Assembly (NCBI RefSeq): GCF_004010195.1 | Contig: NC_057757.1 | Span: 9,061,657 to 9,125,656 of the forward strand | DNA: 64,000 bases | Source: Chiloscyllium plagiosum | Lineage: Eukaryota | Reading direction: 5' to 3' | In this document: one piece after another, positions 1 to 64,000 of the stretch | How positions within the stretch are numbered: position 1 is the stretch's first letter | Layout of the letters: every line of letters starts with the position of its first letter | Notes under the pieces: model-generated | Seen by the model: only the letters and a program-made list of their open reading frames with translations | What the model was told of the DNA's origin: nothing | Databases searched by the model: none | Translations under genes and position numbers: made by a program

Positions 1-400
1 TCTGACGGGGGAGTCACGGAGGGAGTGGTCTTTACGGGGTGCTGGTAGGGGAGGGGAGGGAAATATATCCTTGGTGGTGGGGTCCGTTTGGAGGTGGCGG
101 AAATGATGGCGGATGATACGCTGTACATGGAGATTGGTGGGGTGGTAGGTGACCTGCAATCTTCTTCCTGACCTCTCTGCCCCCGCCCCACTCCGGCCTA
201 TCACCCTCACCTTGACCTATCTCCACCTATCGCATTTCCAACGCCCCTCCCCCAAGTCCCTCCTCCCTACCTTTTATCTTAGCCTGCTGGACACACTTTC
301 CTCATTCCTGAAGAAGGGCTTATGCCCAAAACGTCGATTCTCCTGTTCCTTGGATGCTGCCTGACCTGCTGCGCTTTTCCGGCAACACATTTTCAGCGTT
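1..400. mobile_element. Penelope-like element fragment: ORF piece (1-150, minus) joined to an inverted terminal repeat (150-400, plus)
   Basis: The minus strand translates TYHPTNLHVQRIIRHHFRHLQTDPTTKDIFPSPP, typical of a Penelope RT C-terminal/linker region. The plus strand carries a hammerhead-like CTGAAGA-agggcttatgccc-AAAACGTC at 308-335 (G12 mutated). Confidence 0.75.
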
Positions 401-932
401 CATTTTCAATAGAAGAGATTCATCGCATGATTTTAAACTTTTCACACTGTGACAGGAAATTTCTGTTTGTGACTGCGCTGGAGAAGCGGCCCATTACAAA
501 TGGGAACATTGATGCTAAAGAATAGTGTGTACAACTATTTGTTATCACACACAAGTTTTATTTATTGGCAACATAAGGGACTATTCTAATGAGATATTTC
601 ACTGTATTAATGAATTTCGCTCTGAATCCAGACAATGTTGCTGCCATAATTAAATGCTTTGTGGGTGGGTTCTGACAACATTGTGTAATCTCTGGCCACA
701 ATTTCCTAACTTGGAAATATATCATCATCCTTTCAACGTCACTGGGTCAAAATCCGAGAATTCCCTCCTGGACAAAGCAGGCAGCGTGGCAGAATGACCT
801 TCAGCCATTCAAGGGGAAACTAGGGGCGGGTAATAAATTTTGGGCCCAGCCAGCGATGTTCACATCCCACAAGTGAATAAGAAAAATATCATTTCATTGT
901 CTGGAACCTTCTGTGGGCTTCACTGAGGAGTT

Positions 933-1831
933 TTATTTATTCATAACGCTCATTCCTGTAACCAGATAGCTTACTGCGTTAGTGATCTTCGCTCTGAATT
1001 GAGACAATGTTGCTGCATAAATAAATGTGTTTGTGCAACAACTTAGGTTCTGCAGCATGAAACCAATTCTTCTGAAGTGATATAGAAAAGGCGAGTAATC
1101 ATCAGGATTAATTCCTCGAATGATGTAATATAAGAAATTTACAACATAGATTGACCACAGGAGGATGAAGCTCCCAGAGATGGTGAAGAGCAAAATCACA
1201 GCCTTCCTTCTGCTCTCCATCTCTGGGTCTCTGTGATTCTCTCCTTTGCTCTCACCCTTCAGCCTCTTCCGGACTCGACTGGTCACTAAAATGTGTCTGA
1301 CTGTCAGAGCATTGAGCAACAGAATTAAAACGAATGGCAGTAAAGGGGTTAAAACTGTATCGAGCCAATCTAATACCACCCACCAAGTCTCAGTATAGTA
1401 GCTTGATTTTGTTAGACAGAAGAATGGCACATTGTTAATTATCCTCTTAAGTTCATACTGAAAGTAGAAGGGGATGTTTTTCAAAGAGAACAAGGTGCAG
1501 GTTGTTGCTAGGACCACAGTCGCAGCTTTCTCAGTGCAATATCTTGTTCTCAACTTCTGACAACAAATGTTCACAAATCTGTCAAAGGAGAAAGTGACAG
1601 TGAACCAGACAGAGCAGTCAATTGCTGCATGAGTCAGGGCCCCAATAACACTGCACACAGGAGTGATGTCCAGGAAACATCGTGGATAATAATAAAAGCG
1701 AAATCTCGCTAGTATAATATCAGTGAATATGACCATCAGATCAGCAGCAGACATAACCACCAGGTAGCGGGTAGAGCATGGTGAAATACCACACTTTCCT
1801 TGAGAAAAGATAGCAATTGCCAGAAAATTAA
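933..1831 (-). CDS. GPR139/GPR142-like class A GPCR gene A, exon 2 (TM1 end to C-terminus)
   Basis: The ORF 933-1760 extends upstream in frame to an acceptor tccccacag|TT AAT TTT CTG (AG at 1833-1832). Motifs: NFLAIAIF, MSAADL (TM2), FSFDRF (DRY equivalent), LLPFVLILLLN (TM5), SFILLW (TM6), CTNTFIY (NPxxY equivalent). No internal stops. Confidence 0.92.
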
Positions 1832-3017
1832 CTGTGGGGAGACAAATGGGAAAAGATGTGGTGAATTATTAATAAGAAGTACAACCTGCCTGTTTCAGGG
1901 AACAATAATAAGATTTTATCAACAACAGTGATCGCCAACACTGGTAGGCACAGAACCCCATTTGAAACATTGATCATACCTCGGTCATGGGACAGATGGT
2001 TGGACTGTCAATAAATCAAACTATCCCAATCTGCTTGGATCAGGTAATCCCCTTCTGTTGACATTAGACTAAATCCTGATCACAGCCATAACAGGACCAG
2101 GAAACAGGTCATCAGAACCTGAATAAGATTGCAAACATGTGTCTTACACAAGTGCAACATAACAGACAAATCGGGCTGCTTCAGTGACAATGTGAGAGTG
2201 TTCGAACTGCTGTGATATTTACAGCAGGTCAAACGTCTTAACAGGACAAACATCTCCTCATGCAGAGATCAGGGTTCAATTACCAAGATTTGAATCTCCT
2301 GACCAGTTGAGAAGGAGAGAATTTCCAGAAGAGATGGTAGTTAGATAAAACTTTACAAATCAAAACGGGATTAATATCCTTCAATTCCTTTGTTTAACGA
2401 AGAAAAAACTGTCACAGATTTAAAATTAACAACTGATCCGTTGGGGACGAGAGCTGCAAAGCTCTCCGACAGTGTGTGTTGAAGTTCTCCCTAACATTTA
2501 TCCTGAATGATTTGTCCATAATTCTCAGAGTATGCTCCCTTATTACAGAATCCCCAAATCGTAGTATTAGTTGATCTTTTCCTGTTAAAATCTTGGATAC
2601 TTTGTTCAGCCCTTAGCCTTCAAAATTCTGGCAAAACCAGGGCTCATTTGCATAACAAAAACAAATAGCTCAGCAGGTCTGGAAGCAACTGCGGGAGTAA
2701 AGCATAGATAACGTTTTGGGTCCAGTGATACTTCCTCAGAACTAACTTGCTGATCTCTCCTCATACCTTCAAAATGCATGAAACCAGTAGAGATGACAGA
2801 ACACTGAGACCAAAAAATGCTGTAACAGAAGTCAAGTTGGGAGTCTCTGGCAGTGGAGAATTGTACTGAGAATGCTACTCAGTGAGTTGCTATCACTGTC
2901 CAGGTGCCTGGCAAAAGTTGACCGGTCAGTGAGCTGGAGACGTTATTGTTCAATAGGTAAAACCAGAGAGCAAATTGACAACAGATTAAAACAAGTTAAA
3001 TTGTCATAATGCCATAC

Positions 3018-3084
3018 CAGGAATGCCAATAATACCAAGGATGGTGTAAAACACCTTCTGCACGTGTTGAATTGGTAGATGCAT
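3018..3084 (-). CDS. GPCR gene A, exon 1 (MHLPIQHVQKVFYTILGIIGIP)
   Basis: ATG at 3084, 22 codons plus 1 nt, donor CCTG|GTATGG. The phase-1 join to exon 2 gives GIP-V-NFL, completing TM1. In-frame upstream ATGs exist, so the start is not certain. Confidence 0.85.
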
Positions 3085-3171
3085 TTTCCTGTTTGAGGTG
3101 ATCTGTCCGTTCAGGCAGCTGACAAGCTCCTTGTTTGAGACTCTAAACTGAAGCATTCCCAGAGACGCTGC

Positions 3172-3177
3172 CTTATA
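3172..3177 (-). promoter_or_regulatory. Candidate TATA-like box of GPCR gene A
   Basis: cagTATAAGgc on the minus strand about 90 nt upstream of the ATG at 3084; based on position only. Confidence 0.35.
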
Positions 3178-3799
3178 CTGTGTGGAAGCTCCTTGGGGAG
3201 ATCGAGATGACAGCATTTGTTGCCGTTTTACACATTTCTGTCAATGAAAAACCAGTTTATAACAAGGAGATTAATCCCAATTCTGAAGGAGTGTTGCTGC
3301 TCAGTACATCATAATGAATTTTTTTAAAAAAAACAAGGGAATCTGGAATCTATTGGCAATAACACTATCCACTCAAATGCCATGAGTCCAATCCAGAGAT
3401 CGCAAATTATTTCATTTGCTGCTGCATCGAGACAATTGATTCCAAGAGTAAAATTATGTCTCCGAACTGTGCTTCCGTACTCTAGGGTAGGAGCTGCCTT
3501 CTTTAGACAAGAATATTTCACTCATTGACTGAAATGTGGTTCTTCTGACATACTGAACCTCTGCTGAGGGCAACATTGAATCGCCACTCCAATTTCCAAG
3601 GATCTGGAGTGACGTAAAGGACCAAGTGACAAGAACATACTGCCTTTCATGGGGGAATGGGGCTCAGTGAAAAAGATGAGATTCCAACAATGGAGACATT
3701 CCTAATCTCCCTTGTGTTATCATTGTCCATCCTTGTCAAGAGGCAACTGGGAATGGGTATTAAATAATGGCCACCCAGTGACTCCAACATCCCACCAAT

Positions 3800-4560
3800 A
3801 ACCCTGGGGGTACCATCTATCATCTAGCCCCTGTGTGTGCCCAGTATTATTCAGAATGATGGTACTCTTCTGTTGCGATATCTACCTTTGGCAGCCTGCA
3901 CTCATAAGAACAGGTTTCCCAAGTTATATCAAGGGGAGTGCAGTTAGGAACAAAGCTTGATGTTAGAGGAGCCGAACTCATGGATCACAGGCTCTGGCCA
4001 TGTGATGGTATGGCCTGTTCATTCACATTTACCTAGAAGTGGTCCCTATTGACCTACGCTATCTTTCCACAGCATATGGGAGGGTGTCACGGTAACCCAT
4101 TCAAATGTCTTTTTGATATAATTCTGATATTTCCAACTTCAAAGGTCCTCATCCCAACTTTTTCCCTCAGGATGATTGGAATTTCTAGCACCAAGCCCAG
4201 TGTCTCACCGAGGTTGTCCTTGCAGCTGGCATTAACCCAGACCTTGGTGAGCTGCTCTCACTGACAGTGAGAGATGTTGCTGTGGGTCTTTTCCTGGAAC
4301 AAATGGTCACGCTGTTTGTCACGAATCCAGGGCGGGTCTTTCCCGTGGCTCGTCTGCCTGAACACCACCCTCAGCGGTTTAATCATCCCGTTACCATAGA
4401 TACTGCACTGGGTATGGCTTTGCTGTTCACCGTCATCCTTGATTGGGCCCTGGCTGATCTAGTTAATTGTCTTGGTGTGACCTTTCAGTATAGCCACTAA
4501 GTGATGGCCAGCCTGATTCACCACTAGTTGTCCCATCGTCTGTGTTCAGTCCTGCTGGGG
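3800..4560 (-). mobile_element. Degenerate viral env / fusion-glycoprotein-like sequence, C-terminal part
   Basis: One frame of about 155 codons with three internal stops (QCSIYGNGMIKPLR...PPWIRD...SHCQ*...CKDNLGETLGLVLEIPII...FEVGNIRII), followed by a frameshifted Cys-containing region. Confidence 0.55.
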
Positions 4561-4569
4561 CACGTTTCA

Positions 4570-7330
4570 CATTTTAAAAAAATATTCAGGATTTTTGGTA
4601 AATTTCTGCGGTGCACCTTTTAGATAGTACACATCGCAGTTAATGAGCGCTGTCGGTGGAGGGATTGAATGTTTGTGTATGTCAATCAAGCTTGTGCCAA
4701 TCAAGCGGGTTGCTTTATCCTGGATGGTGTCAAGCTTCTTGAGTGTTGTTGGAGCTGCCCCCATCCAGGCAAGTGGGGAGTACTCCATCACACCCCTGAC
4801 TTGTACCTTGTAGATGGTGGAGAGACTTTGGGCTGACAGCAGGTGGGTTACTCACTACAGTATCCTAGGCATCTGATTTGTTCTTGTAGCCACTGTGTTT
4901 CTGTAATGATTTCAGTTGAGTTTCTCGTAAATGGTAACCCGAAGGATGTTAGTAGTTGGGGATTCAGTAATGATAATACTGTTGAATACCAAGGGGCGGT
5001 GGTTAGAGTGTTTCTTATTGGTGATGGCATTTGTGTGGCATGAATATTATTTACCACTTGTCTGCCCAAGCCTGGATATCGTCCAGATCTTGTTGCATTT
5101 GAGCACGGATTGCTTCAGTATCTGAGGAGTTCTGAACGGTGCTGAAAACGATGCAATCATCCCGCAAACTTCTGACCTTATGGTGAAGCAGCGGAAGATT
5201 GTTGGGCCTAGGACACAAACCTGAGGGACTCCTGCAGAGGTGTCCTGGAGCTGAGATGACTGACCCTCCACAACCACAATCATCTTCCTTTGTGCCAGGT
5301 ATGACTCGAACCAGCAGAATGTGTACCCCCTGATACCCATTGATTCCAGTTTTTTGAGGATCCCTTGACGCCATGCTTGGTCAAATGTGGCCTTGATGAC
5401 AAGGGCTATCGCTCTCACCTCACCTCTGGAATTCAGCTCTTTTGTCCATGTTTGAATCAAGGCTGTAATGAGGTCAGGAGCTGGGTGACACTGGCTAAAC
5501 TCAGACTGGGGGTCACTGAACAGGTCCGTGTTGAGCGGGTGCTGCTGGATAGTACTGTTGATGACCCCTTTCCATCACTTTCCTGATGGCCGAGAGTAGA
5601 CTGATTGGGCAGTAATTGGCCAGGTCCGGCTTTTTATGTACAGGAAATACCTGGGCAATTTTCCACACTGTCAGGAAGATGCCACTGGACTGGAAGAGCT
5701 TGGCTAAGGGAGCACCAAGTTCTGGAGCACACATTTCAGTACTATTGCTGGAATGTCATCAGGTCTCATTGCCTTTGCAGTATCCAGTGACTCCAGCTGT
5801 TCGATATTATGTGGAGTGAATCAAATTGGCTGGAGACTGGTATCTCTGATGCTGAGGACCACTGGAGGAGCCTGGGATGGATCATCCACTCAGCACTTCT
5901 TAGTGAAGATTTTTTGTGAATGCATCAGCTTTATCCTTTGCACTGATGTGCTGAGCTCCCCCCCTCATTAAGGATAGAGATATTTGTGAAACCTCCTCCT
6001 CCAGTGAGTTATTTCATTGTCCACCACCATTCACGACTGGTTGTGGAAGGACTGAAAAGTTTAGATCTGTTGGTTGTGTGATCACTTAGTTCTGTCTATC
6101 ACTTGCTGCTTATACCATTTGGCATGCGAGTAGTCCTGTTTGGTGGCTTCAACAGCCTGACGCCTCATTTATAGGTATTCCTGACGTTGCTCCTGGCATG
6201 CCCTCCTGCACTGGGTGAAAGTGAGGACTGCAGATGCTGGAGAATAGAGTCAAGATTAGAGTGGTGCTATAAAAAGCACAGCAGTTCGGGCAGCATCTGA
6301 GGAGCAGGAAAATTGACGTTTCGGGCAAAATCCCTTCATCAGGAATGAGGCCAGATTGAGTGTCCTCCTGCACTCTCCATTGAACCTGGGTTGATCCCCT
6401 GGCTTGATGGTTGAGTGGGGGGTATGCCAGGCCATGAGGTTAACGACTGTGTTGGAGTACAGTCCTACTGCTGTTGATGTCCCACAGTGCCTCATGGATG
6501 CCCAGTCTTGAACTGTCAGATTGGTTCGAAGTCTGTCCCATTTAGCACAGTGATAGTGCCCCACAACACGATGGAGATTATTCTCAATGTGAAGGTGGGA
6601 CTTCGTCTCCACAAGGTCAGTGCGGTGGTCACTTCTACCGATACTGTCATGGACAGAGGCTTCTGCAGCTGGCAGATTCGTCAGGATGAGGTCAAGTATG
6701 TTTTATCCTCTTGTTGGTTCCTTCACCACTTTCCACAGTCTGCGTCTAACAGTTATATTCTTTAGGACCCAACCAGCTCGATCAGTAATTCTGCAGCCAA
6801 GCCACTCTTGGTGATGGACATTGAAATCCCCCACCCAGCGTACATTTTGCTACTCTCAGTGCTTCCTCCAAGTATTGTTCAACATGGAGGAGTACTAACT
6901 CATCAGTCGAAAGAGGACGGTAAGTGGAAGCCAGTAAGAGGTTTCCTTGCCCATGTTTAAACTGAAGCCATGAGACTTCAGTGGGCCCGGAGTCAACGTC
7001 AAGGACTCACAGGGCAACTCCTTCCTGACTGTATCCCACTGTGGCGCCAGCTCTGCTGGGTCTGTCCTGCCGGTGAGACAGGACACATCCAGGGCTGGTA
7101 ATGGTGGTGTATGGAGTGTCATCTGTAAATTATAATTCCGTAAGAGTGACTATGTCAGGCTTTTGCTTGTCTCGTCTGTTGGTAAGGAGGACTTTGCATG
7201 GTCAACAGGGCTGTTTGTGTTTTTGCCATTGTCTGTTCCAGTTCTAAGGTTGATGCCAGGTGATCCGTCCAGTTTCATTTCTTTGTTGCAACTTTCTAGC
7301 AATTGATGCAACTGGGTGGCTTCCTCGGCT
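4570..7330 (-). mobile_element. Degenerate CR1/L2-group LINE ORF2 (endonuclease plus RT)
   Basis: Fragments NYCPISLLS, WTKELNSRGEVRAIALVIKATFDQAW, GVPQVCVLGP and MEYSPLAWMGAAPTTLKKLDTIQDKA with many frameshifts. A Penelope terminal fragment is inserted at about 6215-6350. Confidence 0.8.
6310..6348 (-). ncRNA. Minimal type I hammerhead ribozyme motif (Penelope terminal repeat), core intact
   Basis: The minus strand reads cattc-CUGAUGA-a-ggga uuuu gccc-GAAAC-GUC; stem I pairing is poor. Confidence 0.55.
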
Positions 7331-7935
7331 ACTTCAGACAGTAGTTGAGAGTCAACCACAGCACTCTGGCCCTGGAGTCATATGTATGCCAGACCAGGTA
7401 AGGATGGCAGATTAGTGAAGCAGGTGGGCTTTTCCTACAATTGACTATGGGCAATTGTGGTGGCACAATGGGTCAATGGTTAGCACTGCTACCTCACAGC
7501 GCCAGGAACCCGTGTTCAATTCCAGCTTCGGTTGACTGTCTGTGTGGAGTTTGCATGTTCTCCCCGTGTCTGTGCAGCTTTACTCTGGGTGCTCTGGTTT
7601 CCTCCCACAGTCCAAAAGTGGTGGAGGTTAGGGTGATTTGGCCATATTAAATTGCCCCATAGTGTTCAGGGATGAGTAGGTTAGGTACATTAGTCAGGGG
7701 GAATGAGTCTGGGTGGGATACTCTTCAGTGGGTCGGTTTGGGCTGAAGGGCCTGTTTCCATACTGTAGGGGTTTTATGAATTGCTTCATGGTCATCAGTC
7801 AACTCTTAATTCCAGATATTTTGATTTTTTATTGAATTGAAATTTCACAATGGTGGAGGATTCGAACCCAGATCCCCAGAGCATCATTCTGGATTAAACT
7901 GTCGATAAATAGTACCACTGGCCACTGCTTCCCCA
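7330..7935 (-). mobile_element. tRNA-headed SINE with Deu-like central domain, interrupted by a V-SINE
   Basis: B-box-like gggttcgaatcc, then tctggaattaagag...gatgaccatgaa and ctgccatccttacctggtctggc...tgactccag...gtggttgactctc, matching the Deu domain as I recall it. Confidence 0.65.
7458..7780 (+). mobile_element. HE1/V-SINE copy (diverged)
   Basis: tggttagcactgct...tgtgtggagtttgca...gaagggcctgtttcca, shared with the other copies. Confidence 0.85.
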
Positions 7936-8280
7936 CTAAATGTCGCGCTCTGATCCTGCGTTTATTGTCCAAAATAGCAAGGTCAAGGATATTGGCTGGT
8001 GACACTCATGTCCTGTACGCTGTGGCGAGATCATTAAGGAGTTCCCTTCTCTCTCTTCTGTTAACTGTTGTTCCGGCTTCTCCCTCACATACCCCTGTCC
8101 CTCATCCCATTATCCTGCAGGTCAGGTGGGAATATTATCGTTTTAATGGGGAAGGACGCCACTCTGGTAACTGTAACCCTGATGCATCTATTTTGATTGG
8201 AATTAGTTTTGGTGAATGTTATCGAACAACCTTTTCCCGGCTTCATGACAACTCCATTGGGAGGCCCTTCACTCCTGGTC
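7935..8280 (-). mobile_element. Degenerate viral env / fusion-glycoprotein-like sequence, N-terminal part with furin site
   Basis: One frame from 8206: LIPIKIDASGLQLPEWRPSPLKR*YSHLTCRIMG*GTGVCEGEAGTTVNRRERR-ELLNDLATAYRT*VSPANILDLAILDNK; RRERR at 8059-8045. Confidence 0.6.
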
Positions 8281-9952
8281 TCGGCCCAATTTTAGTTTTG
8301 CTCTTGAGGGATTCTCACTGATGGGGCTTCCCAGGGCATCGCTGTCTGAACTCCGACCCCTGGTCTGGGCTATAAGCTCATTATCTCACGACCATGCACC
8401 CATTCTATGGGAAACGCCACCAATCATCTGTGATTCCCCCCCGCGTTCCTGCAACACAATGTGAAAATCCCATGGGTTTCCTGTCCACTACCAGCTGAAG
8501 GTTGCACCTGAATCCCACCGATTCCGCAGGCTTGACCCAGAGGGCCCCACCTACACGCACCGCTGTGCCTGATGGATCATTCGACAAGAAGGTTGAGTAC
8601 ATGCTTTTCCCTTGTGTCTGTGAGGATTTACAATTTTGAATCTAGCTTGTCAAAAGCAACAAATATATGTAGGTTTTCATTAACCACAAAATGGCTTTTC
8701 AATTTAAAATAACACGACAAAATAGCTTCAAGTTATCATTTGACACTGTGAACCTGCATTACTGCTTTGCTGCGTTAGGTGAATTAGAAGATAAAACAGA
8801 CAATGGAGTCTTCCTAAAATGAATCACAAGCGATTAATTGACCACTCGAAGTAACCTTGAGATGATGATCTACATAAGAAACATTTCCCAGGAAATATCT
8901 TTGGATTAACCTGCTGTTAATCATGTCACCTTATTACATTTGATTGGCCTTTTCTTGTAATTAAGGCTTAGCTGTCTCTTAAACAAAACGTACAAATAAT
9001 GTTTATTTTTCAAATGCGATTGCGCAACTTCGCCACAGAACACAGAAGCTTTAACCTCTGTGTTGCTGGACAAAACTGTGCCAGGCTGCCTTATTTTATT
9101 AAACCGGTAACCTTGCTTTATACAGATTGCATTCCATTGATTATTTTGACAGATCACGAAACTGAGAGGTGCTGCCTGAGATCTATATCTTCACCTGTGC
9201 TCCATCTTTACATTCAGTCATTATAAAGCTGATTCACAATATACAGTAAAAACTCCCGAAGGCCACATCGCTGCCTTGGATTAGTCACTGTGGTTACTTC
9301 CTAAAAAGAGAACAAGACTAATTTCTGTAAATATCTTGGCCTAATATCCGACGCAGTATTCTACATGACTTCAGATAAATGTCAAATTATTTGATTGTCA
9401 CCCATTCCTGGTCCCCCTACAAGAGAATAAATGTGTCCCGCGTGCAGGATGTGATGAGGAGGTCAAATACTGTCTACACCGTGTCTCTAGAATCATGCTT
9501 TTGAAATCTTCTTACGGATTAGTCGTCAGATATTCTTTCAAGTGTCTGCAGGATTATTTCTTACATTCACAGATTTGACTACAATAAGCTTAGAAATTTT
9601 ATTCATTCATGTCTGGCTCTCTTCCACAAATATATTGAGTCATTAAAGTCCCACTCCTCAGTTTACATCCCTCACTGTCCCGAAACAGATTGACCTGATC
9701 TGTGCAGGGACAAAGGGGAAGGCCTCTTCTTGTCCCTCTGTTAACCTCTCCTATAAACAGTGTCCTCACTGTGTCGGAGGTCAGTATATCATTTGAATTG
9801 AGCACAAATGGAGACGCATAATACAGTGAGGATTCTTCAGTGTGAACACGAATGAATCTGTAAAAATGTGGGAAAATGAGAGGGGATGCATTTTAGCGGG
9901 AAAGTAGAGTTGTGGTTAAACTCAGATCGGACACGAACTCACTGAAAGGCAG

Positions 9953-10268
9953 AGTAGATTACTTACAGTGTGGAAACAGGCCCTTCGGCCCAACAAGTCC
10001 ACACCGACCCGCCGAAGCGAAACCTACCCAGACCCATTCCCCTACATTTACCCCTTCACCTAACACTACGGGCAATTTAGCATGGCCAATTCACCTAACC
10101 TGCACATTTTTTGGACTGTGGGAGGAAACCAGAGCACCCGGAGGAAACCCACGCAGACACGGGGAGAATGTGCAAACTCCACACAGTCAGTCGCCTGAGG
10201 CGGGAATTGAACCCAGGTCTCTGGCGCTGTGAAGCAACAGTGCTAACCACTGTGCCACCGTGCCACCC
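9953..10268 (-). mobile_element. HE1/V-SINE, full length
   Basis: tRNA-like head ggcacggtggcacagtggttagcactg, conserved body and ccacactgtaagtaatct tail on the minus strand. Confidence 0.92.
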
Positions 10269-10587
10269 GTAAGCTTGTTCCTTGTGTGTATTTTTGGATA
10301 AATCGGCCTCTGTTCCCATTCATTACCTAATAACAGCTCGACATTCAACCGGAATGACTCACAGTTCCTTCAGGAAACTTCAAACCAATCAAATCTCATC
10401 GGTCCAACGTGACCATTACATAGTTGGAACTTTACTGGTGAATAACGTCCACTAAAAGATGGAAAGTAAGTTAAACACGGGCTACAGTTTGCTTTTGGAA
10501 ATAAACAGGAGGGGCATGGAAAATAAACACTTGTGAACGATTGTTGTTAGTAAACGTGTAAGTTGGTAGTCTATCATTTCTTGTTTG

Positions 10588-10958
10588 TTCAAAGTTTGGG
10601 AGAAGATTTTTAGCTCGGGTGCTCGTTGTTGTGGTTCTGTTCGCCGAGCTGGGAATTTTTTTTTTGTTGCAAACGTTTCGTCCCCTGTTAGGTGACATCC
10701 TCAGTGCTTGGGAGCCTCCTGTGAAGCGCTTCTGTGGTGTTTCCTCTGGCATTTATAGAGGCCTGTCCCTGCCGCTTCCGGTTGTCAGTTTCAGCTGTCC
10801 ACTGTAGTGGTTGGTATATTGGGTCCAGGTCAATGTGTTTGTTGATGGAGTTTGTGGATGAGTGCCATGCTTCTAGGAATTCCCTGGCTGTTCTTTGTTT
10901 GGCTTGCCCTATAATGGTAGTGTTGTCCCAGTCGGATTCATGTTGCTTGCCGTCTGCA
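10588..10958 (-). mobile_element. Penelope-like element 3' end (GIY-YIG C-terminus plus terminal repeat)
   Basis: Translates KQHESDWDNTTIIGQAKQRTAREFLEAWHSSTNSINKHIDLDPIYQPL; same family as the insert at 53086-53544. Confidence 0.85.
10669..10707 (-). ncRNA. Minimal hammerhead ribozyme motif, core intact
   Basis: gca-CUGAGGA-u-gucaccu aac aggggac-GAAAC-GUU-ugc; stem I is gca/ugc and stem III is the palindrome ACGU. Confidence 0.7.
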
Positions 10959-11256
10959 GCAGTGTATGTGAAGAAAGGCTCCTGGGGCAAATCCAGCCAG
11001 GTACTCTCTCTCTCTCTCTCTCTCTAACTTCAAGCCTGCTGGCCCTGGTTTGTTCCATTGTTTACTCTTTGTCCTCAGGGATGTGTTTATCTGGAGCATT
11101 GCAAGTATTTTCGGAACAGGGTCATTAAGTCAGGATTCTCCGTCGGGTTTTTGGACTAGGTAAGTCAGCCAGTATTCTACTTTCTGGTTTTTTTTTGTGT
11201 TTCATTCCGTAACTTTGTAAATAAATTTTGTTTGTTAAAAATTTGGCCGACGGACC

Positions 11257-11590
11257 AGAGTCGAGAGTGTGGTGCTGGAAAAGCACATCAAGTCAGGCAG
11301 CATCAGAGAAGCTGGACAATCGACACTTTGGATAAAAGCCCTTCATCAGGAATGAGGCTTGTGGGCCGGGAGTGCAGAGAGATAGATGGGAGGGGAGTGG
11401 GATTGGTGGGAAGTAGATGGGAAAGCGATAGGTTGATGGAGGTGAGGGAGAAGGCGATAGCTCAGAGAGGAGGTTTGAGCAGATAGATGAGAAAGGTGAT
11501 GGATAGGTCAGGAGGGCGAAGCCGAGTTGGAGGCTTGGGACTGAGACAATGTGTGGGGTGGGGAAACAAGGAAACTGTTGAAATGCACAT
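11257..11590 (-). mobile_element. Penelope-like element 3' terminal region (degenerate hammerhead at about 11320-11355)
   Basis: Same terminal family as 150-400; probably continuous with 12796-13084 before the CR1 insertion. Confidence 0.7.
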
Positions 11591-11614
11591 TGATCCCATG
11601 TGGTTGCAGAGTAT

Positions 11615-12792
11615 GTTACTAGACAAGTTGATGAGGATTGAGGGGTGGATGTTGTGTATATGGACTTCAGTAAGGCATTTGATAAGGTTCCCCATGGTAG
11701 GCTCATTCAGAAAGTCAGGAGGAATGGGATACAGGGAAATTTAGATGCCTGGATACAGAATTGGCTGATCGACAGCAGACAGTGAGTGGTAGTGGAAGGA
11801 AAATATTCTGGCTGGAAGTCTGAGGTGAGTGGTGTTCCACAGGGCTCTGTACTTGGGCCTCTATTGTTTGTAATTTTTATTAATGACTTGGATGAGGAGA
11901 TTGAAGGATGGGTCAGCAAGTTTTCAGACAACACAAAGGTTGGAGATGTCGTTGACAGTATAGAGGACTGTTGTAGGCTGCAGTGTGACATTGACAGGAT
12001 GCAGAGATGAGCTGAGAGGTGGCAGATGGAGTTCAACCTGGATAAATGCGAAGTGATGCATTTTGGAAGGTCGAACTTGAAAGCTGAGTACAGGATTAAA
12101 GACAGGATTCTTGGCAGTGTGGAGGAACAGCGGGATCTTGGTGTGCAGGTACATAGATCCCTTAAAACTGCCACCCAGGAGGACAGGGTTGTTAAGAAAG
12201 CATATGGTGATTTGGCTTTCATTAACAGGGGGATTGAGTTTAAGAGCCGTGAGATCTTGTTGCAGCTCTGTAAAACTTTGGTTAGACCGCACTTGGAATA
12301 CTGTGTCCAGTTCTGGTCGCCCTATTATAGGAAAGATGTGGATGCTTTGGAGAGGGTTCAGAGAAGGTTTACCAGGATTACGATTGAGCTCGGACTGTTT
12401 TCATTGGAAAAAAGAAGGAAGAGAGGGGACCTAATTGAGTTGTACAAGAGAATGAGAGGCATAGATAGAGTTGATAGCCAGAATCTTTTTCCCAGGGCAG
12501 AAATTGTTAACACGAGGGGTCATAGTTTTAAGCTGTTTGGCAGAAAGTATAGAGGGAATGTCAGAGGCGGGTTCTTTGCGCAGAGAGTTGTGAGAGCATG
12601 GAATGCATTGCCAGAAGCAGTTGTGGAAGCGAGGTCATTGGAGATATTTAAGAGACTGCTGGACATGCATATGGTCACAGAAATTTGAGAGTTTGTACAT
12701 TAGGTTTACCTCACATGAGGATCAATGTCGGCACAACATCGTGGGCTGAAGGGCCTGTTCTGTGCTGTGCTGTTCTATGTTCTAAGTTCTAT
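11615..12792 (+). mobile_element. 5'-truncated CR1 LINE (RT C-terminal half plus tail)
   Basis: VDVVYMDFSKAFDKVPHGRL, SGVPQGSVLGPLLFVIFINDLD, LVRPHLEYCVQFWSP; 3' tail gttctatgttctaagttctatg. Confidence 0.95.
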
Positions 12793-12795
12793 GCT

Positions 12796-13084
12796 CTACG
12801 AAAATGAAGCATTCATCCTCCAGGCATTAGGTGGTGAGGATTTGGCGATGGAGGAGGTGCAGGACCTGCATGTCCATGATGGAATCGGAGGAGAGTTGAA
12901 GTGTTCAGCCAATGGGGTGGTGGATTGGTTGGTTTGGGAGTCCAAGAGATGTGCTGTGAAACGATTCAGAAGTAGGCATCCTGTCTCCCCGATGTAGAGC
13001 AGACCACATCGGGCGCAACGGATGCAGTAGATGACATTGGTGGAGGTACAGGTGAGTTTCTGTCGATGTGCAAGGATTCGGTCA
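12796..13084 (-). mobile_element. Penelope GIY-YIG endonuclease fragment
   Basis: TCTSTNVIYCIRCARCGLLYIGETG...RFTAH...PLAEHFN. Confidence 0.9.
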
Positions 13085-13204
13085 GACAAGCTAATTCACT
13101 CCAGGAATATCGACTATACATTTACCTAAAACACATAGCAAAGTTACGGTCTAGGCTACCTGTTTAAAAATGTTTGGAGTGTTCGGGCCTGGTCCAGAGC
13201 AGAC

Positions 13205-13223
13205 TGGGGGCTCTTTGCGGGAT
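13205..13223 (+). promoter_or_regulatory. Primer-binding site (tRNA-Pro-like) of the Gypsy element
   Basis: tgggggctctttgcgggat resembles TGGGGGCTCGTCCGGGAT (complement of the tRNA-Pro 3' end), and lies just after the LTR-like end and before gag. Confidence 0.65.
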
Positions 13224-13365
13224 TTAAGTAGCGAGTGGTATCTGTCAGTGCCTTTTATTTCAAGTATTGGCTTGGTTGGCCTAAACAGCACTCTGATAGC
13301 AACGGCTGTTTCAGTCACTAAGGAGGTTCTGGAGGTTGAAGGAATGACTTTGGGGGTTTTAGAAG

Positions 13366-13697
13366 TGGCACGATGGCACAGTGGTTAGCACTGCTGCCTC
13401 GCAGCGCCAGAGACCCGGGTTCAATTCCCGCCTCAGGCGACTGACTGTGTGGAGTTTGCACGTTCTCCCCGTGTCTGCGTGGGTTTCCTCCGGCTGCTCC
13501 GGTTTCCTCCCACAGTCCACAAGTGCAGGTCAGGTGAATTGGCCGTGCTAAATTGCCCGTAGTGTTAGGTAAGGGGTGTGGGTGGGTTGCGCTTCGGCAG
13601 GGCGGTGTGGACTTGTTGGGCCGAAGGGCCTGTTTCGGGCCGAAGGGCCTGTTTCCACACTGTAAGTAATCTAATCTAATCTAATCTAATCTAAATC
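13366..13697 (+). mobile_element. HE1/V-SINE, full length, with (TAATC)n tail
   Basis: Near-identical to the copies at 32864 and 44597; internal duplication of gggccgaagggcctgtttc. Confidence 0.92.
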
Positions 13698-14049
13698 AGA
13701 ACAAGCTGCCTGAATTAGTAGATAAGCTCGTTTTAAAGTTACTTCCGAACGTGAGGAATGATCAGATGTTTGCAGCAAATTTGTTAGAAACCCCATCAGG
13801 ATCTGCAGAGGTAGCTAAACGTCATTTGCAAATGAAGAAGCTTCAGTTAGAAGCATAAATGAAACAGTTTGAATTATGATTACGATTGGAAGAGAAAGGA
13901 AAATAACGGAAAGCCTTAGCAGAAGAGAAAGGGAAAGAGAGAGTTTGAACTTCAGAAATGGAAACGATTGTCAGCAAAAAAGGATGGCGATGACGGCTGA
14001 AGGTCGACTGAGTGAGTAAGAGAGAGAGAGGATGAGCAAGCCCCTTGAT

Positions 14050-14250
14050 AGTCAAAAGTCGAGAGTGTAGTGCTGGAAGTGCACAGCATGTCAGGCAGCA
14101 TCTGAGCAGCATGAGAATTGGCATTTTGGGCATAAGCCCTTCATCAGGAATGGACTCTCCTGCTCCTCGGATGCTGCCTGACCTGCTGTGCGTTTCCAGC
14201 AGCACATTCTCCACTCTGATCTCCAGCATCTGCAGTTCTAACTTTCTCCT
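14050..14250. mobile_element. Inverted pair of Penelope terminal-repeat fragments
   Basis: agagtgtagtgctggaagtgcacagcatgtcaggcagcatc... followed by its approximate reverse complement gatgctgcctgacctgctgtgcgtttccagcagcacattct. Confidence 0.75.
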
Positions 14251-15988
14251 GGTAATCAGAAGTCTGGTGAGAAACTGTTCAAGCACTGCCTAGATTTGAT
14301 GGGAAGATGTGGGAGCCTTTTCCATTTCACTTGAAAAGCTGGCTGACCAAATGCAGTGGTCAGAGACTATGTGGGTTTTGCTGATCCAAACCAAACTTGT
14401 AGGTGGAGCTCGTGAGGTATTCGCATCAGTAGCAGAGGATGTGTCTGGGGAGTAGGAGGAAGTGAAAAAAGCCATCTGAAGTGCATATGGGCTTGTACCA
14501 GATGCCGAATACAACGTTTCAGGAATCTAAGGAAGGATCCTGGTCAAACTTCGCAAGGGTCAAGCAAAGTAATTTTGAAAGGTGGATAAGAGCTTTAAAA
14601 ATAGAGCAAACTTACAATGCTCTTAGAGAGACGTTTATTTTGAAGGAGTTCAAAAATTCATTGCTTGACATAGTGCGAACTCATGTGGAACAGCAGAGAG
14701 CTAAAACAGCAATGTTAGCAGCGGAAGTGGCTCATGATTATGAGTTGGTCCATGAAAACCCATTTTGGGCTTCCAGGCTGAACTTCATTCCATGAGAGAT
14801 AGAAATTGGACAAAGAGAAATCCTCAAGTGAAAAGGGAAAGGGAGACCTCGGTGAAGATCATGAGGATAACGCATGACAGGGTAAAAAGGAAACCTTTGA
14901 AGGGGGCAGAGAAGGTAAAAGGTTCTGTTGTTCTCATTGCAATAACGCAGACCACCTGAAATCATAGTGTTGGTGGGCGAGGAAAAAACCAGACGTTGGA
15001 AAACAGGACAAGTCTGGGAGTTTTGTTGAAATGGTGACAGAATGCACAGTGGAAACTGGAAAGCTGCATCAGAGGTTGGAGAAGGAGCAAGTGCTGGATT
15101 CGCTAAGAAAACATAACTACCAAGGTAAATTTTGTTCACATAGGCCAGGAGACGCAGGTAGAGAAGTTACAATATTAAGGGACACATGATCCTCTCAGTC
15201 TGTGATGCTGAAGGAGGAGGAGATATGTACTCCTGAAGGACTATTGCCAGAAAAGGTACTGGCATCAGGAATTCACAGTGAGACGAAACGCGCTCAATAA
15301 TGTAAACTAAAGTTAGACTGTCCAGAAAAGAATGGAGAATTTGTAGAAGGAGTACAGGACAAACTCTCAGCTCCAAGAATAATATGAGTCCTTGCAAAAG
15401 TCATAGCTGATGCACTGGTAGGAATGCTGACTACTGTGATTAAAAAGCTAGTGGAGACGCAGGCAGCTGAAGCAATGCAGGATTCTTATCTGGGAATTTT
15501 CCCTGATTGTGTCATAACGAGGTCACAGAGTAACTAGTTGAAACAGGAGAGATCCAAGTGTATCGATAAGGAAGCTGAAGTGGCATTAGTAGAGACCGCC
15601 TTCGATCAGATAGTTGAGTCAAAACAGGAGCAAATACGTGGGTTATGCAAATATTTTAGCTCAGCTCAACTAATTCAGTTACAGCAGAAATATGAAAATT
15701 TAAATCAGTTGTATCAAAAGGCATATACAGAAAAACAGTCCGAATATATCCCTGAGTGTTATTACCTGAAAAAATATGTTTTCATGAGGACATGGAGACC
15801 ATCACATGTTCAGGCAAATGAGAAATGGGCAGAAGTCCGTCAAATCGTTTTTCCAGTGGGGCAAACAACGGAAATGTTGCGATTGGCGCATGAGCTACCA
15901 CTTGGAGGTCATTTCGGAATGAGAAAAACACAGGCTTAAATACAAATCCATTTTTACTGGCCTGGACAAGGATGTGTTCGAATTTTCC

Positions 15989-16115
15989 CAGATTTGGAGA
16001 TGCTGGTGTTGGACTGGGGTGTACAAAATTAAAAATCACACGACACCAGGTTATAGTCCAATAGGTTTAATTGGAAGCACTAGTGTTCAGAGTGCCGCTC
16101 CTTCATCAGGTGGTA
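15989..16115 (-). mobile_element. Third Penelope-type terminal fragment with degenerate hammerhead, inserted in the Gypsy integrase
   Basis: ccac-CUGAUGA-aggagcggcacucu-GAACACUA-gug; related copies at 41220-41300 (plus) and 32675-32810 (inverted pair). Confidence 0.6.
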
Positions 16116-18329
16116 GTGGAGTACACCTGCACATTTAATACCTATTCCAGCATGTGAGGAGCCTTTTACAAGAGTCTTAATTGATTGCATACATCCCCTA
16201 CCTCAAACAAAAGGTGGGAATCAGTATTTGTTATCAATAATGGATGTATCAAGGAGATTTCCAGAGGCGGTTCCATTGTACAATTTCATTGCTGAAAGGG
16301 TTTTCGGGAATTAATCTAATCTTTTTTACTAGATATAGACTAACAATAGGGATACAGTCAGATCAAGATTCAAATTTCGCATCAAAATTATTCAAGAAAG
16401 TTATGGACTGATTAGGCATAAAACAATTCAAATTTACTGCGTACTATCCAGAATCGCTAGAGAGATGGCATCAAACACTAAAGACCAAATTGGGGGCATA
16501 TCGTCAGGATTATCCAGGTGATTGAGATAAGGGAATTCTGTTTGTGCTTTTTGGGATCAGAGATGCACGAAATGAATCGACTGAATTCATTCCATTTGAA
16601 TTAGTCTTTGGGAATGAAGTGAGAGGACTGTTAAAATTGATTAAGAAGAAGGTAGTAAGTCAGAATTCAGAGAACACACATTTGGACTACGTGTCAAATT
16701 TTAGAGAACAGTTCAATAAGAGCTGGGGAGTTGGTTAGACAGCATTTAAAAATCACAGCATGCAATGAAACAAGAAGCAGACAAGAAATCAAAAATCTGC
16801 AATTCTGCGATCGGTGATAAAATATTAGTGTTATTTCCAGTAACGTGTGAACTTTAAAAGGAATGTTTAGTAGAACTTATCAACTCAAAATTAAATTGTG
16901 TGAAGTGAACTTCTTGATAGGGACTCTCGACAGGAAGAAATCTCACAGAATGTTTCATGTGAATATGCTCAAAAGGCATTTTGACAAGGAAGGAAAGCAA
17001 GAGGAACAGGTATTAATAATTACCACACAGAGGGAAGTACCAAGTTCAGACATTCCACAAATTAAATTGGACAATGAGGAAGTTGTAGAAATTGGGAAAA
17101 ATAATTGAGTTACCTTCCTGAGAAAAATCGAAATGACATGAAAGACTTACGACTGTCAAATGGTGAACTATGCAGTAATAAACCGGGAAATACTCACTTA
17201 ATTTTGCATGATGTAGATAGAGGAGATGCTGTTGCGATAAAGCAACGTCCATATAGGCATTACCCTCGAAAGTGTCACAGGTTCAGAAGCAGATTGAACG
17301 TATGCTCGAAGTGAGTTACAGTGACTGGAGTTATGTGTGGATGCAGTTACAAAGACTGACCCGCATATCCAATTCCGGGGTTGGAAGTCTGTGTTGAAAA
17401 GGTTGGACAAGCAACTAAGTTGGACTTGCTCAGAGGCTACTGGAGGTGCCTTTGTCAGAAAGAGCAAACGCAATTTCAGTTTCTGAGGCCTCTGTGAGAT
17501 TGAAGAATGTCACGTACAGAGGTTGCTGCTGTTCCCTGCACCCTGCTTGGATCTGTCACATACTGACAATCCTCCCCATTCTGCCTCCTTATGGGCAGAA
17601 GCTGCACAGAGCCTCGGGGAGGAGCTCTTCAGCCTCTGGGAGGAGGACACAGTGGAGCATTCTCGCCATGACCTTTCCTGGCGGACAGTGGGGGAAATCT
17701 CTCGGTCAGTCGGATCTGTCTCCTTTCTTGAATGAGGTCTCTGCTATCTCCCAGCATGCTCCCTTCATTCCAGACAAGCATGATGAGGTCGTGGATTCCT
17801 TCCCAGAATGTATCTCCACTATATTTTACGAGGGGTTCACCAGAGACTCCATTTGTGATGGAGACCCTGCTGTTGTTCAGCTGTGGTAAGTGTTTTCGCC
17901 CTCATGGTGGGTTGGAGGCTTGCTGAGATGGTGATGCTTAGTGTGCTGTCGGATGGTGTCTGGAACGTGAGTCACTGACTTTCCCGCTGACTCTCTCCAT
18001 CCACCAGCCATTCTTTAGGTCACGAGTTCTTTGTTCAAATCATTTGCGTGTCCACTTCTACCCTTTAGTTCAAGTCATGGTGCAGCTGCCAGTTCAGCAA
18101 CGCCTCACAGTTACGGTCTGGGAGATTCTGGATCTCCTGCTTGTTCCCACTGAGCCAGATTTGAGAATTCCTGGTTGAGAGGCCAAGGGTATCCACACAG
18201 CTGGTGACTGTGGAGGGGTTTAGGGTGGACCAGATGTTGTGGGCACTCTGTGGCTCAGCATCTTGGTCATCATCAGGTCGGCTGTGAGGCACTACCTGAG
18301 AAACACTTCCTTCAGCGGGTTAGTGATGG

Positions 18330-18660
18330 TTTGAGGCGGTTGTGGAATGACTCTTTTGTCTAGATTCAGGGCAGAGGCACTGACGGCTGTGATGTACTGC
18401 TCCTGGCCCAGGGTGTGTCGGAGGGTTACGAAGTCCTCATCTATCTCACATGGGGATTTGTTGAGACCTCTGACGGGTTTGTTTCTTATAGTGAAGCTGA
18501 TCCCATAGCAACGGTGTTCCGTGTTTGCTTTCCCAGACGAAGGTGTAACCGCCACCTTGTTCTCTAAGTTAGCTTTCTACTGCCAGTAACAACCCACTCA
18601 CTGTGATGTTGTCACTGTTGTCCTGCTGGGTGATAGCAGCTGGGTAACATTCAGGTCTAT
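18330..18660 (-). mobile_element. RTE-clade LINE endonuclease fragment (degenerate)
   Basis: GISFTIRNKPVRGLNKSPCEIDEDFVTLRHTLGQEQYITAVSASAL resembles the RTE AP-endonuclease segment GVGFAI...INERLMTLR...ISAYAPT. Confidence 0.6.
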
Positions 18661-19309
18661 TGTTGTTGATGTTCTTCATCAGCTTCCTGATGTTCTACTC
18701 CCTCATTCATTTTGGGGTGGAGCAAGGTTGGGATGGAAGCTGTCTGTTTGTGAATTCCTTTCATATGGAGTGGTCATCGTACACCAACCACTGCATGGTC
18801 CCAACGGAGGAATGTCAGGACCCGATGGTAGGGAAAATCCAAGACATCTGAAGCCATGCTCTGGTTTAGGGCCCTGTTGGGCTTGTTGGAACAGGGATTA
18901 GGTAGAGAGTGATTCTGTTCGCTGGGAACTTTTGGGGGCACAAGAAACCCGAGACAAAGCTGAGCAGCAGACTTTTCCCTTTTGCTGAAATACTCTCTTC
19001 TGAGTTCAGAGACAAACCTATTTGTCCTTCTCAACGAGTGTCTGAAAGAGCGCCTCATCGCTGAAATGTCTGAGTATCATGTGTCTAACAAGGAGAGAGA
19101 GTTCAATGACATACCCAAATGTAGATTGTCAGTAAAAGTGAGGGAAAAACAAATTAGATCTAAGCGCTGCTTTGCGACTGTATTCAGTCATGAATGATGG
19201 TGAACAATTTAAAATTCAGGAGGAAAATGTGAATGCAAGTTTCATCAACTGTGCTGTCAAACGGCACCTGCTAACAACAACCTGTTCAGTGACGCCCATT
19301 TTGGGTTCT

Positions 19310-20460
19310 CCCAGGGCCACTCAGCCTTGGTTCAAACATGGACAGAAAGAGCTGAATTCCAGAGGCAGGGTCAGTCTGACTGGGTTTAACATCAAGGCTG
19401 CATTCGGCCAAGTGTGTTATCAAGGAGCCTGACCAAGGAGTGAATGGAAATCAGGGGAAACTCTCTGCTGGTTGAAGTCACCCCTGGCAGAAAGGAAGAA
19501 CATTGTGGTTGTGAAAGGTCCATCGTCACAGCTAAAGGACATCTCTGCAGGAGTTTCTCAGGGAGTACCTTAGGCCTAACCAGATTCAGCAGTTTCATCA
19601 ATGATTCCCTCCATCACAGGGTCAGACATGTGGATGTTAGCTAATAAATAGACAGTGTCCAGAAACATTTCTGAATACTCAGACACTGAAGTCAACCATA
19701 TCCAAGTGCAGTGAGACTTGGACATCATCCAGGCTTGGGCTGAAAAGTGCAATTAGCATTCACGCCACATAAATGTCAGACAATGATCATCTCTGTCAAT
19801 AGAGAATCAAACCATTGTCCTTTTGATATTCACTGGGATTTCTGTTACTGAATCCTCAACTATCACCATCTTGTGCTAACCATTGACTGGAAACTGCAAA
19901 CACCTTGACGATAGAGCAAGTCAAGCTGGAATTCTTCAGCCAATAACTCACATTCAGACATTTTAAAGCCTGTCCACCGTCTGCAAGGCACATGTCAGGA
20001 CTGTGGTGGAATACTCCCCATTGGGTTCGATGAGTGAAACTCCAATAACATTCAAAAAAGGTTGACATTATCCTGGATAAAACAGCCCATTTGATTTCCA
20101 CCACATCAATTTTAGTTTCACCAGTAGCAGCAATATGTACCAAATACTAGATATATCGCAGAAATTGACCCAGATTTCTCAAACAGAACCTTCCAAACCA
20201 ACAATCATCTAGAAGGACAAGAGCAGCAGATACGTGGGATCACCAAACACTGCAAGTTCCCTTCCAAGACAATCACCATCCTAATTTACCAATATATGAT
20301 CATTCCTTAAGTATCTCTACTTCAAGGTCCAGAACAACAGGATTGTAATTCTATGTGCAGCACATGGACAACAACAGCTCAAGAATGCAGCTCACCAACA
20401 CATTCTCAACGGCCACTAGGGATGGCCCAGCCAATGACATCCATGGATGGATTAGAATGC
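19310..20460 (+). mobile_element. Degenerate CR1/L2-group LINE 3' part (same family as 4570-7330)
   Basis: KELNSRGRV...FNIKAAFGQV, gacatcatccaggcttgggctga, and 3' UTR cagctcaccaacacattctcaacggccactagggatgg. Confidence 0.75.
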
Positions 20461-20959
20461 ATTAAAAATGTTGTTGAGTCATGAGTAATGGTGGTCACTG
20501 AGTTTTCGGTTTTGTGACTGTAAGCTGGTTGGGTGCAGGAAGTACCTTGATTGTTGTGAGGAACTGAAGCGAGATGCTGTTTGGAACAATCTGTCAGTCT
20601 TTCAGAAGCACGGTGAACATACATTATATCACATAGTCACTGACATTCATACACCTGACAGAACTGATTTAAAATATACTTGTATCTGTACTGAAGAATA
20701 TTTGGAAACAAAATTCAATTATTGTCATGAAAATGATTAGGGGGTCTAATGATTATACTCAAGGGGAAAATAATTGGATATTTCAAAGTGCTTGGGCTAA
20801 ATAATACTTTGATCGTGGGTGCAGTAACCAGATTAATCACAGATTAATCATTTCGCACTATGTTCTCATTAGACTTTAGTCTTAAAATTGAACTAAACGA
20901 ATGTGGAAAATCGAGTGCCTATGATCAAAGGATTTATGATTTTCAACAATGAGACTTTG

Positions 20960-21700
20960 CTGTTAATGAGCAGTACAATGTTGAACGCATCTGCATAACA
21001 TTTCTATCTCGAGTCACACACAGGATGCGGGATGGTATCATGTCGGCCATAAATGTTGACGCACAATTCTGTTTGTACACTGGTTTTGTGAGCTGACATG
21101 CACTGGATATGGTTAACGAGGTAATCAATGTCTGACAACATGTGCTGCACCTATTCCATCTCCTCTGTAACATCTTCATTAAGGATCTGGTCCAGTCTAC
21201 GGAATTAGAGATCTGATGTGACAACTTGATTCCATCAACAGAGCCAAAGCTGTCAGACGTGGTCATTGGCAGGTCATTTGTGTCAATGGTGAAAATTGTA
21301 CTGAGCCTTGTGCTCGTCCATTGGCCAATCTGCTCCATGCACTCCCCCCTTGTTCAGGGACGTTTCTACACTGCCTGCTGTGAGGAAATGTTTGATTAAC
21401 TGCCCAGATCTAGTTTTGAAGACGTCTAGACAGATTTAGGAGCCAGTAACTCTTTACTGGAGGTATCAGTGTGGTCCAGCCAGAATATATTGAAATTCAG
21501 GCCTGTCAGATAGGATGTATAATGCATATTCAGGAAGACTGAAAGAGGAACGAAAATTGTACAAGGATAATCCAGGATAATAGGCGTCAACTCTTCTAGC
21601 ATTACAGCAGCAGCCCCCACAGCTTGTAAACAGCCTGGCATTCCCCTTACAACAGGCCGGCATTCCCCTTACAGGTGGTAACTGTACAGAACTGTACTGT
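20960..21700 (-). mobile_element. Endogenous retrovirus pol remnant (connection domain plus RNase H), gamma/epsilon-like
   Basis: SVQLPPV-RGMPGCLQAVGAAAVMLEELTPIILDYPCTIFVPLSV, then ECMEQIGQWTSTR...SVDG, SACQLTK and VNIY in shifted frames. Confidence 0.7.
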
Positions 21701-21888
21701 GGGCGGCACGGTGGCACAGTGGTTAGCACTGCTGCCTCGCAGCGCCAGAGACCCGGGTTCAATTCCCGACTCAGGCGACTGACTGTGTGGAGTTTGCACG
21801 TTCTCCCCGTGTCTGCGTGGGTTTCCTCCGGGTGCTCCGGTTTCCTCCCACAGTCCAAAGATGTGCAGGTTAGGTGAATTGGCCATAC
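21701..21888 (+). mobile_element. HE1/V-SINE 5' half (split)
   Basis: Matches the other copies up to gtgaattggccat, then switches to CR1 sequence. Confidence 0.9.
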
Positions 21889-22357
21889 TTGGCTTGGAAA
21901 AGTAGACTCCAAGGCGAGAGTGTAAATGATATGTGGAGCTTGTTCAAGGAGCAACTATTGAGTGTCCTTGATAATTATGTACCTGTCAGGCAGGGAGGAA
22001 AGGGTCGTGCGAGGGAGCCGTGGTTTAATAAGGAATTGGAATCCCTTGTTAAATGGAAGAGGGCGGCCTATCTCAAGATGAGACGTGAAGGAGGGAGCCG
22101 TGGTTTAATAAGGAATTGGAATCCCTTGTTAAATGGAAGAGGGCGGCCTATCTCAAGATGAGACGTGAAGGTTCAATTGGGGCGATTGAGAGTTATAGGG
22201 TAGCCAGGAAGGACCTGAAGAGAGAGCTAAGAGCAGCAAGGAGGGGACATGAAAGGTCCCTAGTAGATAGGATTAGGGAAAACCCTAAGGCTTTCTATAG
22301 GTATGTTAGGAATAAAAGAATGACTAGGGTAGGAATAGGACCAGCCAAGGATAGTAG
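21889..22357 (+). mobile_element. CR1 ORF2 fragment running into an assembly gap
   Basis: WSLFKEQLLSVLDNYVP...EPWFNKEL...IRENPKAFYRYVRNKR; contains an exact 80-bp tandem duplication at 22011-22170. Confidence 0.9.
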
Positions 22358-23990
22358 NNNNNNNNNNNNNNNNNNNNNNNNNNNNNNNNNNNNNNNNNNN
22401 NNNNNNNNNNNNNNNNNNNNNNNNNNNNNNNNNNNNNNNNNNNNNNNNNNNNNNNNNNNNNNNNNNNNNNNNNNNNNNNNNNNNNNNNNNNNNNNNNNNN
22501 NNNNNNNNNNNNNNNNNNNNNNNNNNNNNNNNNNNNNNNNNNNNNNNNNNNNNNNNNNNNNNNNNNNNNNNNNTCAGTCCTTGCCTTTCCAAATACATGT
22601 ACATCCTGTCCCTCAGGATTCTCTCCAACATCTTGCCCACCACCGATGTCATGCTCACCGGTCTGTTGTTCCCTGCCTTTTCCATCCCAATTTGTATAAT
22701 AATGGCACCACGTAAATCAGCCTCATGTCTTCCTGCATTATTCCTTCGGCTGTTGATGATAAGTACATGTCATCAAGATTCCCAGCACTTACTTCCCAAG
22801 CTTCCCACTGAGTTCTCGTGTACCCCTGATCAGTGCCCATGAAGTGCGTTGTGATTACACATCATTTGGTTCGTGTATGGAACGAACGTCCTGAGAAGTG
22901 ATGGGTGTGGGTAAAGTTACAACGTTTAAAAGACATTTGATTAAGTGCAAGTATAAGGGAAGGTTTGGGAAAATATGATCCAAGCACATGCAAGTGGGAC
23001 TGGCTTAGATTGAGATTATCATCCGCATGGACTGTATGGGCCGATAGGTCTGTTTACAAACACTCAGTGTAACTCTCTGACTCCAAGTGTGTTTGTATGT
23101 CCAAGCATGTATCTGCGCATTTCTGTCCGCACTTGTCTATTTGTGTGCGTTTATATGTATATCTGTGTGCCCCTCTGTGTGTATCTATCTCTCTGCACAT
23201 GTTATGTGTCTATTTCTCTGAGTGTGTGTGTGTCTGTGTGCCTGTGACTGTCTGTGTGTTTGTGTGTGTGTGTGTGTGTTTGTTGATGATGCTGTGAGCT
23301 GCTGCCCTCCCTCTGTCCCTCGTAAACTGAATCTCTGATGATTTTTACCCTCCACTCCAAGCTGTACAGTGCTGGGGGGAGACGAGCAGAGACTGACAGC
23401 AAAATAAAGCTCAGCAGGTCTGGCAGCATCTGTGGACAGAAATGAAAGTTAACGTTTTAGGTCGAGTGACCCTTCCTCAGAACTCGTGTCAGGTGGATAT
23501 TACATCACTGTAAGCACCATAGTGACTGCCAGACTCGTCCCACGCAGACACACACAGATATACACACACACACTGATACAGAGATTTAGAGAAACTCATT
23601 AATACGCAGAAACTAATACAGACATGGAATGTCTGTCGGTATTTCTCTTGCTCCAGGGTGACCTTGTCAGCATTTCACTTGCTTTGTCTGGTGGGTGTCA
23701 GTATTTAAGTCTGTCCTCAGGGAGTGTGTGAATAGTGCACTTCCTCACAATAGTGAGTGAATCGGTATTTCTGTGTGGTGTGTGACTGTAGGACAATTTC
23801 AAAATATGCAGATACTAAACCTGGAAGAATTATAATGTTTGTGATGGACAGTGTGGAACTCCAACAGGACAGTGACACATTGGTGTAGTTTTCAGGTTTA
23901 TGGCAGATGAGGATTAATGCAGAGCAGTGTGAGGTGATGCACTTCGGTAGGAAGGACATTGAAATACAGTATAAAACAGGCTGTAAGGTT

Positions 23991-24145
23991 AGCAGTGGTG
24001 GACTCTCCCTCTTTATGGGCATTTAAGCGGGCATTGGATAGGTATATGGAGGATAGTGGGTTAGTATAGGTTAGGTGGGCTTGGATCGGCGCAACATCGA
24101 GGGCCAAAGGGCCTGTACTGCGCTGTATTCTTCTATGTTCTATGT
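23991..24145 (+). mobile_element. CR1 LINE 3' end
   Basis: gcatttaagcgggcattggatagg...gggccaaagggcctgtactgcgctgtattc plus tail ttctatgttctatgt. Confidence 0.85.
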
Positions 24146-24287
24146 TAAATTGCCCGTAGTGTTAGGTAAGGGGTAAATGTAGGGGTATGGGTGGGTTTCG
24201 CTTCGGCGGGTCGGTGTGGACTTGTTGGGCCGAAGGGCCTGTTTCCACACTGTAATCTAATCTAATCTAATCTAATCTAATCTAATC
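24146..24287 (+). mobile_element. HE1/V-SINE 3' half (split), with (TAATC)n tail
   Basis: Resumes at taaattgcccgtagtg, essentially where the 5' half at 21888 stopped. Confidence 0.9.
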
Positions 24288-24830
24288 AGAATAAAAGGCT
24301 ACAGGGCGCAGGAGACCCCTATGCATTTGTGTTAGAACGCCGGACGCATATCATTCCTTTTCGTTAAAATAAACCTGAAAGGCTGTGTGTAATCTAATCT
24401 AATCTAATCTAATCTAATCAGAATAAAAGGCTACAGGGCGCAGGAGACCCCTATGCATTTGTGTTAGAACGCCGGACGCATATCATTCCTTTTCGTTAAA
24501 ATAAACCTGAAAAGGCTGTGTGTAAGCCAGGATAAGGTAAAAACGAGGTACGGATGCTGCCTGAATTGCTGTGCTCTTCCAGCACCACTGATCCAGAATC
24601 TGTAAGCCAGGATGCTGAGCGTAGGTGCTGAGGTTAAGCACCGTTTCAGTACCCAAAAGGTTGGTGGCTTTTCAGGTGTCCAGTTCACCTGGGTCGGCTG
24701 GTTTGGCGAGGACGCATGATAGACAGGAATATCCAGAACTCAATAGTCTGGTAGCGAATGTCTGCAGTAATTCACCATGCCCAAAAAGGACAAAAGCTCA
24801 GTTCGTGCAGTGGGTGGAGAGAGGTTAATG
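24288..24830 (-). mobile_element. Endogenous retrovirus pol remnant (RT thumb/connection)
   Basis: PPTARTELLSFLGMVNYCRHSLPDY...WTPE...FWVLKRCLTSAPTLSILAYTQPFQVYFNEKE*YASGVLTQMHRGLLRPVAFYS, after removing a 67-bp insert (24534-24600) flanked by the 13-bp repeat tgtaagccaggat. Confidence 0.8.
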
Positions 24831-25049
24831 ATGGCTGCGAAGTGATCCTGAGACAGTGCTCTGAGACCATGGTGGGGAAAGCAGACACAACAACAGCATT
24901 CAAGAAAAACCTGGACAAAAACATGGATACGAAGAGAATATTGGGATACTGATCCTGTTAGTGAAAACAGTTTCAGGAAGAAGGGCAAAAAAGTGTCGGT
25001 TTTGGATTGGACGGCCGAAGGGCCTGTTCCTGTGCTGTATTGTTCTTTA

Positions 25050-26200
25050 TTCTTTGCTCCGAATACAATCTGCCACATGTCTGCCCATCTCACCAACCAG
25101 TTTGTGGGCGGCACGGTGGCACAGTGGTTAGCACTGCTGCGGATACTGATCCTGTTAGTGAAAACAGTTTCAGGAAGAAGGGCAAAAAAGTGTCGGTTTT
25201 GGATTGGACGGCCGAAGGGCATGTTCCTGTGCTGTATTGTTCTTCATTCTTTGCTCCGAATACAATCTGCCACATGTCTGCCCATCTCACCAACCAGTTT
25301 ACATGTTCCTGTAACCTACACTGATCTTTGTCGCTATGAACCTTGTTACCAATCTTGATGACGTCTGCCAATTTGCTCAACATTCCCCTCACATTGTCAT
25401 TTATATCATATCAGTGTGTAACAAACAACACGTGTCCCTGTTCTGATCCTTATGGGCCACTACTGGCCACCGGCCTCACGTTACTCAAACAGGCTTCTGC
25501 CACTATCCTTTGCGTCCCATTATTAAGGCAGTTTCTTTTATCTATTTTACCAAGTTTTCCTCTATTCTATGTGCGTTAACCTTCTCGATCCGTCTTCCAC
25601 GTGGGACATTAATAAAAGCTTCGTGAAAATCAAGATAAACCACAACAATTGAACTACCCTCAACTACACACTTAGTCAAACTTTGAATTCATTCCAACAA
25701 ATTTGTTACAATTGAACTCCCTCTGACAAAGCCATGTTGACTGTCCCTAATTGAACGATCATTTTCCAAGTGAATATTAATTCACTCCTTTAGAATTTTC
25801 TCCATTAATTCCTTCAATAATAAACCGGTCTGTAATTTCCTGATTCATCTCCACCGACCTTCTTACAGACATATTAGTCATCCTCCACTCTCCTGGCACT
25901 TCCTCTGTGGCCAGAGTGGAAGTAAAAATTTGTGTCAGAGCCTGTGCAACTTCCTGCATTGCTCCCCACACCAAACGGGGACACAATTCATCCGGGCCAG
26001 GAGATTGTTAAACCTCACAGAGCCTCCAAAACCGCCCGATTTCTATGCAATTTCACAACAGTCCCTTTTCCTGAACTCCATACATGTGTTCTTCTTTTTT
26101 AAAATGAACTTTGAAGAGAAATATTCTTTTAACACCCTTCCAATCTTCTATGGCTTCACAAGCAGGTTGCCTCCTTGGTCCCAATGTGCCCTACTCATTC
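25050..26200 (-). mobile_element. Degenerate CR1 RT fragment
   Basis: LSKLADVIKIG...LVRWADMWQI and IFTSTLATEEVPGEWRMTN. A separate plus-strand CR1 tail lies at about 24830-25055. Confidence 0.75.
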
Positions 26201-26261
26201 CCGAGTTTAGATTAGAGTGGTGCTGGAAAATCACAGCAGTTCAGGCAGCATCCGAGGAACA

Positions 26262-26298
26262 AATCAACGTTTCGGGCAAAAGCCCTTCATCAGGGATC
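26262..26298 (-). ncRNA. Minimal hammerhead ribozyme motif, core intact (Penelope terminal fragment 26213-26297)
   Basis: gaucc-CUGAUGA-a-gggc uuuu gccc-GAAAC-GUU-gauu; perfect 4-bp stem II, weak stem I. Confidence 0.6.
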
Positions 26299-26460
26299 CC
26301 GGGTTAACCTTTTCTCATTTACTAATTTATAGAATATCTTATAATTCTCCCAAATCCAGTTCACAAGCTCCCTTTGTACCTCTGTATTCCCATCGGACAA
26401 ACTTTTTATTTTACACCTCTAGCCTCTTCCACCATTCAACAGGTGCATGGATAATTCAAC

Positions 26461-26722
26461 ATTAGATTAGATTAGATTCCCTACAGTGTGGAAACAGGCC
26501 CTTCAGCCCAACCAGTCCACACCCACCCTCCAAAGAGTAACCCACCCAGACCCATTTCCCTCTGACTAATGCACCTGACACAACGGGCAATTTAGCATGG
26601 CCAATTCACCCTGACCTGCACATCTTGGGACTGTGGGAGGAAACCGGAGCACCCGGAGGAAACCCACACAGATGCGGGGAGAAAGTGCGAACTCCACAAA
26701 GACAGTCACCCGAGGCTGGAAT
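26461..26722 (-). mobile_element. HE1/V-SINE, 5'-truncated
   Basis: The plus strand shows attagattagattagattccctacagtgtggaaacaggccc and the SINE body. Confidence 0.88.
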
Positions 26723-27329
26723 TCTTCACATCCACATTCCTGCGTTTTCCCGGTAACCCTTGCTTTCCCCGTCTGATCAAGGATCTACTTCTGATGAAAA
26801 TAAACTGGAAATGTTCGCCTGCCCTCTCTCCATGGATGCTGCCTGACCCGTTGTGATTTCCAGCATTTTTTTTTGTTTTCAGTACAGAATCCAGCATGAG
26901 CAGTAATTCGCTCCGACAAGGCTCGATCTCTCTCAGCCTGAAATATACACAAGGGCTCTGCTCCCACTTCTCTCACTGTTCATCCTATTCATCCCTCATA
27001 AAACAAATCTTAGTTTCTCATTTTTTTATCTCAGCTTGGTGTGTATATCTGCAATTTTGGGCCATAATCAGTCTTATTTATATTACCCAATCTGTAAAAC
27101 AACCACATTTGTGCATCAGCTGCCAATCCATTATCATTGCCTTTTAAAACTCTTCTTTATCTTCTGTTCAATTTCTGTTTGAAGTTTTTGGAGTGTTTCT
27201 TATACTAAATTCCATAGTCAATCTCAGTTATTTTTACTTTGTTCATGGGATGTGGGGATCTCTGGCTAAAACGGTATTTATGGCCCATCCCGAACATCTC
27301 CAGTGAATACGATGGTGTGAAGTGAGTTG

Positions 27330-28110
27330 AACTGGATTGAATTTATTGTCACGTGCACCAAGGCACAGTGAAAAGCTTTGCTTGTGAGCAATACAGGCAG
27401 GTCACTTAGTTAAGTAGCATAGATAAGTGAACAATAAGCAAACAGCAGCAAAAACAAGAATACAGGTCCAGGCAAATGTAAGGGTTTTGTGAGACCATTC
27501 AGTATTCGAACAAGAGAAGGGTAGAAACTGTTACGAAACTGGCTGGTCCGGGTGTTCAGGCTTCTATATCTTATCCCCGATGGTAGAATTGTAGCAAAGC
27601 ATTGCCAGGGTGGGATGGATCTTTGAGAATGCTGGCGGCCTTTCCCTGACAGTGGGCCTGGTAGATGGATTCTATAGATGGAAGGTTGTCCTTTGTGATT
27701 GTCCAGGCTGACTTCACCACTCTCTGTAACCATCTCCTATCTTGAATAGTACAGTTGCCATACCAGGTAGTGATACATCCAGACAGAATGCTCTCGCTGG
27801 CGCATCCTATAAAAATTGGTAAGGCTATTCGCCATCATGCAAAATTTCCTCTGCTCCCTGAAGAAGAACAGACGTTGTTGGGCTTTTGTAATCAGTGCGT
27901 CCACATGAAGAGTCCAAGAAAGCTTGTTGTGGTTGACCACTTCCAGGAGCGTGAGACTGTCCAATCATTCCACCTCTCTGCTGTTAATGTGTAGAGGGGC
28001 ATGAGTAACATCCCGCTGAAAGTCAGTAATGCGTTCCTTGGTTTTGCCAGCTTTCAGAGCTAGATTGTTCTCAGTGCACTATTTTTCCAGGTTTTCCACC
28101 TCCCGTCTGA
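27330..28110 (-). mobile_element. Rex1/Babar-like LINE 3' end
   Basis: LSWTLHVDALITKAQQRLFF, LTNFYR and LPSGIRYRSLNTRTSQFRNSFYP; 3' aataaattcaatcc tail. Confidence 0.8.
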
Positions 28111-28129
28111 TCAGATTCACTGCTGTTTC

Positions 28130-29430
28130 TACAGTTACCTGCATGCACTTTTTGTTTTTCACTTGCGGAACGTGGGTATTGCTGGTCTGATATTTATTAC
28201 CTGTCCCCAGTTGCTCCTCCATAAAGTGTGGGGGTGAGCTGCCTTGTTGAACTGCTGCAGTCACTGTGGTGTAGGGAGAGCCACAATGCTTATAGGGAGG
28301 GAGCTCCAGGACTCTGACCCAGTAACACTGAAGGAATGGTAATATGTTTCCAAGTCAGGATGGTGAGTGGCTTTGAAGGGGTTGGTGTTCTCATGTACCT
28401 GTTGCTCTTGTCCTTTTTAATAGTAGAGGTTATGGGTTTGCAAGGTGCTCTCTCGGGACCTTCAGTCACTTTTTACAGAGCATCTTGTAGATGGTGCAGA
28501 CTGCTGCTACTGAGCAAAAGTGTTGGAGGGAATATGATGCCAATTAAGTGGGCTGCTTTGTCCTGAATGGTATCAAGCTTTTTGAGTGTTGTTAGAGCTG
28601 CACCCATCCAGGCAAGTAGGGAGCATTCTGTCACGCTCTTGACTTGTGCTTTGTAGATGCTGGGCAGGCTTTGGGGATGAAGGAGGTGAGTTAGTTCCAA
28701 CAGCATCGTAAACATCTAACAAGTGTTTTTAGCAAAATTGTATTTATTTGGCAAGGTCCAATTCAGCTTCCCGGCAAAACCAACGCCAATGGTGTTAATT
28801 TAGGGTCGGATTCAGTGATGGGAACATCAGTGAATGGTCAAGGAGCAGTGATAAGATTGTCTCTAATTGGTGATTATCATTGCCTGGCATTTCAGTGGTA
28901 TTTGCCACTTGTCAGCCTAAGCCTGGACATTAGACAGAAGTGGGTAGATGCTGGAGATTAGAGGGAAGATTAGAGTGGTACTGGTAAAGCACAGCAGGTC
29001 AGGCAGCATCCGAGGAGCAGGAAAATCAACATTTCAGGCAAAAGCCCTTTGTCAGGAATGTTGGATGTTGCTCAGGTCTCATTGCATTTGACCATGAACT
29101 GCATCAGTGCCTGAAGAGTCGCAAATGGTGCTGAAACATTGTGCAACCATCGGTGAACACCCTGACTTCTGAAATTATGATGGATGTAAGATTGAGCACC
29201 AGAAGGTGGTTGGGGAGAGGACACTACACTGAGCACCTGTTGCTGAGATGTCCTGGAAAAGAGACGTCCAATGTCAAACAGCCACTACATTTTCCTATGT
29301 AGCAGGTATAAATGTAACCAGCGGATAGTTTTCCCCGATCCCCTTGAATCCAGATTTCCTAGCACTGCTTGAAGCCACACTGTGTCATTCATGGCCTTGA
29401 TAATAAAGGTAGTCAGTCTCGCCTCACCTC
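28130..29430 (-). mobile_element. Degenerate CR1/L2-group LINE 3' part (family of 4570-7330) with a Penelope fragment at about 28945-29060
   Basis: SIYKAQVKSVTECSLLAWMGAALTTLKKLDTIQDKAAHLIG. Confidence 0.78.
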
Positions 29431-29913
29431 TGATACTCACATAATCTTGATATTACAGTTTTTCCCGTCTCATAATTTACTTTTTAACAAAATACTCTCT
29501 GTCTCTCCTGTGTCTAAATGGACCTCCATTTGTGGTAACTCATCGAATCTGTTTTGACACAGATCTCAGTTCTGAAAAAGGGTCGTATCAGACACAAAAT
29601 ATTAAATTGCCCTGCAGATGCTGCCAGACCTGCTGAGTTTTTCCAGCATCCTCTGTTTTCGCTGTAAGTAATGACTCCATTCTGTTGTTCCTAAATTCTT
29701 TTTCTGAAGATATATGATTAGGATCAGATTGGGGTCTTTCACATTTCACCTTTCGTGCATAAGACGTCAAGTCAAAGACATTTCAAAACAGCTTCTTTTG
29801 CTGTTGCAATTTCACAATTAATTTCCAAATACAAAACAACGAATGCTCCTGGGAGTATCACGTCAGGGATAAGTGTCTCACCCACTTCATGTGGAGTAGT
29901 GAATCTTACCGAA

Positions 29914-29983
29914 ATGCATGGTGCACCAGAAGGTCTGCTCTTTGCCATTTATTATCCCATCCTTGCAGCTGTCGGGGTGCCAG
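29914..29983 (+). CDS. GPR139/GPR142-like GPCR gene B, exon 1 (MHGAPEGLLFAIYYPILAAVGVP)
   Basis: ATG at 29914, 23 codons plus 1 nt, donor CCAG|GTACTG. YYPILAAVGVP parallels FYTILGIIGIP of gene A, with the same phase-1 intron position. Confidence 0.85.
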
Positions 29984-30121
29984 GTACTGGACTGGAATCC
30001 TTCTTATATTTTGAAAGTCATTTTGATTTTAGCTGCTTCAACTAAACACTGCTGTCATCCACTGGTCCACTTTGTGTACCTGCTTCCCTTTCAGCATTTT
30101 TATGTCTTTCCTGGAAAGATC

Positions 30122-31416
30122 TTTTTTTAATTTCAAAATATACTTTATTCATAGAAATAGATCTTTGGTACTTGTACAATTTGTCATTTCGTTCATAGAT
30201 ATATATATATTGCATGTCTTAACATTACAAAGAACAGATTGAAATTAATCGAATTTACAGTTATCCTATTTACAGTTCCCTTTATTAACCATCCAGTCTC
30301 TTAGTATTTAGCTGTGGCTTCAGCGGAACCCACCTACTGAGTGGGTGCCCTGTTATACGATAGAAAATGAACCTTCTTTAACCCCCAGTTTATGGGGTTA
30401 CCATTGTCCATTTGACTGTCCTGTCTCTGGGGTAGCTGTTTACATCCCCATGGTGAGCACGAACTGTTGGACCCTCGCTGGGCTGAGGTAGCTATCCAGC
30501 TCCTCACTGGGATCATTTACCTGCTCTGGTGTCATTGAGCCAAGGAAAGGGTCTGCACCATCCAGTTCTGTGTCTGACAATGGGACTGTCAGAGGATCGC
30601 AGCTCTCAGTTACCTGTAGTTGTGGGGCAGTGGGTACCCCTGGTTCTCACTGGGTGGAGGGTGGACTTTGGGGGGTCCGTTGTTTCCGGGTTGGGAGGAA
30701 ATGCCCTCCTCTTTACCTATGGTGCTCTGTCTCTTCTTCTGATGGTGATGACCTTCTTTGCGCCCTCTCCCTCGTGCAGCTGTCTTTTCCCCCTTTGCTG
30801 GGAGGCTTTGGGGGCCTGGCCGGATTTTCTCTTCCTGTTTTTAGCAGGTATCCACTCCTCTGCCTGCTCGATTACCTCCTCCTCCAATGCTTCCTTCTGC
30901 CCAGCTAGAGCTAGGATCAGCTGCTGTGTCTCCTCCACTCCAGCCTGTTCTTCTTTCTGGGTGCCACCAGACTCCGTTTCCCTGCTGTCTAGGTGGACCT
31001 TACTGGTCTTAGGGGGTCCACGGTTCACATTGCCACCTCCAGCCATCTGTGCGTAAGTGTTCTTTCTGGGTGCCACCAGACTCTGTTTCCCTGCTGTCTA
31101 GGTGGACCTGACTGGTCTTAGGGGGTCCACGGCTCACATTGCCACCTCCAGCCATCTGTGCGTAAGTGGGGCCCCCCCGTCTTGGGCAGGTCTTGTACAT
31201 GTGGCCCGTCTCTCCGCACAGGTTGCAGCTCTTTGCTTCCTGACAGTCCTTAGTCAGGTGACCCTCCTGTTTGCAGTTCCTGCAGATGGTCACCTTGCAG
31301 TCCGCCGCCACGTGTCCCGACGTCCCGCAGGTTCGGCACACTTTCGGTTGCCCTGCATATGTCAGGTAGCCTCTGTTCCCTCCAGTTGCGAAGCTTGAGG
31401 GTGGGTGAAGAATGTT
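30122..31416 (-). mobile_element. L1/Tx1-type element retaining the ORF1 3' part (three CCHC knuckles), 3' UTR and poly(A), with no ORF2
   Basis: NILHPPSSFATGGNRGYLTYAGQPKV-CRTCGTSGHVAADC...CRNCKQEGHLTKDC...CNLCGETGHMYKTC; ORF end YLSPARVQQFVLTMGM*; AATAAA and an A-tail at about 30150-30122; ggaaaga on both flanks. Confidence 0.8.
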
Positions 31417-32534
31417 GGAAAGACATTTGCTTTGAGAATATCAGTGTATCTCTGTGGCTATAGTTGTGTCTTTCGACCACAATATTGTTTAGCCTATACT
31501 ATCACTTCTCTCTTTTAAGTGAATATCTTCTTGACTCATGCATAACAATTTGTCCCCTTTAACAGCATTCCTTTTAAACTATCATCTATTGTAATATTCC
31601 TACCAGTGGATCATATATCTCCTATTTCAATTTGCAAGTTTTTGACTTAATATGTCAAGAAACTTAATGTTTCTTTTATCATTGTTAATAGTCTGACTGC
31701 TGATGTAATTCCAAGCTTTGAGCGACCAATCTGAATGAATGATAGCCACTAGCTACAAGAGAACGTTGTGTATTTGTATCACCTGTACTGTAGTGAGACA
31801 ATGTTGTCACTTTGAGAGGTTATTTTGTACCTTTTTCAGGAAAAGTTGTTGTAAGGCAAAGGTCTGATCCATAATAGTAGTAAGACCGGCAAGTTACCAA
31901 TTACAATGCTGACCATCGTGATGAGAATAACAATGTGGTCAGTTGGCAATTGTGTTTTCAATTCGATTCTTAAATATAGAGAGAATGTGGGGGAAAAGGT
32001 GATCGTACACAGCTCCTAACTGTTGGTATACAGTCAGCTGAAGACACCCCAACCAGAAGTGTGTGTGTGTGGGGGAGGGAGTGGGGCATGTCAGAGAGGC
32101 ACAAGGGGATACTCGCAGAGGACCATTCTCATGGCAACTAGGGCGAGGCAGTAAATTCTGGCCCAGTCGGTGATAATGCCAATAGTCCATAAATGATTCA
32201 GAAAAGTATGGTATAAGGTATGTTTCTCAGATGCATGTGATCATTTTGTAAAATAACTGTAACACTGGAGAGCTTTGACAGAGTTATCTATTGATCATAT
32301 TATATGCAGAAATTTAACCCAAAAAGGGCCTTGTTACAACATTGTCGGGTCTCGAAAAATGTGCCATGAAGTTTGCGTTTGAGTCCCTTCTGTGCCTGAT
32401 GTGTATCGTAACGTGCATGAACTGGTGGCACAAGATTAGTTGCACGTTCTGTTCCTGCCGTGCAGTGAAGTTCATGAAGTACATTTAACGCACAAAGATC
32501 CCTGGTTTGTCATGTTGCTAATCTGTAAGCAATA

Positions 32535-32607
32535 CATTCCGTGGTGTAATGGTGAGCACTCTGGACACTGAATCCAGTCATTTTCATCCAAATTGGATTT
32601 GGATCCC
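32535..32607 (+). pseudogene. tRNA-Gln(CTG)-derived pseudogene
   Basis: ttccgtggtgtaatggtgagcactctggacactgaatccag closely matches the 5' two-thirds of vertebrate tRNA-Gln (anticodon ctg at 32568-32570); the T-arm and acceptor stem are decayed. Confidence 0.7.
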
Positions 32608-32863
32608 CATTTCGTCCAAACGTAGGGATTGAGGCAAAGAACCATTGACTAATTATGCCCGATGGATGGAGTTAAAAAATCACACAACACCAGGCTATAG
32701 TCCAACAGGTTTATTTCAAAGTGCATCCAGATAAACCCATTAGACTATAACCTGGCGTTGTGTGGTTTTTGACTTTGCCCACCCGAGTCCAACACCGGCA
32801 CCACCAAGTCTATGGCAGTAGGTTGACCTGCCCACCCTCATCGTTATCACAAAGGATCATTAC

Positions 32864-33200
32864 GGGCGGCACGGTGGCACAGTGGTTAGCACTGCTGCCT
32901 CACAGCGCCAGAGACCCGGGTTCAATTCCCGCCTCAGGCGACTGACTGTGTGGAGTTTGCACCTTCTCCCCGTGTCTGCGTGGGTTTCCTCCGGGTGCTC
33001 CGGTTTCCTCCCACAGTCACAAAGATGTGCGGGTCAGGTGAATTGGCCATGCTAAATTGCCCGTAGTGTTAGGTGAAGGGGTAAGTGTAGGGGTATGGGT
33101 GGGTTGCGCTTCGGCGGGGCGGTGTGGACTTGTTGGGCCGAAGGGCCTGTTTCCACACTGTAGGTAATCTAAAAAAAAAGGTAATCTAAAAAAAATCTAA
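32864..33200 (+). mobile_element. HE1/V-SINE, full length, in the intron of gene B
   Basis: Consensus-like head, body and tail. Confidence 0.93.
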
Positions 33201-33476
33201 AATGTTACACAGGGTCCCAACCCCTGGGTCAGAAGTTCATGCCCTCTTCAGGTATCTCATAAGTGATCCCAACAGGTTGATTTGAAATAATTATGAAGGA
33301 AAACATGTTGACACTGACATGGAGTATTAGCTGGAGGTATCCATGTCGAGAGTTTAGTGCTGGAAAAGCACAGCAGGTCAGGCAGCATCCGAGGACTAGG
33401 AGAACCTATGTTTTGGGCATAAGCCCCTGATCATTACAACAAAGGATCATGTTTCACTGTGACCCAACCCCTGGCA

Positions 33477-35745
33477 TTTTGGCGATATTAGGCAAGAACT
33501 TTCAAAAGCTGATTGCGGGCAGATGTTTGAAGGTAAAGGGACGGCTGGAAAATGGGAAGCCTTCAGGAATGAGATAACGAGAGTCAAGAGAAAGTATAGT
33601 CCCGTTAGGATGAAAGGAAAGGCTGGTAGGTATAGGGAATGCTGGATGACTAGAGAAATTGAGGGTTTGATTAAGAAAAAGAATGAAACATATGTAAGGT
33701 ATAGACAGGATAGATCGAGTGAAGAGTATAAAGGCAGTAGGAGTATACTTAAGAGGGAAATCAGGAGGGCAAAAGGGGGACATGAGATAGCTTTGGCAAA
33801 TAGAATTAAGAAGAATCCAAAGAGTTTTTACAAATACATTCGGGAAAAAAGGGTTACCAGGGAGAGAATAGTACCCCTCAAAGATCAGGAAGGTGGCCTT
33901 TGTGTGGAGCTGCACAAAATGGGGGAGATACTAAGTGAGTGTTTTGCATCAATATTTACTGTGGAAAAGGATATGGAAGATATAGAATGTTGGGAAATAG
34001 ATGATGACACCTTGCAAAATGTCCATATAACAAAGGAGGAAGTGCTGGATGCCTTGAAACGCATAAAGGTGTATAAATCTGCAGGACCTAATCAGGTATA
34101 TCCTAGAAACCTGTGGGAAGTTGGAGAAGTGATTGCTGGGCCTCTTGCTGAGATATTTGTATCATCGATAGTCACAGGTGAGGTGCTGGAAGAATAGACG
34201 TTGACTAACGTGGCTAACTTGTTTAAGAAGGGTGGTAAGGAAAAGCCAGGGAACTATAGATCAGTGAGCCTGACGTCAATGGTGGGCATGTTGTTGGAGA
34301 GAATCCTGAGGGGCAGGATGTACATGCATTTGAAAAGGCAATGACTGATTAGGGATAGTCAACATGGCTTTGTGTGTGGGAAATCATGTACAACAAACTT
34401 GATTGATTTTTTTCAGGAAGTAACAAAGAGAATTGATGAAGGCAGAGCAGTAGATGTGATCTATATGGACTTCACTAAGGCGTTCAGCAAGGTTAGATCT
34501 CATGGAATACAGGGAGAACTAGCCATTTGGTTACAGAACTGGCTCAAAGGTAGAAGACAGAGGGTGGTGGTGGAGGGTTGTTTTTCAGACTGGAGGCCTG
34601 TGACCAGTGGAGTGCCACAAGGATTGGTGCTGGGTCCTCTACTTTTTATCATTTACATAAATGATTTGGATGTGAGCATAAGAGGTACAGTTAGTAAGTT
34701 TGCAGATGACACCAAAATCGGAGGTGTAGTGGAAAGATAAGAAGGCAACCTTGATCTTGATCAGATGTGCCAATGGGCTGAGAATTGGCAGATGGATTTT
34801 AATTCAGATAAGTGTGAGGTTCAAATGATTTGGATGTGAGCATTAGAGGTACAGTTAGTAAATTTGCAGATGACACCAAAATCAGAGGTGTAGTGGAAAG
34901 AGAAGAGGGTTACCTCAGATTACAAGAAGATCTTGATCAGATGTGCCAATGGGCTGAGAATTGGCAGATGGATTTTAATTCAGATAAGTGTGAGGTTCTG
35001 CATTTTGGGAAAGCAAGTCAGAGCAGGACTTTTATACTTAATGATAAGGTCCTAGGGAGTGTTAATGAACAAAGGGACCTTGGAGTGCAGGTTCATAGCT
35101 CCTTGAAATTGGAGTCGCAGGTAGATAGGAAAGTGAAGAAGGTGTTTGGTATGCTTTCCTTTATTGGTCAGAGTATTGAGTACAGGAGTTGGGATGTCAT
35201 GTTGGAGCTGTACGGGACATTGGTTATACCACTGTTGGAATATTGTGTGCAATTCTGGTCTCCTTCCTATCAGAAAGATGTTGTGAAACTTGAAATGTTT
35301 CAGAAAAGATTTACAAGGATGTTGCCAGGGTTGGAGGGTTTGAGCTATAGGGAGAGGCTGAACAGGCAAGGGCTGTTTTCCCTGGAGCGTCGGAGGCTGA
35401 GGGGTGACCTTATAGAGGTTTACAAAATTATGAGGGGCATGGATAGGGTAAATAGGCAAAGTATTTTGGGGCATAGGTTTAGGGTGAGAGGTGAAAGATA
35501 TAAAAGAGACCTAAGGGGCAACAATTTCACACAGCGGTTGGTATGTGTATGGAATGAGCTGTCAGAGGCTGGTAAAACTGCAACATTTAAAAGGCATCGT
35601 GATGGGTATATGAATAGGAAGGGTTTGGAGGAATATGGACCGGGTGCTGACAGGTGTGACTAGATTGTGCTGGGTTATCTGTTTAGCATGGACGGGTTGG
35701 ACCGAAGGGTCTGTTTCCATGCTGTCCATCTCGAAGATTCTATGC
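33477..35745 (+). mobile_element. 5'-truncated CR1 LINE (about 2.3 kb of ORF2 plus tail) in the intron of gene B
   Basis: ORFs at 33523, 34372 and 34830 carry [32 protein letters not shown] and LEYCVQFWSP; internal duplication at about 34659-34999. Confidence 0.95.
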
Positions 35746-36814
35746 CTTTATAAGGAGGGCTTATGCCCAAAACGTCAATTCTCTTGCTCCTCGGATGCTT
35801 TCTGACCTGCTGTGATTCTCCAACACTACACTCTTGACTCTGAGCTCCAGCATCTGCAGTCCTTACTTTCTCCATGAGTTATCCATGTGTAATGTTTCAC
35901 TCTGAAATGTAAGGTAAAACACAATCAATATTAGCTTCTGGTGTCCAACTTCATCATCTGGATCGTAGGAGTATAACCATAGAAACAGAGAACCGTACAA
36001 CATGGGAGAAGCACATGGAGTTACATCAATAAGATCGACTCTCAATCCACTCTAGTCCCATTTTAAAGCCCATAGCTGTGAATGTTATGACATCTCAAGT
36101 GCTCATCCATATTTTTCTTGTGAATGGTATGTGGTTTCCCATTTCGACTACACTCTCAGGCTATACCTCACCATGTTCTGGGTGAAGGAAAATTGTCCTC
36201 AGAACCTCTCCATACCTTGTGCCTTTGTGAGATGTTTACATGCTGGATTAGATTTGAAAGGTGTTGAATTTATTGCTCGGATTTATTATTTGTTTGCTGC
36301 GTTCAAGAGGTCGCTGTATGTCAGTGTTATGGTCCCTATTATCTCTGTCATATCACCTGCCTCATGTGAAGTCACAATATTGAAGGGATTGAAAAGTCTC
36401 AGCTGAATGTAACAAATGACAGCAACAAAATAATGTCATTTTGCAAAATAAGTTTATAAAAAGTGTGCATGTGGTGAAAATGTAATGCGTCTGGACACTT
36501 TATCCATAAGTTCTCTTTTCTCTCTGCATTCTCAGTCTCAAACACCATTCGTGGTTCAGTGTCAGCTTGATCTTCAAAACGACCTGTGACTGATGGTTGC
36601 TCATTGAACACTGTTGAGGTCTTAGAGAGGCAATGCTCTGATTTGTTCCTACTCTCAATCTTTTCTTAAGGAGCTATAGTTAAGCGGCATCTTTCCTATA
36701 TGTGTTTCAAAGATGTAGCTCAACATGTATGATTGACTAAGGAAATACCTTATCCTGATTCGCCTGTGCATCTCCAGTGGGAGTGCTGCTTACATGGTCC
36801 GACTTAGTCGCCAT

Positions 36815-37020
36815 TGTCTGACTAGACCATAAGGCTGCTCTCTCATTCGAGCGAAATGATTGGTGGTGGTTTCACCTGTGGTCACCATGCTTCAGAGAAG
36901 GGCAGAGTTTGATAAGGAGAGCCCTTAATGGTAATCTCAGCCAGTGCAGCACTTGAACCCACACTATTACCATGAAACAGCATTGCAGCCCAGTCATCCA
37001 ACCAACTGAGTTAACCAACC
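36815..37020 (-). mobile_element. Old tRNA-derived SINE of a different family
   Basis: Minus-strand ggttaactcagttggttgg (A-box-like) and gtgggttcaagtgc (B-box-like), followed by a non-HE1 body. Confidence 0.5.
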
Positions 37021-37623
37021 CCTATCTGAACAAAATCGCATAACCTGTGTGTTAATGTATTTAACTGAATCTTACAGCTGGGAATCAGGAAAACTGCTGA
37101 AAATTGCTCCTGATTATTCACCAACATTCCGAATGCAAATTCAGAAAGCCATAATGTCACCCACCTTTTTAATAAAATTTTGTTCAATAGACTGATAAAT
37201 GTCAACATTAATATCACTATTTAAGGAATGTGAGTGAATATGCCATAATCGATTTTACATGCTGCTAATTACATTTTAGTTTCTAATTTAATGTTCTTTT
37301 AAAAATGTTATTTTCTTCCCTAAATCCTGAAATGCCTTTATTTTCTTATCAATAATCTTCAAACATAATGTGAATAATATTATATTATTTTACATTTTGG
37401 TATCTATGTGTGTGTCTGATTGATTGTTCTAAACAGAAAGAAAATACTGTTGATAGAACAAGGAATTGGTTTCAGTATCAATTACCAGATCTGAAAAGTT
37501 CAAACAAAATTCTGAAAATAAATCTTCATTAGAGGAATCAAGTCTTATCATTCTGCTCACTCTTTTTCTCTCACTGTTTCATTTCTTTCACCCGCTGGTT
37601 TACGTCTCTTTTTCATATTGCAG

Positions 37624-38534
37624 CTAACTTGGCAGTTGTTGTAATCCTATCCAGAGGAAGGTGCGGTCTCACCAGATGCATCATGTGCTACCTATTCTTC
37701 ATGGCGGTGACAGACATGTTGGTCATTATTACAGCTGTAATGTTGAACCGTATTGTTGGAATGTACTTTCCATTCAGCATCCTGCATATCACCTCCGTCT
37801 GTACTGTTAGTTTCGTTCTACTGGCTGCAAGCAGGGATTGTTCTGTCTGGGCAACTGTCGTATTCACTATTGATCGTTTTGTAGCCATTTCTTGCCCGAA
37901 ATTGAAGCCAAGATATTGCACAGAGAAAGTAGCAGCTGTGGTTATAGGGGCAGTTTGTGGGATGAGCTGCATCAAAAACACATTCTGGTATTTCATACAT
38001 GAACCATTATATACAATCGGTAATGTAACATGGTATTGCAAAATTAAGTCTATATTTTATACCTCACCTGCATGGGTTGCATTTCATTGGATTGATCGCA
38101 TTTCAATGCCTTGTCTACCATTTGTTTTGATCTTACTGCTCAACGCTGTGACTGTCAGACAAATTATAAAGGCCATTCAAACTCGCTCAAGACTCCATGT
38201 CCGCAAACAAGTGGAAAATCAGAATGACACGGAGATGCGGAACCGGAAAAAATCCATCATCCTCCTCTTCTGTATCTCGGGCAGTTTCATCCTGTTATGG
38301 CTACCGTATGTGTTAACATTTCTCTATGTCCGAATTGCAAAAGTGAATTATTTCTCGGGTTCCACTTACAATGAGTCCAATTTTAATCTGGAAGAAAGCG
38401 GGTATATGCTTCAGATCTTAAGTTCCTGTATAAACCCATTTATTTACGCAGGGACCCAGAGTAAGTTCAGAAATGAGTTAAGGGCAGGCATTAAAGTTTC
38501 CATCAGTTTTGTTGTAAGGATCTTAAAATTTTGA
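37624..38534 (+). CDS. GPCR gene B, exon 2
   Basis: Polypyrimidine tract and acceptor ttgcag|CT AAC TTG; open to TGA at 38534. Motifs MAVTD, FTIDRF, CLPFVLILLLN, SFILLWLP, NPFIY. The intron to exon 1 is 29984-37623 (7640 nt). Confidence 0.92.
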
Positions 38535-39005
38535 CATGTAATAGACATTCCATGCACAAAGACCTATTTCTATAATCTTCCAGCTGGAGCTACAAAGAGA
38601 AAGTGAGTTACAAGGGGGCCTGATTTACTTATGTCTGATTTAAGAAAGCTCGTACTTCCGAACACAATCTCATTCAGGGCTACAATTCTAAAGACGCAGC
38701 CCTTACAACCTTTATACTGTCCTACATTGTGTTCTGATTTGCAAACTCCAATCAAAGACTGCCTGACACATATACAGACACACGCAAAGGCATAACTCAG
38801 CATCATTACACTCTTTTGGCTACCACTAAAATCTGCATAACACACACAACACGATTTGTTTCTTTCTCTGTTGTGTCCTTAAATAATCTACAACACACGT
38901 ACACAGTCTCACCATTGTCTCCCTCTGCCAGGTACTTTGAAAATTTCTATCTAACACATACAAACACGTGCACACATGCACGTTTATACAAACTCATACG
39001 TTCAT

Positions 39006-39016
<11 letters not shown>

Positions 39017-39036
<20 letters not shown>

Positions 39037-39062
39037 AACAAGCATCCACACACACACACACA
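39017..39062. repeat. (CA)n microsatellite; others at 11004-11024 (CT), 23221-23278 (TG) and 57015-57037 (CA)
   Basis: Read directly from the sequence. Confidence 0.9.
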
Positions 39063-39629
39063 TTCTTTGACCTTCACATCCCTCTTCTAGCAGATGGAAA
39101 ACCTCAATCACAGGGTTACAACCTCACATTCCCCTCCCTCACCTGGGTGTAATAATCATCCTCCAGTTTCCACCTGGGGCTTTGTGACCTTGTTACCACC
39201 CAGTCAGGAAACATCCCAGGATGTTCTTTCTCTAACGCCGCAGTTGTCTGATATTTCACTGGCCTTTCAACCGCAGTAGACATCATTCCCACCTGAGATC
39301 TAGCTATGGCAGCACCAAGGTTTACACTGGACTTTTGAACCCAATAATTTCTGTGTTACCTCGACCACCACTTCACCAATTTTCAACGGATTCTCCAAAC
39401 TCACTTTATATCATGTGTTATGAAGTTTAAGGTGTGCACTGTACTTTGAAGAGAGTGTGAATGCTGTTCTGAATTGAGAGATTACGAGCATCTGTGTATA
39501 TGACCAGAACAGCAGTCCTAGAGTATACTGGAAAATTGAAAATATGTCACATTTGGCTGTGAAATACATACCTGAGTTTTCTCTGCTTTTTTGACCACAA
39601 TTCAAATTTAACTGATCAGTTTAAAGCAT

Positions 39630-40194
39630 GCTCCAGGATGCTAATACCCAATTGCACTTGAAATTATTGTTTTGCCAACATCGAACCAATGAGACGATCC
39701 AAGGTTGGGGATATCAAAATAGAGGTATGTTGAAAATCAGAGAGAGAGCAACTGCCATCGAAAGATACCCAAGAAATTAGGAAACATTTTCTATCAAAGG
39801 TACCTTTTCATATGAAACACACTCACAATAAAAAGAAAGAAATGACCAAGGAAATTCAGCAGCCGGAAGAGTGAAGTCACAGAAGACCACAGTGGCTGTG
39901 TGATTTTGAAGTAAAGTTAATGTGATTTTAATAAGTGTCTTATTGGAACAGCATATTGTTGTAGAGTTGGAGGCTGGCAATAAGCAGCTAAGAGAAAGGA
40001 GGGGCTTAGAGTTGTGAATAGTTGTTGTTTAATGTTCACTTGTGGAGTTTAAAAAAATAAATTGATATTATATTCTTAAAATTGTGGAACTTGTGACTTC
40101 TCCATCACTCATATTTTAACAGATTACGAGGCAGGGTAAGGTTTTCTGAGTGTTTGGTTTAATAAAAAGAGGGGTTCACCCCGGTGTTGTAACA
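39630..40194 (+). mobile_element. Solo-LTR-like repeat (related copies at 48066-48534 plus and 61938-62540 minus)
   Basis: The three loci share tcactcatattttaacagattacgaggc...tttggtttaat and two end in a (g/c)taaca-type terminus; the 5' boundary is uncertain. Confidence 0.55.
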
Positions 40195-41662
40195 AGTGGA
40201 ACAATGCTCTTCTCACTATGAACTACCAATATTACCACATTTTTCTGACAATACTCCTCCTGAATTACATTTCTCTGGTCAAATTACATGCTCCTGCCTA
40301 CTTCTGAAAAACTGAATTTCTTTATCTACTCCTACTGCCGTGCGTGAGTAAACCTCACTTAAGCAAGTAAATTCTTAAAAGCATTCTTGCACTTTTTCCT
40401 CTCACAACTCCTGACTGGGCTGTACATCCTTTTGCAGCTTTTTAGCTTCCACTGTGCTGTCCTTTACCACTTCAACAAAATTTACTGGTTTATCCTGTTC
40501 ACCCACGTCCGTCTCCCAAGTGCTTTTTCTAAGCCACCAAAGCTGTGACGTCAAGTGGCCTCCTGAAGACATCTGAGCATTTATATTCCTGTTTCCCCTT
40601 CATGGGTTTCCTTTTTACCCTATGGCAAATAATCCTTACTATTTAAAACGAGGTCTCCTTTTCCCTTATCACCTGAGGATGTCACTTTTCTCCAATTTCT
40701 ATCCCTCACAGCTTGACAATGACGTCAGAAACCAAAGGTTGTTTTATGAACCGACTCATAATAATATACCATTCTTGCTGGTAATCTTGCAGTCTTACCT
40801 CTCTGTTCTTCAACATGAGCCATCAATACTTCAGAAAATGAAGTTTGAACTGTTCCAAAATAAGTGTTTCTCTAAGAGGGACAAATGTTTGATCTAGTTT
40901 CAATGCCTGCATCCACCTATAATGAATTTGTTTGATTCTTTCAAACTCCATTTACATTTAACTTAATTCCCTTCTTCGATCCTGAGACATTGTCTGTTGA
41001 CTTCTGGTCCAAGCTCACATACACTTAAGATGGCATGTTCCACCTCACTATAGCTCCCAGGGTAACTCCTCTGATAGTGAAGCAATTACCACAGGAGCTT
41101 TTCAGCCAGAGATTGTCCTTCAGACCAGAGCAGTTCTGATTGATCAATATATCATTGCATATGAATGACTCTATAATCTTTCGCTATTAATTCTGTGTCT
41201 TATGATCCTACTCGAAAATTACCTGATGAAGGAGCAATGCTCCAAAAGCTAGTGCTTTCAAATAAACCTGCTGGATATAACCTGGTGTGGTGTGTTTTTA
41301 AGTGATGCCGATGCTGCCAGAATTCTGGGATTTGCCAACAATTTCTGTTTTTTTTAATTTCATTCCCATTCAGCCCCATTAACACAGCAGCTTTATCTCC
41401 CAACTTTGTTTGAATCAACAATACCGAAATGGTCACTCACCCTGTCTGTACCCGTACATACACTTGGGGACAGACGGTTTCTTGTACTCGACGTCACATT
41501 TTTGGAAGAAACTCTGGCTTCCCCGTTTGTTATTTCAGCTCCAATTATTTCAATAAATCTCTGAATACAGTGACCCATTTGAAAATCTCACTGGGTCCTC
41601 AATCCAACTGGTCCCTTTGCCTCCAGGCTGATGGATAATGTGTTTATTTTCCTTCCTCCCAG

Positions 41663-42542
41663 CTAACGTACTGATGACCTGCATCCTTCTTTATAAAGAT
41701 TGTGAATTGTCTCCATGTGTCAGACGTTACCTGGGGGCAATGGCAGCGCTGGATCTACAGGTCATGATCCTTGACCTGATATGGAGACACATTCTCATTG
41801 TTTGCCAGGAACAGTTCTATTTCCTGGAGTTCATCCCCGTGTGTAATATCCACGCTGTCCAGCTTTATGCAGCCACTCACTGCTCTGTCCGGTTCACTGT
41901 CACGTTCACCTTTGATCGATTTGTTGCCAGAAGCTGTAAATGTAGCAGTGAGAAAACAGCAGCTGTGATTCTGGGATTAGTGACCGTTCTGAGCTGTTTA
42001 AAGAACATTTTCTGGTATTTTATGCTCACTGCTCATTACTTGCACATGAACAACTCTGGTTTCGTGATGTAAAAGACAACATTGTTTACTCTCTCCTCTG
42101 GGTCACAGTCGAGTTCCTCCACCACATTCTAACCCCGTTTCTCCCATTTCTCCTAATTCTGCTACACAATACTTTCACCGTCAGGAATATTTTAGGGACC
42201 AGCAGAGCTCGCAGGACTCCAGACTCACACCAATGGGGACGCTCAGTCTGACACAGAAATGAGAAACCGAAAAATATCCATCATTTTAACGTTTGTGATC
42301 TTGGCCAATTTTATTCTGTTATGGTCAATGTTAACGGTGTATACTGTATGGTACAGGATGGATGATTTGCGATATGACACACTGAATCTAGATTGGAACC
42401 AGGCTTCATGCTGCAGCTCCTCAGTCGCTGCACAAACACCGTGGTTTATGCCGTGACCCAGACTAATTTCAGACAGCAGCTAAAGAATGTGCTGAAATAT
42501 CCCTTCACCCAAAAACCTCAATCAATCAAATTCACTCATTAA
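41663..42542 (+). pseudogene. GPR139-like GPCR exon-2 pseudogene (gene C)
   Basis: Acceptor ccttcctcccag|CT AAC. Homologous blocks (RYLGAMAALDL, FTFDRF, LTPFLPFLLILL, EMRNRKISIIL, GFMLQLLSRCTNTVVY) lie in different frames, with frameshifts near 42055, 42215 and 42390 and a short deletion after DRFVA. Confidence 0.88.
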
Positions 42543-44596
42543 CCAAGCCATCCAGGAACAGCCATCGCTATGTTAACAGACTGAGGATAGTGCTGGTTCG
42601 TCCAAACTTATCCCACAGCGGGGTTACACGGACACATTTCAATGCTCCTCTCAACTCAGGGGCCGGGGGAAAGGCACCATTCCACTGCCTGTACCTATCA
42701 CTTCTTTTTATAAAAAAGTAAAAATGTTCACTACAAAGTACCATGCAGCAGAGTGAACGATATTGTTGTTTCTCTCCGTGTTGAAGAAGCTGAGCTGGAC
42801 AGAGACAGGTCCTCAGGGAAAGGGGAAGGGACTGGGGCCAAGCTCAAGGGTTGGGTTCAAGTCACTCTGTCCTTCCTTTCACCTCTGGGTCACCCACTCT
42901 GACCTGGCCTCAGCAGAATTCAGCTCTCTCCCTTACTCCCTCTCCATCTAAATCTCAATACCCCATTGTGCCCCTCTCTCACTCGCCTCTCATGTTTGCC
43001 TACTTCTGCTGTTATCTCAGGGCAACATCAATCAGGCAATACTGCTCTGTGCCTCCAAAGACATTGTCTGGAAAACGAAACACGTGTGCAGCCTAAGAGA
43101 TTCACAGGATGTGATGCTTCATCCAATGAAACAAATTCCCGCTTGCGTAGTGGCTTGGGGAGCTCACAAGCCTCCAGTCACACAGGCACGCTTCTCCCAT
43201 TACCTCTTGCTTCAATCTTATTTTCGAGACAATCTATCACTTCACCTTTACTCACATGTGTTGGTACACAAGAGGGTGACATTGTATCACTTCCCTTTTG
43301 CGGGAGGAGTGACACGGTGGAAATGGGAGGAGGGAAGAGGTTATTCGGGACAAGAGTGTGATGCAAGAGTCGAGCAGCTCCCTTTGGCGCCAGGAGGAGG
43401 AATAAGTGGCCAGTGTCTGAACATTTCTTTTTCAGAGAAATGTGGCCCTCCATTCTCCTTTCATCATCCTGTAACAAGACTGCCTCTTGTTACAGGATTT
43501 TGAATGTTAAAATACCAGCAAGAATCGCTTCAGTGCTCCAATGCAGTACATGTGTGACTGTCAGGAATCACAGAACTATCAAAGCATCTCACGTGATTGT
43601 CCATCATGTCCAGGGATGTGCAGGCCAGGTGGGTTAGACCACGGGGAAATGCAGGGTTACAGGATTCCTGCTCAGGGATTGCTTTGTTGTTCAAACAGCG
43701 AGATACTGCCCACACTGGGGAAACGGGGATCATCGCTGAATGTTGCCCAAAGCTTCCGTGGAGAGAGTACAAGACCGAGTTAAAATATCAGGTCAACCGT
43801 GAAAGTATAGTCTCACAAACTGGAGCTTCGAAATGGCCAGAAATCCCGCCCTCTTCATTTTTATTGCAAATTCAATTTTTCATCCCTTTCAAGCAAACAT
43901 CTGAAAATGTTCTGTGCAAATGCTGCACAGTCTCGAGTAAAATATGACTGGGCGATTTCTCAAGTATTCAAACAGGATGCTTTATTCTTTATAATCGGTT
44001 GATTTATTTTTTAATCTGTAAATTAAACAATATGAGTGTTGAGTGTACCAGCAGAATCAGTTTGCTCACGAGATCATATCGCCAGTCCGATCCCATTGGA
44101 CGTGATTTTGATGGTGAGCAAATGGATTTGGTTGCTTGTGCATGATCGGCTGAAACAGCTCAGCTGAGCTAACATTAGACTGGTGAAATGTGAAGGTCAC
44201 TTGATCAATCCTGCTGGGATTTGGGAAAAATTATTGTTGCTTTACTGCGGCCAGAAGGATGGGCGTTGTGGCGTCTTTCTGTACTTTACATTTTCGGTGA
44301 TTTCTGCTCCCATATGACTGGCCAGTCAATAATTTAACAACACATCTGAGTAAAGGTAAAGTGACAGGTCGTCTCGAAAATAAGGTTGAAGCAAAAGGTC
44401 ATGGGAGAAGAGTGTTTGTGTGATTGGAGCTCCTGTCGAATATAGTATTAGACCACTTTTATATACCACTGACCTGGAACTGGATGTGTCAGATGCAATT
44501 TACAGATGACATAAAAATTAGTCAGATCGTTGACAGTGTGGAAGAAGTCTGTAGACTGCACGACGATTTAAATCAAATCGTCAGTTGGACAGTTGT

Positions 44597-44910
44597 GGGC
44601 GGCACGGTGGCACAGTGGTTAGCACTGCTGCCTCACAGCGCCTGAGACCCGGGTTCAATTCCTGCCTCAGGCGACTGACTGTGTGGAGTTTGCACGTTCT
44701 CCCCGTGTCTGCGTGGGTTTCCTCCGGGTGCTCCGGTTTCCTCCCAGAGTCCAAAGATGTGCAGGGTCAGGTGAATTGGCCATGCAAAATTGCCCGTAGT
44801 GTTAGGTAAGGGGTAAATGTAGGGGTATGGGTGGGTTGCGCTTCGGCGGGTCGGTGTGGACTTGTTGGGCCGACGGGCCTGTTTCCACACTGTAATGTAA
44901 TCTAAAAAAA
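44597..44910 (+). mobile_element. HE1/V-SINE, full length
   Basis: Consensus-like head, body and tail. Confidence 0.93.
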
Positions 44911-44969
44911 GTGACAAGTAGAAACATCAAATTGACTGAGATAGCCACAAGGAGAAACTGACAGCGTTC

Positions 44970-45215
44970 AAGGTTGGTGGAAGGATTTGTAGCTCAGGTG
45001 CCAGTTGCTGTGGTTGTGGGTATGGTCGCTGAGCTGGGAAGTTGATTTGCAGACATTTTGTGCTATGTCCAGGTGTCATCCTCAGTGCTTTGGAAGTCTC
45101 CCATGAAGCGCTGTGGTCCTGTGCCTTATTTGGTTCCACACTGAAGATGTCACCTGGACAGAGGGTGAAATATCTGAAAATCAACTTCCCAGCTGGGCAA
45201 ACGTCGCCACAACCA
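44970..45215. mobile_element. Degenerate inverted pair of Penelope termini (family of 53086-53544)
   Basis: Minus-strand gcaCTGAGGAtgacacctgg and plus-strand caCTGAAGAtgtcacctgg...gaaat. Confidence 0.6.
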
Positions 45216-45779
45216 TGACAGTCAGAGAGTGTATTCGGGACAGTTTCCAAGAGCAATGATTTAAGAATAAAGTCCTTTTCTCTTTCTCCAGACAGCACAA
45301 ATCTACAGACAGAGTTTCGTTTGACAGTCCCGGTGAAGTAATTACAAAAAGCGAGCTTAGGGATTCAGAGCTAATAGATGGAGGCAAATGCAATCAGGCC
45401 CATTACTTCAAATGAAATGGAGTTTCATAATAATAGCATCATTGAGGTTTGTAAAATAGAAGAAGGCCATTCAGCCTTTAAAGTCTGCACTGGTCAAAAA
45501 CAAGAACCTAAATATTTCTGCAGGTGCTGGAAATCTGAAACAAACACAAAAAGTGCAAGAGAAGCTCAGCAGATAGAACCATTCTAATACATTTTCCAGC
45601 GCTTGGCCCTTGTCCAGAATACATTGGCATCACAAGTGCACATCGGGCAACAGCTTTGTAGAAAAAGCCCTTCGGCAAATCAAAGTCAAAAATAACCACC
45701 CAACTTTTCGAATTCCCCATCCCAGACCTTGGCCCATAATCTTGCATGCCTTGACATCGCAAGTGTATATCTATATACC

Positions 45780-47565
45780 TAGAGTTGTAGAGTCATAGAG
45801 GTGTACAGCATGGAAATAGATCCTTCGGCACAACTTGTCCATGATGCCCAGATTTCCTAACCCAATCTAGTCCCATTTGCCAGCACTAGGCCCATATCCT
45901 TCCAAATGTTCTTCAATGTTATGAGGGTTTCTACTTGTTATGAGGGTCAGTTGGTTCAATATTCCCATACATTCTGGTTTTCTCACATCCCTTCAAACTT
46001 CCTGTCCCTTACCTTAAGTCTTCTGCACATTGATCCCTTCAGCGAGGGGAAATGTTTATTCCTTTCTGCCCTGTCCAGGCCGCTGATAAGTTTATACATC
46101 TCAATCTTGTCAATCCCTTAGTATCGTTTGCTCCAAGCAGAACAAACTCAACCTGTTCGACTTCGCTTCATAATTAAAGCTATCCAGCCCGTGGAATATA
46201 CAGTCATAGAGTCATAGAGATGTACAACACGGAAACAGACCCTTCAGTCCAACCTGTCCATGCCGACCAGATATCCCAAATCAATCTAATCCCACTTGCC
46301 AACACCCAGCCCATATCCCTCCAAAACCTTTGAATTCATATACCCATCCAAATGCCTTTTAAATGTTGCAATTCTACCTGTCTCCAACACTTCCTCTGGT
46401 AGCTCATTCCATACACGTACAACCCTCTGTGAAAGAATTGCCCCTTAGATACATTTTATATCTTCCCCCTCTCACCCTAAACCTATTCCCTCTAGTTCTG
46501 GACTCCCCGATCCCAGGGAAAAGACCTTGTCTATTTATCCTATCCATCACCCTCATAATTTTGTAAACCTCTATAAGGTCACCCCTCAGCCTCCAACGCT
46601 CCGGCCTATTCAGCTTCACCCTATAGCTCAAATCCTCCAACCCTGGCAACATCCTTGTAAATCGTTTCTGAACCCTTTCAAGTTTCACAACATCTTTCCA
46701 ACATCCTGGTAAAATTTGCTTTGCACCCTCTTTAGTGCAATCACATCCCTCCTATAAAATGGCTTCCAGAACTGCAGACAATATTCGAGCAGGGGCCTAA
46801 AGAACATTTTATGCAGTTCTAGCATCACCGCCTTGCCCTGAAACTCTATGCCTCAGCTGATAAAGGCAAGTGTCTGGGATGCCTTCTTAACCAATATATT
46901 TCCCAGCCCGCGACTTTAGTGACATTTGGGTGATTCAGCAATGGTCATGCCTTTGAACATCAAGGTCTGGCTGACCATCTGTGCATCCCAGAATCCAACA
47001 CATCTTCATATTCACCTGAATTTCAGAACTACACAAAATAATAGGGACGTTTTACTAAAACAAAGCAAAGCATTATTTAGACCACACCTGGAGTGGTTTT
47101 GTAGCCTGGTATTGGAGGCAGTTCAGGGGAAGTTCATGAGGCCATTTCCAGGCAGGGAAAGTTCCTCCTATGAGGAGAGGGTGAGGAGTTTGGGTCTTTA
47201 CTCGATGCGATCAGAAGAATGTAAGGTGATCTTATTGAAACGTACAAGATTCCGAGGGGAGCAGAAGAACCCTTAATCAGGAATGGCTTTCCTGATGAAG
47301 AGCTTATGCCTGAAAAGTTCGATTCTCCTGTTCCTCGGATGTTGCCTGACCTGCTGTGCTTTTCCAGCACCACACTCTCAGCTCCGATCTCCAGCATCTG
47401 CAGTCCTCACTTTCTCCAAGATTCTTAGGGGACTTGACATAATGCAGGAAGGGTTATTTCCTCTAGTGGGAGAGTCTGGGACCAGTGGACATCGTCTCCA
47501 AATACAAGAAACATAGTTAGGGCAAGAGTGAGGGAGAATTTCCTTCTCATGAGGTAGCGAACCTT
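45780..47565. mobile_element. Cluster of CR1 3' fragments (clearest 46203-46700, minus; 47040-47565, plus, with a Penelope insert at about 47255-47417)
   Basis: KLERVQKRFTRMLPGLEDLSYR...LRGDLIEVYKIM; tails read as agagtcatagag on the plus strand. Confidence 0.85.
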
Positions 47566-48569
47566 NNNNNNNNNNNNNNNNNNNNNNNNNNNNNNNNNNN
47601 NNNNNNNNNNNNNNNNNNNNNNNNNNNNNNNNNNNNNNNNNNNNNNNNNNNNNNNNNNNNNNNNNNNNNNNNNNNNNNNNNNNNNNNNNNNNNNNNNNNN
47701 NNNNNNNNNNNNNNNNNNNNNNNNNNNNNNNNNNNNNNNNNNNNNNNNNNNNNNNNNNNNNNNNNNNNNNNNNNNNNNNNNNNNNNNNNNNNNNNNNNNN
47801 NNNNNNNNNNNNNNNNNNNNNNNNNNNNNNNNNNNNNNNNNNNNNNNNNNNNNNNNNNNNNNNNNNNNNNNNNNNNNNNNNNNNNNNNNNNNNNNNNNNN
47901 NNNNNNNNNNNNNNNNNNNNNNNNNNNNNNNNNNNNNNNNNNNNNNNNNNNNNNNNNNNNNNNNNNNNNNNNNNNNNNNNNNNNNNNNNNNNNNNNNNNN
48001 NNNNNNNNNNNNNNNNNNNNNNNNNNNNNNNNNNNNNNNNNNNNNNNNNNNNNNNNNNNNNNNNNTAGATGGATAGCCACACCCTTCCAACAGCAGAGTA
48101 ACTTCTGTCGAGCAGGAGAGCTAAATGGCCATCTCAAAAACTCTCTATCAAAGACACATGTTCATGTAAAATCTACTTGCAGTGAAAAAAAAAAGACCCA
48201 GGGAGATCAGCAGCTGTAAGCGTGAACACAGCGAGGACTATCGAGACTGTGTGGTCTTGAGATTGTAATGTTTAATATTGTAATGGGTTGTTGGAACAGC
48301 ATATTTTTACAGAGTTAGAGTCTGATAGTTAGTAGTTAAGAAAAGAACGGCGTTTATTTGTGAACAATGTTGTTTAGTGTTCATGATTAAAGTTAAGAAA
48401 CGAAATTGTTATTTATTTTAAAATCGGGGAATGTAGGAGATCTGTCTCACTCTCATTTAACAGATTGCGAGGTGAGTCGAGCTTTTCTGGGCGTTTGGTT
48501 TAATTAACAGAGGCGTTCGACTCCGCCTTGTAAATATCCATCCACACCAACCAAATTCCCTGCATTTCA

Positions 48570-49720
48570 CTCATATCATTCTAGTCCTTTCCTATCCACA
48601 TGTTTATCCAAATGATTTTGAAATTTTGTTAATGTACCCCCCCTCAAACACATCCGCTGGCTGCTCATGCTCATACCAGTCTCTATGTAAAAATAGTGGC
48701 CCATCACGTTCACTTTTACTCCTTCCCCTCTAACCTTAAACTGGTCCCCTCTAGTCCTCGAATCTCTCAATCTTGGAAAAACACTGAGAGCATTCACCCT
48801 ATTCATAACCCTCATGATCTTATACTGCTCTATAAGGTCCACCTGCAGTTTCCTACACTCTAAAGAAAAGGTCATAGCTTGTCCAACCTCTCCCGATAAG
48901 TCAGACCATTGGGTCCTGGCAACGCCCTTGTGAATTTCTTCTGCACTCTTTCTAATTTCTTAACATCCACCCTTTAACAAGGTGACAAAAACTGAACACA
49001 ATACTCCATGTGCGGCCTTACCAAAGTCCTGTGCAACTGCAACAAATTCCCAACTTCGATATTCAATGCCCTGCCTGATGACGGCCAGAGTACCAAAAGC
49101 CTTCTTCACCGCCTTGTCTACATATGACTCCACTCTCAGAGAACCGTACACCTGAACGCCAAGGTCTCTCTGCCCACAACACGCCTTAAGGCTCTCCCAT
49201 TCACCGTGAAACTCCGACCTTGATTTGAGTTTCTAAAATCCAAGACCTCACATATTTATATTAACTTCCATTTGCCATTTCTCGGTCCACTTCCCCATCT
49301 GATGAAGGTCCTGTTGCAGTTTCTGATAAACGTCCTCACATATCATGCTACCACTAATTTTCATGTCATTTGCAAACTTACTACTCATGCTTTGTATATT
49401 CTCAACCAAATCATAGATAACAAACAGTAATGGACCCTGCCTCCAGTCTCATAAGTATCCTTCCACGACACCCTCTGCTTGCTACCATCAAGCCAATTGT
49501 GTATCCAATTGGCTAGTTCCCCGAGCTTTCCACGGGATGTAACCTTCCAGAGCAGCCTGCTATGTGGAACCTTATCAAAGTCCTTACTGAATCCAGAGAG
49601 ACTCCGTCTACCGCTCTGCCCCCGTCAGCTTTCTTGGTCACTTCATAAAAGAACTCTGTCAAATATGGAAAGCGTGATCTCCCACTCACAAGTCTATGCT
49701 GACTGCTCCGAAACAAACCA
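48570..49720 (-). mobile_element. Degenerate CR1 RT-to-3' fragment
   Basis: LTEFFYEVTKKADGGRAVD, VKKAFGTLAVIRQGIEYRS and VDLIEQYKIMR. Confidence 0.85.
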
Positions 49721-51690
49721 TGTGTAAGGAATGGGTGCAGTCAATGGTATGTTGCCCTTCATTGTAACATGATTTAATTACATAAGTAAAACCATCTTCC
49801 TGCAGTTGTGGAGCCTTGCTGAGAGAGCTTTTGGGGCACTCTCTACGGATTTGATCTCATTTGTAAGGAATGATCTCCTTACAACAAGCACAGATGATGG
49901 TATCGTGAGGATAGAGGGAAGAAGCAGACTGTTTTATCGTAGAGCTGTGAGAGTAGAAGAAATGGTGAGGCTGAAACACGAGGACTGGCAGCAATCACTT
50001 ATTTCCAAAACAGACATTGATAGGGACAGAAATTCCATACTTTACCCAGGATTGATTGTTTTGATTTATTGTCACGTGTATCTCAGTACAGGGAAAATCT
50101 TTATTTATGTGCAGTGAAGGCAGATCATAGTAAGCATACGCAGACAGGTCATAGGGTGGAAGTCGAATTGGAAAGAGTAAGGCATGCAGATTACACTGCG
50201 GAGGACATGCACTAGACAAGATCAACATGAACAAGATTAGCATTATTTGAACTTAGTCCATTCATCAGTCTAACGTAGCTTTCCTAATACTTTATACTAC
50301 TTAATTAACTCTCCCCACATTATTGTGCAGTCGGCGTGTAAAACCATACTGAATGTCCTGTTGTTCACAATCCCCAACAGCAGCCACAATACCTTCCATC
50401 TGGAACAGGTAAACATTCCCGCCAGCTTCCGCCCGACATAGAGAACACCTGGCTGTCTTGGAGATGAAAGATGCCTTCGGGAGGCTTCACATAAGACATA
50501 TGACTTCCCTCCACACAGCTAGAAAACAACGTTAAAGTCCTACGTCTGTATCATGAGCAACGGAGCCACGAGGAACAATGTGGAGCAGTCTGTCTGTGCA
50601 GCCTTTTTTTCCTATTTGTTAATCATGTTAGAACAGCAATTAGGAGACAGTGAGGACTGCCGAGGAGATCAGAGGAGAGAATGGTTTGCTGGAAAAGCAC
50701 AGCAGGTCAGGCAGGGGAATCAAAATTTCGGGAGTAAGACGTTCATCAGAAATCCGCATCAATTATCTCATTCTGTCCCTGTGTAATTCGGTTGAGGGTG
50801 AATGGCCTCCTCCTGATCCTGTATAAGTGGCTCAAGGAGCTGTATGGCCTCGTCTTGTTCTTGTGAAAGTGACTCAAGGGGATGACTGGCTTATTCCTCT
50901 TCCGAATGGACAGGGCCAAGGGCCTGATTGCGTTACCCTTGGTTCCTTTTTGACAGGTCGATGTGCAGCCAAGTGTGATGATGTTGTAGCTTTAAGATGT
51001 TATTTTGTCCTGGTTTCTTTCAAGAGAGAGATTGGACGATTGTTACCAAGCTGGCTAGTGAAGACGACTTAAGAAAACAGCTAGGGAGGCCTGAGGTTTA
51101 TTTTAATGCGACCTGAAAGGGTATGGCCAGCTCTCACTGATTAGACAAGAGACAATAGATGCAGGAGTAGGCCATTCTGCCCTTCGAGCCTGCACCACCA
51201 TTCAATATGATCATGGCTGACCATCCTTAATCAGTATCCTGTTCCTGCCTTATCTCCAGAACCCTTGATGCCACTATCCTTGAGAGCTCTATCCAACTCT
51301 TTGTTAAATGAATCCAGAGTCTGGGCCTCCACTGCCCTCTGGGGCACAGCATTCCACACAGCCACCACTCTCTGGGTGAAGAAGTTTCTCCTCATCTCTG
51401 TCCTAAATGGTCTACACCGTATTTTTAAGCTGTGTCCTCTGGCTCGGCACTCACCCATCAGCGGAAACATGTTTCCTGCCTCCAGAGTGTCCAATCCTTT
51501 AATAATCTTATGTGTCGCAATCAGATCCCCTCGCAGCCTTCTAAACTCAAGGGTATTCAAGCCCAGTCGCTCCAGTCTTTCAGCGTAAGGTAGTCCCGCC
51601 ATTCCAGGAATTGACCTCGTGAACCCTACGCTGCACTCCCTCGATAGCCAGAATGTCTTTCCTCAAATTTGGAGACCAGAACTGCACACA

Positions 51691-52454
51691 NNNNNNNNNN
51701 NNNNNNNNNNNNNNNNNNNNNNNNNNNNNNNNNNNNNNNNNNNNNNNNNNNNNNNNNNNNNNNNNNNNNNNNNNNNNNNNNNNNNNNNNNNNNNNNNNNN
51801 NNNNNNNNNNNNNNNNNNNNNNNNNNNNNNNNNNNNNNNNNNNNNNNNNNNNNNNNNNNNNNNNNNNNNNNNNNNNNNNNNNNNNNNNNNNNNNNNNNNN
51901 NNNNNNNNNNNNNNNNNNNNNNNNNNNNNNNNNNNNNNNNNNNNNNNNNNNNNNNNNNNNNNNNNNNNNNNNNNNNNNNNNNNNNNNNNNNNNNNNNNNN
52001 NNNNNNNNNNNNNNNNNNNNNNNNNNNNNNNNNNNNNNNNNNNNNNNNNNNNNNNNNNNNNNNNNNNNNNNNNNNNNNNNNNNNNNNNNNNNNNNNNNNN
52101 NNNNNNNNNNNNNNNNNNNNNNNNNNNNNNNNNNNNNNNNNNNNNNNNNNNNNNNNNNNNNNNNNNNNNNNNNNNNNNNNNNNNNNNNNNNNNNNNNNNN
52201 NNNNNNNNNNNNNNNNNNNNNNNNNNNNNNNNNNNNNNNNNNNNNNNNNNNNNNNNNNNNNNNNNNNNNNNNNNNNNNNNNNNNNNNNNNNNNNNNNNNN
52301 NNNNNNNNNNNNNNNNNNNNNNNNNNNNNNNNNNNNNNNNNNNNNNNNNNNNNNNNNNNNNNNNNNNNNNNNNNNNNNNNNNNNNNNNNNNNNNNNNNNN
52401 NNNNNNNNNNNNNNNNNNNNNNNNNNNNNNNNNNNNNNNNNNNNNNNNNNNNNN
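51691..52454. other. Assembly gap; other gaps at 22358-22573, 47566-48065 and 54499-54630
   Basis: Runs of N. Confidence 1.
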
Positions 52455-53085
52455 CTGGGGTGTAGACCATCAGGCCCTGGGGACTTATCAACCTTCAGAC
52501 CTAACAGTCTCTCCAACACCAATTCCTGGCAAGTATAAATTCCCTTTAGTTCAGGTCCTTCAGCCACTGTTACCTCAAGAAGATTGCTTGTGTCTTCCCC
52601 AGTGAATGCATATCTGAAGTACCAATTCAATTCTTCTGCCATTTCTTTGTTCCCCGTAATATATTCCCCTGTTTCTGTCTTCAAGGGCCCAATTTTAGTC
52701 TTAACCACTTTTTTGCCTTTCACATAACTAAATAAGCTTTTACTATCCGCCTTTATATTTTTAGCCAGTTTACCTTCGTACCTCATTTTTTCTCTGCGTA
52801 TTTCCTTCTTAGTAATCCTCTGTTGTTCTTTAAAAGCTATCCAGTCCTCCGTCTTCCCACTTATCTTTGCTATGTTATACATTTTCTCTTTTAACTTTAT
52901 ATGTTTCTTAACTTCCCTTGTCAACCATGGCCACCCATGCCTCCTCCTGGGATCTTTCTTCCTTTTTTGGAATAAACTCCCAGTCTACCTGCATGTTGAA
53001 ATCCCCCATAACAACTGTCGTAACACCTTTGCGACAGGCCAAATTCAGCTGCTAATTCAACTTACATCCGACATCCAGACTACTG

Positions 53086-53544
53086 CTGTGGTTCTGTTCG
53101 CCGAGCTGGAAGTTTTTGTTGCAAACGTTTCGTCCCCTGGCTAGGCGACATCATCAGTGCTTGGGAGCCTCCTGTGAAGCGCTTCTTTGATGTTTCCTCC
53201 GGTGTTTATAGTGGTCTGTCCCTGCCGCTTCCGGTTGTCAGTTTCAGCTGTCCGCTGTAGTGGTTGGTATATTGGGTCCAGGTCGAGGTGTTTGTTAACA
53301 CATCGACCTGGACCCAATATACCACTCACTACAATGGACAGCTGAAACTGACAACCGGAAGCGGCAGTGCCAGACCACTATAAACACCGGAGGAAACATC
53401 AAAGAAGCGCTTCACAGGAGGCTCCCAAGCACTGATGATGTCGCCTAGCCAGGGGACGAAACGTTTGCAACAAAAACTTCCAGCTCGGCGAACAGAACCA
53501 CAGCAACGAGCACCCGAGCTACAAATCTTCGCACAAACTTTGAA
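53086..53544. mobile_element. Palindromic Penelope-like insertion with two hammerhead motifs and a 13-bp TSD
   Basis: Inverted arms centred near 53296; atccagactactg at 53073-53085 and 53545-53557. Confidence 0.9.
53429..53468 (+). ncRNA. Minimal hammerhead ribozyme motif, core intact (mirror copy at 53121-53160, minus)
   Basis: gca-CUGAUGA-u-gucgccu agcc aggggac-GAAAC-GUU-ugc. Confidence 0.75.
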
Positions 53545-55444
53545 ATCCAGACTACTGTTTGGGGGCCTGTCGATAACTCCCAAGAGGGTCTTGGGAGTTA
53601 TCTACCCTTAGAATTTCTCAGCTCTATCCATACTGACTCTACTTACCCTGATTCTAAGTCCTCCCGCACAAGGGACTGAATGTCATCCCTTTCCAATATG
53701 GCCACCCCACCCCCTCTGCCCGTCAGTCTGTCCTTACGATAGCACGATTAGGATCTCTGGGTTTCGGTTTCTCAGCAACATCAGAAACTATTGGGGTCTC
53801 CACAGAGTTGGAAGCTTCAGTAGACGTCTCCAGGCTGCTACTCTCTCTGAATTTTCTTCTGATGTTGTTTTCAATTCCTGGATTGGAAAAAATGTTTATG
53901 AAAATCTGTGTCTGAATATTTCTTTTCGCCAAAGGCGCCAAAGGATTTTTCCTGTATTGGAATAGTTCCTAAATCTATTATTCTGTCAACTTGTCCAATA
54001 GAATTAAGGTATTTTAAACTCTTCTGTCTTTGGTTTCATTTTATCTTTCGTTTTTAAAAGATATAGAGCTTTGATTCACCCCGATTAGTTTGACCAGTCA
54101 CATTTCATCTGGAATAGACACATTAATTCCCTTTAAAATAAGAAAACGTCAGAGTCTAGGCGACCACCTTCAAATATTTTCGGGGGGCTTTGGTGCGGTC
54201 CATCACACTAGATTCCTTCTTTTCCTGATTAATAGGTTGGAGGCACTGAATGAGCTGTCCCTGTTCTTCTCCAATCGTGTCAATGGTCTGAATGACTTCC
54301 CCATGTTCCTCTGAAACCAGTGTGGGGTGCTGAATGAACTTTTCATTGCACTGTGGCAATGTGCAGTGTCAGTCAGTGCTGCAACATAAATGTTACGGAC
54401 CCTTTAAAACCACAAGCCTGAAGTCCGGGTCTTGCTGCACATGGTTACAGACCAGTTTTGGGGCTGACGGGGGACAAAACGTTCTGAACATTGTGGAANN
54501 NNNNNNNNNNNNNNNNNNNNNNNNNNNNNNNNNNNNNNNNNNNNNNNNNNNNNNNNNNNNNNNNNNNNNNNNNNNNNNNNNNNNNNNNNNNNNNNNNNNN
54601 NNNNNNNNNNNNNNNNNNNNNNNNNNNNNNTATTTGAAGAAGAGGTAGATGGATATTGACGTGTCAAGAGTTGTGGGCTATGAAGAATTGGGTATGAAAG
54701 AGGATTTGACACCTCTTTGACAACATTACTGAGCAGATCAGTAATGTTGTTAGTGAAGGGCAAGGCAAGCTTGGGGAGTGAACGACCTGACTCTCTTTCT
54801 GATGTTCTCACATTCTGTTATTGGAAAGCTGGTGTGTGTTATTTTCATGGCTGTTGTGTTATTGAATATCGCAGTCAGGGAGACCAGAGGATTTTGTGAA
54901 CATCACTGGGCGAGGTATTTGGGCTATATCCACAGTGAATCTGAGTCTACAACATGACCAACAAATGAAGCACAAGCTGCAGAGAGGGGAAGCTCTGTAA
55001 AGAGAGATGAGGGGCCTCTTTCATACTTGTGCCTGGATGTTCCAATTACATTTCCCAAATCACCTCAAAGCGCGTGTGACAGTCTTAAAGGGCTGAATGG
55101 TCTCCTGTATTTTTGTGCAGAAGGCTTTAGGAGTACGTGGCCTCCAACTGGTCCTGGGTAACAGGTTTGCGGGCCTGAATGGAACACAGAAACATGGAAC
55201 TGAGGAGCAGGAGTGGGTCATTAGATACTTGGAGCCTTCTGCACCCGGCACTAAGATTGTAGCTGATTATGTTGTGGTCTCAGTCCCACTTTCTTGTCTG
55301 TATCCCATTATCCGTGTCTCACTTCTCTTAAAATATTTAACTGTCGCAGCTTTCAATCAATGTGAACAATGAGGCACGATAAACTTCCAGTGAAGCGAAT
55401 TCTGACTTGAAAGGCCCTTTCGGAATTTTTCTTCATCCCTCCTG

Positions 55445-56760
55445 CAGAATCAGAGCGTCATGCAGAATGGAACCAGACCCGTTAGTCCAATCTGTTCACT
55501 CCGATCAGTTATCAAATCTGATCTAGTCCCATTTGCTAGTATTTAGCCCATATCCCTCCTCTTTCAGGTACATTTTAAATGTTCGATTGTATCCGCCTTC
55601 ACCGCTTCCTCTGACAGCACTTTCCGTACACGCTCCACTCTCTGTGTGGAACATTCACCTTCAAGTCCCTTCTAAATCATTCCTCTCTTGCCCTCAAGCT
55701 ATGACTTCTTCTTCTGGACTCCCTATTCTGGGGAGCAGGACGTGGCTGTTCAGAATATCCTTGCCCCTGATGACTTTATAAACCTCAATAATGTCAGCCC
55801 TCAGTCTCTGACACTCCAGGGGGAAACACCTCAGCTTAATCAATCTCTGAATAAAACTCAAACCTCCAGTCCTGGAACATCTGTATAAATCTTTTCTGCA
55901 GACAACCGAGTTGTACGCCATATTCTTAAAGTGGCCTCACCAACATCCTATACAGATGCAACATACCACCACAACTCCTATACTCAATGCTCTGACTGAT
56001 TAAGGCAAATGTGCCAAATGTGTTCTGCACAACACTGTCTACCTGCGACTCTACTTTCAAGGAAAAATGCTCCTGCAGTCCGAGGTCCCTTTGTTTCACA
56101 ACACTCCCCTGGACCTTACCATTAAGTGTACAATTTCTGCCCTGATTTGCCTTCACAAAATGCAAAACCTCGTACTTAATTACATTAAACTTCACCTGGC
56201 ACTCCTTGCAACTTTGTCCTATGTAATTGTGGTCTCGTTGTACTCTGAGATAATCTACGACACCACCTTTCTGTTGTAATCTGTAAATTTATGTAGTATG
56301 CCTCCAATATTCACATTTTAATCCTTTACATAAATGATGAAATGCTGTGAACTCAGTACTGATACTTGTATCACACTATTGCTCACAATCCTCCAGTCTG
56401 AAAAATACTCAACTTCCTTCAAGCTAATAGTGACTAGCTTCCTCTGTATTCCATGTGATCAAATCTTACTAATCTGTCTACCAATTGGAATATTAGGAAC
56501 ACTTTGCTGAGTTCCATATAGACAATGTCTACCAAACTGCCTTCATCAATCGTCTTTGTCACCTCTTCATAAAACTCAATCTAATTAATTATACATGATT
56601 TCCCATTCCTACAGCCCTATTGACTACCCCGATTACCCTTGCCTTCCTAAATGTATGTCATTCCTGTGCGTCAGAATCCCCTCCAACAACTTACCTTCCA
56701 CTGACATCAGGCTCACCAGTCTATAGTTCCCCAGTTTTTTTGGGTCACTGTTTCCTTTTC
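55445..56760 (-). mobile_element. Degenerate CR1 RT-to-3' fragment
   Basis: GNYRLVSLMSVEGKLLEGIL, MKFNVIKYEVLHF and LRADIIEVYKVIRG. Confidence 0.85.
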
Positions 56761-57267
56761 TAGACCCATTCCGCTGCTGCTCACAACAAATGTTAAATAT
56801 AAATGCGTTGGTCATGTGGCCGATGATATCGGTCTCAGATTGGGTCAGTGCCAGTTTTTGGAACAATTCAGGCTAGTTTATTTAATCTGCTAAAAAAGCA
56901 CGTTTATGATCCAGAGCAATGTTACTCAAAGTATGATGGAAAGATGAATGGCAAACTGTTTGGATATTGCAAATATATAATCGGAATTTCCCTTTCAAAA
57001 AACACTGGCGCGCGCACACACACACACACACACACACCCGATAAACAAAATCTCTGCAATTTCAAATTGAAAGAACTTTTCCAGATATTAGTGCAACTCA
57101 TGTCAAAACGAGAAATTGAGAGATTGTCCAAAACGTTATGATGCTTCTGAAGATATTCTACTCACAAAAGCTGCTAACAATAGGATTTCATCCTGGAACA
57201 GTGCGATTTGGCTGATTTCCCTTTTGCATTAGGCAGTGAGGAATTCCCAATGAATTCTGGTCAGGGA

Positions 57268-57600
57268 TTAGCACTGCTCAGTGGTTAGCACTGTTGCCTC
57301 ACAGTACCAGGAACTTGAGTTCGATTTTTCAATCGGGTGAGTATCTCCGTGGATTTTGCACATTCTCACCTTGTCTGCGTGAGCTTCCAATGGGTGCGCT
57401 AGTTTCCTTCCACAGTCCAAAGCTGTGTTGGTTAGGTGGATTGGTCATGCTAAATTGTCCATAGAGTTCAGAAATGTCGAGGTTAGGTGCACTAGTCAGG
57501 GTAATTGTAAGAGAACGGGACTGGAAAGGTTACTCTTTGACAGGTTGGTATGGACTTGTTGGGTTGAAGTCCTGTTTCCACACTGCAGGGATTCTATGAA
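57268..57600 (+). mobile_element. HE1/V-SINE (diverged)
   Basis: cagtggttagcactgttgcctcacag...cctgtttccacactgcagggattctatg. Confidence 0.8.
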
Positions 57601-57862
57601 AATAAGCACGGTAATGATGACTGTAGAGGCTTTTTAATAGCTCGCACGCATTGCTGTTATGAGGAACAATGAAGGAGAGATAGTGCAATAGGCCATTACT
57701 TGTCGAACTGATTGCATTTTCTACTCTGAGTTGAATCACACAATAATGTCATTCTCTCCCAAACTGGACCATGTGAAGTCTCCTTGCACATTGTCCAAAC
57801 TATGTATCCATCAGATTCCCTGCTCCATGTCGGTGCATCATTGCTGCTGTCAAACACAGAGC

Positions 57863-60800
57863 CATACCCTAAGCAGAAAAAGTGCTTGGTCGATTTTAAG
57901 ATGCGTTTATATATCCTTGTGTCATTAAATAATAAAACGTTTAATGTATTCAGAATACCTGTGATAAAATGAATGCATTTTTTGACATAAACAGAAATTG
58001 CTAGGAAATTTCAGCATGTCTGTCTGCATCCAGATATCTTTTAAATGTTATAGTTGTACCAGTGTCCACCACTACCTCTGGCAGCTCCTTCCATATGCAC
58101 ACCACCTTCTCCATGAAAGGTGCCACTTAGACCACATCAAAATCTTTCACTTTTTACATTCCATCAATGCGCTCTAGTTTTGGACGCTCCTCACCTGGGG
58201 AAAAACCCTGACTACTCACCCTAACCATACCCATTCTGATTCTATTAAACTAGTACTGCTCCGAATGCCTGTACTTTCAGTCATCCCAGGCCTACATTCT
58301 GAAATTCAATACTGACGCCTCTTCATTCTCCATCAGGTCACAATTCTAAAACAATTTTAATCAGTTTGTTCAGATGTAGTATGAGACACTTATTATGGAA
58401 TTTACAACTAGACATTTGTGCCCATTATTAGCACCAATCGGCAATACCCATAAAGCTGTAACATTATTCACCTGTGTGTTTGCTCATCAGCCTGTTCTAC
58501 GATGTTGTGACATACCTCCGCAACAGGCAGGATTTGAATACTGACGTTCTAATCCAGAGCAAGAAACACTAATGCACAAGTTCAGGAATAGGAATCAAAT
58601 CCAGAACTCTGGCTCGGATGCAGGGTCACTACCCACTACTTTTACCATACCCAGATCTTCGGTCATACTTTAAGTGCCAGCTTTCAGCACAATATGGATT
58701 TATTATAATCAGGTTATCATTATTAAACTACACGAAACCCTTTGCATTGTGCAATAAATGCAAGATATTTGTGTTAACTGTAGGGTATTGAGTGCACGTG
58801 CAGTGCCATCGAAATTATCTTTGAATATCTTTAATTGCTATTATCTGTAGTCTACAATATTAGGGGGAAAATCTTGCAGATGCACTTTGCACAATAAAGG
58901 GTCTCGAATTGATACTTATTCGTGAACTTTAGAGAAAAAGAAAGAGCATAAATTCTGGCCCGAAAACAGCCATCAGTATTACCCAACTTCCACGTATGAC
59001 TGCCCCCTTCCTCAAACCATGAAATGATACTTGGCCACTGATTACTCTCCAGCGTCTCCTCCCCATTGACTGGATCAGCAATCTATCCCTCTTCCCCTAA
59101 CCACACAAGGCAAACCAAGCTCAGGGTCTTTGTGAAAATCAAAGCCGGAGTGTGCAGGCTTCCTCGAGAGGGGGAAGGAATTTTAAATTGAAGGGGGAGG
59201 GTGAGGAGGCAGTAATATCACACACTGGGCTGAGGGTGGCAGTTGGAGTTTAGTTTGGATAATGCGAGGTATTGGATTTGGTAAATCAAACAAGAGCAGG
59301 ACCTACACAATTAAAAATAGGGAATTTGGCAGTGTTATAGAACAGAGACCTCGGCCGTCAGTATACTTCTTTAAAATTTGCATCTCATATAGATAGCGCA
59401 GTTAAGAAGGTATTTTGCACACTTGCCTTCATTGGTCAGACCTTTGAGAATCGGAATTGGGACGTAATGTTGAGGCTGTACAGGACATTGGTGAGACGTC
59501 TTCTGGAAAACTGTATCTAGCCTGATGTTCTATGTTCATACCCTAAGAAGAAAAAGTGCTTGGTCGATTTTAAGATGCGTTTATATATCCTTGTGTCATT
59601 AAATAATAAAACGTTTAATGTATTCAGAATACCTGTGTTAAAATGAATGCATCTTTTGACATAAACAGAAATTGCTAGGAAATTTCAGCATGTCTATCTG
59701 CATCCAGATGTCTTTTAAATGTTATAGTTGTACCAGTGTCCACGACTACCTCTGGCAGCTCCTTCCATATGCACACCACCTTCTCCATGAAAGGTGCCAC
59801 TTAGAACACATCAAAATCTTTCACCTTTCACATTCCATCAATGCCCTCTCGTTTTGGACGCTCCTCACCTGGGGAAAAACCCTGACTACTCATCCTAACC
59901 ATACCCATTCTGATTCTATTAATCTACTACTGTTCCGAAATGTGACTCCAATCAACACGAATGTCTGTACTTTCAGTCATCCCAGGCCTATATTCTGAAA
60001 TTCAATACTGACGCCTTTTCATTCTCCATCAGGTCACAATTCTAAAACAATTTTAATCAGTTTGTTCAGATGTAGGATGAGACACTTATTATGGAATTTA
60101 CAACTAGAAATTTGTGCCCGTCATTAGCACCAATCGGCAATACCCATAAAGCTGTAACATTATTCTCCTGTGTGTTTGCTCATCAGCCTGTTCTACGATG
60201 TTGTGACATACCTCCGCAACAGGCAGGATTTGAATACTGACGTTCTAATCCAGAGCAAGAAACACTAATGCACAAGTTCAGGAATAGGAATCAAATCCAG
60301 AACTCTGGCTCGGATGCAGGGTCACTACCCACTACACTACCATACCCAGATCTTCAGTCATACTTTAAGTGCCAGCTTTCAGCACAATATGGATTTATTA
60401 TAATCAGGTTATCATTATTAAACTACACGAAACCCTTTGCATTGTGAAATAAATGCAAGATATTTGTGTTAACTTTAGGGTATTGAGTGCACGTGCAGTG
60501 CCATCGAAATTATCTATGAATATCTTTAATTGCTATTATCTGTAGTCTACAATATTAGGGGGAAAATCCTGCAGATGCACTCTGCACAATGAAGGGTCTC
60601 GAATTGATACTTATTCGTGAACTTCAGAGAAAAAGAAAGAGCATAAATTCTGGCCCGAAAACAGCCATCAGTATTACCCAACTTCCACGTATGACTGCCC
60701 CCTTCCTCAAACCATGAAATGATACCTGGCCACTGATTACTCTCCAACGTCTCCGCCCCATTGACTGGATCTGCAATCTATCCCTCTTCCCCCTAACCAC

Positions 60801-61220
60801 ACAAGGCAAACCAAGCTCAGGGTCTTTATGAAAATCAAAGCCGGAGTGTGCAGGCTTCCTGGAGAGGGGGAGGGAATTTTAAATTGAAGGGGGAGGGTGA
60901 GGAGGCAGTAATATCACACACTGGGCTGAGGGTGGTAGTTGGAGTTTAGTTTGGATAATGCGAGGTATTGGATTTGGTAAATCAAACAAGAGCAGGACCT
61001 ACACAATTAAAAATAAAGAATTTGGCAGTGTTATAGAACAGAGACCTCGGCCGTCAGTATACTTCTTTAAAATTTGCATCCCATATAGATAGCGCAGTTA
61101 AGAAGGTATTTTGCACACTTGCCTTCATTGGTCAGACCTTTGAGAATCGGAATTGGGACGTCATGGTGTGGCTGTACAGGACATTGCTGAGACGTCTTCT
61201 GGAAAACTGTATCCAGCCTG
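57863..61220. repeat. Tandem segmental duplication, about 1.67-kb unit (57863-59524 and 59537-61220)
   Basis: Both copies start cataccctaag and end ctggaaaactgtatc(t/c)agcctg, with scattered substitutions, an indel of about 20 nt and the 12-nt spacer atgttctatgtt. Confidence 0.95.
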
Positions 61221-62547
61221 GTCACCCTGCCAGCTCATTCCATAGGCACACCACCCTCTGTGTGAAAACACTGCCCCATCGGTCACTTTTCAGCTGTTCC
61301 CTTCTTACCTTAAACCTATGTCCTCTAGTTTTGCTAACCCCTACCATTAGAAAATACCTTGACTATTCAATTCGACATTATTGGCCTTGATATTATTAAG
61401 ACCGAGAGGGTTCAGAAAAGATTAACCTGGATGTTGCTGGGAATGGAGGAATTGAGTTATAAGGAGAGGCTGGATAGACTGGGAAGTGTTTCATTGGAGA
61501 GTATGAGACTAAGGGGTAACTTCACAGAGGTTTATAAAATTATAAGGGTACAGTTAAGCTGAAGGGCTGATGTCTTTACCCTCGAGTTGGAAATTCAGAA
61601 CTGATGGATATTTTAATGTGCGAGGAAAATGATGTACAAAAGTCATGAAAGTTAATTATTTTAGACAGAAGCTGACTTGTGTGTGGAATGAACATCCAGA
61701 TGAAGTGGAGAATTCAGGGACAGTTGCAACGTTTAAAGGACATTTCGATCAACACATGGATAATAAATCAGTCTGGATGGTACTGTGAGCAGCTGCCCTC
61801 TTCCTCCCTCTCTGAATAAATCCCTGTTGGTTTTATCCCTCTGCCAATGCTTGTGCCGTGGCGTGGGGAGGCCAGCAGAGTGTGGCATTGTATCCCTTTC
61901 AGCACCACAGAGACACGTAGATGCACGAGCAGGAATTGTTAGGAAAAGGTGTTGAGCTCATCTGGTAATTTAAACAAAACATAAAGTTATGCTCAATTCG
62001 CCTCGTAAACTGTTAAAATATGAGTGACAGAGAACTCCCAAATTCGACTGTTTAAATAAAAACAACAATTCTTTTTTTAAAATCTGTAAGTTAACATTTT
62101 ACATCAACTCTTCACTACTCTGAGACCCCCTTTCTCTTAACAGCTTATTACCCCACTCCAACTCTACAACAATACACTCTTTCAATAAGATGCTTATTAA
62201 AATTACAAAAACTTAATTTCAAGACCACAAAGTATCTGTTTTTTTTCGGTGTCTTCTTCAGGCTATGGATATGCCTGGGTCATCTTCTTTCATTTTATTG
62301 TGAACATGTTTCATATGGAAAGACACCTTTGATAGACAGTGTTTCCTAAACTCTTGGATCTGTGTTGATGACATTGTCCCTGTCTGCAATTTTAAAAATG
62401 CTTGCACTTTTAATACCCAGAGGATCGGATCATTTCATTGATTCGATTTTTGAAAAACACTAAATTCAAACTCGATTTCGTTTTAGTATCCTGTGGAATA
62501 ATTTAAACTGATTGGTAAAATTAGAATTGTTCTCCAATGAGGAAACA

Positions 62548-62850
62548 TTTAGATTACTTATAGTGTGGGAACAGGCCCTTCGACCCAACAAGTCCACACT
62601 GACCCTCCGAAGGGCAACCCACCCAGACGTATTCCCCTACATCTAACACTATGGGCAATTTAACGTGGCCAATTCACCTATGCTGCACATCTTTAGACTG
62701 TGGGAGGAAACTGGCGGACCCGAAGGAAACCCACGCATAGACGGGGAGAATGTGCAAACTCCACACAGACTGTTGCCTGAGGCAGGAATTGAACGCGGGT
62801 CTATGGCGTGGAGAGGTAGCAGTGCTAACCACATAGCCACCGTTCCCCCA
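62548..62850 (-). mobile_element. HE1/V-SINE
   Basis: Reverse complement of the SINE head, body and tail. Confidence 0.88.
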
Positions 62851-64000
62851 ATCATCTCAGGGCTCTATTTCAGAATCAAATGTTACCTATTTTCAGTTGT
62901 CATTGACACTCTGGGTCTGCCATCCTCTCATATCACAGGTGCTTGTAAGCTCTCAGAACAGCATTAATCCTCTCTTAATGGTACAGTAAACGCTTTCACC
63001 TTCTTACCATTAATACCCTGATGTCAATATAGATAAGTGGAGCCAATCCGGATTTCACATGCCCTGTGGTTTGTCAATAATACATTCACTCTGTCACGTG
63101 TGTGTCAGGGCTGTTGTTGCTCCATTGACAGCATGTCATTATTTGACTCCATCCTTGGGAATATAGAAGTATTTCACTTGCTCACACTCGTGTGTGTGGC
63201 AGGACTTCAGTTGTTTCATGGGGACTGTGTTGCCGTGACAATCTCAATGTTTGTAGATGGCACCAAATTTGGAAGAATTTTAAAGTCTATGGAGGACAGT
63301 GTGACACTCCAACAGGACAAGAACAAGTTGATGTAGTGTTCAGGTGTATGGAAGTTGGGGATCAATGCAGAGTATTGTATGATAATGTACTTTGGTAGGA
63401 TAGACCATGAAAGAGACTTTAAAACAGGCTGTATCACGAAAAGAGGGTGCAGGAGCAGAGGGTCCTGGGTATATATGAGCAGAGATTATGGAAGATGTCA
63501 AGACAAGTAAATATTACAGATTAGTTTTAGTATCTAACCTGTTCACAGGAGGAGGTATAGGAGGGAGCCGATGTGCTCCCTTCCTGGGATGTGGAGGTGA
63601 TGATGTGTTGTGAGCCCACCCTTCTGCCCACCAAGACCGTGGGATTCCATGTGTACCAGCTCGACACAAAAGGGATGTGGCATCATGGCCACGGGTTCTA
63701 AGTTGTGCCGGGGGAAACAGAACTTCCAGTGGTATTAATGTGAGAATTGCTCTTCACTGAACATTGCTTCTTACTCGGTTGGTGAAACGTAGATGTTTCA
63801 GAATCTCCACACGAGGCGTCCTGGCCCTCTCTGGCTCGAACCAGGTTTCACCCCACATGGCAGGAGGAGTGGGGTGAAGTAACTGATATTGGGCATTCAA
63901 AACACAGCCTGGCTCTTTCTGTCCTATTCCAGGCAGTTTCTCCTGGATTGGGAGGGAGAGTGGGAGTGAGAGATCCTGCTGTTAGTACTGGTGTAGTTGG

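Follow-up and report, generated by a model that had tools for sequence, protein, structure and literature searches.

Over 2,100 copies of a class A GPCR family in the genome of the shark Chiloscyllium plagiosum: a possible chemosensory repertoire

The nearest solved structures, by sequence profile, to the receptors considered here are those of GPR139 and GPR142 (PDB 7vug, 9m42), which are activated by L-Trp and L-Phe at a site given in the accessible part of PMC5430874 as F3x33, H5x43, W6x48 and N7x38. An orphan lineage close to these two receptors, GPR210, has been described with three subtypes in coelacanth, gar and teleosts (PMC6504862, Rinne et al. 2019); no cartilaginous fish was surveyed in that study, the word 'shark' has no match in its text and no expansion was reported. 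Published work portrays sharks as poor in both GPCRs and olfactory receptors (accessible portions of PMC8455134 and 10.1101/2024.05.23.595469), the known olfactory repertoires consisting of only tens of genes according to the latter.

The stretch of 64,000 nucleotides analysed here (hereafter the window) contains two intact members (genes A and B) and one broken remnant (gene C) of a family of class A GPCRs with over 2,100 copies in this single shark genome. Database names for the members are automatic, for example 'probable GPR139', as supposed in an initial annotation of the window, which had suspected a receptor family hidden under a generic GPR139-like label. A literature search found no description of the receptor family, and it is absent from the accessible portions of PMC11406177, PMC8455134, PMC12208981, 10.1101/2025.06.08.657570 and 10.1101/2024.05.23.595469.

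Structure of the three genes

The features of the window are listed in Table 1. Genes A and B are class A (rhodopsin-like) GPCRs, as judged by the Pfam 7tm_1 model (72.9 and 78.2 bits, respectively, against a cut-off of 30.5), seven helices and the core microswitch residues; 7tm_1 was the only model matched at E<=0.01, with no match to the OR or V1R models. A structure predicted for one exon 2 of the C subfamily (pLDDT 86) comprises the inner half of TM1 through TM7, and helix 8.

Table 1. Coordinates of the gene and predicted promoter features in the window
Feature	Positions	Strand	Description
Gene A exon 2 duplicate	554..663	-	Decayed copy (~110 bp) of the 3' end of exon 2, 75% identity
Gene A exon 2	933..1831	-	N1.50 to stop; intact 7TM receptor; 321 aa spliced
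Gene A exon 1	3018..3084	-	22 codons + 1 base; short N-terminus, outer half of TM1; phase-1 GT donor
Gene A promoter (predicted)	3170..3200	-	O/E-like site ~21 nt before TATA-like box
Gene B promoter (predicted)	29815..29873	+	Homeodomain-type site (-99); O/E-like site 29846-29855; TATA-like GATAAG 22 nt after
Gene B exon 1	29914..29983	+	23 codons + 1 base; phase-1 GT donor
Gene B exon 2	37624..38534	+	Intact 7TM receptor; 326 aa spliced
Gene C	41663..42542	+	Broken exon-2-only remnant; fast-evolving, long-N-terminus subfamily

The arrangement of two intact head-to-head genes and one pseudogene, as first read, stands: A and B are divergent, with 26.8 kb between their start codons, and gene C carries in-frame stops and six deletions (3, 10, 5, 1, 2 and 10 nt) relative to its best sampled paralog (82% nucleotide identity). 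The characters that had been attributed to all three genes are common to A and B, namely a very short N-terminus, a phase-1 intron in TM1 between GxP and xN, just before N1.50 (with GT..AG boundaries in gene A), DRF, and the intracellular motifs YCTEK and EMxxRxKxxILLF. They do not all extend to gene C, which reads CSSEK in place of YCTEK and belongs to a subfamily with an N-terminus of ~53-60+ aa. Since no first exon of gene C was found in the window, where the exon-1 donor motif occurs only twice (in A and B), its GxP intron side and N-terminus are not visible; its homology to paralogs begins ~200 bp before exon 2. Overall identity between genes A and B is 45%, with 60% in the ICL2/ICL3 regions and 33-38% across the three extracellular regions. 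Strong divergence of the extracellular loops was thus correctly noted, but low identity is also seen in TM1/ICL1, inner TM2 and TM7/H8 (37-41%).

Size and relationships of the family

A TM3 motif, which recovers 46 of 53 loci identified in a separate protein search, gave 2,144 exact matches genome-wide and none in the control. Among 100 copies sampled by this motif 43 were open, 43 broken and 14 gapped; with 43 of the 86 ungapped copies open, roughly 800-1,200 open main exons would be present genome-wide. The proposed birth-and-death family is thus borne out, with thousands of copies rather than a few and half of the ungapped sample broken. A motif for the exon-1 donor was counted 1,803 times against once in the control; as a measure of whole genes this count was rejected, because in 200 kb of C8 five first exons occur without a single second exon. 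In the C subfamily, the copies of which have kilobases of flank and satellites in common, a first exon lies within 8.8 kb of exon 2 in only one of 14 cases; how first and second exons pair there is putative.

Genes A, B and C fall in three old subfamilies in a 77-row tree computed in quick mode only, so that they do not stem from a recent local triplication; the best 130 of the 7,930 first-look candidates for A and of the 8,236 for B are nearly disjoint lists. Members also occur in rays, skates and a chimaera, with the subfamilies shared with rays and the chimaera, and salamanders carry a sister gene of the family, so that the suggestion of a shark-specific repertoire had to be given up.

GPR139 and GPR142 are each present as a single copy elsewhere in the same shark genome, against thousands of copies of the family, which is about 30% identical to them. 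A careful tree grouped the family with orphans of bony vertebrates (support 99/98), and the AU test rejected its grouping with GPR139/142 (p=0.00019). The residues of the Trp/Phe site are found in 6 (F3.33), 32 (H5.42), 81 (W6.48) and 2 (N7.39) of 86 open copies, and genes A and B retain the W alone. Judged from the tree and these residues, the family is a separate lineage and not an expansion of GPR139/GPR142, with three of the four site residues lost; in terms of ligand, the GPR139/142-like character first assigned to it is not upheld. The two coding exons, the phase-1 intron before N1.50 and W6.48 are common to both groups, but the family has DRF and not DRY, does not keep R6.51 and possesses a cysteine pair between C3.25 and ECL2, whereas shark GPR139/142 lack a cysteine at 3.25. 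In a profile search of PDB, GPR139 was the top match (E 2e-15), followed by the TRH and PrRP receptors; a single-sequence search placed it below AT2R, CXCR2 and GPR15, and labels from single BLAST searches are therefore unreliable. A fold search with the predicted model matched peptide receptors without separating the types, GPR139 ranking 33.

Three related orphan subtypes were recovered (clades at 97 SH-aLRT) in a 25-row tree, which was run in quick mode only, the careful tree (99/98) having left out L232 and L233. The coelacanth/teleost subtype is represented in the shark by the single copy L232 (64% to Latimeria) and the anchovy subtype by the single copy L233, both with the family's intron; the salamander subtype is sister to the expanded family. 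On this phylogeny, the orphan lineage has three subtypes, of which the family represents the expanded one and the other two are single-copy here. The lineage is probably the GPR210 of Rinne et al., with which it was matched by description.

With the OR, TAAR, V1R/ORA and V2R families the present family shares clustered birth-and-death, a short N-terminus (in A and B), a variable ligand face and a promoter pattern of O/E, homeodomain and TATA sites. It differs from OR and V1R in its Pfam assignment, its peptide-receptor-like ancestry and the intron inside TM1, and in the tree it sits with GPR139-like orphans, outside OR/TAAR/V1R/V2R. Srw (PF10324), of the FMRFamide/MIP-receptor-like group, is an expanded chemoreceptor family of nematodes. 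Some members weakly pass the Srw cut-off and Atlas clusters are 16-42% Srw, but the family is an independent vertebrate expansion with weak Srw scores; galanin receptors score too, and the Srw family search returned mostly these and weak matches.

Selection, promoters and transcripts

D2.50, D3.49, R3.50, F3.51, N5.58, N7.49 and Y7.53 are invariant in the 86 open copies, while most pocket positions have an entropy of 2-3.3 bits. Site models (M2a against M1a) were compared for each subfamily. The C subfamily gave 2dL=367 and omega 7.4, with 15 of 15 selected sites extracellular, and the A subfamily 2dL=66 and omega 3.7, with all five selected sites at 2.61, 3.32, 7.36 or in ECL2; thus, all 20 are extracellular or pocket-facing. 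Gene conversion, CpG and multi-base changes may inflate the results of models of this type; in four neutral simulations 2dL was <=1.2. No positive selection was detected in the eight sequences of the B subfamily (p=0.43), and 62-66% of codons in the two larger subfamilies are at omega 0.14-0.17. The variable ligand-facing regions first inferred from the window are thus matched by diversifying selection in two of the three subfamilies, in place of uniform purifying selection.

In an alignment of 19 paralog promoters, the O/E-like site of gene A forms the longest stretch without variation (10 bp). The motif TCCCWGGAG, picked after the promoters had been inspected, occurs in 6 of 13 proximal promoters, 20-22 nt before the TATA-like box, as against 0.9% of the 954 tiles taken as background; for homeodomain sites by themselves the enrichment is weak (p 0.03-0.07), and strict palindromic TCCCNNGGGA was found in none of the 13. 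The composite TAATTR-NN-TCCCWGGAG has 76 matches genome-wide against 16 in the control, and 22 on C44 (15 Mb) against 0.07 expected. Sixteen of these 22, one of them a training case, precede a known exon 2 of the family by 0.6-8.7 kb in the same orientation, while the three other geometries gave 0, 1 and 0. The pattern is clearest in one clade, which supplies five of the seven best O/E cases, and the tight composite is absent from the promoters of A and B. O/E+TATA patterns number 184 genome-wide against 89 in the control, many of the matches lying inside a repeat. The family thus has a predicted promoter of olfactory type, with homeodomain and O/E-type sites at a fixed place before a TATA box. 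Sites of these three kinds characterise mouse OR promoters (accessible part of PMC3247239), and the spacing of the family composite is that of the mouse Lhx2-Ebf composite, which is, however, depleted from OR promoters, as far as the accessible part of PMC11643329 goes. The published mouse pattern is a loose one.

Reads of a single-cell run of unspecified source tissue fall on C-subfamily paralogs in sense, 3'-biased form and also antisense, with almost none on exon 1 and none across the joint of exons 1 and 2. One contig continues unspliced into the intron, and identical variant letters recur in four of four RNA runs, as expected from one broadly read-through copy. Fourteen 'RNA?' contig sets contain 27-47% of C-subfamily exon 2 words, an uninformative level.

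Probable function and alternative readings

We consider the family, with a probability of roughly 0.55, to be an overlooked chemosensory repertoire of olfactory type, a function suggested by its sequences. Lhx2 and Ebf-type factors would activate the genes in sensory neurons, olfactory or related, with probably one or a few genes active per cell, and each receptor would recognise a different water-borne ligand. As ligands, peptides or polar cues of comparable size are more probable than free Trp/Phe, given that the selected sites are mostly in ECL2, ECL3 and outer TM5-TM7 and that ancestry and fold are peptide-receptor-like; the near-invariant inner face may couple all members to one G-protein pathway.

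The same selection pattern, with omega ~7 at exposed loops and not in the deep pocket, would fit an arms race, and the receptors might instead be immune or host-defence sensors on leukocytes or barrier epithelia, recognising microbial or damage-derived peptides in the manner of FPRs or mast-cell MRGPRs. EBF is also a B-cell factor, O/E sites doubling as EBF1 sites of B cells, and Lhx2 has been reported in pre-B cells; the fixed homeodomain+O/E composite adjoining TATA is nevertheless the signature of olfactory neurons, and ~1,000 genes are, to our knowledge, far above any innate GPCR family. The transcripts of the single-cell run and the expression of catshark OR-family genes, mostly outside the nose and including the spleen (accessible part of 10.1101/2024.05.23.595469), also suit immune sensing, which on balance we hold to be unlikely.

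Peptide-receptor ancestry would suit a neuronal repertoire outside the nose, in chemosensory cells of skin, gill or gut, in MRGPR-like somatosensory neurons, or as identity or wiring receptors for endogenous peptides. Lhx2 and Ebf are active in many neurons, the nearest solved relative by profile is the brain receptor GPR139, followed by the TRH and PrRP receptors, and the predicted fold resembles peptide receptors; diversifying selection is strong, however, and 50% of the genes have died, which fits external, changing ligands better and makes this a rather improbable reading. Broken copies, the orphan exon of gene C, the shared flanks and satellites and the unpaired first exons of C8 could also reflect passenger amplification of mostly non-functional copies within repeat-rich segmental duplications. 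Constraint on most codons of the two larger subfamilies, selected sites on the outer face only, conserved promoters and subfamilies common to rays and the chimaera render it very unlikely. True GPR139/GPR142 paralogs sensing L-Trp/L-Phe, as the top PDB profile match, the identical intron and the database names would have it, are scarcely credible in view of the separate single-copy genes, the low identity, the AU test and the lost site residues.

If the family is olfactory, as preferred here, cartilaginous fishes may have a fifth, as yet unrecognised main family of olfactory receptors, comprising about a thousand genes, of GPR210-type peptide-receptor-like origin and under the Lhx2/Ebf logic of mammalian odorant receptors, a proposal which we advance tentatively, at slightly less than even odds. 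In size the family matches the OR repertoire of a mammal, and its genes lie outside what surveys confined to the four known families look for. Were it an immune array, it would be a very large and previously unknown set of innate sensors in the oldest antibody-bearing lineage. As an olfactory family, it would exceed the total of known shark olfactory receptors about twenty-fold and account for the good sense of smell of sharks despite a tiny OR repertoire, resolving the small-repertoire paradox and revealing a new origin of vertebrate chemoreceptors under an old, shared regulatory code.

The receptor genes of the window

Six-frame translation and tblastn identified three 7TM receptor genes, and no further ones, in the window. 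The initial annotation of two intact genes and one pseudogene stands in that A and B (7tm_1 the sole Pfam match) are intact and C is broken, with the amendment that C is an orphan-exon remnant: no exon 1 was found for it within the window, and the stretch homologous to paralogs starts only ~200 bp upstream of exon 2. The very short N-terminus ascribed to all three is limited to A and B, because the C subfamily has a long one. Identity between A and B is 60% in the ICL2 and ICL3 regions versus 33-38% in the extracellular regions. The three genes fall into three separate subfamilies, named after them. The cluster extends past the window, and the window also contains mobile-element fragments, the decayed LINE ones (one of them in the 7.6-kb intron of gene B) being presumably CR1/L2-like by family name.

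Coordinates of the genes, repeats and related loci (window positions unless a contig is named)
Feature	Position	Strand	Remark
Gene A exon 1	3084-3018	-	GT..AG phase-1 intron before N1.50
Gene A exon 2	1831-933	-	spliced product 321 aa
Gene B exon 1	29914-29983	+	GT..AG phase-1 intron before N1.50
Gene B exon 2	37624-38534	+	spliced product 326 aa
Gene C	41663-42542	+	six deletions and stops
LINE reverse-transcriptase fragments	33463-35660, 12011-12685	+	decayed
LINE reverse-transcriptase fragments	51234-52984, 5050-5574	-	decayed
Zinc-knuckle gag-like fragment	31012-31440	-	inside gene B intron
LTR-retrotransposon-like fragment	15538-15936	+	between A and B
LTR-retrotransposon-like fragment	24743-25243	-	between A and B
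(TAATC)n microsatellites at repeat ends; 109-197 bp short tandem duplications	13667-13694, 24253-24525, 24944-25300, 30951-31168
Cluster beyond window	C48:8.90-9.10 Mb		A-, B-, C-type copies at 8.897, 8.970, 8.998, 9.018, 9.032 Mb
GPR139 (L055)	C21:58.73 Mb		single; intron as in family
Probable GPR142 (L054)	C24:44.31 Mb		single; E 1e-91 to human GPR139; intron as in family
L232	C26:36.60 Mb		coelacanth/teleost-type subtype, TM1 intron as in family
L233	C98156		anchovy-type subtype, TM1 intron as in family
L052:211-2007	C9:94.39 Mb		somatostatin-receptor-like open frame, 599 codons

Size and state of the family

The window sits on contig C48 of the 3.56-Gb assembly, in which searches with genes B and A returned 7,930 and 8,236 first-look candidates, respectively, only ~130 per query being scored, in two nearly disjoint lists. 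The exact TM3 pattern W-x-T-V/I-x-F-T/S-x-D-R-F gave 2,144 matches versus 0 for the reversed control, bearing out the claim of a large family, and recovers 46 of the 53 loci found by protein search, so that the total is about 2,400-2,500 copies, clustered on contigs C8, C37, C39 and C41-C50. A sample of 100 sites matching the motif, drawn from a synonymous-codon subset (40 of its 102) and from the first 100 listed (60, on contigs C1-C8), comprised 43 open, 43 broken and 14 gapped copies (open share of ungapped copies, 95% interval 40-60%), as expected of birth-and-death evolution. Open main exons number roughly 800 to 1,200, a rough range since 29 of the 102 sites in the subset are on small unplaced contigs, where some could be allelic duplicates.

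The closest named relatives belong to carpet sharks and other cartilaginous fishes; among the matches listed, the best 120 of 1,436 are all chondrichthyan and automatically named (probable GPR139, GPR15-like, capa receptor-like and others). RefSeq annotates the genes one by one under such generic names, and the family was rightly suspected to be hidden by its label.

A recognisable exon 1 lies within 10 kb in 17/20 diverse loci, and within 8.8 kb in only 1/14 C-subfamily loci. The exon-1 donor pattern (1,803 genome matches versus 1 control) was rejected as a whole-gene count because 200 kb of contig C8 (1,890,001-2,020,000 and 2,700,001-2,770,000; loci L237-L256) hold five first exons of the C subfamily, whereas neither a second exon nor its flanking sequence is present there; over its initial 10 Mb this contig carries 58 exon-1 versus 18 TM3-motif matches. 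The excess may reflect gaps in the assembly or an amplification of first-exon modules by themselves; the latter, if true, would possibly allow N-terminus swapping. A ~1.1-kb element on C8 occurs both upstream of exon 1 and inside the intron, and long satellite arrays (~65-bp and ~40-bp units) occupy the part of the intron immediately upstream of exon 2 at L140 (C8:6.75 Mb), as they do in other C-subfamily introns.

Origin and relation to GPR139 and GPR142

The best PDB match of the family profile is GPR139 (E 2e-15), with the TRH receptor a close second, and the family is the nearest kin of shark GPR139 and GPR142 within the genome (~30% identity). Closer relatives of the family were found in salamanders, coelacanth, teleosts and amphioxus in a representative search. 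In a careful 30-row tree the family is supported (97/96), a salamander gene is its sister (100/98), and both nest in a bony-vertebrate orphan clade (99/98) with GPR139/142 outside; grouping with GPR139/142, as initially annotated, was rejected (AU p=0.00019). A quick tree identified L232 and L233 as the shark orthologues, each present once, of the two remaining orphan subtypes. The pattern resembles, by description rather than accession, the three-subtype orphan beside GPR139/142 named GPR210 by Rinne et al. in the accessible part of their article (PMC6504862). Family members are present in skates, rays and a chimaera; the expansion therefore began early in cartilaginous fishes, for which "shark-specific" is too narrow.

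GPR139 has A-subfamily copies 0.5-0.7 Mb away, close to the end of C21; this proximity is probably fortuitous, as contig ends are often rich in family copies. The second extracellular loop of L052 holds an in-frame, Ser/Val/Gly/Asn/Pro-rich tandem repeat of ~230 aa, either a real insertion or an assembly artefact.

Candidate function

TCCCWGGAG, a motif picked after viewing the promoters, is present no more than 200 nt from the ATG in 6/13 promoters versus 0.9% of background tiles. An O/E-like site, also present in genes A and B, stands 20-22 nt upstream of a TATA-like box in seven promoters; across 19 A-subfamily promoters no other invariant run is as long, the entire -140..-1 region being conserved too. 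The tight composite TAATTR-NN-TCCCWGGAG, absent from the gene A and B promoters, has 76 genome matches versus 16 for the control; 16 of its 22 matches on contig C44 lie upstream of, and on the same strand as, a known family exon 2 (control geometries 0, 1, 0). Its spacing equals that of the Lhx2/Ebf composite of mouse olfactory enhancers, as given in the accessible text of PMC5608512 and PMC11643329, and mouse OR promoters are marked by O/E, homeodomain and TATA sites in that of PMC3247239. Family promoters carry putative olfactory-type O/E and homeodomain sites.

A chemosensory repertoire is the most likely function (probability about 0.55): Lhx2/Ebf would drive expression in olfactory-type neurons, all members would share one G-protein interface, and diverse outer vestibules would bind water-borne, probably peptide-like cues. 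EBF acts in B cells too, and an immune sensor is a distinctly less probable reading, followed by another neuronal role, which is somewhat more doubtful. Four RNA runs were mapped to one C-subfamily gene. Reads of the single-cell run X19 (~2% read, 13 million records, tissue unspecified) are sense-oriented, with antisense reads too; along exon 2 their depth climbs to 27 at the 3' end, on exon 1 it is <1, and no exon 1-exon 2 splice joint is among them. They come from paralogs, being mostly 82-95% alike to the reference gene. One contig of another run is unspliced. Some family sequence is present in polyadenylated RNA, without bearing on tissue.

As regards the receptors of the proposed chemosensory repertoire, 86 open copies have a near-invariant signalling core and highly variable residues at most pocket positions, with D3.37 and a C3.25-ECL2 cysteine pair as family marks. 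Our own M1a/M2a implementation (columns near indels dropped; gene conversion and CpG effects outside the model; 4/4 neutral simulations negative) detected strong positive selection in two subfamilies, C (20 sequences; 2dL 367, omega 7.4 at 6% of sites; all 15 selected sites extracellular) and A (27 sequences; 2dL 66; all 5 in the pocket or ECL2), and none in B (8 sequences; p=0.43), in agreement with the anticipated diversification of ligand-facing regions in two of the three. On an AlphaFold model of one C-subfamily exon 2 (pLDDT 86), selected sites map by secondary structure to ECL1-3 and to the outer ends of TM5, TM6 and TM7, and the predicted fold resembles peptide receptors generally. Passenger duplication, which the many broken copies would fit, is improbable beside this selection. 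Trp/Phe-sensing GPR139 paralogs, the likeness initially drawn, are very improbable: of the four residues required for activation of GPR139 in the accessible text of PMC5430874, F3.33, H5.42 and N7.39 are kept in 6, 32 and 2 of the 86 copies, only W6.48 is widespread (81), and R6.51 is absent from the common residues at its position.

No description of the family was found in the openly searchable literature, judged from listings, subscription papers being outside that scope. The accessible text of shark genome papers, including 10.1101/2025.06.08.657570, does not mention it, and supplements such as a tandem-cluster table could list it; that of PMC8455134 describes cartilaginous fishes as poor in GPCRs. 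Judged on sequence, the family is real and new and would belong among the expanded sensor GPCR repertoires, with chemosensation as its candidate function.

What the first reader, a model, noticed from the sequence alone, without database searches (positions are those of the whole stretch)
3800..8280. Hidden viral fusion-glycoprotein fossil split by a 3.4-kb insertion
Seen: on the minus strand, missed by the ORF track because of stops, one frame gives ...TTVN-RRERR-ELLNDLATAYRT*VSPANILDLAILDNK. After the SINE/LINE insertion (about 4565-7935) a long frame continues QCSIYGNGMI...PPWI...LGLVLEIPII...VGNIRII and then a Cys-containing stretch. Established: class I fusion proteins have a basic cleavage site followed by a fusion peptide and heptad region. 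The short segment before the site, the long segment after it and the absence of a visible ISD/CX6CC motif fit a paramyxo/pneumovirus F-like layout better than a gamma-type env; lokiretroviruses are described with such env genes. Inference: a loki-like or env-bearing LTR element in a shark.
Basis: partly seen in the sequence, partly recalled or inferred. Interest (0 to 1): 0.7.

Follow-up and report, generated by a model that had tools for sequence, protein, structure and literature searches.

The report
Dead shark retroviral fusion-protein gene
This is a broken piece of a virus envelope gene in a shark genome, cut in two by a jumping gene; its intact relatives in other sharks are predicted to be paramyxovirus-F-type membrane-fusion proteins, likely of an endogenous retrovirus family that I could not find described for sharks.

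Summary
Every quoted motif is on the minus strand. Single shark proteins match both sides of the insertion in order (P0006 residues 7-44 = 8056-7943 and 63-117 = 4533-4369), so this is one gene split by a 3.35-kb LINE that holds two nested repeats. The copy is dead (9 stops in 276 codons, at least 3 frameshifts), its C-terminal third is not recognisable, and no linked pol or LTR was found. Relatives come from five shark genera and include intact 700-residue envelopes. These have a furin site, long helices, a Cys-rich region, a transmembrane helix and no CX6CC. F-type is supported by ESM features (0.91-0.94) and weak Foldseek ranks on a poor model, but not by Pfam. 'Lokiretrovirus' is unproven: there is no RT here, and the defining paper found 0 lokiretroviruses in 6 cartilaginous-fish genomes, two of them from species that hold this env family. 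This scan has already noted F-like shark envelopes on other DNA. This locus adds only a decayed member of a second, divergent subfamily.

The parts
7943..8279 (-). 5' piece of the env fossil: F2-like segment, furin-type site RERR (8056-8045), predicted fusion peptide and start of the first heptad helix; two frameshifts between about 8246 and 8209, 3 stops in 8209-7943
   Evidence: tblastn P0006 7-44 = 8056-7943, 55%, E 1e-6; P0009 261-348 = 8209-7961, E 1.7e-4, and profile A2 hit; anchored extension to 8279, 0 of 60 shuffles; stops counted
8280..8580 (-). Tentative remnant of the N-terminal head module and Pro/Thr stalk of the same env; not significant on its own
   Evidence: Colinear but weak alignments: P0008 59-115 = 8578-8423, 8 of 60 shuffles as good; extension to 8482 only with a lenient frameshift cost; GC steps from 0.58 to 0.33 at 8600; no Ig or integrase hit
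4580..7934 (-). Inserted decayed non-LTR retrotransposon (endonuclease + RT) with a SINE-like 5' head; it stops short of the 3' end that two other window copies have; lies about 36 codons after the cleavage site
   Evidence: Pfam PF14529 and PF00078; 66-71% identity to other window copies; 3' ends compared; no target-site duplication found; the head is judged SINE-like by eye, ARAGORN and Rfam found nothing there
7448..7780 (+). SINE-type repeat nested in the LINE, opposite strand
   Evidence: Eight other long matches in the window at 71-83% identity (family D1)
6211..6371 (.). Second short high-copy repeat nested in the LINE (its end motif recalls Penelope-type elements; label recalled, not tested)
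   Evidence: Ten matches elsewhere in the window at 77-85% (D2/D11)
3986..4579 (-). 3' piece of the env fossil: rest of the heptad helix, F1-like core and first Cys-rich strands; 4 stops in 4572-4117, a frameshift near 4091, 2 stops in 4090-3986
   Evidence: phmmer 7 hits; tblastn P0001 42% over 125 aa, E 1e-28; profile A2 98.5 bits; anchored extension, 0 of 40 shuffles
3800..3985 (-). Possible further env remnant (a KGRY word at the expected spacing, seen by eye); no second heptad or transmembrane segment is recognisable beyond it
   Evidence: Not significant: 28-29 of 60 shuffles as good; searches also negative

Best explanation
This is a dead fragment of an envelope gene, split by a later LINE insertion, whose intact shark relatives are predicted to be paramyxovirus-F-type (class I) fusion proteins, likely carried by an endogenous retrovirus family. 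The original protein would have been a type I membrane glycoprotein of about 700 residues. Host furin would cut it at R-E-R-R, the freed N-terminus would insert into the target membrane, and two heptad helices would zip into a six-helix bundle to fuse the membranes (inferred from established class I fusion chemistry; untested here). History: germline insertion (inferred); a LINE landed about 36 codons past the cleavage site (shown); two short repeats lie inside that LINE (shown; that they came later is inferred); stops and frameshifts built up (shown); gag, pol, LTRs and the C-terminal third were lost or eroded (inferred from failure to detect them). It has no protein function today. The reverse-transcriptase class of the carrier is open; I lean to a canonical-type retrovirus over a lokiretrovirus.
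For: One gene in two pieces. Family: 4 of 7 phmmer hits carry names, all sharks; 25 of 27 profile hits carry names, all sharks. Intact open frames of 699-722 residues exist, one cluster of 7 members with two on contigs of about 9 kb. Anatomy of P0008: RSKR at 249, hydrophobic peak at 652-662, no CX6CC; predicted helices 274-337 and 596-632 flank a strand-rich region. F-type: ESM features of P0008 170-690 lie nearest to Gypsy env/Baculo_F (0.94, 0.93) and Fusion_gly clusters (0.92, 0.91), and 10 of the ten best hits with a family share a family or clan. Foldseek ranks 1-8 among 350,542 PDB chains are metapneumovirus F; rank 1 in BFVD is a shark paramyxovirus F0, E 2.9e-4. The window's subfamily aligns with the intact one over 404 columns (hhalign probability 100, E 1e-48). 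Retroviral carrier: gene model P0009 has, just before env, a stretch whose best PDB match is the C-terminal domain of 'Integrase p46' (2m9u; MLV by recall), E 0.084.
Against: No Pfam fusion-protein hit for any window piece or for 25 relatives, and no PDB sequence-profile hit to F. Both AlphaFold models are poor (mean pLDDT 39.5 and 38.3). Foldseek PDB E-values are 0.009 or worse, with TM-scores near 0.1. In BFVD an RdRp and a chuvirus glycoprotein score as well as F (ranks 2-3). The second model gave RSV F only at E 0.63 and generic helical bundles in VIA-align. The predicted fusion peptide is not strongly hydrophobic: no 19-residue Kyte-Doolittle peak above 1.3 there. The tool notes that shuffled proteins reach 0.9 in 4-10 of 100 ESM searches and that this was not measured for parts. 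No pol or LTR is linked at this locus, and the integrase hint is one weak match in a gene model of the other subfamily.
Confidence: 0.8

Rival explanations
1. The carrier is a true lokiretrovirus (lokiortervirus) that the published RT screen missed in sharks, so this is an ordinary loki env fossil in a new host class.
For: Loki Env is the only F-like vertebrate LTR-element Env in the papers I read: signal peptide, RXKR site, fusion peptide, coiled coil, TM, similarity to PF00523 (PMC7947760). The layout of P0008 fits. One ESM neighbour is an unnamed 820-member, mostly chordate cluster that could be teleost loki Env; not tested.
Against: 0 of 6 chondrichthyan genomes were positive in the RT-based screen, two of them species that hold this env family. 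Loki Env hit PF00523 at 2.2e-7 by the paper's method, whereas these proteins give no hit by hmmscan (different methods). Loki integrase is CGIN1-like, while P0009's stretch best matches another integrase C-terminal domain, weakly.
Confidence: 0.3
2. The carrier is a Ty3/gypsy (errantivirus-like) or BEL element with an F-type env, not a retrovirus proper.
For: The top ESM cluster is Gypsy env/Baculo_F (0.94). F-type env is widespread in invertebrate Ty3/gypsy elements (10.1101/2023.10.26.564294). The GPY/F-type integrase tail also occurs in Metaviridae (PMC12440569). A gypsy-type remnant lies at about 14.4-17.3 kb (SCAN and Integrase_H2C2 hits).
Against: That preprint reports no intact vertebrate elements homologous to the invertebrate ones. 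The gypsy remnant is on the other strand and about 6 kb away. ESM scores 0.91-0.94 do not separate the F-type families.
Confidence: 0.12
3. It is a non-retroviral fossil: an F-gene mRNA of a paramyxo/pneumo-like RNA virus, reverse-transcribed and inserted by a LINE, which would explain env without pol or LTRs.
For: No pol or LTR at the locus. Paramyxovirus-like EVEs are reported in sharks (10.1101/2023.10.17.562709). The best BFVD match is a shark paramyxovirus F0.
Against: Its relatives are multi-copy genomic genes across five shark genera, with near-identical intact copies in one species, the pattern of an amplified element. No exogenous-virus F appeared among the sequence hits, and there is no PF00523 hit.
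Confidence: 0.06
4. The fossil survives because it was co-opted as promoter or regulatory DNA for the GPCR gene whose first coding exon starts about 0.7-0.9 kb downstream on the same strand.
For: Adjacency (exon 1 at 3084-3018, exon 2 at 1865-933, 7tm_1). A Mustelus gene model also joins an env of this family to a similar GPCR exon (P0007 576-607).
Against: The window holds at least three such GPCR genes or remnants, so adjacency is likely by chance. No DNA similarity upstream of the other copies. The decay looks neutral. No expression data.
Confidence: 0.05
5. It is a gamma-type retroviral env whose motifs have decayed.
For: A CXXC motif is present in the head region of 3 of 3 relatives checked there (P0008, P0009, P0013). 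Gamma-type Env is common in fish genomes, Chiloscyllium included (10.1101/2021.11.23.469661).
Against: No CX6CC in 8 of 8 relatives. About 400 residues lie between the furin site and the TM helix, far more than a gamma-type TM ectodomain (established knowledge). No Pfam hit to a retroviral coat family.
Confidence: 0.02

Closest known systems
Lokiretrovirus (lokiortervirus) Env, Wang and Han, PMC7947760 and PMC9040795
   Same: Envelope of a vertebrate genome element with a basic furin site, fusion peptide, coiled coil and TM, F-like and not gamma-type
   Different: Not reported in cartilaginous fish (0 of 6 genomes). The shark relatives carry an extra Cys-rich head of about 150 residues before the F2-like part. 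Linked RT unknown. No direct sequence comparison with loki Env was possible.
Paramyxovirus/pneumovirus fusion glycoprotein F0 (PF00523), with baculovirus F (PF12259) and errantivirus Env (PF07253)
   Same: Predicted layout: cleavage site, long helix, strand-rich Cys region, second helix, TM; nearest ESM clusters and top weak Foldseek ranks
   Different: About 12% identity in structural alignments, no HMM hit, a less hydrophobic predicted fusion peptide, and an added head module
Unnamed shark env gene models: Mustelus XP_078074422 (P0008), Heterodontus XP_067888393 (P0004), Scyliorhinus GCB82951 (P0006), Chiloscyllium GCC43652 (P0003)
   Same: Direct sequence relatives: 35-54% identity to the near subfamily and 22-33% to the intact subfamily
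   Different: All are annotated only as hypothetical or uncharacterized. The window copy groups with P0001, P0002, P0004 and P0005 (100/100, long branches), a subfamily for which I found no full-length member.

Membership tests
F-type class I fusogen (F0/Baculo_F/Gypsy env) | Basic furin site R-X-K/R-R followed by the fusion subunit | tested here: met
   RERR at 8056-8045; site present in 5 of 8 relatives checked, the other three being fragments that start after it
F-type class I fusogen (F0/Baculo_F/Gypsy env) | Long heptad helix after the site, second helix before a C-terminal TM segment, long F1 ectodomain | tested here: met
   In intact P0008: predicted helices 274-337 and 596-632 (low confidence), TM peak 652-662. 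In the window only the first half survives.
F-type class I fusogen (F0/Baculo_F/Gypsy env) | Profile or fold match to F | tested here: inconclusive
   ESM 0.91-0.94 and weak Foldseek top ranks in favour; no Pfam or PDB HMM hit; poor models
F-type class I fusogen (F0/Baculo_F/Gypsy env) | Strongly hydrophobic N-terminal fusion peptide | tested here: inconclusive
   The segment aligns between window and relatives but gives no KD19 peak above 1.3 in P0008
Lokiretrovirus | RT in the loki clade, sister to canonical retroviruses | not testable with these tools
   No retroviral RT at the locus; no host genome held; contig scans found nothing. Published screen negative in 6 chondrichthyan genomes.
Lokiretrovirus | LTR-gag-pol-env-LTR layout with tether plus second RNase H | tested here: inconclusive
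   No LTR pair or pol seen next to the fossil, but loss by deletion would look the same
Lokiretrovirus | CGIN1-like integrase | tested here: inconclusive
   Only an 80-residue stretch of relative P0009 could be tested; best PDB match 2m9u 'Integrase p46', E 0.084
Lokiretrovirus | Env similar to Mononegavirales F | tested here: inconclusive
Gamma-type retroviral Env | CX6CC motif in a short TM ectodomain | tested here: not met
   Absent in 8 of 8 relatives, including full-length P0008
Ig-headed shark F-like Env (earlier notes of this scan) | Immunoglobulin-type domain before the F module | tested here: inconclusive
   No Ig hit for window 8647-8345 or for P0008 33-170; the head of these relatives is Cys-rich and unclassified

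The most novel reading that the evidence does not exclude
Sharks carry a lineage of canonical-type retroviruses, not lokiretroviruses, whose envelope is a paramyxovirus-F-type fusogen with its own head module. It is old enough to have split into two subfamilies about 25% identical, and this locus is a fossil of the older-looking one. That would put F-type Env inside Retroviridae proper and favour the published scenarios in which F-type Env was ancestral or was swapped between retroviral lineages.
Probability: 0.35. Interest if true: 0.72.

Novelty: new member of a known kind. Interest (0 to 1): 0.36.

Why it matters
The locus itself is a neutral ruin. Its value is as a marker: it shows a second, divergent subfamily of F-like envelopes in shark genomes, where the published lokiretrovirus screen found none. 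Wang and Han leave open four scenarios for where retroviral and loki Env came from (PMC7947760, passages). Classifying the RT that travels with the intact shark copies would test them directly. F-like Env on a canonical RT would break the rule that F-type Env marks only the loki lineage; a loki RT would extend that lineage to a new vertebrate class.

Tried and rejected
Pfam on six window translations and 25 relatives: no fusion family. Word-indexed search with the 174-residue piece among longer proteins: 0 of 105 candidates. Search for a full-length member of the window's own subfamily: 6 hits of 8000 scored candidates, none new except two Heterodontus fbxo15 models. Contig scans for DNA context found no relative (metagenomes; viral contigs), and no host genome is held, so pol and LTR linkage could not be read. 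I considered 8580-8350 as an integrase core (D...D spacing seen by eye) and as an Ig domain: neither got a hit (only designed Pizza repeats, spurious). An apparent signal peptide at 8680 lies in AT-rich DNA beyond the GC step and is probably chance. Extension beyond 3986 is not significant. The second fold and VIA-align gave nothing specific. No target-site duplication, no tRNA gene, and one Rfam match below threshold (U6atac, E 0.14), treated as chance. Literature: searches returned 0 papers; others returned listings in which I saw no F-type shark Env. Supplements of bioRxiv preprints are closed, and the DIGS paper's shark paramyxovirus-like EVEs (its Table 3) were not seen; they could overlap this family.
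Full report
Observation. The 5' piece carries RERR at 8056-8045 followed by ELLND...DNK to 7961. The 3' piece runs in one frame from 4572 to 4117. Between them lies a decayed non-LTR retrotransposon on the same strand, with endonuclease and RT hits, from about 7934 to 4580. It holds a SINE-type repeat at 7448-7780 and a second short repeat at 6211-6371. The window is repeat-rich DNA with at least three rhodopsin-family GPCR genes or remnants (7tm_1 tested for one). No whole genome is held.

One gene in two pieces. phmmer with the 3' piece (stops as X) returned 7 proteins at E<=0.001 among 1.84 billion. Four of the 7 carry names, all sharks: Chiloscyllium, Heterodontus, Scyliorhinus and Mustelus. 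P0006 matches 8056-7943 with residues 7-44 (55%) and 4533-4369 with residues 63-117 (44%). P0007 matches 8209-7961 and 4572-4117 in the same order. The 18 codons between the two P0006 matches need 54 nt, and about 53 nt of non-LINE sequence are there (junction placed by eye). So the LINE sits about 36 codons past the cleavage site with almost no env lost. No target-site duplication was found, and this LINE copy stops before the C-terminus that two other window copies show.

Extent and state. Anchored, frameshift-aware profile alignments extend homology to about 8279 upstream (0 of 60 shuffles) and 3986 downstream (0 of 40). Beyond these points nothing is significant. A colinear weak match and a GC step suggest the fossil reaches about 8580. 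There are 9 stops in the 276 codons counted and at least 3 frameshifts. No second heptad or TM segment is recognisable. No Pfam family was hit in three minus-strand frames of 8201-10302, and no LTR-like repeat pair flanks the fossil.

The family. A profile search returned 27 proteins of 7938 candidates; 25 carry names, all sharks, adding Pristiophorus. P0008 (714 residues) is intact, in a cluster of 7 with members of 699-722 residues, two on contigs of about 9 kb. It has an N-terminal hydrophobic leader (by eye), a Cys-rich head, a Pro/Thr stalk, RSKR at 249, a Cys-rich region and a TM peak at 652-662. CX6CC is absent in 8 of 8 proteins checked. A tree of 27 rows splits the family in two (100/100): the window copy with P0001, P0002, P0004 and P0005, and the P0008 group. 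Rows with a matching stretch under 75 residues, among them P0003 and P0006, were left out, and the tool warns that long branches meet. The two subfamilies align over 404 columns through to the TM. I found no full-length member of the window's own subfamily.

Is it F-type? For: ESM features of P0008 170-690 lie nearest to Gypsy env, Baculo_F and Fusion_gly clusters at 0.91-0.94. Foldseek ranks 1-8 in the PDB are metapneumovirus F (E 0.009-0.07), and rank 1 in BFVD is a shark paramyxovirus F0 (E 2.9e-4). Against: no Pfam or PDB HMM hit; both models have mean pLDDT under 40; an RdRp and a chuvirus glycoprotein score as well in BFVD; the second model adds nothing; and the predicted fusion peptide is weakly hydrophobic. 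Together with the layout I put F-type at about 0.8.

Which carrier? Not shown. The only pol hint is gene model P0009, whose N-terminal 80 residues best match an integrase C-terminal domain (2m9u, E 0.084) directly before env. Contig scans gave no DNA context. Wang and Han define lokiretroviruses by RT and describe an F-like Env (PMC7947760; parts 1-2 of 4 and passages read). Their supplement (searched for taxon names; file cut when stored) lists 1+3+1+1 chondrichthyan genomes with 0 positives, including C. punctatum and S. torazame, which hold this env family. So the carrier is either a missed loki lineage or something else. An unchecked note of this scan calls this genome a bamboo shark.

Comparison with print. 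Passages were read from PMC9040795, the errantivirus preprint, the DIGS preprint, PMC4422223, PMC12440569 and PMC11521997, and the abstract and passages of the anamniote Env preprint. None of what I saw describes an F-type Env in sharks. Searches returned nothing; 15, 68, 97 and 105 were seen as listings. Subscription journals, Repbase entries and preprint supplements are not covered, so absence from print is not established. This scan has noted F-like shark Env before: 9 notes from another genome or genomes, 8 shown, which describe young copies with an Ig-like head. I tested the Ig idea on the window and on P0008 and got no hit. Those notes are leads, not support.

Verdict. It is likely F-type and of retroviral origin, and is not shown to be a lokiretrovirus. 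The locus is ordinary decay. The family is the interesting part, and its decisive test, the linked RT, could not be run here. Interest 0.36.

Noticed in passing
window 3084-3018 and 1865-933 (-); P0007 residues 576-607: A rhodopsin-family GPCR gene (GPR139/142-like by recall) starts just downstream of the fossil. A Mustelus gene model fuses an env of this family to a similar GPCR exon, probably a mis-splice.
   Followed up: partly
P0034, P0035, P0044-P0046 (Heterodontus fbxo15 models): Several F-box only protein 15 isoform models end in the C-terminal part of this env family, including the TM (81% to P0004): either an exonised env giving a membrane-anchored F-box protein or an annotation artefact.
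   Followed up: no
window 7934-4580 (-): The inserted LINE keeps a SINE-like 5' head but lacks the 3' end seen in copies near 20100-20400 and 28540-28200, the reverse of usual LINE truncation, while env resumes almost in register.
   Followed up: partly
P0008 residue 81, P0009 residue 145, P0013 residue 98: The head module of the intact relatives has a conserved CXXC although no CX6CC partner exists; the head got no usable ESM hit.
   Followed up: partly
window about 14400-17300 (+): Decayed gypsy-type LTR element with SCAN-like gag and integrase zinc finger (Gmr1-like by recall); opposite strand, not linked to the env.
   Followed up: partly
window 37533-38534 (+) and 41632-42072 (-): Further GPCR genes or remnants similar to the one at 933-1865; the window is part of a cluster.
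   Followed up: no
window 53084-53505: Near-perfect 209-nt inverted repeat with a 4-nt gap (97%), with another copy of the arm at 10682-10843.
   Followed up: no
window 57863-61089: Tandem duplication of about 1.7 kb at 97-98% identity.
   Followed up: no
window 30717-31440 (-): CCHC zinc-knuckle ORF1-like remnants of a Tx1/L1-type element (label recalled), with an internal repeat.
   Followed up: no
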